The notes under the pieces are model-generated. The model did no database searches. It was not told the DNA's origin and was given only the letters and a program-made list of their open reading frames with translations. 64,000 nt of DNA, from contig OZ076415.1 in the NCBI GenBank assembly GCA_964187785.1, positions 48,050,001 to 48,114,000 of the forward strand. Reading direction: 5' to 3'. The position numbers were made by a program, and so were the translations under genes. Positions 1 through 64,000 of this stretch are shown in pieces; positions within the stretch are counted from its first letter, which is position 1; each line of letters opens with the position of its first letter. The stretch comes from Amphiscolops sp. MND2022 (lineage: Eukaryota).

Positions 1-1394
1 AAAGCCGGAGTATTCTCTCGTGTATTATCGGAATCTGACATAGAATCCAGGTCGAACCGCGATGAAATCTAGCACAACTTTCAGGTTAGGAAACGAAATC
101 TACCACGTTGAAAGCAACTGAAAGCACAAAAACCCAACAATGAGAACAGACAGAAAAAGGCGCGACGAGAGTCGAACCTAAAACCTTCTACATAGGAGAC
201 AGACACCTTATCCAATATGCCACGCAGCTGCGAGCATCAAAACATTCACCTAAAAGTGGTCATTACCTGAAAACGCAACGTCATCTATTCATCATTGCAG
301 CGCAGGCCTACGAAAAGCACAAATTGACAACATAGGAACGAACAAGAAAACAGCCAGGACGGGACTCGAACCCGCAATCTTCTACTTAGGAGACACACGC
401 TTCATCTATAAGGCCACGCGGCTGTGAGCATCAAAACAAGAAGCTGGAGGTTGTCATTACCTGAAAGCGCAACGTCATCTATTCATTGTTCCAGCGAAGG
501 CCAACAAAAAGCACAAATTGACAACATGGGAACCAACAAGAAAACAGCCACGACGGGACTCGAGCCCGCAATCTTCTACTTAGGAGGCAGACGCCTTATC
601 CATTAGGCCACGCGGCTGTGAGCATCCAAACATGAAGCTGAAGGTGATCATTGCCTGGAAACTCTACTTCATCCATTCATCGTTCCAGTGCAGACCAACA
701 AAAAGAATAATTTGACAAAATGGGAACCATTACGAAAACAGCCACGACGGGACTCGAACCCACAATCTTCTACTTAGGAGGCAGACGCCTTATCCATTAG
801 GCCACGCAGATGTGAGCATCCAAACATGAAGCTGAAGATGAAAGCTAACTGAAAAAGCCGGAGTATTCTCACGTGTATTATCGGAATCTGACATAGAATC
901 CAGGTCGAACCGCGATGAAATCTAGCACAACTTTCAGGAGGTTAAGGAAACGAAATCTACCACGTTGAAAGCAACTGAAAGCACAAAAACGCAACAATGA
1001 GAACAGACAGAAAAAGGCGCGACGAGAGTCGAACCTAAAACCTTCTACATAGGAGACAGACAACTTATCCAAAGCAGCTGCGAGCATCAAAACATTCACA
1101 TAAAAGTTGTCATTACCTGAAAACGCAACGTCATCTATTCATCGTTGCAGCGCAGACCTACGAAAAGCACAAATTGACAACATGGGAACGAACAAGAAAA
1201 CAGCCAGGGCGGGACTCGAAGCCGCAATCTTCTACTTAGGAGGCACACGCTTCATCTATAAGGCCACGCGGCTGTGAGCATCAAAACAAGAAGCTGAAGG
1301 TTGTCATTACCTGAAAACGCAACGTCATCTATTCATTGTTCCAGCGAAGGCCAACAAAAAGCACAATTTGACAACATGGGAACCAACAAGAAAA

Positions 1395-1467
1395 CAGCCA
1401 CGACGGGACTCGAACCCGCAATCTTCTACTTAGGAGGCAGACGCCTTATCCATTAGGCCACGCGGCT
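1395..1467 (-). tRNA. tRNA-Arg(CCT), canonical intact copy
   Basis: Minus strand AGCCGCG TG GCCT AATGGATA AGGC G TCTGC CTCCTAA GTAGA AGATT GCGGG TTCGAGT CCCGT CGTGGCT G = 73 nt. All four stems pair (with G:U), anticodon CCT, A box TGGCCTAATGG, B box GGTTCGAGTCC, TTTT terminator immediately 3'. D and anticodon arms closely resemble known eukaryotic tRNA-Arg-CCT. Confidence 0.93.
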
Positions 1468-2052
1468 GTGAGCATCCAAACATGAAGCTGAAGGTGATCA
1501 TTGCATGAAAGCTCTACTTCATCCATTCATCGTTCCAGTGCAGACCAACAAAAACAATAATTTGACAAAATGGGAACCATTAGGAAAACAGCCACGACGG
1601 GACTCGAACCCACAATCTTCTACTTAGGAGGCAGACGCCTTATTCATTAGGCCACGCAGATGTGAGCATCCAAACATGAAGCTGAAGATGAAAGCCAACT
1701 GAAAAAGCCGGAGTATTCTCTCGTGTATTATCGGAATCTGACATAGAATCCAGGTCGAACCGCGATGAAATCTAGCACAACTTTCAGGAGGTCAGGAAAC
1801 GAAATCTACCACGTTGAAAGCAACTGAAAGCACAAAAACCCAACAATGAGGACAGACAAAGGCGCGATGAAAGTCGAACCTAAAACCTTCTACATAGGAG
1901 ACAGACACCTTATCCAATATGCCACGCAGCTGCGAGCATCAAAACATTCACCTAAAAGTGGTCATTACCTGAAAACGCAACGTCATCTATTCATTGTTCC
2001 AGCGAAGGCCAACAAAAAGCACAAATTGACAACATGAGAACAAACAAGAAAA

Positions 2053-2125
2053 CAGCCACGACGGGACTCGAACCCGCAATCTTCTACTTAGGAGGCAGAC
2101 GCCTTATCCATTAGGCCACGCGGCT
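2053..2125 (-). tRNA. tRNA-Arg(CCT), canonical intact copy
   Basis: Identical to the 73-nt canonical sequence at 1395-1467, followed by TTTT on the minus strand. Confidence 0.9.
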
Positions 2126-2709
2126 GTGAGCATCCAAACATGAAGCTGAAGGTGATCAATGCCTGAAAACTCTACTTCATCCATTCATCGTTCCAGCGCA
2201 GACCAACGAAAAGAACAAATTGACAAAATGGGAACCATTACGAAAACAGCCACGACGGACTCGAACCCACAATCTTCTACTTAGGAGGCAGACGCCTTAT
2301 CCATTAGGCCACGCGGCTGTGAGCATCCAAACATGAAGCTGAAGATGAAAGCTAACTGAAAAATCGGAGTATTCTCTCGTGTATTATCGGAACTCAGCAT
2401 CTGACATAGAATCCAGGTCGAACCGCGATGAAATCTAGCACAACGTTCAGGAGGTTAGGAAACGAAATCTACCACATTGAAAGCACAAAAACACAAGAAT
2501 GAGAACAGACAGAAAAAAGCGCGACGAGAGTCGAACCTAAAACCTTCTACATAGGAGACAGACACCTTATCCAATATGCCACGCAGCTGCGAGCATCAAA
2601 ACATTCACCTAAAAGTGGTCATTACCTGAAAACGCAACGTCATCTATTCATTGTTCCAGCGAAGGCCAACAAAAAGCACAATTTGACAACATGGGAACCA
2701 ACAAGAAAA

Positions 2710-2782
2710 CAGCCACGACGGGACTCGAACCCGCAATCTTCTACTTAGGAGGCAGACGCCTTATCCATTAGGCCACGCGGCT
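2710..2782 (-). tRNA. tRNA-Arg(CCT), canonical intact copy
   Basis: Identical to the canonical 73-nt sequence. Confidence 0.9.
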
Positions 2783-5079
2783 GTGAGCATCCAAACATGA
2801 AGCTGAAGGTGATCATTGCCTGAAAACTCTACTTCATCCATTCATCGTTCCAGTGCAGACCAACAAAAAGAATAATTTGACAAAATGGGAACCATTACGA
2901 AAACAGCCACGACGGGACTCGAACCCACAATCTTCTACTTAGGAGGCAGACGCCTTATCCATTAGGCCACGCAGATGTGAGCATCCAAACATGAAGCTGA
3001 AGATGAAAGCTAACTGAAAAAGCCGGAGTATTCTCTCGTGTATTATCGGAATCTGACATAGAATCCAGGTCGAACCGCGATGAAATCTAGCACAACTTCC
3101 AGGAGGTTAGGAAACGAAATCTACCACGTTGAAAGCAACTGAAAGCACAAAAACCCAACAATGAGAACAGACAGAAAAAGGCGCGACGAGAGTCGAACCT
3201 AAAACCTTCTACATAGGAGACAGACACCTTATCCAATATGCCACGCAGCTGCAAGCATCAAAACATTCACCTAAAAGTGGTCATTACCTGAAAACGCAAC
3301 GTCATCTATTCATCGTTGCAGCGCAGGCCTACGAAAAGCACAAATTGACAACATGGGAACGAACAAGAAAACAGCCAGGGCGGGACTCGAAGCCGCAATC
3401 TTCTACTTAGGAGGCACACGCTTCATCTATAAGGCCACGCGGCTGTGAGCATCAAAACAAGAAGCTGAAGGTTGTCATTACCTGAAAACGCAACGTCATC
3501 TATTCATTGTTCCAGCGAAGGCCAACAAAAAGCACAAGTTGACAACATGGGAACCAACAAGAAAACAGCCACGACGGGACTCGAACCCGCAATCTTCTAC
3601 TTAGGAGGCAGACGCCTTATCCATTAGGCCACGCGTCTGTGAGCATCCAAACATGAAGCTGAAGGTGATCATTGCCTGAAAACTCTACTTCATCCATTCA
3701 TCGTTCCAGTGCAGACCAACAAAAAGAATAATTTGACAAAATGGGAACCTTTAGGAAAACAACCACGACGGGACTCGAACCCACAATCTTCTACTTAGGA
3801 GGCAGACGACTATCCATTAGGCCACGCAGATGTGAGCATCCGAACATGAAGCTGAAGATGAAAGCTAACTGAAAAAGCCGGAGTATTCTCTCGTGTATTA
3901 TCGGAATCTGACATAGAATCCAGGTCGAACCGCGATGAAATCTAGCACAACTTTCAGGTTAGGAAACGAAATCTACCACGTTGAAAGCAACTGAAAGCAC
4001 AAAAACCCAACAATGAGAACAGACAGAAAAAGGCGCGACGAGAGTCGAACCTAAAACCTTCTACATAGGAGACAGACACCTTATCCAATATGCCACGCAG
4101 CTGCGAGCATCAAAACATTCACCTAAAAGTGGTCATTACCTGAAAACGCAACGTCATCTATTCATTGTTCCAGCGAAGGCCAACAAAAAGCACAAATTGA
4201 CAACATGAGAACAAACAAGAAAACAGCCACGACGGGACTCGAACCCGCAATCTTCTACGTAGGAGGCAGACGCTTCATCTATAAGGCCACGCGGCTGTGA
4301 GCATCAAAACAAGAAGCTGAAGGTTGTCATTACCTGAAAACGCAACGTCATCTATTCATTGTTCCAGCGAAGGCCAACAAAAAGCACAATTTGACAACAT
4401 GGGAACCAACAAGAAAACAGCCACGACGGGACTCGAACCCGCAATCTTCTACTTAGGAGGCAGACGCCTTATCCATTAGGCCACGGGGCTGTGAGCATCC
4501 AAACATGAAGCTGAAGGTGATCATTGCTTGAAAACTCTACTTCATCCATTCATCGTTCCAGTGCAGACCAACAAAAAGAATAATTTGACAAAATGGGAAC
4601 CATTAGGAAAACAGCCACGACGGGACTCGAACCCACAATCTTCTACTTAGGAGGCAGACGCCTTATCCATTAGGCCACGCAGATGTGAGCATCCAAACAT
4701 GAAGCTGAAGATGAAAGCTAACTGAAAAAGCCGGAGTATTCTCTCGTGTATTATCGGAATCTGACATAGAATCCAGGTCGAACCGCGATGAAATCTAGCA
4801 CAACTTTCAGGAGGTTAGGAAACGAAATCTACCACGTTGAAAGCAACTGAAAGCACAAAAACCCAACAATGAGAACAGACAGAAAAAGGCGCGACGAGAG
4901 TCGAACCTGAAACCTTCTACATAGGAGACAGACACCTTATCCAATATGCCACGCAGCTGCGAGCATCAAAACATTCACCTAAAAGTGGTCATTACCTGAA
5001 AACGCAACGTCATCTATTCATTGTTCCAGCGAAGGCCAACAAAAAGCACAAATTGACAACATGAGAACAAACAAGAAAA

Positions 5080-5152
5080 CAGCCACGACGGGACTCGAAC
5101 CCGCAATCTTCTACTTAGGAGGCAGACGCCTTATCCATTAGGCCACGCGGCT
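5080..5152 (-). tRNA. tRNA-Arg(CCT), canonical intact copy
   Basis: Identical to the canonical 73-nt sequence. Confidence 0.9.
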
Positions 5153-6588
5153 GTGAGCATCCAAACATGAAGCTGAAGGTGATCATTGCCTGGAAACTCT
5201 ACTTCATCCATTCATCGTTCCAGCGCAGACCAACGAAAAGAACAAATTGACAAAATGGGAACCATTACGAAAACAGCCACGACGGACTCGAACCCACAAT
5301 CTTCTACTTAGGAGGCAGACGCCTTATCCATTAGGCCACGCGGCTGTGAGCATCCAAACATGAAGCTGAAGATGAAAGCTAACTGAAAAATCGGAGTATT
5401 CTCTCGTGTATTATCGGAACTCAGCATCTGACATAGAATCCAGGTCGAACCGCGATGAAATCTAGCACAACGTTCAGGAGGTTAGAAAACGAAATCTACC
5501 ACATTAAAAGCACAAAAACACAACAATGAGAACAGACAGAAAAAGGCGCGACGAGAGTCGAACCTAAAACCTTCTACATAGGAGACAGACACCTTATCCA
5601 ATATGCCACGCAGCTGCGAGCATCAAAACATTCACCTAAAAGTGGTCATTACCTGAAAACGCAACGTCATCTATTCATTGTTCCAGCGAAGGCCAACAAA
5701 AAGCACAATTTGACAACATGGGAACCAACAAGAAAACATCCACGACGGGACACGAACCCGCAATCTTCTACTTAGGAGGCAGACGCCTTATCCATTAGGC
5801 CACGCGGCTGTGAGCATCCAAACATGAAGCTGAAGGTGATCATTGCCTGAAAACTCTACTTCATCCATTTATCGTTCCAGTGCAGACCAACAAAAAGAAT
5901 AATTTGACAAAATGGGAACCATTACGAAAACAGCCACGACGGGACTCGAACCCACAATCTTCTACTTAGGAGGCAGACGCCTTATCCATTAGGCCACGCG
6001 GCTGTGAGCATCCAAACATGAAGCTGAAGGTGATCATTGCCTGAAAACTCTACTTCATCCATTCATCGTTCCAGCGCAGACCAACGAAAAGAACAAATTG
6101 ACAAAATGGGAACCATTACGAAAACAGCCACGACGGACTCGAACCCACAATCTTCTACTTAGGAGGCAGACGCCTTATCCATTAGGCCACGCGGCTGTGA
6201 GCATCCAAACATGAAGCTGAAGGTGAAAGCTAACTGAAAAATCGGAGTATTCTCTCGTGTATTATCGGAACTCAGCATCTGACATAGAATCCAGGTCGAA
6301 CCGCGATGAAATCTAGCACAACGTTCAGGAGGTTAGGAAACGAAATCTACCACATTGAAAGCACAAAAACACAACAATGAGAACAGACAGAAAAAGGAGC
6401 GACGAGAGTCGAACCTGAAACCTTCTACATAGGAGACAGACACCTTATCCAATATGCCACGCAGCTGCGAGCATCAAAACATTCACCTAAAAGTGGTCAT
6501 TACCTGAAAACGCAACGTCATCTATTCATTGTTCAAGCGAAGGCCAACAAAAAAGCACAAATTGACAACATGAGAACAAACAAGAAAA

Positions 6589-6661
6589 CAGCCACGACGG
6601 GACTCGAACCCGCAATCTTCTACTTAGGAGGCAGACGCCTTATCCATTAGGCCACGCGGCT
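6589..6661 (-). tRNA. tRNA-Arg(CCT), canonical intact copy
   Basis: Identical to the canonical 73-nt sequence. Confidence 0.9.
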
Positions 6662-6897
6662 GTGAGCATCCAAACATGAAGCTGAAGGTGATCATTGCCT
6701 GAAAACTCTACTTCATCCATTCATCGTTCCAGCGCAGACCAACGAAAAGATCAAATTGACAAAATGGGAACCATTACGAAAACAGCCACGACGGGACTCG
6801 AACCCACAATCTTCTACTTAGGAGGCAGACGCCTTATCCATTAGGCCACGCGGCTGTGAGCATCCAAACATGAAGCTGAAGATGAAAACTAACTGAA

Positions 6898-7183
6898 GCA
6901 CAGAGGCGAAGCGGTGCTTCGCAACACATGACGAAGACATTATTTTAATATGCGTATATTTATTATTTTAATCGCATGCGTATATATTCAAATGTTCAAC
7001 TTTGTTCAATAACGTCCCTATGGCACAGTGGTCAACACTTATGCCGTGCAATCGGGAGGCAGCAGGTTCGAATCTCTCAGGGGTTTTGGCTTTTATCTAA
7101 AAGGCGCTCATTATGAAGTTGACTATTGTGGAAAAAAAAACTTTCTTAGCTGGACTGCAATGCACATTGACTTCGTCATGTGC
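6898..7183 (-). mobile_element. 286-bp non-autonomous Helentron/Helitron2-like element (HINE architecture) inserted in the array spacer
   Basis: Absent from all other spacer copies and inserted within an A run (tgaa|...|aaaaag). Asymmetric inverted repeats CACATGACGAAG (6925-6936) / CTTCGTCATGTG (7171-7182). Perfect hairpin GCGAAGC-ggt-GCTTCGC (6906-6922) lies outside one subTIR, and the other subTIR sits in a terminal hairpin (7162-7183). No clear TSD beyond the A run. Confidence 0.72.
7014..7087 (+). promoter_or_regulatory. tRNA-like Pol III internal promoter cassette (A box + B box + T4) inside the 286-bp element
   Basis: A box TGGCACAGTGG (7021-7031), B box GGTTCGAATC (7065-7074), partial acceptor pairing TCCCT/AGGGG, TTTT at 7084-7087. 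Anticodon and T stems do not pair well, so this is not a functional tRNA. Confidence 0.65.
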
Positions 7184-7930
7184 AAAAAGCGGAGTATTCT
7201 CTCGTGTATTATCGGAACTCAGCATCTGACATAGAATCCAGGTCGAACCGCAACGAAATCTAGCACAACATTCAGGAGGTTAGGAAACGAAATCTACCAC
7301 ATTAAAAGCAACTGAAGGCACAAAAACGCAACAATGAGAACAGACAAAAAAAGCGCGACGGGAGTCGAACCCAAATTCTTCTACATAGAAGACAGACACC
7401 TTATCCATTATGCCACGCAGCTGCGAGCATCAAAACAGTCACCTGAAAGTGGTCATTACCTGAAAACGCAACGTCATCTATTCATCGTTCCAGCGCAGGC
7501 CAATGAAAAGCACAAATTGACAACATGGAAACGAACAACAAAACAGCCAGGACGTGACCCGAACCCGCAATCTTTACTCAGAAGGCAGGCGCTTTATCTA
7601 TTAGGCCACGCGGCTGTGAGCATCCGAACAAGAAGCTGAAGGTGATCATTGCCTGAAAACGCAACGTCATTTATTCATCGTTCCAGCGCAGGCCAACGAA
7701 AAGCACAAATTGACAACATGGGAACGAACAACAAAACAGCCAGGACGGGACTCCAACCCGCAATCTTCTACTTAGGAGGCAGACGCATTATCTATTAGGC
7801 CACGCGGCTGTGAGCATCAAAACAAGAAGCTGAAAGGTGTAATTACCTGAAAACGCAACGTCATCTATTCATTGTTCCAGCGCAGGCCAACAAAAAGCAC
7901 AAATTGACAACATGGAAACAAACAAGAAAA

Positions 7931-8003
7931 CAGCCACGACGGGACTCGAACCCGCAATCTTCTACTTAGGAGGCAGACGCCTTATCCATTAGGCCACGCG
8001 GCT
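7931..8003 (-). tRNA. tRNA-Arg(CCT), canonical intact copy
   Basis: Identical to the canonical 73-nt sequence. Confidence 0.9.
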
Positions 8004-11000
8004 GTGAGCATCGAAACATGAAGCTTAAAATGAAAGCTAACTTAAAAAGGCGGAGTATTCTCTCGTGTATTATCGGAACTCAGCATCTGACATAGAATCC
8101 TGGTCGAACCGCGATGAAATCTAGCACAACGTTCAAGAGGTTAGGAAACGAAATCTACCACATCAAAAGCAACTGAAGGCACAAAAACGCAACAATGAGA
8201 GCAGACAAAAAAAGGCGCGACGGGAGTCGAACCCAAATTCTTCTACATAGAAGACAGACACCTTATCCATTATGCCACGCAGCTGCGAGCATCAAAACAG
8301 TCACCTGAAAGTGGTCATTACCTGAAAACGCAACGTCATCTATTCATCGTTCCAGCGCAGGCCAATGAAAAGCACAAATTGACAACATGGAAACGAACAA
8401 CAAAACAGCCAGGACGGGACCCGAACCCGCAATCTTTTACTTAGAAGGCAGGCGCCTTATCTATTAGGCCAGGCGGCTGTGAGCATCCGAACAAGAAGCT
8501 GAAGGTGATCATTGCCTGAAAACGCAACGTCATCTATTCATCGTTCCAGCGCAGGCCAACGAAAAGAACAAATTGACAACATGGGAACGAACAACAAAAC
8601 AGCCAGGACGGGACTCCAACCCGCAATCTTCTACTTAGGAGGCAGACGCCTTATCTATTGGGCCACGCGGCTGTGAGCATCCGAACAAGAAGCTGAAGGT
8701 GATCATTGCCTGAAAACGCAACTTCATCTATTCATCGTTCCAGCGCAGACCAACGAAAAGAACAAATTGACAACATGGGAACCATTACGAAAACAGCCAC
8801 GACGGGACTCGAACCCGCAATCTTCTACTTAGGAGGCAGACGCTTTATCCATTAGGCCACGCGGCTGTGAGCATCCAAACATGAAGCTGAAGATGAAAGC
8901 TAACTGAAAAAAGGGAAGTATTCTCGTGTATTATCGGAACTCAGCATCTGACATAGAATCCAGGTCGAACCGCGATGAAATCTAGCACAACGTTCGGGAG
9001 GTTAGGAAACGAAATCTACCACATTGAAAGCAACTGAAAGCACAAAAACGCAACAATGAGAACATACAGAAAAAGGCGCGACGGGAGTCGAACCTAAAAC
9101 CTTCTACATAGGAGACAGACAACTTATCCAACGCAGCTGCGAGCATCAAAACATTCACCTAAAAGTGGTCATTACCTGAAAACGCAACGTCATCTATTCA
9201 TCGTTGCAGCGCAGGCCTACGAAAAGCACAAATTGACAACATGGGAACGAACAAGAAAACAGTCAGGACGGGACTCGAACCCGCAATCTTCTACTTAGGA
9301 CGCAGACGGCTTATCCATTAGTCCACGCGGCTGTGAGCACCCAAACATGAAGCTGAAGGTGATCATTGCCTGAAAACTCTACTTCATCCATTCATCGTTC
9401 CAGCGCATACCAACGAAAAGAACAAATTGACAAAATGGGAAGCATTACGAAAACAGCCACGACGGGACTCGAACCCGCAATCTTCTACTCAGGAGGCAGA
9501 CGCCTTATCCATTAGGCCATGCGGCTGTGAGCATCCAAACATGAAGCTGAAGATGAAAGCTAACTGAAAAAGGCGGAGTAGTCTCTCGTGTATTATCGGA
9601 ACTCAGCATCTGACATAGAATCCAGGTCGAACCGCGATGAAATCTAGCACAACTTTCAGGAGGTTAGGAAACGAAATCTACCACATTGAAAGCACAAAAA
9701 CGCAACAATGAGAACAGACAGAAAAAGGCGCGACGAGAGTCGAACCTAAAACCTACATAGGAGACAGACACCTTATCCAATATGCCACGCAGCTGCGAGC
9801 ATCAAAACATTCACCTAAAAGTGGTCATTACCTGAAAACGCAACGTCATCTATTCATTGTTCCAGCGTAGGCCAACAAAAAGCACAAATTGACAACATGG
9901 GAACAAACAAGAAAACAGCCACGACGTGACTCGAACCGCAATCTTCTACTTAGGAGGCACACGCCTTATCCATTAGGCCACGCGGCTGTGAGCATCAAAA
10001 CATGAAGCTGAAGATGAAAGCTAACTGAAAAAGGCGGAGTATTCTCTCGTGTATTATCGGAACTCAGCATCTGACATAGAATCCAGGTCGAACCGCGATG
10101 AAATCTAGCACAACGTTCAGGAGGTTAGGAAACGAAATCTACCACATTAAAAGCAACTGAAAGCACAAAAACGCAACAATGAGGACAGACAAAAAAGGCG
10201 CGACGGGAGTCGAACCCAAATTCTTCTACATAGAAGACAGACACCTTATCCATTATGCCACGCAGCTGCGAGCATCAAAACAGTCAACTGAAAGTGGTCA
10301 ATACCTGAAAACGCAACGTCATCTATTCATCGTTCCAGCGCAGGCCAATGAAAAGCACAAAATGACAACATCGAAACGAACAACAAAACAGCCAGGACGG
10401 GACCCGAACCCGCAATCTTCTACTTAGGAGGCAGGCGCCTTATCTATTAGGCCACGCGGCTGTGAGCATCCGAACAAGAAGCTGAAGGTGATCATTGCCT
10501 GAAAACGCAACGTCATCTATTCATCGTTCCAGCGCAGGCCAACGAAAAGCACAAATTGACAACATGGGAACGAAAACAAAACATCCAGGACGGGACTCCA
10601 ACCCGCAATCTTCTACTTAGGAGGCACACGCGGCTGTGAGCATCCGAACAAGAAGCTGAAGGTGATCATTGCCTGAAAACGCAACTTCATCTATTCATCG
10701 TTCCAGTGCAGACCAACGAAAAGAACAAATTGACAACATGGGAACCATTACGAAATCAGCCACGACGGGACTCGAACCCGCAATCTTCTACTTAGGAGGC
10801 AGACTCCTTATCCATTAGGCCACGCGGCTGTGAGCATCCAAGCATCAAGCTGAAGATGATAGCTAACTGAAAAAGGCGGAGTATTCTCTCGTGTATTATC
10901 GGAACTCTGCATCTAACATAGAATCCAGGTCGAACCGCGATGAAATCTAGCACAACGTTCGGGAGGTTAGGAAACGAAACCTACCACAATGAAAGCAACT

Positions 11001-14000
11001 GGAAGCACAAAAACGCAACAATGAGAACAGACAAAAAAAGGCGCGATAGAAGTCGAACCCAAAACCTTCTACATAGGAGACAGACACCTTATCCATTATG
11101 CCACGCAGCTGCGAGCATCAAAACATTCACCTAAAAGTGGTCATTACCTGAAAACGCAACGTCATCCATTCATCGTTCCAGCGCAGGCCAACTAAAAGAC
11201 CAATCGACAACATGGGATCCAACAAGAAAACAGCCAGGGCGGGACTCGAACCCGCAATCTAATTAGGAGGCACACGCTTCATCTATTAGGCCACGCGGCT
11301 GTGAGCATCAAAACAAGAAGCTGAAGGTTGTCATTACCTGAAAACGCAACGTCATCTATTCATTGTTCCAGCGAAGGCCAACAAAAAGCACAAATTGACA
11401 ACATGGCAACCAACAAGAAAACAGCCACGACGGTACTCGAACCCGCAATCTTCTACTTACGAGGCAGACGACCTATCCATTAGGCCACCCGGCTGTGAGC
11501 ATCCAAACAGGAAGCTGAAGGTGATCATTGCCTGGAAACTATACTTCATCCATTCATCGTTCCAGCGCAGACCAACGAAAAGAACAAATTGACAAAATGG
11601 GAACCATTACGAAAACAGCCACGACGGGACTCGAACCCCCAATCTTTTACTTCGGAGGCAGACGCCTTATCCATTAGGCCACGCGGCTGTGAGCATCCAA
11701 GCATGAAGCTGAAGATGAAAGCTATTTGAAAAAGGCGGAGTATTCTCTCGTGTATTATCGGAACTCAGCATCTGACATAGAATCCAGGTCGAACCGCGAG
11801 GAAATCTAGCACAACGTTCAGGAGGTTAGGAAACGATATCTACCACATTGAAAGCAACTGAACGCACAAAAACGCAACAATGAGAACAGACAAAAAAGGC
11901 GCGAAGGGAATCGAACCCAAAACCTTCTACATGGGAGACAGACACCTTATCCATTATGCCACGCAGCTGCGAGCATCAAAACATTCACCTGAAAGTGGTC
12001 ATTACCTGAAAACGCAACGTCATCTATTCATCGTTCCAGCGCAGGCCAATGAAAAGCACAAATTGACAACATGGAAACGAACAACAAAACAGCCAGGACG
12101 GGACTCGAACCCGCAATCTTCTACTTAGGAAGCAGACACCTTATCCATTATGCCACGCAGCTGCGAGCATCAAAACATTCACCTGAAAGTGGTCATTACC
12201 TGAAAACGCAACGTCATCCATTCATCGTTCCAGCGCAGGCCAAGAAAAAGACCAATCGACAACATGGATCCAACAAGAAAACAGCCAGGACGGGACTCGA
12301 ACCCGCAATCTACTTAGGAGGCACACGCTTCATCTATTAGGCCACGCGGCTGTGAGCATTCAAACATGAAGCTGAAGGTTATCATTGCCTGGAAACTCTA
12401 CTCCATCCAATCATCGTTCCAGCGCAGGCCAACAAAAAGACCAATCGACAACATGGATCCAACAAGAAAACAGCCAGGACGGGACTCGAACCCGCAATCT
12501 ACTTAGGAGGCACACGCTTCATCTATTAGGCCACGCGGCTGTGAGCATCAAAACAAGAAGCTGAAGGTTGTCATTACCTGAAAACGCAACGTCATCTATT
12601 CATTGTTCCAGCGAAGGCCAACAAAAAGCACAAATTGACAACATGGCAACCAACAAGAAAACAGCCACGACAGGACTCGAACCCGCAATCTTCTACTTAG
12701 GAGGCAGACGCCTTATCCATTATGCCACCCGGCTGTGAGCATCCAAACAGGAAGCTGAAGGTGATCATTGCCTGGAAACTCTACTTCATCCATTCATCAT
12801 CCAGCGCAGACCAACGAAAAGAACAAATTGACAAAACGGGAACCATTACGAAAACAGCCACGACGGGACTCGAACCCGCATTCTTCTACTTAGGAGGCAG
12901 ACGCCTTATCCATTAGGCCACGCGGCTGTGAGCATCCAAGCATGAAGCTGAAGATGAAAGCTATTTGAAAAAGGCGGAGTATTCTCTCGTGTATTATCGG
13001 AACTCAGCATCTGACATAGAATCGAGGTCGAACCGCGAGGAAATCTAGCACAACGTTCAGGAGGTTAGGAAACGAAATCTACCACATTGGAAGCAACTGA
13101 AAGCACACAAACGCAACAATGAGAACAGACAAAAAAAGGCGCGAAAGGAATCAAACCCAAAACCTTCTACTTAGGAGGCAGACGCCTTATCCATTAGGCC
13201 ACGCGGCTGTGAGCATCCAAGCATGAAGCTGAAGATGGAAGCTATTTGAAAAAGGCGGAGTATTCTCTCGTGTATTATCGGAACTCAGCATCTAACATAG
13301 AATCCAGGTCGAACCGCGATGAAATTTAGCACAACGTTCAGGAGGTTAGGAAACGAAATCTACCACATTGAAAGCATCTGAAAGCACAAAAACGCAACAA
13401 TGAGAACAGACAAAAAATGCGCGACGGGAGTAAAACCCAAAACCTTTTACACAGGAGACAGACACCTTATCCATTATGCCACGCAGCTGCGAGCATCAAA
13501 ACATTCTCCTGAAAGTGGTCATTACCTGAAAACGCAACGTCATCTATTCATCGTTCCAGCGCAGGCCAATGAAAAGCACAAATTGACAACATGGAAACGA
13601 ACAACAAAACAGCCAGGACGGGACTCGAACCCGCAATCTTCTACTTAGGAAGCAGACGCCTTATCCATTAGGCCACGCGGCTGTGAGCATCCAAACATGA
13701 AGCTGAAGATGAAAGCTAACTGAAAAAGGCGGAGTATTCTCTCGTGTATTATCGGAACTTTGCATCTAACATAGAATCCAGGTCGAACAGCGATGAAATC
13801 TAGCACAACGTTCGGGAGGTTAGGAATCGAAATCTACCACAATGAAAGCAACTGAAAGCACAAAAACGCAGCAATGAGAACAGACAAAAAAAGGCGCGAC
13901 AGAAGTCGAACCCAAAACCTTCTACATAGGAGACAGACACCTTATCCATTATGCTACGCAGCTGCGAGTATCAAAACATTCACCTAAAAGTGGTCATTAC

Positions 14001-15601
14001 CTGAAAACGCAACGTCATCCATTCATCGTTCCAGCGCAGGCCAAGAAAAAGACCAATCGACAACATGGATCCAACAAGAAAACAGCCAGGACGGGACTCG
14101 AACCCGCAATCTACTTAGGAGGCACACGCTTCATCTATTAGGCCACGCGGCTGTGAGCATTCAAACATGAAGCTGAAGGTTATCATTGCCTGGAAACTCT
14201 ACTCCATCCAATCATCGTTCCAGCGCAGGCCAACAAAAAGACCAATCGACAACATGGATCCAACAAGAAAACAGCCAGGACGGGACTCGAACCCGCAATC
14301 TACTTAGGAGGCACACGCTTCATCTATTAGGCCACGCGGCTGTGAGCATCAAAACAAGAAGCTGAAGGTTGTCATTACCTGAAAACGCAACGTCATCTAT
14401 TCATTGTTCCAGCGAAGGCCAACAAAAAGCACAAATTGACAACATGGCAACCAACAAGAAAACAGCCACGACAGGACTCGAACCCGCAATCTTCTACTTA
14501 GGAGGCAGACGCCTTATCCATTAGGCCACCCGGCTGTGAGCATCCAAACAGGAAGCTGAAGGTGATCATTGCCTGGAAACTCTACTTCATCCATTCATCA
14601 TCCAGCGCAGACCAACGAAAAGAACAAATTGACAAAACGGGAACCATTACGAAAACAGCCACGACGGGACTCGAACCCGCAATCTACTTAGGAGGCAGAC
14701 GCCTTATCCATTAGGCCACGCGGCTGTGAGCATCCAAGCATGAAGCTGAAGATGAAAGCTATTTGAAAAAGGCGGAGTATTCTCTCGTGTATTATCGGAA
14801 CTCAGCATCTGACATAGAATCGAGGTCGAACCGCGAGGAAATCTAGCACAACGTTCAGGAGGTTAGGAAACGAAATCTACCACATTGGAAGCAACTGAAA
14901 GCACACAAACGCAACAATGAGAACAGACAAAAAAAGGCGCGAAAGGAATCAAACCCAAAACCTTCTACTTAGGAGGCAGACGCCTTATCCATTAGGCCAC
15001 GCGGCTGTGAGCATCCAAGCATGAAGCTGAAGATGGAAGCTATTTGAAAAAGGCGGAGTATTCTCTCGTGTATTATCGGAACTCAGCATCTAACATAGAA
15101 TCCAGGTCGAACCGCAATGAAATTTAGCACAACGTTCAGGAGGTTAGGAAACGAAATCTACCACATTGAAAGCATCTGAAAGCACAAAAACGCAACAATG
15201 AGAACAGACAAAAAATGCGCGACGGGAGTAAAACCCAAAACCTTTTACACAGGAGACAGACACCTTATCCATTATGCCACGCAGCTGCGAGCATCAAAAC
15301 ATTCTCCTGAAAGTGGTCATTACCTGAAAACGCAACGTCATCTATTCATCGTTCCAGCGCATGCCAATGAAAAGCACAAATTGACAACATGGAAACGAAC
15401 AGCAAAACAGCCACGACGGGACTCCAACCCGCAATCTTCTACTTAGGAGGCAGACACCTTATCCATTATGCCACGCAGCTGCGAGCATCAAAACATTCAC
15501 CTTAAAGTGGTCATTACCTGAAAACTCTACTTCAACCATTCATCGTTCCACCGCAGACCAACGAAAAGAACAAATTGACAAAATGGGAACCATTACGAAA
15601 A

Positions 15602-15674
15602 CAGCCACGACGGGACTCGAACCCGCAATCTTCTACTTAGGAGGCAGACGCCTTATCCATTAGGCCACGCGGCT
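15602..15674 (-). tRNA. tRNA-Arg(CCT), canonical intact copy
   Basis: Identical to the canonical 73-nt sequence. Confidence 0.9.
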
Positions 15675-16549
15675 GTGAGCATCCAAGCATGAAGCTGAAG
15701 ATGGAAGCTATTTGAAAAAGGCAGAGTATTCTCTCGTGTATTATCGGAACTCAGCATCTGACATAGAATCCAGGTCGAACCGCGATGAAATCTAGCACAA
15801 CGTTCAGGAGGTTAGGAAGCGAAATCTACCACATTGAAAGCAACTGAAAGCACAAAAACGCAACAATGAGAACAGACAAAAAATGCGCGACGGGAGTAAA
15901 ACCCAAAACCTTTTACACAGGAGACAGACACCTTATCCATTAGGCCACGCGGCTGTGAGCATCCAAGCATGAAGCTGAAGATGGAAGCTATTTGAAAAAG
16001 GCGGAGTATTCTCTCGTGTATTATCGGAACTCAGCATCTAACATAGAATCCAGGTCGAACCGCGATGAAATTTAGCACAACGTTCAGGAGGTTAGGAAAC
16101 GAAATCTACCACATTGAAAGCATCTGAAAGCACAAAAACGCAACAATGAGAACAGACAAAAAATGCGCGACGGGAGTAAAACCCAAAACCTTTTACACAG
16201 GAGACAGACACCTTATCCATTATGCCACGCAGCTGCGAGCATCAAAACATTCTCCTGAAAGTGGTCATTACCTGAAAACGCAACGTCATCTATTCATCGT
16301 TCCAGCGCATGCCAATGAAAAGCACAAATTGACAACATGGAAACGAACAGCAAAACAGCCACGACGGGACTCCAACCCGCAATCTTCTACTTAGGAGGCA
16401 GACACCTTATCCATTATGCCACGCAGCTGCGAGCATCAAAACATTCACCTTAAAGTGGTCATTACCTGAAAACTCTACTTCAACCATTCATCGTTCCACC
16501 GCAGACCAACGAAAAGAACAAATTGACAAAATGGGAACCATTACGAAAA

Positions 16550-16622
16550 CAGCCACGACGGGACTCGAACCCGCAATCTTCTACTTAGGAGGCAGACGCC
16601 TTATCCATTAGGCCACGCGGCT
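16550..16622 (-). tRNA. tRNA-Arg(CCT), canonical intact copy
   Basis: Identical to the canonical 73-nt sequence. Confidence 0.9.
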
Positions 16623-17217
16623 GTGAGCATCCAAGCATGAAGCTGAAGATGGAAGCTATTTGAAAAAGGCAGAGTATTCTCTCGTGTATTATCGGAACTC
16701 AGCATCTGACATAGAATCCAGGTCGAACCGCGATGAAATCTAGCACAACGTTCAGGAGGTTAGGAAGCGAAATCTACCACATTGAAAGCAACTGAAAGCA
16801 CAAAAACGCAACAATGAGAACAGACAAAAAAGGCGCGAAGGGAATCGAACCCAAAACCTTCTACATGGGAGACAGACACCTTATCCATTATGCCACGCAG
16901 CTGCGAGCATCAAAACACTCACCTGAAAGTGGTCATTGCCTGAAAACGCAACGTCATCTATTCATCGTTCCAGCGCAGGCCAATGAGAAGAACAAATTGA
17001 CAACATGGGAACCATTACGAAAACAGCCACGACGGGACTCGAACCCGCAATCTTTTACTTAGGAGGCAGACGCCTTATCCATTAGGCCACGCGGCTGTGA
17101 GCATCCAAGCATGAAGCTGAAGGTGATCGCTGCCTGGAAACTCTACTTCAACCATTCATCGTTCCACCGCAGACCAACGAAAAGAACAAATTGACAAAAT
17201 GGGAACCATTACGAAAA

Positions 17218-17290
17218 CAGCCACGACGGGACTCGAACCCGCAATCTTCTACTTAGGAGGCAGACGCCTTATCCATTAGGCCACGCGGCT
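17218..17290 (-). tRNA. tRNA-Arg(CCT), canonical intact copy
   Basis: Identical to the canonical 73-nt sequence. Confidence 0.9.
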
Positions 17291-17885
17291 GTGAGCATCC
17301 AAGCATGAAGCTGAAGATGGAAGCTATTTGAAAAAGGCGGAGTATTCTCTCGTGTATTATCGGAACTCAGCATCTAACATAGAATCCAGGTCGAACCGCG
17401 ATGAAATTTAGCACAACGTTCAGGAGGTTAGGAAACGAAATCTACCACATTGAAAGCATCTGAAAGCACAAAAACGCAACAATGAGAACAGACAAAAAAT
17501 GCGCCACGGGAGTAAAACCCAAAACCTTTTACACAGGAGACAGACACCTTATCCATTATGCCACGCAGCTGCGAGCATCAAAACATTCTCCTGAAAGTGG
17601 TCATTACCTGAAAACGCAACGTCATCTATTCATCGTTCCAGCGCATGCCAATGAAAAGCACAAATTGACAACATGGAAACGAACAGCAAAACAGCCACGA
17701 CGGGACTCGAACCCGCAATCTTCTACTTAGGAGGCAGACACCTTATCCATTATGCCACGCAGCTGCGAGCATCAAAACATTCACCTTAAAGTGGTCATTA
17801 CCTGAAAACTCTACTTCAACCATTCATCGTTCCACCGCAGACCAACGAAAAGAACAAATTGACAAAATGGGAACCATTACGAAAA

Positions 17886-17958
17886 CAGCCACGACGGGAC
17901 TCGAACCCGCAATCTTCTACTTAGGAGGCAGACGCCTTATCCATTAGGCCACGCGGCT
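17886..17958 (-). tRNA. tRNA-Arg(CCT), canonical intact copy
   Basis: Identical to the canonical 73-nt sequence. Confidence 0.9.
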
Positions 17959-18553
17959 GTGAGCATCCAAGCATGAAGCTGAAGATGGAAGCTATTTGAA
18001 AAAGGCAGAGTATTCTCTCGTGTATTATCGGAACTCAGCATCTGACATAGAATCCAGGTCGAACCGCGATGAAATCTAGCACAACGTTCAGGAGGTTAGG
18101 AAGCGAAATCTACCACATTGAAAGCAACTGAAAGCACAAAAACGCAACAATGAGAACAGACAAAAAAGGCGCGAAGGGAATCGAACCCAAAACCTTCTAC
18201 ATGGGAGACAGACACCTTATCCATTATGCCACGCAGCTGCGAGCATCAAAACACTCACCTGAAAGTGGTCATTGCCTGAAAACGCAACGTCATCTATTCA
18301 TCGTTCCAGCGCAGGCCAATGAGAAGAACAAATTGACAACATGGGAACCATTACGAAAACAGCCACGACGGGACTCGAACCCGCAATCTTTTACTTAGGA
18401 GGCAGACGCCTTATCCATTAGGCCACGCGGCTGTGAGCATCCAAGCATGAAGCTGAAGGTGATCGCTGCCTGGAAACTCTACTTCAACCATTCATCGTTC
18501 CACCGCAGACCAACGAAAAGAACAAATTGACAAAATGGGAACCATTACGAAAA

Positions 18554-18626
18554 CAGCCACGACGGGACTCGAACCCGCAATCTTCTACTTAGGAGGCAGA
18601 CGCCTTATCCATTAGGCCACGCGGCT
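18554..18626 (-). tRNA. tRNA-Arg(CCT), canonical intact copy (rightmost perfect copy I found)
   Basis: Identical to the canonical 73-nt sequence. Confidence 0.9.
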
Positions 18627-21600
18627 GTGAGCATCCAAGCATGAAGCTGAAGATGGAAGCTATTTGAAAAAGGCAGAGTATTCTCTCGTGTATTATCGGA
18701 ACTCAGCATCTGACATAGAATCCAGGTCGAACCGCGACGAAATCTAGCACAACGTTCAGGAGGTTAGGAAGCGAAATCTACCACATTGAAAGCATTTGAA
18801 AGCACAAAAACGCAACAATGAGAACAGACAAAAAAGGCGCGAAGGAAATCGAACACAAAACCTTCTACATGGGAGACAGACACCTTATCCATTATGCCAC
18901 GCAGCTGCGAGCATCAAAACATTCACCTGAAAGTGGTCATTGCCTGAAAACGCAACGTCATCCATTCATCGTCCCAGCGCCGGCCAACGAAAAGCAAGGA
19001 CATGGGAACAAACAAGAAAACAGCCACGACGGGACTCGAACCCGCAATCTTCATTACTTAGGAGGCAGACGCCTTCTCCATTAGGCCACGCAGCTGTGAG
19101 AATCCAAACGTGAAACTGAGGATGAAAGCTAACTGAAAAAGGCAGAGTATACTCTCGTGTAATATCGGAACTCAGCATCTGACAAAGAATCCAGGTCGAA
19201 CTAGCTAACAAAAAGACCAATCGACAACATGGGATCCAACAAGAAAACAGCCTCGATGGGACTCGAACCCGCAATCTATTTCAGGTCGAACTCGCGATGA
19301 AATCTAGAACAACGTTCGGGAGGTTAGGAAACGAAATCTATCAACTTGAAAGCAACTGATAGCACAAAAATGGAACAATGAGAACAGACAAAAAAGGCAC
19401 GACAGGAGTCGAACCCAAAACCTACTACTTAGAAGGCAGACACCTTATCCATTATGTCACGCAGCAGAGAGCATCAAAACATTCAGCTAAAAGTGATCAT
19501 TACCTGAAAACGCAACGTCATCCATTCATCGTTCCAGCGCAGGCCAACAAAAAGACCAATCGACAACATGGGATCCAACAAGAAAACAGCCTCGATGGGA
19601 CTCGAATCCGCAATCTACTTAGGAGGCAGACCCCTTTACATTGAGCCACGCGGCTGCGACCATTCAAACATGAAGCTGAAGGTAAAAGGTAGCTGAAAAA
19701 GGCGGAGTATTCTCTCGTGTATTATCGGAACTCAGCATCTGACATAGAATCCAGGTCGAACTCGCGATGAAATCTAGCACAACGTTCGGGAGGTTAGGAA
19801 ACGAAATCTATCACATTGAAAGCAATTGATACCACCAAAACACACCAATGAGAACAGTGACTGACAAAAAACAGCCGCGGAGGGAGTCGAACACACAACC
19901 TTCTGCTTACGAGGCAGACACTTTATCCAATAGGCCACGCAGCTATGAGCATGAAAACATGCAGCCAGAAGTGATCATTACCTGAAAACGCAACGTCATC
20001 CATTCATCGTTCCAGCGCATACCAAAGAGTAACACAAATAGACATGGGAACCAATAATAAAACAGCCATCACAAGACTCGAACCCGCAATATTCTACCTT
20101 GGAGGCAGACGCTGTATCCATCAGGCCACTCGACTGTGAGCATCCGAACATTCGGCTGAAGAAAAACATATCCTGAAAACGCAAAGTCATCCATTTATCG
20201 TTCCAGCACAGGCCAACGAAAAGCAGACATTGACGACAGGGAAACCAACAAGAAATAGTCACGACAGTACTCGAACTCGCAATCTTCTACTTCAGAGGCA
20301 GAGGCCTTATCCAATAGGCCACGCAGCTGTGAGCATTAAAACATTCAGCTGAAAGTGATCAAGGAAGCGAAATGTATCACATTGAAAGCAACTGATAGTA
20401 CAAAAACGCAACAAGGAAAAGAGACAAAAAACAGCCGCCAAATGAGTCGAGCCCACAACCTTCTACTTAGGAGGCAGACACCTTATCCGTTAGGCCACGC
20501 AACTGTGAGCATCATAACATTTCAGCTATTATAAATCATTACCTGAAAACGCAGTCTCATGCATTTATCGTTCCAGCGCAGGCCAAAGAGAAACAAAAAT
20601 AGACATGGGAATCAACAATAAAACAGCCACCACGGGACTCGAACCCGCAATCTACCCTGGAGACAGACGCTGTATCCATTAGGCCGCTCGATGGTGAGCA
20701 TCCGAACAATCAGCTGAAGAAAAACATTACCCGAAAACGCAAAGTCATCCATTTCTCGTTCCAGCACAGGCCAACGAAAAGCACACATTGACAACATGGG
20801 GACCAACAAGAAAACAGCCTTGACGGGACTCGAACCCGGAGTCTTCTACTTAGGACACAGACGCCTTATCCATTAGGCCACGAGGCTCTGAGCATCCAAA
20901 CATCTAGCTGAAGGTAGAAGATAACTAAAAAAGGCGGAGTATACTCTCGTGTATTATCGGAACTCAGCATATAACATCCTAGTCAACCTCGCAATGAAAT
21001 CTAGCACAACATTCGGGAGGTTAGGAAACGAAATCTACCACATTAAAAGCAACTGATGGCACAAAACGCAACAGGGAGAACAGATAAAAAAGGCGACGGG
21101 AGTCGACCCCAAAACCTTCTACTTAGGAGGCAGACACCTTATCCGTTAGGCCACGCGGCTGTGAGCATCAAAACAATTCAGCGATTATAAATCAAAACCT
21201 GAAACGCAGTCTCATGCATTTATCGTTCCAGCACAGGCCAAAGAGAAATACAAATAGACATGGGAACCAACAATAAAACAGCCACCACAGGACCCGAACC
21301 CGCAATCTCCTACGCTGGAGGCAGACGCTGTATCCATTAGGCCGCACGATTTGGGAACTAACAAGAAAACAGCCATGACGAGACTCGAACCCGGAATCTT
21401 CTACTTAGGAGGCAGACACCTTATCCATTTGGCCATGTGGCAATGAGCATCAAAACATTTCAGCAATTAATCATTACCTGGATACGCAGTGTAATGCATT
21501 TATCTTTCCAGCGCAGCCCAAAGACTCGAACACGCAATGTCTTACTTAGGACGCAGACGCCTTATCCAATAAGCCAGCAGGCTGTGAGCATCCGAACATG

Positions 21601-24600
21601 TAGCTGAAGGTGCAAACTAACTGCAAAAGGCGGAGTATACTCTCGTGTATTATCGGAACTCAGCATCTAACATGTATTCCTAGTCAAACTCGCATTGAAA
21701 TCTAGCACAACATTCGGGAGGTTAGGAAACGAAATATATCACAACTGAACGCAACTGATAGCACAAAAACGCAACAAGGAGAACTGACAAAAAGAGCCGC
21801 GAAGGGAGTCGAACACGCAACCTTCTACTTAGGAGGCAGACACTTTTTCCAATAGGCCACGCATCTGTGAGCATTAAAACATTCAGCTAGAAGTGATCAT
21901 TACCTGAAAACGCAGTCTCATGCATTTATCGTTCCAGCGCAGGCCAAAGAGAAATACAAATAGACATGGAAACCAACAATAAAACAGCCACCACGGGACA
22001 CGAACCCACAATCTTCTACTTAGGAGGCAGAGGCCGAATTCATTAGGCCATGCAGCTGTGAGCATTTAAACATGTAGCTTGAGGTGAAAGCTAACTGAAA
22101 AAGGCGGAGTATACTCTCGTGTATTATCGGAACTCAGTGTCTAACATGTAATCCGAGTCTAACTCGCTATGAAATCGAGCACAACGTTCAAGATGTTCGA
22201 AAACGGAATCTATCACATTGAAAGCGACTGATACCACCAAAGCGCAACAATGAGAACTGACAAAAAGAGCCGCGAAGGGAGTCGAACACGCAACCTTCTA
22301 CTCAGGAGGCAGACACTCTTTCCAATAGCCCACGCAGCTGTGAGCATTAAAACATTCAGCTAGAAGAGATCATTACCTGAAAACGCAGTCTCATGCATTT
22401 ATCGTTCCAGCGCAGGCCAAAGAGAAACACAAATTGACATGGAAACCAACAATAAAACAGCCACCACGGGACACGAACCCACAATCTTCTATTCAGGAGG
22501 CAGAGGCCGAATTCATTAGGCCATGCAGCTGTGAGCATTTAAACATGTAGCTTGAGGTGAAAGCTAACTGAAAAAGGCGGAGTATACTCTCGTGTATTAT
22601 CGGAACTCAGTGTCTAACATGTAATCCGAGTCGAACTCGCTATGAAAACGAGCACAACGTTCAAGAGGTTTGAAAACGGAATGTATCACATTGAAAGCGA
22701 CTGATACCACCAAAACGCAACAATGAGAACTGACAAAAAGAGCCGCGGAGGGAGTCGAACACGCAACCTTCTACTTAGGAGGCAGACACTTTTTCCAATA
22801 GCCCACGCAGCTGTGAGCATTAAAACATTCAGCTAGAAGAGATCATTACCTGAAAACGCAGTCTCATGCATTTATCGTTCCAGCGCAGGCCAAAGAGAAA
22901 CACAAATTGACATGGAAACCAACAATAAAACAGCCACCACGGGACACGAACCCACAATCTTCTATTTAGGAGGCAGAGGCCGAATTCATTAGGCCATGCA
23001 GCTGTGAGCATTTAAACATGTAGCTTGAGGTGAAAGCTAACTGAAAAAGGCGGAGTATACTCTCGTGTATTATCGGAACTCAGTGTCTAACATGTAATCC
23101 GAGTCGAACTCGCTATGAAAACGAGCACAACGTTCAAGAGGTTTGAAAACGGAATCTATCACATTGAAAGCGACTGATACCACCAAAACGCAACAATGAG
23201 AACTGACAAAAAGAGCCGCGAAGGGAGTCGAACACGCAACCTTCTACTTAGGAGGCAGACACTTTTTCCAATAGGCCACGCATCTGTGAGCATTAAAACA
23301 TTCAGCTAGAATTGATCATTACCTGAAAACGCAGTCTCATGCATTTATCGTTCCAGCGCAGGCCAAAGGAAACACAAATAGACATGGAAACCAACAATAA
23401 AACAGCCACCACGGGACACGAATCCACAATCTTCTACTTAGGAGGCAGAGGCCGAATTCATTAGGCCATGCAGCTGTGAGCATTTAAACATGTAGCTTGA
23501 GGTGAAAGCTAACTGAAAAAGGCGGAGTATACTCTCGTGTATTATCGGAACTCAGTGTCTAACATGTAATCCGAGTCGAACTCGCTATGAAATCGAGCAC
23601 AACGTTCAAGATGTTCGAAAACGGAATCTATCACATTGAAAGCGACTGATACCACCAAAGCGCAACAATGAGAACTGACAAAAAAGAGCCGCGAAGGGAG
23701 TCGAACACGCAACCTTCTACTTAGGAGGCAGACACTTTTTCCAATAGCCCACGCAGCTGTGAGCATTAAAACATTCAGCTAGAAGTGATCATTACCTGAA
23801 AACGCAGTCTCATGCGTTTATCGTTCCAGCGCAGGCCAAAGAGAAACACAAATAGACATGGAAACCAACAATAAAACAGCCACCACGGGACACGAACCAA
23901 CAATCTTCTACTTAGGAGGCAGAGGCCGAATTCATTAGGCCATGCAGCTGTGAGCATTTAAACATGTAGCTTGAGGTGAAAGCTAACTGAAAAAGGCGGA
24001 GTATACTCTCGTGTATTATCGGAACTCAGTGTCTAACGTGTAATCCGAGTCGAACTCGCTATGAAATCGAGCACAACGTTCAAGATGTTCGAAAACGGAA
24101 TCTATCACATTGAAAGCGACTGATACCACCAAAGCGCAACAATGAGAACTGACAAAAAGAGCCGCGAAGGGAGTCGAACACGCAACCTTCTACTTAGGAG
24201 GCAGACACTTTCTCCAATAGCCCACGCAGCTGTGAGCATTAAAACATTCAGCTAGAAGTGATCATTACCTGAAAACGCAGTCTCATGCATTTATCGTTCC
24301 AGCGCAGGCCAAAGAGAAACACAAATAGACATGGAAACCAACAATAAAACAGCCACCACGGGACACGAACCCACAATCTTCTACTTAGGAGACAGAGGCC
24401 GAATTCATTAGGCCATGCAGCTGTGAGCATTTAAACATGTAGCTTGAGGTGAAAGCTAACTGAAAAAGGCGGAGTATACTCTCGTGTATTATCGGAACTC
24501 AGTGTCTAACATGTAATCCGAGCCGAACTCGCTATGAAAACGAGCACAACGTTCAAGAGGTTTGAAAACGGAATCTATCACATTGAAAGCGACTGATACC

Positions 24601-27600
24601 ACCAAAACGCAACAATGAGAACTGACAAAAAGAGCCGCGAAGGGAGTCGAACACGCAACCTTCTACTTAGGAGGCAGACACTTTTTCCAATAGGCCACGC
24701 ATCTGTGAGCATTAAAACATTCAGCTAGAATTAATCATTACCTGAAAACGCAGTCTCATGCATTTATCGTTCCAGCGCTGGCCAAAGAGAAACACAAATA
24801 GACATGGAAACCAACAATAAAACAGCCACCACGGGACACGAACCCGCAATTTTATACCTTGGAGGCAGACGCTGTATCCATTAGGCCACTCGACTGTGAG
24901 CATCCAACATTCAGCTGAAGAAAAACATATTCTGAAAACGCAAAGTCATCCATTTATCGTTCCAGTACAGGCCATCGAAAAGCACACATTGACAACATGG
25001 GAACCAAAAACAAAACAGCCATGACGAGATTCGGAACCGCAACCTTCCACTTAGGAGGCAGATGCCTTATCCATTAGGCGACGCAGCGGTGAATATCAAA
25101 ACATTCATCCAAAGAAAAACATTAGCTGAAAACGTAAAGTCATCTATTTATCGTTCCAGCACAGGCAACAAAAAGCACACATTGACAACATGGGAACCAA
25201 CAAGAAAACAGCCATGACGGGACTCGAACCCGGAATCTTCTACTTAGGAGGCAGACACCTTATCCATTAGACCATGTGGCAATGAGCATCAAAACATTTT
25301 AGCAATTATTCATTACCTGGATACGCAGTGTTATGCATTTCTTTCCAGCGCAGCCCAAAGAGAAGCACAAATAGACATGGGAACCAACAAGAAAACAGCC
25401 ACCACGGGACACGAACCCACAATCTTCTACTTAGGTGGCAGAGGCCGAATTCATTAGGCCATGCAGCTGTGAGCATTTAAACATGTAGCTTGAGGTGAAA
25501 ACTAACTGAAAAAGGCGGAGTATACTCTCGTGTATCATCGGAACTCAGTGTCTAACATGTAATCCGAGTCGAACTCGCTATGAAATCGAGCACAACGTTC
25601 AAGATGTTCGAAAACGGAATCTATCACATTGAAAGCGACTGATACCACCAAAGCGCAACAATGAGAACTGACAAAAAGAGCCGCGAAGGGAGTCGAACAC
25701 GCAACCTTCTACTTAGGAGGCAGACACTTTTTCCAATAGCCCACGCAGCTGTGAGCATTAAAACATTCAGCTAGAAGTGATCATTACCTGAAAACGCAGT
25801 CTCATGCATTTATCGTTCCAGCGCAGGCCAAAGAGAAACACAAATAGACATGGAAACCAACAATAAAACAGCCACCACGGGACACGAACCCGCAATCTTC
25901 TACTTAGGAGGCAGACACCTTATCCATTAGACCATGTGGCAATGAGCATCAAAACATTTTAGCAATTATTCATTACCTGGATACGCAGTGTTATGCATTT
26001 ATCTTTCCAGCGCAGCCCAAAGAGAAGCACAAATAGACATGGGAACCAACAAGAAAACAGCCACCACGGGACACGAACCCACAATCTTCTACTTAGGAGG
26101 CAGAGGCCGAATTCATTAGGCCATGCAGCTGTGAGCATTTAAACATGTAGCTTGAGGTGAAAACTAACTGAAAAAGGCGGAGTATACTCTCGTGTATCAT
26201 CGGAACTCAGTGTCTAACATGTAATCCGAGTCGAACTCGCTATGAAATCGAGCACAACGTTCAAGATGTTCGAAAACGGAATCTATCACATTGAAAGCGA
26301 CTGATACCACCAAAGCGCAACAATGACAACTGACAAAAAGAGCCGCGAAGGGAGTCGAACACGCAACCTTCTACTTAGGAGGCAGACACTTTTTCCAATA
26401 GCCCACGCAGCTGTGAGCATTAAAACATTCAGCTAGAAGTGATCATTACCTGAAAACGCAGTCTCATGCATTTATCGTTCCAGCGCAGGCCAAAGAGAAA
26501 CACAAATAGACATGGAAACCAACAATAAAACAGCCACCACGGGACACGAACCCACAATCTACTCAGGAGGCAGAGGCCGAATTCATTAGGCCATGCAGCT
26601 GTGAGCATTTAAACATGTAGCTTGAGGTGAAAGCTGACTGAAAAAGGCGGAGTATACTCTCGTGTATTATCGAAACTCAGTGTCTAACATGTAATCCGAG
26701 CCGAACTCGCTATGAAAACGAGCACAACGTTCAAGAGGTTTGAAAACGGAATCTATCATATTGAAAGCGACTGATACCACCAAAACGCAACAATGAGAAC
26801 TGACAAAAAGAGCCGCGAAGGGAGTCGAACACGCAACCTTCTACTTAGGAGGCAGACACTTTTTCCAATAGGCCACGCATCTGTGAGCATTAAAACATTC
26901 AGCTAGAATTAATCATTACCTGAAAACGCAGTCTCATGCATTTATCGTTCCAGCGCAGGCCAAAGAGAAACACAAATAGACATGGAAACCAACAATAAAA
27001 CAGCCACCACGGGACACGAACCCGCAATTTTATACCTTGGAGGCAGACGCTGCATCCATTAGGCCACTCGACTGTGAGCATCCAACATTCAGCTGAAGAA
27101 AAACATATTCTGAAAACGCAAAGTCATCCATTTATCGTTCCAGTACAGGCCATCGAAAAGCACACATTGACAACATGGGAACCAAAAACAAAACAGCCAT
27201 GACGAGATTCGGAACCGCAACCTTCCACTTAGGAGGCAGATGCCTTATCCATTAGGCGACGCAGCGGTGAATATCAAAACATTCATCCAAAGAAAAACAT
27301 TAGCTGAAAACGTAAAGTCATCTATTTATCGTTCCAGCACAGGCAACAAAAAGCACACATTGACAACATGGGAACCAACAAGAAAACAGCCATGACGGGA
27401 CTCGAACCCGCAATCTTCTACTTAGGAGGCAGACACCTTATCCATTAGACCATGTGGCAATGAGCATCAAAACATTTTAGCAATTAATCATTACCTGGAT
27501 ACGCAGTGTTATGCATTTATCTTTCCAGCGCAGTCCAAAGAGAAGCACAAATAGACATGGGAACCAACAATAAAACAGCCACGACAGGACTCGAACACGC

Positions 27601-27852
27601 AATGTTTTACTTAGGAGGCAGACGCTTTATCCATCAGGTCACGCATCTGTGAGCATCCTAACATGTAGCTGAAGGTAAAAACTAACTGAAAAGGCGGAGT
27701 ATACTCTCCTGTATTACCGGAACCCAGTATCTAACATGAAATCCAAGTCAAACTCCCGATTAAATCTAACACAACGTTCGGGAGGTTAAGAAACGAAACC
27801 TATCACATTGAGAGCAACTGATAGAACAAAAACGCAACTAAAGCAACAGACA

Positions 27853-28387
27853 ACAAGACGGGAACGTCCCAAGTCGGCGCCATATCTTAGGCTCAAAAAT
27901 ATTCAAGGAACAACTATTGGAAAAAATTGGAAAAAAAATATTTTCTTTTCAAAAAAATTATTTTTGAATTTTTTTCCGAAAAAAGTATTTTTCAAGTCGC
28001 ACAATGCCGAAAAACTCAGAGTCCATTCAGGCTCATTCAACGTTTTCTACAAACCGAAAACTTCAAAAAAATGCAAGGGGGTACCCTTTGAAAAATTTCG
28101 AAAATTTTCGAAAAAAGTCGCATAGTGCCGAAAAAAACCCAAAGGGGGGGGGGACCCTTTGGTCTCACCTGTACTTTTGGAAGGAATTAAAAAATTTATG
28201 GTTTAGTGCGAGAATCGAACCCACGCTCTCCGGCTGGGTCGAAGATGGAAGATGAACAAATCTGAAAGATGAACAAATTGTAAGAAAAGTGGACCACTCA
28301 GAGTGAGATTGTCAACTGAAAAAAAAACAAAAAAAACTACTCACTGTAAGAGTCGGGCTTTTTTCCTTAAGGGAAAAGGCGCCGACT
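27853..28387 (-). mobile_element. ~535-bp non-autonomous Helentron-like element (AGTCGGCGCC family)
   Basis: Hairpin GGGA-acg-TCCC (27860-27870) then subTIR AGTCGGCGCC (27872-27881). The other end has GGCGCCGACT (28378-28387) within a long terminal hairpin (28351-28387). Inserted in the A run (minus-strand T terminator) of a tRNA pseudogene. Confidence 0.75.
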
Positions 28388-30191
28388 AAAAACCAGCCGC
28401 GAAGGGAGTCGAACCCACAATCTTCTAAGGAGGCAGACACCTTATCCATTAGGCCATGTGGCTATGAGCATCAAAACACTTTAGATATTGTAAATCATTA
28501 CCTGAAAACGCAGTGTCATGCATTTATCGTTCCAGCGCAGGCCAAAGAGAAGCACAAAAGGACATAAGAACCAACAATAAAACAGCCACCACGGGACTCG
28601 AACTCGCAATCTTCTAGTTAGGAGGCAGACGCTTCAATCATCAGGTCACGCAGCTGTGAGCATCCTAACATGTAGCTGAAGGTGAAAGCTAACTGAAAAA
28701 GGGGGAGTATACTCTCGTGTATTATCGGAACTCACCATCTAACATGTAATCCAAGTCAAACTCGCAATAAAATCTAGCACAAGGTCGGGAGGTTAGGAAA
28801 CGAAATCTATCACATTGCAAGCATCTGGTAGAGCAAAAACGCAACGAAGATAACAGACAAAAAAACCACCGCGAAGGGAGTCGAACACGCAACCTTCTAC
28901 TTAGGAGGCAGACACTTTTTCCAATAGCCCACGCAGCTGTGAGCATTAAAAGATTCAGCTAGAAGTGATCATTACCTGAAAACGCAGTCTCATGCATTTA
29001 TCGTTCCAGCGCAGGCCAAAGAAAAACACAAATAGACATGGAAACCAACAATAAAACAGCCACCACGGGACACGAACCCACAATCTTCTACTTAGGAGGC
29101 AGAGGCCGAATTCATTAGGCCATGCAGCTGTGAGCATTTAAACATGTAGCTTGAGGTGAAAGCTAACTGAAAAAGGCGGAGTATACTCTCGTGTATTATC
29201 GGAACTCAGTGTCTAACATGTAATCCGAGTCGAACTCGCTATGAAATCGAGCACAACGTTCAAGAGGTTTGAAAACGGAATCTATCACATTGAAAGCGAC
29301 TGATACCACCAAAACGCAACAATGAGAACTGACAAAAAGAGCCGCGAAGGGAGTCGAACACGCAACCTTCTACTTAGGAGGCAGACACTTTTTCCAATAG
29401 GCCACGCATCTGTGAGCATTAAAACATTCAGCTAGAAGTGATCATTACCTGAAAACGCAGTCTCATGCATTTATCGTTCCAGCGCAGGCCAAAGAGAACA
29501 CAAATAGACATGGAAACCAACAATAAAACAGCCACCACGGGACACGAACCCGCAATTTTATACCTTGGAGGCAGACGCTGTATCCATTAGGCCACTCGAG
29601 TGTGAGCATCCAACATTCAGCTGAAGAAAAACATATTCTGAAAACGCAAAGTCATCCATTTATCGTTCCAGTACAGGCCATCGGAAAGCACACATTGACA
29701 ACATGGGAACCAAAAACAAAACAGCCATGACGAGATTCGGAACCGCAACCTTCCACTTAGGAGGCAGATGCCTTATCCATTAGGCGACGCAGCGGTGAAT
29801 ATCAAAACATTCATCCAAAGAAAAACGTTAGCTGAAAACGTAAAGTCATCTATTTATCGTTCCAGCACAGGCAACAAAAAGCACACATTGACAACATGGG
29901 AACCAACAAGAAAACAGCCACGACAGGACTCGAACACGCAATGTTTTACTTAGGAGGCAGACGCTTTATCCATCAGGTCACGCAGCTGTGAGCATCCTAA
30001 CATGTAGCTGAAGGTAAAAACTAACTGAAAAGGCGGAGTATACTCTCCTGTATTACCGGAACCCACTATCTAACATGAAATCCAAGTCAAACTTCCGATT
30101 AAATCTAACACAACGTTCGGGAGGTTAAGAAACGAAATCTATCACATTGAGAGCAACTGATAGAACAAAAACGCAACTAAAGCAACAGACA

Positions 30192-30725
30192 ACAAGACGG
30201 GAACGTCCCAAGTCGGCGCCATATCTTAGGCTCAAAAATATTCAAGGAACAACTATTGGAAAAATTAGGAATAAAAATTTTTTTTTTTCAAAAAAAATAT
30301 TTTTGATTTTTTTTCCGAAAAAAAGTATTTTTCAAGTCGCACAATGCCGAAAAACTCAGAGTCCATTCAGGCTCATTCAACGTTTTCTACAAACCGAAAA
30401 CTTCAAAAAAATGCAAGGGGGTACCCTTTGAAAAATTTCGAAAATTTTCGAAAAAAGTCGCATAGTGCCGAAAAAAAACCCAAAGGGGGGGACCCTTTGG
30501 TCTCACCTGTACTTTTGAAAGGAATTAAAAAATTTATGGTTTAGTGCGAGAATCGAACCCACGCTCTCCGGCTGGGTCGAAGATGGAAGATGAACAAATA
30601 TGAAAGATGAACAAATTGTAAGAAAAGTGGACCACTCAGAGTGAGATTGTCAACTGAAAAAAAAACAAAAAAAACTACTCACTGTAAGAGTCGGGCTTTT
30701 TTTCCTAAGGGAAAAGGCGCCGACT
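30192..30725 (-). mobile_element. Second, near-identical copy of the AGTCGGCGCC-family element at the equivalent array position
   Basis: Same ends and same flanks (gcaacagac|...|aaaaaccagccgc) as 27853-28387, offset 2339 bp. Confidence 0.75.
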
Positions 30726-31607
30726 AAAAACCAGCCGCAAAGGGAGTCGAACCCACAATCTTCTAAGGAGGCAGACACCTTATCCATTAGGCCATGTGGC
30801 TATGAGCATCAAAACACTTTAGATATTGTAAACCTGAAAACGCAGTGTCATGCATTTATCGTTCCAGCGCAGGCCAAAGAGAAGCACAAAAGGACATAAG
30901 AACCAACAATAAAACAGCCACCACGGGACTCGAACTCGCAATCTTCTACTCAGGAGGCAGACGCTTCAACCATCAGGTCACGCAGCTGTGAGCATCCTAA
31001 CATGTAGCTGAAGGTGAAAGCTAACTGAAAAAGGGGGAGTATACTCTCGTGTATTATCGGAACTCAGCATCTAACATGTAATCCAAGTCAAACTCGCAAT
31101 AAAATCTAGCACAATGTCGGGAGGTTAGGAAACGAAATCTATCACATTGCAAGCATCTGGTAGAACAAAAACGCAACAAAGAAAACAGACAAAAAAACCA
31201 CCGCGAAGGGAGTCGATCCCACAATCCTCTACTTAGGAGGCAGACACCTTATCCACTAGGCCACGCAGCTGTGAGCACCCAAACGTGTAGCTGAAGGTGA
31301 AAGGTGAATGTGAAAAATGCTGTTTTTCAAATGCCAAAAATTGAGACTTCAAATCCATCCAAATTTCATGTTTCATTTCGAACCAACATCATTGTAACCT
31401 AGATGAAAATTCGGGGAAATCTCGGCTACTTTTTGAATTTCCAAGTTTTTCAAGTCAAATCAATTTGCAATAAGTCCTTTTTTTCACAGAATTGTAGAAC
31501 AAATAGCCCATATATGTGAACCCGGAATGTTAGACTGAAAGTTTCATCTTCGCATTATATTATGTAAGAGCAACCAAAAGCATTTCAGTGAGTTATAAAA
31601 AACTTAC

Positions 31608-31760
31608 CTTGTGAAAGCGACTATGTGAATTGCAATAACTGAGGCCGAGACTGCGAAGATAAGCAATAAATAGAGGACAACAAACAAATTGGACATCTTT
31701 ATGACGTCAAATGTACCATTTACCATAATGCGGATCACAACAATGCTTGGCACAAAAAAT
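31608..31760 (-). CDS. Putative internal coding exon (153 nt, phase 2-2) of an unidentified multi-pass membrane protein
   Basis: Acceptor ctttcctctag| and perfect donor AG|GTAAGT. Open hydrophobic frame FFVPSIVVIRIMVNGTFDVIKMSNLFVVLYLLLIFAVSASVIAIHIVAFT. No family recognised. Confidence 0.5.
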
Positions 31761-33096
31761 CTAGAGGAAAGTAGTCAGTCATAGTGATGCATTAAAACGT
31801 TTAGCTCCCTGGAAGTTGCCAATAGTGATAAAAAACGTTGGTGTTTCTCCAGTGATACTTTGTCAAAATGACCTCATTCCTCTCAAAATTTGGATGACTT
31901 CAAAAGCATAAACGCAAAAGCATTTGCCGAAGTGAAATAGAAAAATTAGAAGAGAATTGGTCGGAGGAGCTTGAAACATCTATCTAAAAATTAAAGTTTT
32001 CAATTCGGAATACGAAATGGAAAACTTGAATTCAGTGATTTGAAAGAAAAACGTTGTAAACTTACAACTAATACTCAAAACTGGGTAACAATGTACAAGA
32101 CTATATTCTTAATTCATTAAAGGGAAACTAACGAATATCCAGATAACGATTTGGCTTCAAATTGATACCAAAAACATATCTAGGCCAGTTTCAAATGTGC
32201 CAGACGCTGGATACGTTTCTTCTAAATTTAGTTATACAATACAGGGATAACAAGCTAATATAAATGGTAAGGGACAACAAAGACTCTAAGTCTATGTTGC
32301 ATGCTAGCATGCATTACTTCTCCTAATGCGGAGATGGAGAACAAATGGTGCCAGAGTTGCGTCAGCACGAGATGACACAGCTACTGCCACAACAGTGTTG
32401 GTGTAAGTGCAAAACTTGCTACAATATTAACCACACGGACGGACGAGTGACACAATTTGATAAGTTTGGAGTGTGGAAAACATGGAGCAAGCAACGTCTC
32501 ACTTTATGACGCCAAGGCGAGGATGCTTTGAGGATGTGAAAAGCTATGCGAAAAAGAAAGGAGCTGCCATGATAACAGATACCATTAGTAAGCGATGGGG
32601 TCTAGGGTAACATCTATGGTGATAATTGCCTATCTCCCTCTCAGTAAGACCTCTAAACTCTTGAGAATTCTCAAAAATGTCACCAAGTTGGAAAATCAGC
32701 AGACTTCTGATAGACACGTGCCGATCTGAATCAACTGGAGAGACGCTAGTCTGAAAATGAGAAACAAAAATTGCACTCATAGGAGCTGATGTGTTTAGGG
32801 CAAGACTCGTAAAAAAACTCGCTTCAAAAAAGCTTAGTAGTTTTCAGAAGAAGTTTCATGCGAGACACGCAGTAGCATCATTTCAAAACCTTCCAAGAAA
32901 ACGCATAAAGACTTGGTGCAAACTTCCAAAGATTTTTTTTTCAAATTTCTCCGTCAAAGATTTCCCAACAAAAGAGAAGGAAAAAATGAAACTTGAGACT
33001 AACTTTGGGGGGGGGGGGCATTCTGAGTGCTAGCAAGAAACTTATGTTGGAAAAATGGAATGAGATTTGACTTGATGTGAGACGGCTGATCATTAC

Positions 33097-33226
33097 TCAA
33101 CAGTAACAAAAAATTGAATCTGTGATTTAATCAGCACTTCAAAAAATATAGAAAGGAGCAGAAAACCAATACAGACAAATAAAATGAATGAGGAAAATTG
33201 CACGCACAGGAGTTGACCTAGGAAGT
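33097..33226 (-). CDS. Putative coding exon (hydrophobic), same gene model
   Basis: Acceptor at 33226 or 33217 (phase 1), frame (DFL)GQLLCVQFSSFILFVCIGFLLLSIFFEVLIKSQIQFFVTV, donor GA|GTAATG (phase 2). Phase-compatible with the 31760 exon. Confidence 0.33.
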
Positions 33227-33337
33227 CTTGAATGAGGCAGCCTTTTGTGATTTTCAACCACCAGAGGAAGACAATCAATCAACAACCATACTTTCTAAAT
33301 GGACCACGGCTATTCACTTAAACACTGTGTGACCGAC

Positions 33338-33525
33338 CAGGTTTGATTCGAGAGAACACCACAATACGAACATTTCCGATTGAAATTCCTCGAGTGACCG
33401 CAAAAAAATTAGCATTTTCATTGATTGATTCAGATTGACTTATGCCGGCTAAAAATAGAAGCATCACAAAAACAATGGAAGTATTGACCACTTGATGTTC
33501 AACGTCTATCACCATTAAAACCATT
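33338..33525 (-). CDS. Putative coding exon, same gene model
   Basis: Acceptor ctgtcag| (phase 2), frame MVLMVIDVEHQVVNTSIVFVMLLFLAGISQSESINENANFFAVTRGISIGNVRIVVFSRIKP, weak donor G|GTCGGT (phase 1). Confidence 0.3.
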
Positions 33526-35731
33526 CTGACAGTTACATTTATTATTAGAGTAAGATCTCAGCAAAAGTTCAATGGATCCAAATACATGTCCCTATTGGCA
33601 TATTCTTCGAACAATCTTTTTGGCTGTGAAAAAAAATAACGCCTTATATAAAGCTAGCGATAGGGCGTGTCTTACATTCGGAGCGTGACTCAAGAGAAAC
33701 ACGGTGTGTGTGAATTACAGCCGATAAACTTGCAAATTGATTCACAGAACTGCAAAAAGCCAAGCAGCTCATTACACATGCCCCAATATGCTGTTCTTTT
33801 TCAGAGTTTAATCACAATTACGGCATTAACAGCGACATCATTTCAACGTGTACTTGCTTCCATACCAACAAGCCCATTATTATGGAATCATGACTACCAT
33901 TTAAAGGACAGACGTTTGGGCCACTTGGGCAGCAGCAGTTCACGCCAGTGAACTTTAGATTGCGTGCATGAATCTAACGTTTTCACAGATGCACAGTTTA
34001 ATCAAAGCAAACTTTGGCTTTTTTGCAACTTCTCCATAATAGTTTTACTTTTTCCCACGTCTTTTTGTAATGATTTGTTCAATCTGCTGAATCAAAGTAA
34101 TGCAGATAAGGCCAAATGAGAAATCAGCAAAAGAGACATCTAAGGACAAAACCTCAAACAGCATTTATTCATAAACACTGCGTGAAAAAATTCAACTGAC
34201 AAAACACGCCATTTTACCTAGCAGGCGGGTAGAAATGTTTCGATATACGAAAAAGAAACAGCAGCTTGAATGAAAGAATAACTTTTAGCTTTTCCGATCT
34301 TATTTTCCTCTAGCTGTTGTTTTTCCCTTTCAATTTTTTCCTCAATTATCCCATTGAGTCTGGTATGCGGGTGGTTTATGGAAGTCTAGGAGACGTCAGC
34401 GCAAAACTGAGAAGAATAGTTTTTGTTTGGTTGTTGGGTAGAATCCCCCGAGGTTATTTGTTCAGGCGACATCAATTTGTGTACTTGGGACAAAATTGAA
34501 TTATCGAATATTGCAAGAATAATTTTTGCAGAATTTTGCAGCAACACTGAGCAGGTCGGGTTACATGTAGTTACCCAGTTAACTATGAATAATTCAACAC
34601 GAACCAGGAAATGACATTGTTTATACGGGCGGCAGAATCCATCAGCCACTTCTTCAGACACCAATATCTTCTGCAAAAAAAATTCACTACAAGTATACCA
34701 TCGGTTCCCCTTTTTCTATGCAACCATCACTGGGGAACATTTGACACAACTAGATGATTCAATCATAAAATCTCAAATTTTGCCAAAGATTAGGATAACT
34801 CCAATCAACAGCTCTACTCAGGGAAGCGGAAAAGTCACGTTTAATTGCTTTGAAAAATCAATACCTAGCCAAGTAATGGTAATGATTGATGCAAATTGGT
34901 TCATTAACCAAGGAAATTCATGCAAAAACGTACAAATGGTTTCTGTGTGCTAATTAAAATAATAGCCACTAATTTCCGGTTTCTAGTCTACACGTTTTGT
35001 TCTCGGTTCTTATTTTGAACATTTGAACGAAAAGAAAATATGAAGGCATGGATAAGCACAAACTCTCAACAAAAGTCATGGAATACAAGGCGTGAGAAGT
35101 AGAACACTGAAAGTTTGAGATAACACCAGATTTATCTCTTCTTTTGAGAACAACAATCCAGAAGAAAAGCGCCCATTATGGGCCTGGAATAAAAAGTATC
35201 AGAGACGATTTCATTACCAAGATTTCGAAAAAATTGACCCAAACGCGAAGATTTTGGAAGATTTGGGAAACCCTTAATCCATTAACAGAAATAGCACGAA
35301 TGGCATGAATTGTTTCATCGAACCGAGCCGATGAAGAAAAAACACACTGTTCACCTTTGAGATTTTAAAGGAGAAAATTAGAGTGAACGCACGCCACATA
35401 GGTGAAATTTCCTAGCACGTTCCATGGAGGCAAAAATGAAACTCGCGAGTTGATACAACCAAAACTGCTCTTCCTCTCCGCGTGAGTAACGTTAATGCCC
35501 TTGTACTCTTGTAAACCAACTCGTATTTCAAATCAAGTATAAATTGAAAATATTCAACCTTTTGACAGAACTTTTGAGAAATGAAACAAAATTCAATAAA
35601 ATAAGCTTGGAAGTAATGCGAACAACAGGCACACGTTGAACACATACCGTATTTATTCGCAAAACGTATTGAGTTCTCAAAGTAGTTTGGTCTCGAGACT
35701 CACTTTAAACATAGGTTTTCAAATGTTTTTT

Positions 35732-36220
35732 AGTCGGCGCTTTTCTAGAGAAGTGTCGACTATATTCATGGCTTTTCATCAGTGTTTTTTATTTTTTAAT
35801 TTTTTTTCGATACACCTGAAGTGACCAAAATAGTTCTACCCCAAAAGTTCTACGAAAATTTAAGAAGACGCCAAATTGTACCCGTTGGCCCAAGGAACTG
35901 AACCAAAAAGGTTTCCCGCGTAACATACAATACCGGACGAGACCAAAGGGTCCCTCCTTTCAGTTTCTTTTCGGCATTGCGAGACTTTTTTTTCGGGAAA
36001 TATTTTTCCCCAAAGGGCAACCTTCAATTTTCGGAGTTTTGCGACAGAACGGATGTTGAAAAATCCCGAAGGGTCCCCCTTTCAGTTTTTTCGGCATTGT
36101 GAAACTTTTTTTCAGTTTTTTTCATAAAGGTTCCAAATTTACAATACTTTGACATTTTGAAGTCCTTTTGCTATTTTTGAGCCATAGATATGGCACCGAC
36201 TTGGGCCGGTCCCGGCTTGT
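35732..36220 (+). mobile_element. AGTCGGCGCC-family Helentron-like element, opposite orientation
   Basis: tttt-AGTCGGCGCTTTTCTAGAGAAGTGTCGACT hairpin (35732-35761). The far end is ATATGGCACCGACT followed by hairpin GCCGG-tc-CCGGC (36205-36216) and ttgtttt. Confidence 0.72.
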
Positions 36221-37389
36221 TTTACTCAGCAATAGCAACATAAGTATAGGAAAGAATGTCTAAATGCAAACATTCTAGCTGTTTTTGCCAATTTACCCAG
36301 CGCTTGTCGATTTGAAAACATTAACAAATTTGAAAGTAGATTTTGAAACAATTTATCCTTGGAAAAAAATTCTGAAACGAAAGCCAGCATTGACTGAAAT
36401 CGAAAGCAAATATTGTAACAAGGTTTCTAGTATCGCTAATTTTGCATCAGCTGAATTTTTAAATGTAAAAATTTCGTAGCTTCAGTTGATTCAACACCGC
36501 AGAGCGGAAACGTTTTCTCGTGAGGAACAAATAGTGCCGAAAAGTGTGTTTTTTGAGGATAGAACTTTGTCTATCGATTTTTTGATAGTTTCAGGGAACT
36601 CACGGCAAATTCTAACGCATTTTGGTAGATTTCACACAGTTTCTCATAATGTGTCTGGGGCGATTGTTCTACGCACTCTTAAAAATTGCAAATAAAATGG
36701 TTATCGCTGAATCAAATCAGTTCGCTAATAATCTTCCTGCTTCGCTAACCCGCTATAAGCTGTCATCTCTGATTGAAAGACAGCTAGTTATTTGTCAAGA
36801 AAAAAACTCCAGTGTATGAAATGATATTGTCTAGAATGTACGAGTGGAACATGACAAAGCTGTCAGAATATCGCCAACGCAAAAGCAAAGAACTAAAAAT
36901 GGGGTAGCGAATATTTTTTATGAACTTGAAAATGGAATTAATTACCTTTTTCAAAGAGATTCTACACTAACGCTGCAATAAAAACCAATAGAATTACATA
37001 GAATATAAGAGCAGTTGATAACATTGTTAAGTGTATGTAGCGCAACGTTGGTTACCTTTAAGCATGTCGCTACATCACAATAATAGGCTTAAAGGTAAGT
37101 AATCAATACGTGAATACGAAGAAGACTAAGTGCTACAGTGCCTCTGATTTGCCGCCTTCTTTCTGATAGGCAGAAAGCAAAAAAAGAGGGGAATGGATTA
37201 GGCATTGAAATCTCTCAGGGATGGGTTGGTAGATGGTTTTGCAGAGGTCCTCTGCCAATTGGCGCTCTTACCCTTTGCGGAGTAAAGAGCTAATAGCGCG
37301 GAAAAAATTGCAAAAATGGAGAAAAAATCATGCAAAAGAACAAAGTACATACACTTTTATGGGGGGGGTGAAAGGTAAGGTTTTCTTAC

Positions 37390-37619
37390 CTGAGCCGGAA
37401 GGGCGACGAGGTCCTTCTGGGGGGTGCAGAAGACGTCGCTGATGAAGACGAAGAAGGCAACGCAGCAGTAGCAGAAGAGGGATTGTTGGTAATAAGAGTG
37501 TTTCTGTTTGTATCAGCACAAGAGGAGGCACCGCCATCCCCGCTCTTTTCTTCGGTGGGCGGTGGGGGACACGAATACGGAGCCGTAACGGAGGAAGAAG
37601 TCGAGTAAGAAGACATCAT
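37390..37619 (-). CDS. Putative 5' coding exon (Ser/Pro-rich low complexity), possibly the same gene
   Basis: GC-rich island in AT-rich DNA, ORF MMSSYSTSSSVTAPYSCPPPP...PFRL, strong donor AG|GTAAGA at 37390/37389 (phase 2). Confidence 0.33.
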
Positions 37620-38237
37620 GGCATGAAGATTAAATAATGACGACTTATACTCCTCTCAAGATAGGCCAACATTTCATCTGGTTCGTTAAAACAAACAAGC
37701 ACGCAATATACATGTACATTTATTTCGCAGTGATTAAAGCTACTGAGTTGTTGTTGTTATTGTGGCGGTGGAGGTAATTTAACAACTGGAGTGGGATACA
37801 GCAACCAAAGAGGAACAAGAGGGTTCTTTCATAAGAAATTGAGCCATAATTCCCAGCACTGCATCACAGCGGGTAAACACTGCTTTTGACAAGACCCATT
37901 AACGCCATATACACTCTTCTGTTGTATTCTTTCAAAGAGAACTAAATCGATTACTGCAGATATCAAGCATACCATCAATACCACATGGTGCATGTGTTGA
38001 ATTCAACTTGCCCTTTCGGTGGCGCCGAAGAGATAAAACACAATTTGTAGAAGTCAAATTAATAAGAATTGGAGTCTGAACTAACAAAATCCCTCACAAT
38101 CAAGTGTAAAAGATGAACTTGTTAACTCAATGTATTAATGTAGACATGCTCTGTCAACTTCTCCACCCTCAGGCAACTGAAAAAAAAAACGAAAATGTTA
38201 GACATCAGCGACAAATGAAAACTTGCAACTCAATTTT

Positions 38238-38590
38238 AGTCGGCACTTCATGAAGTGAATCGCGACTATGATAGTGACTATTTTCAATCCATCCGAACAG
38301 ACAAAAATAGTTCTTTGAAAAGTTCTACAAAATTTTAAAGGGCCAAATTGTACCATTTGGGCGAGGGAACTGAAATAGTTGTTCCGTTTTTAGCGTAACA
38401 TACAAAACCGGGCCAGAATAAAGGTCCCCCTTTCGATTTTTTTCGGCACCGTGACCCTTTTTCGAAAAATTTTTAATCTCTCCAAAGGGCCCCCTTCAAT
38501 TTTTTGATATTTTGCAACAAATTGGATGTTGAAAAAGCCCAATGAGTCGCCCTTTTACATTTTTCGGCACTACGAGACTGTTTACAAATT
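38238..38590 (+). mobile_element. Truncated AGTCGGCGCC-family element
   Basis: tttt-AGTCGGCACTTCATGAAGTGAATCGCGACT terminal hairpin and internal sequence similar to 35732-36100; no matching far end found. Confidence 0.55.
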
Positions 38591-39001
38591 CTCATTTTTC
38601 GTCTGAAATTAGGTTTGTCTTATATACATCCACCAAGGAAAATTCGTATAGTATTGAAAAAATTTTTTGGTAGATGTATATAAAAAAACCTAGCCGAATT
38701 TTTAACGTTATATCCGAATTATATTGCGTTTCACTAAGGAGGAGGCGGAGGTTCAAGATCAAGTGCTCCCATTTGTTGCTACTTTCTAATCAACCCTAAA
38801 TAGAAGATTTTGGACGGAGTGGAGGACTTCGCACAAAAAACCCAGCGCGCCAGTCCAGCAGTTTAGAAATCAATTTGAAAGTCCTGATTGTCTTCTTTCG
38901 AACGCGCTATAAATCGTTTGTGAGACTCGAACAGTGTAAAGGATATTGCGGTTTAAAGATTAAGAAGCCGGGAAAGACCCGGTGCCCCGCTCAAGACTTA
39001 A

Positions 39002-39469
39002 ACAAGCCGAGAACGGCCCAAGTCGGCGCCATATATAAGGCTCAAAAATAGCAAAAGGACTTCAAAATGTCAAAGTATTGGTGAATTGGGGACCCTTTTA
39101 TGGAAAACAAATTGGAAAAAAGTCTCACAATGCCGAAAGAAACTGAAAGGGGAACCCTTTGGGATTTTTCAACATCCATTCTGTCGGAAAATATCCAAAA
39201 ATTTAAGGGGGACCCTTTGGTGAATTTTTTTTCGAAAGAAAAGTCTCACAGAGGCGAAAATACTCCAAGGGAGTACCCTTTGGCCCCGTTGAATTTCTTA
39301 GATGATGTAAAAATACTTCGCAAGCTTTTGGAAAAGTAAAGGTACTCCGCAAGCAAGAATTCATGACTCATTGTAAGAAAAGTGGACCATTCAGAGTGAG
39401 ATAGTAGGCTGAAAAAAACTACCCACGGTAATAGTCGGACTTTTTTCCTTAAGGGAAAAGGCACCGACT
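39002..39469 (-). mobile_element. AGTCGGCGCC-family Helentron-like element
   Basis: acaagccgagaacggcccaAGTCGGCGCCatat at the left end. AGTCGGACTTTTTTCCTTAAGGGAAAAGGCACCGACT hairpin (39433-39469) followed by an A run at the right end. Confidence 0.72.
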
Positions 39470-39539
39470 AAAAAAAACTAAAAAGATTTTAAATATGCAA
39501 AGGAATACAAGTGATACGCATAAGACTAAAAACCTTTTT

Positions 39540-40150
39540 CCTCAACTGAAAACCAAAAACCTTTTTTAAAAAAATTATGTTTTTCGAATTTTCAACGGGA
39601 AAAGTAGTGCCGAAAAAGAACTTCCAGTTAGCGAAGAACGTTTTTCAATCCAAAATCAGTTATGAAAGTGAGGGTGCCTTTTGACCAGATCAGTTATGAA
39701 AGTGAGGGCGCCCTTTGACCAGATGAAAAGTTTTCGGATAAAAAGTCGCAGAGTCGAAAAAACTCGATAATTGATTTACGCAATCATTTTAGAAATCATC
39801 AGTTGTAGAGGATCAAAAATTAACAAAGAGGTCACCCTCAAGACTCGGTGAACATTTGGGTTTTATAGTTTTACTAGGGTTACCTTGAGGTTTCTTCGGC
39901 ACTGAGACTTTTTTCATAGAAAAACATTTTCATCGAAGGACCGCTTCAATTTTTTCCATGTTTTCACTTAGCAAAAACGTTTTTTAAGCCTCGCGGATCC
40001 CATTTTGAGTTTTCGGCAATGTGTGACTTTTTTGAAAGATTTTTTCTGAAAAAATGATTTTTCCCACCATTTTGCTTTTGATGTTTTCAGTTAACAGAAA
40101 AGGTTTTTCGAGCCCAAAGGGCGCCTTTCCAACTTTTTGGCACTCTGAAG
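39540..40150. repeat. Degenerate internal fragments related to the AGTCGGCGCC family, including a 2x34-bp tandem duplication (39655-39722)
   Basis: Carries the family subrepeat AAAAGTCGCA...TGCCGAAAA in both orientations; no termini recognised. Confidence 0.45.
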
Positions 40151-41089
40151 TCTAGTCATGAAATTTTTTTAATTCTTGATGTTTCTTCGTAAGCTGGACT
40201 TTTTCTGAAACGGAAAACCTTCGTTTTTTACCAGACGATATCTTCACATATTGTTTTCACTTTCACAACCAGTCTATTTCTCTTGTTTGCAGCTTTGGAG
40301 ACAGTTTCATTAACATGAAGCAAACGAGTGTTCACGAATGAATCGTTCGCTAAAAGCTTTGCCTGCATTCAAAGAACGCAGGATGTCGTTACCGCTTACC
40401 AGTAAACATTTCCCTTCAAGTAGCAATGCTTACAACACTGTATTTGAATGCTTCCAATCGAAAGTTCTTAGTTTGAATTTTCGCGGAGTTCAAAAATTGG
40501 ATGTTATCTGGATTTGGAACATTTACTGTCGAAAAATTTCTTCATTTTGATTTCATCTCAAAAACTAATATGAAATTAATAGATTTTGAACTTTGAAGTA
40601 TTTTTGGAGTTCTAGAATTATCAATGAGCACCGAAAAGCCAATTTTCGAGAACCGAAAGAGGCAGGTCATAAGAACCTAGCTAGATTATCCTTCATACTC
40701 AATATTATTTCCGAATCTTCAAAGCCCAATTAACTTGATCAACCAACGGCGATGAAGCAGTAGTGCTGATTTTTGATCAAGTTAAGGATAACATAATTCA
40801 AAATCCTTTGAAACAAGAGCATGAAGCATTTTCAGACATTTTTAGGTCAATTATTGGAACTTGTTTGGAATGATTTTATTCCAAGGACCATTCTTGATAA
40901 CATTTTTGACTTGAGCTGGGAGTTGGGTGTGAGGATAACGTCTGTGAATATAGAGATTTAGCCGAATTGGGCAGTTACCGGGTTCTCTGTTTATGACGGC
41001 TGAGTGGACTATGCTTTCAATTTGAGACAAATTGTATAGTTCTTACTGAGGAAATAGATTTAAACTCGCTAAACGGTTGAAAACATTTT

Positions 41090-41560
41090 TTAAAGTGAAG
41101 GGGTACACTTTGATCGAATGAAATTTTTTTTTCAACAAAAATTGCACAGTGCCGAAAAAAAACGTTTGTCGTTTCCACAATCATTGAGAAGACTTATCAG
41201 TTCAACGGGATCTCACGACTCGGAAGTTTTCCATTGCAGAAAACCTCAAAGAACCAAAACCTGTGGGGAAAATTGCGGCAAATTAGCTGTTCCTGCTAAA
41301 ACTCGAGGGAGGGGTTTCGGTTTTCAAAAAATTCAAAAAAGGTTGCAAAAATCCGAAAAAAAACCAAAGGGGGACACTTTGGTTTGCCCTCTACTTTTAC
41401 AAGCATTTAAAACTTCGGTTTCGTGCGAGACTCGAACCCAGGTACTCATGCTTCTCAGAAAGTTAGTTTACCTCAAGGCCAAGTTACAAGTTACTAAGGT
41501 AAATAAGTTACTATAAGCACAGAGATTCTTATAGACAGCTGTCACTTTGCAGGTATTAAA
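41090..41560. repeat. Internal fragment related to the AGTCGGCGCC family
   Basis: aaaccaaagggggacactttggtttgccctctacttttacaagcatttaaaacttcggtttcgtgcgagactcgaaccca aligns by eye with 28135-28225. Confidence 0.5.
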
Positions 41561-44500
41561 AAAAGCCACTGCTAAAAATCAAGATTGCTTATTATAATTT
41601 GGTTTACCTTTGTAAGTAACTTCGCTACATGACCACAAAGTAATTCAAGTTTTTCAGTACTTTAAAGAAAGATTGCTATCGGTCATAATTGGGCCAATAA
41701 AAAAACAGCTTCAAACAAGAAGATTGATCCTGAAATGAACAGACATGCATTTGTAATGTCTAATCGACAGTTGGCACATCAGCTTTGGAAAAAATAGATG
41801 CCACCTGAGAAATAGGTTCGCAAAACGGAAGTTAAAGAATGAAAACTCAAGATATGCAGCTAATTGATTTTCTTTCAAAGCAATTCAATAGTTTCCCATG
41901 TGAATTTCGAGCGAAGCCATGCTAATTGGAACAGAGTACTTAGGTTTGAATCCCACAGGACTCTGATTTTTATCTTATCTAAGCCAAAAAGATATGAAGT
42001 TCTGCACTAATTTACTGTGATTGTTTCCCTCAAAAACCATTTGAAAAGCGGAGATACACGACGAGATCAACATGAGCGAAGAAAAAACGGCACTGTCTAT
42101 ATGTGCATTTCGTTCTCAATTGTCAGCAGGTCTTGTCACGTTTTTACCATTCAGATGATATTTTAGCTTCGGTGATTTTGGAATGGCATCATTCACATCA
42201 AATTGATCAGGGCCAAAAACTAGTATTCTAACCTGTATTCAAGACTGTACACAATGGCTATAGTTAGTTGCAAAAAACGTTAATGACAAGATTCAAGAAA
42301 AACTCAGAGTTTACCAGTGAAAATTGGTATCTAGGTCAACTGAAATTGACCTCAAGATTCACAATAAATAAATCCACGATGAATAATTTGATTCATAGCA
42401 GTGAAATTGATGTTTGAATAATTTCGTAACTGAATCGAACTAGTTATGGTAAATTATGAAGAGAGATCAAAATTAACGCTAGAAACGACACAGTGATAAC
42501 ATTTTTAAACAAATTTAAAATTTTTAAAACAAATTAAGCTGCCTTTTAAAAAATATCTATTTGGAGCTTGCAAAAAATGGGAATAATTTGAGAGAGTGCC
42601 TAAAGCTGAATCGATGGTTTAAAAATAGAAACAAACAAAAGTAAGATGCAATTAGCCCACATCTATTGCATTTGACATTTTACAGCGCCAATAAAAAAGC
42701 TCGTTTAATTTGCATTGGGCCTAATAATAGCTCTGAATTCAACCAGGTTATCAGCAAATTCGAACTAAACGAAGTGCGCTGAAATTGTAATCATGTATTC
42801 ATGTTTAAACATTTGAAAAGAAAGCATACTGTATATTTAGTCGCAGATATAACTAGTACATAGTAGATGACGATGAGTGAGTACCTGTGAGGTTATGATA
42901 ATAAGCAGTAAAACCTGAAAAACGCGATGATTTACCAGGTAATAAATTGAGAAGTATAAGTTAAGTCCACAATTAAGCACAACTAAGGAGGCTATTAAAT
43001 TGTGCCGGTTAGTATATTTGATTGATGAAGCGCCTTTTGCAATGGGGCAGGACTGGGGGATTGTGAGGCGATGGCGATTGTTGGAGATATGGTGCTATAA
43101 ATAGCGGTAAACGCAAAGAGATGGCAAAGCAGGCACCTTACCATCATACCACCGTATATTGCATCATACGAGGCGTATGGCAGGCAGGCATGCGAGGTAG
43201 AGTAGAAGAGTGTGAGGCGAGTAGGAAGAGGATGGTTGGTTGGTAATGATGGTAGCAGGTAGGTAAACAGGTAACAGACACGCAATAGTGGCGACTGTGG
43301 AGGTGTTGTTACTGGTTCTAGATATTTTCCTGCCTCCTCGTTTGGTCTTAACTTCGGTTGCTGCAAAGCTAGGTAGGTGGCGGCAGCAGGACAACCAAGA
43401 TAGCAGCAGGTTGGTATATTGCAACATCAGCAATACCACAATCACACCAAAGCAGCGCCATCTTACCATCGACATCGGCCTGCAGAGGACAGTCGCCATA
43501 ACCGTTCACCTACTAAATTCTCGTCGCCTGATCTGTGTCTTTTCTCATCCATAACTTTTCTATCCTTCGCGTGTCTTTTCAGTTCTTATTCGACTGATTA
43601 AAGTAAAGTCTCAAGCACCTTGACCGCCGCATGCAACAAAACAACGCAGCCTTCCACGTATTGGAAAAACGACTGCTTTTTAGTAAAAGAAAGAGACTTG
43701 GTTCTGTAGCTTTGCTTAAATCAAACAGCGCAAACTGTCCCTTCGTACCAGACGAAGAACAGGAGACCACACACGAGATCGCGATCAGTACATCGAAAAG
43801 CAGGTCTTTCCAAAAATCAGGCACTTCTATTTCAAATTTCTCAGAAGCCACTGGTAAGGCAAGGAACAACGCCGATCACAAATGAAAGCAGCAATTGAAA
43901 ACCGAAAATCAATAATGATGTATGAGCAGAGCGACGGTGGTGCAACAATGCCACTGAGGTCTCTAATTTCTTACGACACCATCAATTTCGCTACCACCCC
44001 GCGCGGTTCACTGCACTGCAACACAATCAAGTGTCTCTGCTACATTAGCATTTTCACAATTACCTTTTAAGTTCCTATGCCGCAATTGCAGCTTTTCACA
44101 TGAAAAAAATAGGAATCATTGAAGCAAAAATTTTCAAGATAAAGGCGACTATTTTGACTTCGAAGCATTTCATTTCTCTGACTAAAATACAAAGCCAAAC
44201 AATGCAAAATGACATTCAGTAATTTAAGTTTGAACTGGATAACCATTTAAAAAATTTCAACGAATACACAGCAGTGATTAAAAGCTTCAAACTGCTGTCT
44301 TTTGATCGCTGACATTTCTACCTCTGAGTTCCGATTGATTGTTGCTGAATTTTTTTTATCCATTGCACGTAGATTCCTTCCATTCACATGTGGTGCCGCC
44401 TTGCTTGAAAGAAACGAAGCTACATTCGATACTGAGATTGGAGCGCCGACGGTCGCTTTAGTAGGGGTAGAAGAATTGCGCCTGGGGTGTAACTGCTTTA

Positions 44501-44852
44501 AGGATCAAAGGAACCAAATGGCAGAGAGAAAGGGATAATGACACGAGGAGGGAACTATTTGCATGCGATCGGGAAATAATTGGATTTTGTTGCAAGTGGT
44601 CGCAACCCACGTGAACAACAACGAGAATCGAAAAAAGCGTTTCTCTTTTACATGAAAGTCAACGTGAAAAAATATTTCAAGCACGTGAAGATATTAACTT
44701 ATGGGGGTTGAGATATCCATTTTTACCCGACAATGAAGGGGAGTTTAACAATCCCGGAACTGAAGCAATGCGGAAAATCAACCGCGACATGCTCTGAACA
44801 TTGATCATTGGCCCGTCAGTTTCAAATGCTATCCACAATTCCTACTCCCCCT

Positions 44853-47069
44853 AGAGTTGGGGGTGAAGGACGGAAACACGAAAGCCCTGACCGAAGAGTT
44901 CCAAAAACCAGAGGAATATAAAATTCACTTCGAGAAAATGTCGACTGAGAAACGAAAGAACACAAGAACATAAAGAGACGAAGAAAAAGATCGACGAGGT
45001 TATCCCGAGAAAGTCACAATCCGAGACCCTCGAGAAAGAGATAGAAATATCAGAGATGATTAGAGAGATGAACAAAATGACTAACAGCGCAGCCGGAGAA
45101 GATGGAATCCAATTAATTTGAAAAATCTGAGCGACGAGGTAACCAACCAACTCTTCAAGCTGCTTGAGGACATGGCCGAGAACAGCCCTGACACCGACGA
45201 ACTAGCCAGATGTGGGCTAGTGGTGCCCATCTTCAAAAAAGGAGACCGTAAGAGTTTAGACAACTACAGAGGTGTATGCTTATTATCAGCCATCAGCCGT
45301 ATTCTAGCAAGGATAATGGCAACACGCATCTGTCAGTGGACAGAGGAAGAAAATACAATTAATGATACCCAATGCGGATTCCGAAAAGGAAGGTCTACCG
45401 CGGATGCGACTCAAATTGTGATCACAGTCAACGGAGAAGTACTGCGTAGAATTGGCTCAACAGAAGTCGGGGACTGCTCCCATAGTCACCCAACAGCAAC
45501 CCTCCTGGATATCACGAAGGCATATCCACGCGTAAACCGACCATTATTGTGGTATAATCTGGAGAGACTCGGCTTTGGGGAAAGGAGCTTGAGGATAATA
45601 CGCGGACTTCACGAAACTAGTTTCTATCGAGAAAAGGCAAGAAAGAAGTAAGTAGCCCCTGGACACCCAAGCGCGGCCTCGGAGAAGGATGCGCCACCAG
45701 CCTGGTGTTATTCAACATATATCACGACGTGGCAATGAGAATGGCGACAAGCGAAAGAGACCCAAATAGCGGGATAAGATGGAAAGTAAAAGTCAACAGC
45801 TTCCTCCTATCAACACAAGGAGGGCTAACACAAGCAACAACACGAAGGAATGTAGACTCTTCGCGGACGACACGACAGTTTTTGTCACTAAAGATCAGAT
45901 GAAGAAGGACAAAAAGACTGTGAAAGCAAACATGCAACTGGAAGAGAAATGTCACGATGGCAAGGAGAAGACTCACCTCTTCGGTCATAACAACCCTCGG
46001 ATCATACGTGGCGAGAGCCACAGACCTAGCAATAAGGAAAGAGCGGGGTAACAAAGCCCTATGGACAAATAAAAGGCGTCTGAGAGGGTCGACTCTTCCC
46101 AAGAAGCTACAGGAGAGGATCGTGGAGGCCTGCGTAGAATCCACTATCTTGTTTGATTGCCAAACCAGATCTTGGAGTGAGAGAGAGAAATCAAACAGCT
46201 CCAGAGGATCGCCGGTCGAGGCTACACGTATATCTGGCGCCACAAGAATGGAGGCCCCACGAAGATTCAAATGGAATGAAGAACAACTAATCTATATGGA
46301 GTCAGAAGAGCCCTTGGAATAAAATTCATACAAAAAATCGAAAAATGGGGCATATCTTCCGCATGCCCAATGAAAGGATTACAAAACAAATTACTCTGGG
46401 ATAGTACTTTACAGAAACCGACGACTTACCAATTAGAGGCCAAAAGACTACCATCAGCTACTGGCGGAAATTGGTAAGAGAAATGGGCCTTGAAACCCAC
46501 AACGTAGACCGCTGGACAGATGACCGGAAAGAAAGGAGAGAAAAGATAAAAAACAGAATGGCCGAGATCGAGAAATGGGAGGACGCCATGGCGGACAGCC
46601 ACAAAGGAGCCAAAATAGCCGGACCGAAAGATCGCAAGAACGTCGCCAGCAAAACAAGTCTAGTGTGCAACTGGGAAAGATGCGACAAACAATGCAAAAT
46701 ACTAGCCGGTCTCAAAGCCCACCACAGTAAGAACAAAGATACGCGAAGAACTTTTGAAACTTGCCAACAGTCCTTTTCTGACCACCAAGCAAGAGTAAAC
46801 CATGGGAAAATCTGCCAGGGTCAGGGGGAAGGAACATGTCCCTATTGCCAGAAGACTCCTGCCCTCCAATATGGCGAGACAAAAGAAGACCTGTAAGAGG
46901 AGATCAAACGAGATAGAAACCAGCACCGAGCCCAAAACACAGGAAGAAAAGAAGCAATGTTCATTCTGCAACACCTGGATTACAGGATCAAACCTAGCGA
47001 GACACGAGAGAGCATAAAATTAAGACCCAAACAAGAAGGGGCACAAGCCCCTCGTTGGGCGTAAAGTGT
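44853..47069 (+). mobile_element. 5'-truncated, frameshifted non-LTR retrotransposon (RTE-related LINE): RT domain plus C-terminal zinc-finger region
   Basis: RT motifs IFKKGDRKSLDNYRGVCLLS, QCGFRKGRST, LLDITKAY, GxxEGCATSxVLFNIY and LFADD (45860-45871). Multiple stops and frameshifts. C-terminal Cys/His motifs (46670-47013), 3' hairpin AGGGGC-acaa-GCCCCT (47037-47052) and a short (ACG)3 tail. No TSD identified. Confidence 0.88.
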
Positions 47070-50000
47070 AACGACGACGGGAGTTTTGACCATCCACGCG
47101 ATGACTACATTAGTTCATTTCTTGCGTCACCTCAGACCTATTATTTGACGCCATGATTGATACTTTTTCTATTTGGTAGGGTGTTATTTTCAATATTTAA
47201 ATCTCAAAATATTGGGTGATTGTTGATTCAGTTTCCTACTATTTTCAGTTATCATTATGTCCACTGTATTGGCTTAGTGATGAGGTTTAATTTCCTGTTT
47301 GTACAATAGTGTAAGAAATGAACTAAACCTTTATTTGTAAAAAAAAAAGAATTGGACCAAAACAAAAGTAGCTAAGATTTCTGCTATCATCCAAGTTATT
47401 GGAAAATCAAATAAACAAACATTCTAAAGTTTTGTTGGGCACTTAAAATTTAGGTTTGCAAAGAACGGAAAAAAACTTAATTTCATTTTTCATTGATTGT
47501 ATTTACTACTGAGTTGGCATATGGGACATCATCTTGCAATGCCCCTACTTTGCTATTTTTGTTTATCTGACAGGTATTCCTTCATTTCCTGAAGACATTC
47601 AACTTTTACATCGAGATACTTGGTATTATATTGTTTTTTATAACCCTGGTTGAAACTGCTTGAACTTTTTACAAGTTTTTGTACGTTACCAATCTTATTT
47701 TCCATTATTCTATAAAATTCTCAGAGACTTCAATGCATTCAAATTTTACTGACTCAATTTAATTTTATCAAGCTGCCTTAAAGATGAATCCTCAATTTGG
47801 CGGCAATTCCGACACGAAGTTTTGCAGGTTTCATTAAGAAGCAGTTCTAATTTTGAAAGCCGCTGTTACCTCAAGTATTTTACCGCGATTTCAATGCAAA
47901 TAAACTTCAGTAACATTATATGCTTCAAAGTAGCATCATATTCAGCATGCTATTTGGCTAACGGTGATTGCATAAGGTAATTACTTGAGGAACTTATGCG
48001 TGAAAACAAAATGATCACTGCAGTGAAGTGGAAATGTCTTAATTGTAATAGTGGAAGCTGCATTGTATTCCTAGAAAATTTCTTCATAAGTGCTCTTAGT
48101 ATTTTCTATGTTTATCAGAAATTCAGAATGCATGCATGGATGCAACATGAAAAACTTTCCGACAGCTTCAACTAGGGTATGGGTTTTCTATTATTTCATT
48201 TCATTCATCATCTCAATACGTGAGACAGCTAGTTTCGCAAAGATTGTGGATTATATTTTCGGTTTTAGATTTTTGCCGATAAAAATAATATCAGGAGAAT
48301 CTGCTGATTAAGGCGATTGTACCGATAATCTTAAACATTCGAGTGGTCTTTCCAGTCCCTCAAATTTATGAGTGAAATACAGATTAAAAGAAATCACCAT
48401 GTAAAATGCTAGCTTTGTTTACATGCAGTTGAAATTATTTCTTACAAATAATAAGGGTTTAGCTCTTTTCTTACACTATTGTATTGCCAACTTCATCTAC
48501 ACAAATTTAGCGAAAACTTCCAAAATTTAAAAATTTGCGCAGAAGCCTTATCGAATTTCATTAAAATCTAGAAAGGACGACTGTTCAATCTACTCAGAGA
48601 GGCATAAATGAAATCATCTTCTAAAAGCGAAGAACTGAAAAAAGTGTTCTGGTGTTATCGCACAGGAAAATATTACAAGGACAACACAATGGGGTGTGTC
48701 AATATATATGTGGCACAATGCAATCACATTTTTAGTGAGGTTAGTCACGCGAACAAGGGATTATGTCGCGATTGTTGCTTATTCCAGAAGGCAGAACATC
48801 TCTTTGTGCCATTTGACTAGATTCACTTTCATGTGATGGCAGTTAAATTAATGAAGGAGAAAACGACAGTAGGGGGTTGGTTTTACACATGACTTCAAAG
48901 GAGAAATAATAACAGAATTTACCTTCACATAGAACTGCACATCTAGGCTTCCGCTGGATTCTCTCATGTAATTTGGTTGGCGAATCAGTCAGTGGCGATG
49001 CTTGATTCAGTCAGTCAATCTGCAGACAGTGGGTCAAGGCTACAGGAAAAGTCAAGTCGATTGAGTGTGTTCTGGTTTCGCCCAGTGTATGTTCCAAAAT
49101 GAAAATTCACTGTGAGGCAAGGTTGTTGAGTGTGAATAATTCATCAATAAACTACAAATTCAGCGAATTATTCGATTCAATAAATTTTAAAAAAAAAACA
49201 TTCCAAATTTGAAGTTTGCGTTTTCAAAAAAAACTTTGTTGATTTGGATTTAATCAATCACAAATTAAACGAAAAAATCTTCGAAACATCGTTTCCCGTA
49301 CGTCCCGTTCTTTGTAACTTTTTGCGCTTCAGTGTTGTGCAATAATAATGAATTTATTGTTGAAATACATTATAATTCAAGAAACAACCGTGCCTCTATG
49401 GCCAGAAAAACCTATGAAGAGTTTTTTGACGGTAATACTTCGGATGCATGTCACACTGCGGAATAATGTAGAATTTAGAAAACGATTTTCCAAGTTTAGA
49501 GAATCGGAGAAGGAGTAATGGGCCAACAAAAAACAACTGCTAGCCAATCCGAATGGAGTATCCGCCAGCCAAGCACAGAAGGGCTTCTGCTTACCAATCC
49601 ACTACAAGAGCGGGGCAACTGCAGGCAAATGTGGGAAGGGAGGTTGTGGACGGGTGGAAGAGGCAAATGCTTACATCTAAGAGCATGCAAATATTCTAGT
49701 CCACACAAACTATCTGAAATACAAAATATCTATACGAATAAATAATTCAGTATAATTCATATAAGAATCTCATCCAAACTATTCTGATAGAAATATGCTT
49801 CACTTCAAATGCATAAAAACATCAAATTGAAACAACTTTCCTTTGTTTAAGACACTAAGAGATACCTCGAGAAATCTGATGATGGGAATGAACAATTTTT
49901 AATGGCTGTTTGTCGGGCGGAGTAAGCTTCCTTATGATTGATGACAGAATTTTCAGGGGATATTTCAGAATTAACTCACATGCATGACCAGAGTTTTGAC

Positions 50001-50705
50001 ACCGCTAATCAGCAATTTACCCGTACAGAATTTTTCAGCGATTTTATTAGCGACAACTAACAGATTGTCCAAATTCAAAATTTCCTCGGACAATCAACAG
50101 AGTTTCGAAATGAATTTCGGAAAATTCCAACTCTTACACTTGTAAAACTCAGACAGTACAAGAAATTCTAGTATTTTTCTGGCCAGATTTGAAAAAAGTT
50201 ATCATTGAATTTTGAAACATACTTGAATTCAAACACTTAATAGTTTGAAGAAAGACTTTTTCAGCGAAATAGCAATTTTGAAATTAGCAGGTTAACAATT
50301 AGCAATAAAATACCGGTCAAAACTCTGAATCTGACGTATCTTTTCTTCAGACTTCAGATTGAGATTAAGACACATGTTGATAGTGATACTTTTAAAGCAG
50401 ACTTTAACAGCCCTTATGTCCCTTCTGGCCGTGGGGTCTATTCGATTATTTTGAGACGAAGAGAGGGCTTAAAAAGAGGGCATATATTTCGACCACCCAA
50501 GTTACGCGGGACCCTGGTAGATAGGGACACCAAAAGGGTCTCCTCCAAAATATTCTTCAATACATCAAGTGTTGAATGAGTCCACTTTCGCAGAAATGCC
50601 TGACATTTTCAGAGTTGTGGTCGGGATAGATTTTACAAGGGCTAATTGAAAATCAATTTTAATTCTTCATCTTCTGACTCAATTTTTTGAAGTTTCAAAT
50701 GAATA

Positions 50706-50871
50706 CCGTCGACTTCGGCTACTGGCGGGACCGGCAAAAAATATTTGATTTAGCGAAATATTGGATTAAACGAAAACATGCTAGTATATTCTATACAGCC
50801 GGGGATTGAAAATTTTATTCGTTTACCCGAAATATTGGATTAGCCGATATTCGATTATCCGAAGTATACTG
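50706..50871. mobile_element. 166-bp Tc1/mariner(pogo)-type MITE
   Basis: TA|CCGTCGACTTCGGCTA ... TATCCGAAGTATACTG|TA: imperfect TIRs with TA on both sides. Confidence 0.55.
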
Positions 50872-52039
50872 TAGATCAATTTAATGACCCAAATCACTCA
50901 CATTTTGCAAAATTTGTCGTTTCTCAGATTATCACATGCTTCTTCTATCATTTACTTCTAGTCTGTAAGAGCCTAAAGTCAGAGCGGGAAAAATATTTAA
51001 CGGAAGAGTTTCATAAGTACCCAAATCTTCTTAAACTAAATAGGTTGATGAACTTGGGTTGCACCTCCAAACTATATAATTTATCTAAGTTTTGTAAACA
51101 AATTACCAACCACGTTCGCTGTAAAATGCAAACTTTGTAATTTGTAAGCCCGAGTTGGGCAACGAATACGAATTGAAATATTCATTCATTCATTCTTCGA
51201 ATATCGCTGCTGTAAATTTTCTCGAAAATAATTGCAAAGAAAACTGGATTTTCGAATTTTTTTTCGAATTCATTTAGAACTGCGAGCATGGTGATTGTAA
51301 TATAGAATACCTAAATGCTTGCACTTATTTCGCACCTTTAGTTAACGAAAACATTTCGACTGGGGCATTCACATTTTTCTACGAAAAAAACCAATGCGAC
51401 GAAAAAGGTTAACGAGGTTACTTAACCCTAATTGACCTGGGCGTTTTTGCAAATTTTCGAAAAATCTGATTAAAAATTTTGAATCATTAATATCTCCCCA
51501 AATACCCACACCAGATAAATGAATTATAGCGCGTTTGAAAGGTCTGGTATTGGACTTTCATTTTGATCAGGTGAGCCCCTGTCGCCGCGCAACCCGCTCT
51601 TCATTTTTGCGGTACCACTGGGCTTGTAGTAACAGCATATTATTGGGTTTTGTTGCGGAAGAGTATGGGGTTGGGGATGTTTGGAAAAGTATAACCATTT
51701 TTTGCAAGAAAAACCCATTATTCTGTTTCGGAGACATATCCACTAACTTCAATGCTGGTTCATTCAAATCAAACTCGGTGAATTTGTGGCAAAACCTGCT
51801 AGAGAATATGAGTCACTGGCAAAACGAATCCGACGTTGAAAAAAAGGTAGGCTGCTTTAAAGTATCGCTAGGTTAACTAGGGTTCAGTCAACACAGGATC
51901 GATCACCAAAATTCAGTCTACCTACTGTTACCAAGATATTTTGGTTGCGTAAAAAAGTTGAGCTAGTCGCGTTACAAAATTACAGCTCGGGTAGGTTATA
52001 TAGTGACTATCCGGGTTACTAAGTTTTCGGTTTCTTCCG

Positions 52040-54663
52040 ATAAATAGGTAGAGGAATATTGAGGAAATGGTATCAGATTACGATGTCTTCGGCTACGGAG
52101 CATTCGGTTATGAAGTGTATCGGCACTATGCGACGTTTTTCCAAGAAAACTTCCACCAAAAAGTCCGACTGATTTTTTTACATATTTTCTAATAAAGACG
52201 AATCCAGTGATTTTTCGATTTTTCAGTATTTTTGGAACTGAGACTGAAAAACAGTGATCAATTAATAATTAAACTTGCCAATTTGAGCATCTTTGAGCGC
52301 TTCTCGGTTTGTTATAGCGGCATAACAGCTAGAGGATAAATAGGAATATTAAGGAAATTGTATCAGATTACGATGTCTTCGGCTATGGAGCATTCGGTTA
52401 TAAAGTGTTTCGGCACTATGCGACGTTTTTCCAAGAAAACTTCCACCAAAAAGTCCGACTGATTTTTTTAAACATATTTTCTAATGAAGACGAATCCAGT
52501 GATTTTCGATTTTTCAGTATTTTTGGAACTGAGACTGAAAAACAGTGATCAATTAATAATTAAACTTGCCAATTTGAGCATCTTTGAGCGCTTCTCGGTT
52601 TGTTACAGCGGCATAACAGGTAGAGGATAAATAGGAATATTAAGGAAATTGTATCAGATTACGATGTCTTCGGCTATGGAGCATTCGGTTATGAAGTGTC
52701 TCGGCACTATGCGACGTTTTTCCAAGAAAACTTCCACCAAAAAGTCTGACTGATTTTTTTTACATATTTTCTAATGAAGACGAATCCAGTGATTTTTCGA
52801 TTTTTCAGTATTTTTGGAACTGAGACTGAAAAACAGTGATCAATTAACAATTAAACTTGCCAATTTGAGCATCTTTGAGCGCTTCTCGGTTTGTTATAGC
52901 GGCAAAACAGGTAGAGGATAAAAAGGAATATTAAGGAAATTGTATCAGATTACGATGTCTTCGGCTATGGAGCATTCGGTTATAAAGTGTTTCGGCACTA
53001 TGCGACGTTTTTCCAAGAAAACTTCCACCAAAAAGTCCGACTGATTTTTTTAAACATATTTTCTAATGAAGACGAATCCAGTGATATTTCGATTTTTCAG
53101 TATTTTTGGAACTGAGACTGAAAAACAGTGATCAATTAACAATTAAACTTGCCAATTCGAGCAGCTTTGAGCGCTTCTCGGTTTGTTATAGCGGCATAAC
53201 AGGTAAAGGATAAATAGGAATATTGAGGAAATTGTATCAGATTACGATGTCTTCGGCTATGGAGCATTCGGTTATAAAGTGTTTCGGCACTATGCGACGT
53301 TTTTCCAAGAAAACTTCCACCAAAAAGTCCGACTGATTTTTTTACATATTTTCTAATGATGAAGACGAATCCAGTGATTTTTCGGTATTTCAGTATTTTT
53401 GGAACTGAGACTGAAAAACAGTGATCAATTAATAATTAAACTTGCCAATTTGAGCATCTTTGAGCGCTTCTCGGTTTGTTACAGCGGCATAACAGGTAGA
53501 GGATAAATAGGAATATTAAGGAAATTGTATCAGATTACGATGTCTTCGGCTATGGAGCATTCGGCTATAAAGTGTTTCGGCACTATGTGACGTTTTTCCA
53601 AGAAAACTTCCACCAAAAAGTCCGACTGATTTTTTTTACATATTTTCTAATGAAGACGAATCCAGTGATTTTTCGATTTTTCAGTATTTTTGGAACTGAG
53701 ACTGAAAAACAGTGATCAATTAACAATTAAACTTGCCAAATTGAGCATCTTTGAGCGCTTCTCGGTTTGTTATAGCGGCATAACAGGTAGAGGATAAATA
53801 GGAATATTGAGGAAATTGTATCAGATTACGATGTCTTCGGCTATGGAGCATTCGGCTATAAAGTGTTTCGGCACTATGCGACGTTTTTCCAAGAAAACTT
53901 CCACCAAAAAGTCCGACTGATTTTTTTTACATATATTCTAATGAAGACGAATCCAGTGATTTTTCGATTTTTCAGTATTTTTGGAACTGAGACTGAAAAA
54001 CAGTGATCAATTAATAATTAAACTTGCCAATTTGAGCATCTTTGAGCGCTTCTCGGTTTGTTATAGCGGCATAACAGGTTAAGGATAAATAGGAATGTTG
54101 AGGAAATTGTATCAGATTACGATGTCTTCGGCTATGGAGCCTTCGGTTATAAAGTGTTTCGGCACTATGCGACGTTTTTCCAAGAAAACTTCCACCAAAA
54201 AGTCAGACTGATTTTTTTACATATTTTCTAATGAAGACGAATCCAGTGATTTTTCGATTTTTCAGTATTTTTGGAACTGAGACTGAAAAACATTGATCAA
54301 TTTATAATTGAACTTGCCAATTTGAGCATCTTTGAGCGCTTCTCGGTTTGTTATAGCAGCATAACAGGTAGAGGATAAATAGGTAGAGGAATATTGAGGA
54401 AATGGTATCAGATTACGATGTCTTCGGCTATGGAGCATTCGGTTATAAAGTGTTTCGGCACTATGCGACGTTTTTCCAAGAAAACTTCCACCAAAAAGTC
54501 AGATTGATTTTTTTACATCTTTTCTAATGAAGACGAATCCAGTGATTTTTCGATTTTTCAGTATTTTTGGAACTGAGACTGAAAAACAGTGATCAATTTA
54601 TAATTAAACTTGCCAATTTGAGCATCTTTGAGCGCTTCTCAGTTTGTTATAGCGGCATGACAG
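52040..54663. repeat. Minisatellite/satellite, 9 copies of a ~291-bp unit
   Basis: cgatgtcttcggc recurs at 52081, 52371, 52662, 52953, 53245, 53538, 53829, 54120 and 54416. Confidence 0.97.
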
Positions 54664-54975
54664 CCATCATTGCGAAGTTCAACAGAAAAAACTATTTGTA
54701 TCCAACTTGACTGTCGTTTTCGGTTCATTGAATACTCATGCAGCCATTGAAAAAAAATTAAGTAGATGTAGCATAGGATTACAGATTCCTGGAGAAGTTA
54801 GAGAATGAAGCGATAGGATGTTTTCATTAAAATGGAAGTGGTATTTAGAGAGACGGTATTTAGATAGACTTGTCCGAGCGGTATCTCTGGGGACATTTGG
54901 GGGATTCGAGGAAGTATTTATACTTTTTCCTGACCAAATGCCAACCCAATTTGCGTTGCTTTCAACATTCTATTA

Positions 54976-55137
54976 CAGTCGGACCTCGATTAACCGCACC
55001 TCTTGGGGAGTATTTCAATGATTACGTTGAAAGGAGTTTACGTTGTTTCGAATACTTTTTTGCTTGGTTTAGAAATCAAATTGCTTTATAACGAGAGTTA
55101 CGTTGTATCGATGGTTCGTTATATCGAGGTCCGATAC
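54976..55137. mobile_element. ~160-bp pogo/Tigger-like MITE
   Basis: TA|CAGTCGGACCTCGAT ... ATCGAGGTCCGA: 12-bp perfect TIR core with a degenerate right terminus. Confidence 0.6.
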
Positions 55138-55400
55138 TAATACAAATTTTTGCTCATACGCTCAAGTTAGATGGTTCAGTGAAGTTTGTTAGTCTCACGT
55201 CATCTTGCCACCGTAGATATCATTTTAGAATACCTGGTTAGACTGTTCATACTCGAGTGTTTGAAAAATCACAATTTGAAGTTTTTTTTTCAGAAAGGTA
55301 CTTTGCCCAGAAAAGAAAATAATTTTTTACATCTATAAAGGTAAACTCGATAGAAAACGCAGAATGAAAAAAATTCGACTGAAATTACTAGCTTTATATA

Positions 55401-55578
55401 CAGTTCAACTTCAGTATCACACACGTGCACTATAGTGTAACCTTCAGAATAACGCACATATTTTGTGCCCCCGTGTTTGGATTTCATCATTTGGTCTTTT
55501 TGGCTTATAACACACACTTCAGAGTAACATACTTGAGCGTTTTCTCCCAACGAGGTGTGTAGTACTGAAGTTAAACTG
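55401..55578. mobile_element. 178-bp Tc1/mariner-type MITE
   Basis: TA|CAGTTCAACTTCAGTA ... TACTGAAGTTAAACTG|TA: 15/16 TIR match with TA TSD. Confidence 0.75.
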
Positions 55579-58500
55579 TACCATTTTTCGAAAGGTCGAA
55601 AAAGCAGAGATCAAAACCTTTGAGATAAAATCTTTTGATCAAAATCATTTTCACAGATTCAGTGCATAATATTCTCAAGTGTGAATGGATTGAATTCAGA
55701 AGTATTCGATGATTTCGAGTTGGATTTTGAAACCACGCACTTTTTGAATTCTCACAAAACTGAACTTTACACATTAAGTTGACATTTTTCAATGATTAAA
55801 GAGTAAATTATGCAATTTCTCTAACAAGAACGGTCATAACGTTTAAATGACAAAACTCTTCACGATTGATTTGTATTACTTTCCATTGGTTGTCTCATTC
55901 ATTATCAACTATGAATTAAACCGAAGCGTCTGTTATGGCATACTACCAAGTGATCCACAAAAAACGGTACAACTAAATTTAACAAAGTTCACAACGTAGA
56001 CATTTCAAGGGTTTTCCGAAATTCGTTTAGTCACTTGTCAAACATACAGACCAACAGTTTCAAGAATAACATCAGACAGTTTGGCTGGTACTTTACAGTT
56101 GAACGTGGTAGAGCGCATGCTCTACCCTAACTCAACCGTAGTTGTTACTGGTTGTTAGTAAACACAACCATTGAAAAAAAGAATTCAGTAAAAGATCATT
56201 TGCCACATGGTCTAATAAAATTAAGAGTTGCATGAATTCGAGATAATCTACATCATTGTTTTCAAATTACTACACAGCCAGAGTTAGTGTTATCGAGCCC
56301 TTTAACATTGAATCAAACAACTGTCTTTCGACAACAGAGGTCACCAGAATTCTTAAAGAGCGGATGTCCTATTTCTGAAATTTTGCGTTTCCACGCGTTT
56401 TGCACTTTTGATTGACTGTTCAGTTCAGACTTACATTCTGTTTCAGGACGCATTTTGACGTTTTGTTTATTCACATTTGGTCCTCGATTTGAGCGAACAA
56501 AAAACGTGTACCGTTTTTGGGGGTCACCTAAAATCTTTGGCAAAATCAACTTCTCGAACTTAAAAACTGTACTAGCCTTATTAGTACTAAAAGGTACCTC
56601 CCACCAAAAACAAGCCGAGACTTTGTATTTCAGCAATGAAAAGAACATTTTCAACTGAAAATTTACCATAAGTGATCAACGTATTAAACGTTCACCATTC
56701 ACACACACCAAAAACATGGTGTCTGAGCCTAGTTCGTATGCAAAGCATATTCATGCACTAAAATGCGTGAACTAATTTCATGCAAAACTATTTTGTCTGA
56801 CGAAACTATGCTTTTGTTTCTCATTGCTCAAGTCATTCAATGGTGTTTGATGTCAAGTACCTGTTCAGAACCACTTTTCATCGAAGCATTTTGTAGTCAT
56901 AGCACAAAGCTTTTGGATACGTCAGACTCACTTGAATGCTCAAACCTAGATTTGATATGTGGTCCTTGAAAACGTGCCATTTTAATGTGTTCGTCACTAG
57001 AATAAAGCACAGTTGAAAGCGTTAATACTTTGAAGTTGTTGGAAATTAGCCATTGTTTTTTGCTGAATCAATTTTTTGGATGAAAAAGGAAAACAGATAA
57101 AGCTGTTGATGTACAAAAACTTCGAATGATGTACAAAAACTTCGAACATTAACTGTCAAATCCTCTTTGAGGATAATTTTCTTGTAATATTGTCAATATA
57201 CATTAAGTTATCAACAGAGTTAACGTTACTTTGACAAAGTCTTTTAGTAGTTACAGCCCACGTGGGATTATTTCAAATTTTGCACTCAACTGAGTTGAAC
57301 TGGGGTTGATATCATTATGAAGTCGGATTATGTAGGATCAAAAATCTAAAATCTAAACTGGTGAAAATTTTTTCAAGGTATTACACCTTACCTATTGTCC
57401 TAAAAGCAGGAGCAAAGCGACATGCCATTTCTTGCCCAGCGACTGGTTTAGATGAAGGCCAACCTGGAGGGGCGCAAGGCCAACTAATTTTGGTTTCCAA
57501 ATTTATATGGAAATTATCATTTTCGATCCTATATAATCCATTTTAAAATAATTCTACGCTGTAAAGAAGAAAAATTGGAAAGTCTCATGAGAAAGATTTC
57601 GCGAATCAAGTTTTTCTTTTTGGTAATTTCTCGGACCATAAGTCTAGATATATACTAGAGCTTCCGTATCATTTAACAACAAATCGAGATAATTCCTCAA
57701 TTAACTTGAGAAAATATTTTCACACAAATGAATTCTGATTTTTTTAACTCTGAACTTTTGACCAAGTTTTCTTTTCAATAAACTTCTCGCTTCTCAGTTA
57801 GGCCCAATCGACCTTAATGGCTTATATCTCTACAACTGCACACCAGAAAAATGAGGGCTAGTAGTAACTGCATATGTGAATTGGTTCCACAAGGCCTTGT
57901 GTAAGGGTACAGGGTTGCTGTTGATAGACTTTTGAGAAAATTAGGTTTTGCCAAGAAGGGCGTTTTATATTTTTTGCACGGAAAATCTAAATTTCTCAAC
58001 GTCAGAGAAAAGTTCACTTCTAACGCTTGTGCCGTTCAAACCCAATACGGTACCAACAAAATGAGAAAAACTGTGCTGAAGAATATGGGTTACTGACAAG
58101 AAGATTCAGAAGTTGAAAAAAGTCATATTGGTTTAAAACATTGGTAGGTTAATTAGGGTTTAGGAGGGATCATGGGAGTAAACACAGTAGCAACTAAAAT
58201 GTTTCATGAACTCCATAAAGGGCGAGTCGAATTTACTATTTGTTTGAATAGCGGCCTCAAAACCTTGTATAGCAGTATCAAGTAATAAGTCAGCGGAAAT
58301 ATCAGTAATCACGAGTCAATATTCAAACTGTACATGTATTCCAGCTTTCGCAAAAAAAAAACGGAAAACATTGAAATGTGCATTACTTCACTCATTGGAA
58401 AAACTCTTTGGCACTTATTTTTATAACTATCATGAATGCCGCCATTATTCAATGGAAGGCGAATATCCTTCGAATAAATATGGTATAGAACACATCGGTG

Positions 58501-59439
58501 TTCTGAAATAACTCATCTGATCGAATGTTTTGAAAAGTATTGCAAATATCAAAATTCATCAGCTAGAAAAAAGTTTCGGAATTTTTCGTAGTCGTGAAAA
58601 CAAAATTACACCACCTAGATATCACGAATTGTGATGATATCGAAATGAGATCAAAAATACTTTTTTCTGTCACAAAATAGCGTTTTCTTACCATATTTGC
58701 CCCTAAATAAGAATGTTGGTATCATAGTTCTAGAAATTTTTATAGAAATCAATCGAACTCCACTAATGTTTTCTGCATAGTCAATAATTTGATATTACAG
58801 TTGTAGACATTCGCATACACAGACAGTCCATCAAGCAGTCTGAGCTACATCGATTTGGACCGTACAATAAATGAGAGGGGGCTTGACGACTCATGGATGA
58901 ATAATGCATGTCGTGTCAATCAGTGTCACAATGTTCTGTGAAATGGCAGCAAATGTCAAAGATTCACTAAGCCATAAAATGTAAGGCAGCTTTTATTTTT
59001 GCTTTTTGTTTGCCTTGCGCATTTTTGAACTCAAGCCAGGTGAATAGAACACAATAAATTTGCCAATCAGTGAAATGCCTTCGGCTAAAATCGAAATATG
59101 ACGTAGATGAAATTCATTGTAGGGATATCGATTGTTCAAGTATTGTGACTAGAGGCACTATTTCGCGGAACAAATCCCATAAGATGTTCACATTCAAGAT
59201 CGGTCTTGATTGAGGAGTGAACAATCCCTGCATTTCAAAATGATGGACACTTACTCGGGGTAAAACAATGAAATTGAAACAATGCAACCTCTAACAGGTA
59301 GATTGCCATTTTAAAATTAGCAGAAATTAGCAATAGAGGCGAAACCATGCTTCGTTTACATTGGAGCGAGGTTATCTGATTGCAAGCTTACAGCGAGTTT
59401 AAGAGCTTCTAGCAGGGTTGGCAAAACGTGTTATCGAAA

Positions 59440-59690
59440 ACAAGCCGGGAACGGCCTAAGTCGGCGCCATATCTAAGGCTCAAAAATAGCAAAAGGACTT
59501 CAAAGTGTCAAGTACTTTCTTCTACAGACCTCAAAAAATCCTAATTAACCTCAATGCCAAGCGCCAGTAGCAGTTTCGTGTGAAAGTGTTAGTGGGAGCA
59601 AGCTTATAAAGATTATAAAATCTGTCACTTCGTTGGTCTTAAAATAAAAGTCACTGCTTTAGTCTGCGTTTTCTACGAAAAGCGTCGACT
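59440..59690 (-). mobile_element. Short (~250-bp) AGTCGGCGCC-family Helentron-like element
   Basis: acaagccgggaacggcctaAGTCGGCGCCatat at the left end. AGTCTGCGTTTTCTACGAAAAGCGTCGACT hairpin (59661-59690) followed by an A run at the right end. Confidence 0.7.
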
Positions 59691-61054
59691 AAAAAAACAC
59701 TCACTGTAATTTATCGAAAAACGTTATTTGTCAGAAACGTTATTTTCAATTGACAACCAAGCGATAATTACAAAATTAATTGTGCTAAACGAAAAGCCAA
59801 TTTTCCGACTTTTTACTCCGAGGTGTCTCTTCAACTTACAATAAGTTTCAAATCCGAGTGTCGAAAACGTGTTAGCCAGAGGACGAGAGAGTCGCGCTCG
59901 CAATAGTTCATGCCAGCGAAACTACATTTCAAATGAAACCTAGACATTCACGCGCTTTCCATGAAGCCTCTGCATATGTTATAACTAAAGAGAAAAAAAT
60001 CAAACATGTAAGAAATAACGTTGTTAGTTAAATTGCATGCTAAATAACCTTATCGTCCATTCAGAGTTAAAATCCTCGCGTGAAAAAAAATTGTAGCTCC
60101 TTAATTTTCGAGAACAGGGGAGTCCAACGAGATTTCCAAGGCATGATTGAATTGGGGTGTGACGTTTTCTGTTCCAACCCACAAGACTTCACAATGGCTT
60201 TACGGCATCATCGTGACAGTTTTCAGATGAGTTGGGATAAGCGCGTACAGTCGTACAACAACCGAAACAACAAAAACTTCTGGGCAGCAAAAATCAAAAT
60301 TTGGTATTGGAAAACAACGGCACTAAAAATAATCAATCGAAATAATCTATCAAAAAAAAACATCGGAGTTAGCTTGAGCGGGAAAATTTCCATTTTACAG
60401 ACATAAGATTTTCGTTGAATTTATTCGATGTTATTTCAAATAAGGGGAAAAGATGTGTATACGGGCCCACAATGAAGAAACTATGAAACTAATTCAGAGG
60501 CTTGCATTCTAATGTCCTAGAATTTTTCACAGGTTATAACATGGCTGAGTCCCTCATGAACAGAACACATAATTGAACAGTAATAAACAATGCAGTACTT
60601 ATATACAGCTGGAGTGACGAAGAATCTCATTTCTGGCGAAGTTGGAGTAAAAACCTTAACCTGGTACCTAAAAATTGTAATCATAGCAAAAATACAAAAT
60701 TGTCGTAGTTTGAATTAATTGAACTGAAGCCATCCTGAAAATTTCAAAACAGAGCTTCCACTCACATTCAGAACTGACATCTGCATTCTATTGAGAAAAT
60801 TACATAATATTTGTCATTTTAAATGCTAGCACCAAATGAAAGTGATAAAATCAAATTAATTAAGCAACTAATTACACAACAAAAAGCTGATTTATGGAAA
60901 TTCATATAATTTAAGCGGCTAATGAAACGAACCCTTCTTGGGACCCAGTGAACAAGTTGACACACCCTGAGCTGTTATCTGAACAATTTCCGTACAAAAG
61001 CATTCAACCAAACACTTCGATCATAGGGAATATGAACACATGTATGATGCCATA

Positions 61055-63607
61055 TCAGGGTTTTGCGAAGTTGCTGAAATCTATTTTGAGCTGAATTGTA
61101 GGCTGCTTCAATTTCGCAGCATCGTGACTTGAATTTGTACCAGCGCTGTCGTCGGAATTCGCAGAATTGGCTGAACTCCTCTTAATGGCACATGTAATGT
61201 TTTCCTTCAACTGAGGCTTGTTAACCATGATGTTTTTGAACAAAATTTGGTAGGAAGTTCCAAGGTTTTTGAGCACGGCGATACAATGTTGATAGACTGA
61301 GCTTTTGTTACTGAAAACCTCCATGAGTTTACACAAAACTTGAAGTACATGGAAAAGCATTGTTTCTTGAGGAGACCCACAACCGCCTTTGACGGTTGAC
61401 TTGGCATCGGGAAACATTTCATTTACAAGAGACAGACCAATTAGCAGGACGTCAATTTCGTCTTTCACGCATTGCCAGTCATCCGGGTTTTCTTCTCCGA
61501 TGGAATCAAGGTCCTGGAAAATTGCTTTTATGATGGGCTTGCAATATTTATACGCCACCACTTTGTTCTGACATCTCAGCAAGCTTGAAATAACTTTGAG
61601 ATGTTGAGACTTGATGGCATTTCGATTACTTTCTTTCAAAAAGGATACCAAGTAGAGTACACTGCGGTCTAATATAGAGGGATTCACAGTTACAACTTCA
61701 GGGAATGATACTGTCACCGTGATGAAGGTCAGAAGACATCTGTTAATATCACAGTCGTCACTGCTTTCAACAAAATCTAGTAACGACAAGTACGTTGAAG
61801 CCAATATTCTAGTCCACATTCTAGATCTTTCAGATCCATCATGCGTTTCTGATTGGTCATCCTGCTCATTTGACTCTGATTGGCCAATTTCGTGATTATC
61901 GGTGATTGGCTGAGCAATCAAACTTTTGAGACAGTGTAGAAGGTTAGTAAGTGCAGCGGTCGAGTTTGCTTGGTAAGAAGAATCTTTGATTGCACAAATT
62001 ACCATATGAAGACAAGTCGTCAGAAGAGGTATCAGATGTTTCTGATCAGCCAACTTGATAAGCAGAAGCAAGGGTTTGGTGGTTGCACTGATTAAAGTCG
62101 CTGATTGTTCCTTGAACTTTTTAACGGGTCGGATATTCGCAATTGTCAAAGTTTCACTCAAACTGGGAACATGCCGAGCAAATATACATGACAATATTTC
62201 CAACATTATTTTGAGAAAGTTCTTTTCTGTGAAATCACCTTTGCCGCTGAACTGGTCAGCCAGAAGAGCACACTGCAAGAGGGCATGTACAACTTGCACT
62301 AACAGCTGTTGCACTTTGTGGTCTGTGCTAGTCAAAACAACCTTCAACAAAATTTCTCCAAGTTCTACAATCTGTTTGTTGTCTTGCTTCTGTGCAATAA
62401 ACATTGATATGTGCTGTTGTTCCAGCAGTTTCGACAATGATTGCAAACAAAAGGTGATTTTCTGTGGGTTCTGAAGAACATCTGGTTGAGATAAAGGTAC
62501 TGATGAGATTCCAATAAGTAGATGAACTTCACTGAGAAGCCCTTTGTCTATATCAACGACACTGCCTTCTGCGTTCACTTGAATTTTATTCCTTTTTATC
62601 GCATCTGGTACAACTTGAGTGGCGAAGTACAAAGTTGCGCTACAGAGTAAACTACCCCAACTGGGTTCTCGGACGTTCAAGGGTACTTCATCACTCATCA
62701 CAATGTTGCCATTAGAGCAAGCAAGACCATATTCCTTCAAGGCCTCAATCCACATCCTATATAGTCCCGATAACTCTGGAATAACAAGATCCAGTAAACT
62801 CGAACAATCAGAGGAGTTTGCTTCGTTTTCTTTCATTCCCAGAGCCACAAAATACATATCAGCCCATGCCTTCAAGACGGCGAGACGTTCACTTGTAGCG
62901 CATATTTCACTGAACACCGAATTGTCACTTGATTTCGAGCGTTGAACCTTGGATAGTGACGTCACCAACAATTGATGAATGCGCCTGAGATCGACAATGT
63001 CAGTTGCGATTCCACTTGTAATCCAAATACTACACAAGTTACAAGCTTTGGACAAAACATGTGGATAACTTTCTTGACAAAACGCTGGCCTCAAGGCAGC
63101 TCCAAACTGCGCTTGGTATTGCTCTAGCAAAGGCTGGTCATCAAAGTCAGGGTCCTTGGCTTGACAGAATCTTTCAATGAGTTCTTCCAAGACTTTTAGG
63201 CCTTCAATTTGCAACTGGTCGTAGGAAGCAGTGGCCGCCATGAATCCAATACGCACCAGCTCCTGAATGTGGGTGATAAGAGGATCTGCGTTCTGAGGTT
63301 GCCCAGAACTCGAATGCTTTTGCTGGGAAGTGCTTTGGTTCGGCAACCCGGCAGGTGCCAATGAAAATATCTTCTGTACACATTGTACAGCAAACACACG
63401 TGTATTGCACCTTTGATGGAGCATCGTGGAAGTTTCTTTGTTGACGGGCTGGAAACTAGTGTCATCGTCTTCATCTTCTTCGTTCCCCTTAGTTTCTTCC
63501 TCCACATTTTCTTCTCCAGTGGCAATGAACAGCACATTGCGCAGAAGTGTCAGCCATGCGCTGAGTTTCGAAATGGCTTGTGAATTCAGAATCATCAACA
63601 CTGTGTC
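61055..63607 (-). CDS. HEATR5B: Terminal coding exon (~850 aa) of HEAT repeat-containing protein 5 (HEATR5A/B, p200/Laa1-like AP-1 accessory protein); upstream exons lie beyond or at the right edge
   Basis: Motifs NTRVFAVQC, FMAAT..DQL...GL, LLEQYQAQFGAALRPAF, DLRRIHQLLVTSL, RLAVLKAWADMY and C-terminal IQLKIDFSNF match the HEATR5 family from memory. Acceptor cattctag| at 63608/63607 is in frame. The A vs B paralogue assignment is not resolvable. Confidence 0.92.
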   Translation of the reverse strand, partial: DTVLMILNSQAISKLSAWLTLLRNVLFIATGEENVEEETKGNEEDEDDDTSFQPVNKETSTMLHQRCNTRVFAVQCVQKIFSLAPAGLPNQSTSQQKHSSSGQPQNADPLITHIQELVRIGFMAATASYDQLQIEGLKVLEELIERFCQAKDPDFDDQPLLEQYQAQFGAALRPAFCQESYPHVLSKACNLCSIWITSGIATDIVDLRRIHQLLVTSLSKVQRSKSSDNSVFSEICATSERLAVLKAWADMYFVALGMKENEANSSDCSSLLDLVIPELSGLYRMWIEALKEYGLACSNGNIVMSDEVPLNVREPSWGSLLCSATLYFATQVVPDAIKRNKIQVNAEGSVVDIDKGLLSEVHLLIGISSVPLSQPDVLQNPQKITFCLQSLSKLLEQQHISMFIAQKQDNKQIVELGEILLKVVLTSTDHKVQQLLVQVVHALLQCALLADQFSGKGDFTEKNFLKIMLEILSCIFARHVPSLSETLTIANIRPVKKFKEQSATLISATTKPLLLLIKLADQKHLIPLLTTCLHMVICAIKDSSYQANSTAALTNLLHCLKSLIAQPITDNHEIGQSESNEQDDQSETHDGSERSRMWTRILASTYLSLLDFVESSDDCDINRCLLTFITVTVSFPEVVTVNPSILDRSVLYLVSFLKESNRNAIKSQHLKVISSLLRCQNKVVAYKYCKPIIKAIFQDLDSIGEENPDDWQCVKDEIDVLLIGLSLVNEMFPDAKSTVKGGCGSPQETMLFHVLQVLCKLMEVFSNKSSVYQHCIAVLKNLGTSYQILFKNIMVNKPQLKENITCAIKRSSANSANSDDSAGTNSSHDAAKLKQPTIQLKIDFSNFAKP

Positions 63608-63906
63608 CTAGAATGATTACTCAAGATGAAACAGCCCAAGAGAACGGTGCAAAACTCGACAAAGAAAGCATTGGCATTTTAATAGTTTTAAGCTTAAAGT
63701 AGCGTTTAATAAGACGAAGTTAAGTGGGCACCCGCTTAAGCCTCAAAAGGCGCAAAGTGTAATAAATATGCTCAGGGCGGTTTCAAGTTTACCTCAAATC
63801 TCAGAGTTCCAAAAAGCATCCAAAGAGCCGCCCTTTGGGCTCGAAAAACGTCTTTTCCAAAATGAAATCAGAGAAAAAAGTTGAAGATTGCAGGAAAAAA
63901 ATTTAA

Positions 63907-63974
63907 TCCTGCACGGGATTCGAACAAACAATTCCCTGCTTGCGAAGGCCCAGTGGCGGGACTTTGCCACGGAC
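63907..63974 (-). repeat. tRNA-derived segment (SINE-like head) within an intronic repeat
   Basis: Minus strand GTCCGTGGCAAAGT...CTTCGCAAG...GTTCGAATCCCGTGCAGGA has a B box and a partial A box. The adjacent cgccctttgggctcgaaaaac matches the reverse complement of the repeat at ~40098-40125. Confidence 0.45.
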
Positions 63975-64000
63975 GTCTGTTCAAAAAAGGATCAAAAGTA

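What the first reader, a model, noticed from the sequence alone, without database searches (positions are those of the whole stretch)
1..31300. >=31-kb single-isoacceptor tRNA-Arg(CCT) array organised like a higher-order satellite
Seen: ~135-140 same-strand copies of one tRNA (manual count), with ~11 perfect cloverleafs interleaved with fixed degenerate variant classes in ~45 higher-order units. Known: tandem tRNA arrays exist (Entamoeba STR-tRNA arrays, Xenopus tDNA repeats, the human 1q23 tRNA VNTR), but these typically carry intact genes, often of several isoacceptors. Inference: here a single tRNA gene for codon AGG has become the monomer of an alpha-satellite-like HOR array. It may act structurally (centromeric, pericentromeric or subtelomeric chromatin, or a TFIIIC/condensin platform) rather than to supply tRNA. 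This is the best candidate for an undescribed system in the window.
Basis: partly seen in the sequence, partly recalled or inferred. Interest (0 to 1): 0.9.

Follow-up and report, generated by a model that had tools for sequence, protein, structure and literature searches.

The report
Tandem tRNA-Arg gene array with pseudogenes
This animal genome holds a run of about 136 back-to-back copies of one arginine tRNA gene, of which only about 15 still look usable; it is a real and neatly layered repeat, but of a kind already described in other animals and plants.

Summary
Observation confirmed. Window 1-31,270 is a head-to-tail array, all on the minus strand, of 136 units derived from one tRNA-Arg(CCU) gene. 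ARAGORN, Rfam passes 88, 11 are identical perfect copies and 15 have no defect.

Two unit types, S (194 bp) and L (about 280 bp), alternate in higher-order blocks of 658/668 bp on the left and 473 bp on the right. There are 44 L units. Same-class units are 93-98% alike; different S classes are 79-90% alike.

The array is real. A second contig, with flank 97-99% identical, has it at the same junction but with a different internal structure. Read-derived contigs cross the junction at single-copy depth.

The perfect tRNAs sit in two unit classes whose spacers differ by 19% (P about 2e-7), so the gene itself is being kept. Degenerate units have lost stems and mostly the B box (4/38 intact on the right), which argues against a TFIIIC or structural platform.

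Best reading: a fast-changing tRNA gene cluster built by unequal crossing-over, with a minority of working genes and hitch-hiking pseudogenes.

Tandem tRNA/ncRNA arrays are already described in Hydractinia, Nematostella and Arabidopsis. Unchecked scan notes list other small-RNA arrays in this genome, and the scan had already noted this array's continuation in the neighbouring window. New member of a known kind.

The parts
1..31270 (-). The part of the tRNA-Arg(CCT) tandem array that lies in the window: 136 units plus one with a truncated tRNA. It continues beyond the left edge.
   Evidence: BLAST with the perfect copy; ARAGORN; Rfam; unit table.
1..19095 (-). Left domain. Blocks of one L unit followed by two or three S units (658, 668 or 852-862 bp), plus larger duplicated blocks of 948 and 1336 bp. 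It holds every intact copy in this window.
   Evidence: Class string and unit table; block identities of 91.5-99.1%; 15 of 86 copies defect-free, B box intact in 50/86.
1395..1467 (-). Reference perfect tRNA-Arg(CCU) gene, 73 nt. It has a full cloverleaf, A20 in the D loop and TTTT directly downstream. Identical copies lie at 2053-2125, 2710-2782, 5080-5152, 6589-6661, 7931-8003, 15602-15674, 16550-16622, 17218-17290, 17886-17958 and 18554-18626.
   Evidence: Rfam 64.9 bits with a full-length match to the model; 100% identity over 73 nt; pair check.
12855..12927 (-). Near-perfect copy with one variable-loop change and the same Rfam score as the perfect copies.
1274..1467 (-). Example S unit of 194 bp: tRNA of 73 nt, a TTTT terminator and a 121-nt spacer.
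16623..16902 (-). Example L unit of 280 bp: a degenerate tRNA-like head (anticodon CCC, 4 broken pairs, Rfam 34.5 bits) and a longer spacer. It is a diverged paralogue of the S unit.
   Evidence: Alignment of S and L units. The spacer has no Rfam match and no unusual fold, z +1.75.
12928..13208 (-). Chimeric unit. tRNA positions 1-45 are identical to the perfect gene and positions 46-73 plus the spacer are L-type. A twin lies at 14726-15006. This marks an exchange point inside the tRNA body.
   Evidence: (100% over query 1-45).
19096..21583 (-). Scrambled middle domain: 14 units of irregular length (91-288 bp), none repeated at the class threshold except one, all defective.
21584..31270 (-). 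Right domain. It consists of 473-bp dimers (191-bp D unit plus 282-bp E unit, TRF 7.1 copies at 96%) and a duplicated block of 2.2-2.3 kb. All copies are degenerate.
   Evidence: TRF row 21543-24903; B box intact in 4/38.
27871..28388 (-). 518-bp MITE-like insertion with terminal inverted repeat AGTCGGCGCC, inside an L unit just after the tRNA-like head. A second copy at 30210-30726 (96.9% identical) arose when the surrounding block was duplicated.
   Evidence: Alignment of the 815-bp units with normal units; coordinates and BLAST; word depth 3e5-9e5 against 22-100 for unique flank.
6898..7183 (.). 286-bp single-copy insertion in an L unit. It carries a tRNA-like segment in the opposite orientation to the array.
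   Evidence: Alignment of unit 6856-7422 with unit 8004-8284, and BLAST showing one copy in the window.
31228..31527 (.). Right junction of the array with unique flank. The last tRNA-like copy ends at about 31,270.
   Evidence: Read-derived contigs span 31228-31527 at 1.0x flank depth in runs X1 and X3 (table 8). The same junction is in the second assembly.

Best explanation
This is a lineage-specific, fast-changing tandem cluster of nuclear tRNA-Arg(CCU) genes.

Origin. The ancestral unit was a tRNA gene with internal A and B boxes, a TTTT terminator right behind it, and a spacer. It duplicated head to tail and diverged into a short (S) and a long (L) form. Blocks of several units were then re-amplified by unequal crossing-over or replication-based duplication, which gives the higher-order periodicity. 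The exchange points often fall inside the tRNA body, because that is the stretch all unit classes still share.

Present state. A minority of units, 11 perfect and about 15 defect-free in this window, remain ordinary Pol III genes that supply tRNA-Arg(CCU) for AGG codons. They are kept identical by purifying selection, probably helped by gene conversion. The other roughly 120 units are pseudogenes that persist because they are amplified and lost together with their neighbours.

Shown: the anatomy, the higher-order identities, the constraint on the intact tRNA sequence, the decay of the promoter boxes in dead units, the structural difference between two assemblies, and continued block duplication after a transposon insertion.

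Inferred: the recombination mechanism, transcription of the intact copies, and their use in translation.
For: Anatomy:
- 136 same-strand copies; 132 of them have TTTT within 15 nt of the tRNA part.
- The perfect copy scores 64.9 bits on RF00005 over the full model. All 21 stem pairs are standard, with U33, anticodon CCT and A37.

Constraint:
- The 11 perfect copies sit in two unit classes, 6 in B and 5 in A. The spacers of those classes differ by 19.2% in substitutions. The chance of no change in 73 nt at that rate is 1.8e-7.
- Within classes A and B, diversity in the tRNA part is 0.45 and 0.70 of that in the spacer. In the dead classes C, G and D it is 2.3-5.4 times the spacer.

Higher order:
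- Same-class units are 93-98% identical and S classes are 79-90% identical to one another.
- Copies of whole blocks reach 98.7-99.1% identity.

Exchange inside the tRNA: units at 12928 and 14726 have a perfect 5' 45 nt joined to an L-type 3' part.

Turnover:
- A second contig whose flank is 97-99% identical has the same right junction. It carries four long units of about 810-830 bp instead of two, and a perfect copy plus two 98.6% copies within 4 kb of the edge, where the window has only dead copies.
- A MITE inserted in one unit is now present twice.

Reality:
- Read-derived contigs cover the junction at 1.0x flank depth. Right-domain pieces lie at 1.6-4.9x.

Demand and precedent:
- AGG is 14 of 63 Arg codons in the two neighbouring exons, a small sample.
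- Unequal crossing-over and concerted evolution were inferred for the Arabidopsis tRNA triplet array (PMC2886086).
- Tandem tRNA arrays are reported in Hydractinia and Nematostella (PMC11067881).
Against: - No expression data. No RNA run was identified, and ordinary RNA-seq would not show tRNAs anyway.
- I could not see the rest of the genome, so I do not know whether other tRNA-Arg(CCT) genes exist outside the array. If they do, the array copies could be redundant or silenced, as the Arabidopsis cluster is in most tissues (PMC12308677).
- Identity of the tRNA part across classes could in principle come from gene conversion alone rather than from selection.
- Only about one unit in nine is intact, which is a heavy load of dead copies for a locus kept for supply.
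Confidence: 0.62

Rival explanations
1. Neutral satellite. The whole array, intact copies included, is silent repetitive DNA that merely originated from a tRNA gene. The perfect copies reflect recent amplification and gene conversion, not use. tRNA-Arg(CCU) is supplied from elsewhere.
For: - About 120 of 136 units are defective.
- Block copies as close as 98.7-99.1% show recent amplification.
- The structure differs between two assemblies.
- The Arabidopsis tRNA array was judged to fluctuate in copy number under drift (PMC2886086) and is silenced in most tissues (PMC12308677).
Against: - Perfect tRNAs persist in two classes whose spacers are 19% apart. Within each class the spacers are about 6% apart, yet all 11 tRNAs are identical.
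- Dead classes show the opposite pattern, with the tRNA part more variable than the spacer. So conversion alone does not keep tRNA parts uniform.
Confidence: 0.25
2. Structural chromatin element. The array serves as a centromeric, pericentromeric or subtelomeric satellite, or as a TFIIIC/condensin platform or boundary, rather than as a source of tRNA.
For: - It has the higher-order repeat architecture typical of satellites.
- In the left domain, 50 of 86 units keep a B box and 67 of 86 an A box.
- tRNA genes and a human tRNA repeat have been proposed as boundary elements (PMC4041453).
Against: - The B box is not preferentially kept. Only 57/136 are intact overall and 4/38 in the right domain, and changes are spread over the whole tRNA body.
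- The array is small, 31 kb here and about 48 kb by an unchecked note.
- It lies 30 kb from a HEATR5 coding exon, in DNA with transposon remains.
- It is structurally variable.
- No tRNA array was found within about 44 kb of the same exon in a related species.
Confidence: 0.07
3. Assembly artefact, or a satellite derived from a tRNA-SINE. Either the array is an over-expanded or mis-joined repeat, or its monomer is a retroposed tRNA-derived SINE rather than a gene with its spacer.
For: - Repeats of this type are hard to assemble.
- Only 24-30% of sampled words from the left domain are found in the runs, against 68-94% for the flank.
- tRNA-related tandem repeats of suspected SINE origin are known in amphibians (PMC12054243).
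Against: - A second contig from another assembly carries the array at the same junction.
- Read-derived contigs span the junction at single-copy depth, and right-domain pieces lie at a few times the flank depth.
- Units have TTTT directly after the tRNA, no A-rich or LINE-like tail, and no dispersed copies in the 33-kb flank.
Confidence: 0.04

Closest known systems
Tandem arrays of tRNA and other small-RNA genes in the cnidarians Hydractinia and Nematostella (Schnitzler et al. 2024, PMC11067881)
   Same: An animal genome in which evenly spaced head-to-tail arrays of tens to hundreds of near-identical copies carry tRNA genes with similar spacers. Other Pol III/ncRNA genes are arrayed in the same genome; here that rests on unchecked scan notes of vault-RNA, snoRNA-like and tRNA-His-like arrays.
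   Different: [quoted passage not shown] The passages I read do not mention a two-unit (S/L) higher-order structure or a large majority of fixed pseudogene classes. The present animal is probably a bilaterian close to acoels: its nearest named protein, at 57% identity, is from Symsagittifera roscoffensis.
Arabidopsis thaliana chromosome 1 tRNA Ser/Tyr/Tyr (SYY) cluster (PMC2886086, PMC12308677)
   Same: A multi-unit block is the unit of amplification. Unequal crossing-over and concerted evolution were inferred, and copy number differs between close relatives. Function is conditional rather than structural.
   Different: It carries two isoacceptors in a triplet unit and the genes are treated as functional pre-tRNA genes. 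It is a plant, in methylated heterochromatin. Here there is one isoacceptor, most units are dead, and there is no CpG depletion (observed/expected 0.9-1.0).
Entamoeba tRNA gene arrays (PMC2652664)
   Same: Tandem arrays with tRNA genes as the core of the repeat unit. A structural role has been discussed.
   Different: In Entamoeba almost all tRNA genes are arrayed. Units hold up to five different tRNAs with microsatellite-like spacers, and the arrays make up over 10% of the genome. Here the array has a single isoacceptor and complex spacers without short tandem repeats.
Human 1q23.3 tRNA variable-number tandem repeat (PMC4041453)
   Same: A copy-number-variable tandem repeat carrying tRNA genes. 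It has been proposed as a boundary element.
   Different: The unit is 7.3 kb, GC-rich and binds CTCF, with 9-43 units per allele. Here the units are 194-283 bp and there is no evidence of insulator sites.
Satellites derived from Pol III genes: newt tandem repeat from retroposed tRNA-Glu (Nagahashi 1991, as cited in PMC12054243) and higher-order 5S rDNA in pikes (PMC5437419)
   Same: A Pol III gene sequence serves as the satellite monomer. The pike 5S arrays show higher-order organisation together with many variant copies.
   Different: The newt family is said to derive from a retroposed copy. The present units show no retroposon features and still include perfect genes.
Alpha-satellite-type higher-order repeats
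   Same: Unit classes are 10-21% apart, while copies of whole blocks are up to 99% identical. Neighbouring blocks are slightly more alike than distant ones.
   Different: The scale is tens of kb rather than hundreds of kb to Mb. Several short domains have different block types rather than one homogeneous array. No centromere evidence exists. The monomer is a gene with a terminator.

Membership tests
Eukaryotic nuclear tandem tRNA gene array (tDNA cluster) | Head-to-tail repeat units, each containing a tRNA gene, in one orientation | tested here: met
   136 copies, all on the minus strand, with modal spacing of 194 and about 280 bp.
Eukaryotic nuclear tandem tRNA gene array (tDNA cluster) | Units carry structurally intact tRNAs with internal A and B boxes and a Pol III terminator | tested here: met
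   Met for a minority. Eleven are perfect and 15 defect-free; 44 have both boxes intact; 132/136 have TTTT.
Eukaryotic nuclear tandem tRNA gene array (tDNA cluster) | The genes are transcribed and yield mature tRNA | not testable with these tools
   No RNA run was identified. Sequence constraint on the intact copies is indirect support only.
Satellite DNA with higher-order repeats (alpha-satellite type) | Monomer classes clearly diverged, while copies of the multi-monomer block are much more alike | tested here: met
   S classes are 79-90% identical to one another, units within a class 93-98%, and blocks 91.5-99.1%.
Satellite DNA with higher-order repeats (alpha-satellite type) | Long homogeneous arrays of hundreds of kb to Mb of one block type | tested here: not met
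   There are three domains with different block types within 31 kb. Total length is about 48 kb if the unchecked note s1-175780 is right.
Satellite DNA with higher-order repeats (alpha-satellite type) | Centromeric position and CENP-A chromatin | not testable with these tools
   The only positional fact is that the window lies more than 41 Mb into its sequence piece. A coding exon lies 30 kb away.
SINE- or retroposon-derived tandem repeat | tRNA-related head joined to an unrelated body with an A-rich or LINE-like tail, plus dispersed copies | tested here: not met
   TTTT follows the tRNA directly, there is no A-rich tail, and the spacer runs straight into the next tRNA. There are no copies in the 33-kb flank.
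TFIIIC-only sites (ETC-like B-box arrays) | B box conserved independently of the rest of the tRNA-like sequence | tested here: not met
   The B box is intact in 57/136 units and in 4/38 in the right domain. Changes in the T stem and loop are as frequent as elsewhere in the tRNA.

The most novel reading that the evidence does not exclude
Besides supplying tRNA, the array may act as a chromatin element. Its left domain still carries dozens of A and B boxes, and could be a dense TFIIIC/Pol III/condensin loading zone or boundary. Together with the other small-RNA gene arrays noted in this genome, it might mark a genome-wide way of organising Pol III genes in a bilaterian, arisen independently of the cnidarian cases.
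Probability: 0.08. Interest if true: 0.6.

Novelty: new member of a known kind. Interest (0 to 1): 0.3.

Why it matters
The array is a clean, fully resolved example of how a housekeeping Pol III gene turns into a layered repeat. In 31 kb one can read three things: the split into two unit types, the re-amplification of blocks with exchange points inside the tRNA body, and the contrast between a few copies held identical and many left to decay.

If the animal is indeed an acoel relative, this would extend the small-RNA-gene tandem arrays reported for cnidarians to a distant animal lineage. Acoel placement is a lead resting on one protein match. It gives a natural system for asking how many copies of a tRNA gene a cell really uses.

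It does not open a new kind of system.

Tried and rejected
- **Taxon.** The protein atlas gave no taxa for the neighbouring HEATR5 exon, and the homologue search gave no names. Cluster members finally gave one named relative, Symsagittifera roscoffensis, at 57% identity. This is a lead, not an identification.
- **Walking into the array.** In the second assembly no genes are called inside the array, so the walk stopped about 8 kb in. An exact look-up of an 82-aa array ORF found nothing.
- **Related species.** Five loci covering about 44 kb downstream of the orthologous exon hold no tRNA, and the intergenic DNA does not align. Absence further away cannot be claimed.
- **Metagenome scan.** A JGI metagenome scan for the 42-nt tRNA core gave 0 hits.
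- **RNA evidence.** The run search returned only runs of unknown kind that also hold the flank, presumably DNA.
- **Methylation-driven decay.** CpG observed/expected is 0.9-1.0 in the array and the flank, so there is no signal. Thirteen of the 14 possible CpG transitions do occur among variants.
- **A second RNA gene in the long spacer.** There is no Rfam match and no unusual fold.


Full report
**Observation**

ARAGORN finds 74 tRNA genes in the window. All are on the minus strand, all lie between 544 and 31,271, and nearly all are tRNA-Arg(CCT). Rfam's tRNA model passes 88 matches at the gathering score, 12 of them at 64.9 bits over the whole model.

A BLAST search with one perfect copy (window:1395-1467:-) finds 136 copies from 185 to 31,266, every one on the minus strand. 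None lies in the remaining 33 kb. Eleven copies are identical over all 73 nt.

A per-copy table shows that the few calls of Thr, Gly or Gln are the same sequence with a point change in the anticodon. Fifteen copies have anticodon CCT, no indel and no broken stem pair. I count 44 long units.

**Anatomy**

Cutting the array at each tRNA 5' end gives two main unit sizes, about 194 bp (S) and about 280 bp (L).
- An S unit is the 73-nt tRNA, TTTT, and a 121-nt spacer.
- An L unit has a degenerate tRNA-like head and a longer spacer.
- The two align end to end, so they are diverged paralogues of one ancestral unit.

Clustering all units gives recurring classes whose order repeats.
- On the left (1-19,095), one L unit is followed by two or three S units, giving blocks of 658, 668 or about 855 bp.
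- In the middle (19,096-21,583) there is a scrambled stretch.
- On the right (21,584-31,270) there are 473-bp S+L dimers (TRF: 7.1 copies, 96% matches) plus a duplicated block of 2.2-2.3 kb.

Units of one class are 93-98% identical and different S classes are 79-90% identical. Copies of whole blocks are 91.5-99.1% identical. That is a true higher-order pattern, but in several short domains rather than one homogeneous array.

TTTT follows the tRNA part in 132 of 136 units. The long spacer has no Rfam match and folds no better than shuffled sequence.

**Is it real?**

The HEATR5 exon at 61,055-63,601 has a 99%-identical product on a 582-kb ENA contig. Walking along that contig shows a flank 97-99% identical to the window, so it is another haplotype or individual.

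The same array starts at the same junction, but its inside differs.
- It has four long units of about 810-830 bp instead of two.
- It has a perfect tRNA plus two 98.6% copies within 4 kb of the right edge, where the window has only dead copies.

Contigs built from public reads of two samples cross the junction (31,228-31,527) at the depth of the unique flank. Right-domain pieces lie at 1.6-4.9 times that depth, as expected for variants present a few times.

The array is therefore not an assembly artefact, and it changes structure on the time scale of haplotype divergence. One caution: the second contig may come from the same read set as the window's assembly, so it is independent as a haplotype and as an assembler, but perhaps not as a specimen.

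**Gene or satellite?**

The 11 perfect tRNAs sit in two unit classes, six in B and five in A. The spacers of those classes differ by 19.2% in substitutions. At that rate the chance of no change in 73 nt is 1.8e-7. Even within a class the spacers are about 6% apart.

Within classes A and B the tRNA part has 0.45 and 0.70 of the diversity of the spacer. In the dead classes C, G and D it has 2.3-5.4 times as much.

The excess in dead classes comes from mosaic tRNA parts. For example, the units at 12,928 and 14,726 join a perfect 5' 45 nt to an L-type 3' part. So exchanges take place inside the tRNA body, which is the one stretch all classes share.

Together these results say two things. The intact gene sequence is under constraint, and the dead copies are not.

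**The structural idea**

If the array served as a TFIIIC platform, the B box should outlast the rest of the tRNA. It does not.
- The B box is intact in 57 of 136 units, and in 4 of 38 in the right domain.
- The A box is intact in 88 of 136.
- Changes are spread evenly over the stems and loops.

Other points also weigh against it.
- The array is 31 kb here. An unchecked note from the neighbouring window puts a further 17 kb or so to the left, about 48 kb in all.
- It lies 30 kb from a coding exon, with transposon remains between.
- In a related species (84% identical protein), about 44 kb downstream of the same exon holds no tRNA. This does not prove absence further away.
- CpG is not depleted, so there is no sign of long-term methylated heterochromatin.

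I cannot test centromere proteins or chromatin contacts.

**Mechanism, as I read it**

A tRNA-Arg(CCU) gene with its spacer duplicated in tandem and split into S and L forms. Multi-unit blocks were then repeatedly duplicated and lost by unequal exchange.

A few copies are kept as working Pol III genes, and the rest ride along. A high-copy MITE of 518 bp has word depth 3e5-9e5 against 22-100 for unique DNA. It inserted into one L unit and is now present twice here, and the second contig has four long units of the same size. So block duplication went on even in the dead domain.

AGG makes up 14 of 63 arginine codons in the two neighbouring exons (a small sample), so the tRNA is needed.

**What is known**
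- The Hydractinia genome paper reports tandem arrays of tens to hundreds of near-identical copies for tRNAs of all 20 amino acids, several snRNAs, U3 and rRNAs. It also finds 5S, tRNA and U5 arrays in Nematostella (PMC11067881).
- A survey of 74 eukaryotes found tRNA clusters of very different size and make-up between lineages (PMC2888827).
- The Arabidopsis Ser/Tyr/Tyr array is a triplet-unit tRNA repeat explained by unequal crossing-over with concerted evolution (PMC2886086). It is silent except in root-cap cells (PMC12308677).
- tRNA-related tandem repeats are recorded in amphibians and fishes (PMC12054243; PMC11955569).
- Unchecked notes of this scan list a tRNA-His-like array, a 63-copy vault-RNA array and a snoRNA-like array of about 320 copies in the same genome. 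They also include a note on this same array in the neighbouring window.
- The nearest named relative of the flanking protein is the acoel Symsagittifera roscoffensis, at 57% identity. The acoel genome paper in the library does not contain the word tRNA.

**Verdict**

It is best read as a tRNA gene cluster with a large load of pseudogenes, a new member of a known kind. The proposed structural role is not supported by the tests available, but it is not excluded.

Noticed in passing
window 27871-28388 and 30210-30726; related pieces at about 35939-36202, 39020-39470 and 59458-59488: A 518-bp MITE-like element with terminal inverted repeat AGTCGGCGCC and an internal tRNA-like T-arm motif. Read-derived word depth is 3e5-9e5 against 22-100 for unique flank, so it is present in thousands of copies in this genome.
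   Followed up: partly
window 6898-7183: A 286-bp single-copy insertion inside an L unit, carrying a tRNA-like segment in the opposite orientation to the array and ending in a GC-rich hairpin. The scan already noted it as a Helentron-like mini-element (s1-152112). I confirmed only the insertion and its limits.
   Followed up: partly
window 52052-54663: A tandem repeat of 291 bp x 9 copies at 95% identity, between the array and the HEATR5 exon. In the second assembly, BLAST pieces align at multiples of about 291 bp across the same place, which suggests a different copy number; I did not count the copies there.
   Followed up: no
window 61055-63601 (-); L001 3620-6436: Two very long uninterrupted exons (848 and 938 codons) of a HEATR5/Laa1-type HEAT-repeat gene. 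The nearest named relative is from the acoel Symsagittifera roscoffensis, at 57% identity.
   Followed up: partly
window 45118-45651 (+): A reverse-transcriptase fragment (Pfam RVT_1, E 1.7e-10) in the flank, presumably a decayed retroelement.
   Followed up: no
L006 (reverse-complemented) about 4250-7740: In the second assembly the block holding the MITE-bearing long unit occurs four times instead of two, and intact tRNA copies lie next to it. So the polarity seen in the window, with live copies on the left and dead ones on the right, is not fixed in the species.
   Followed up: partly
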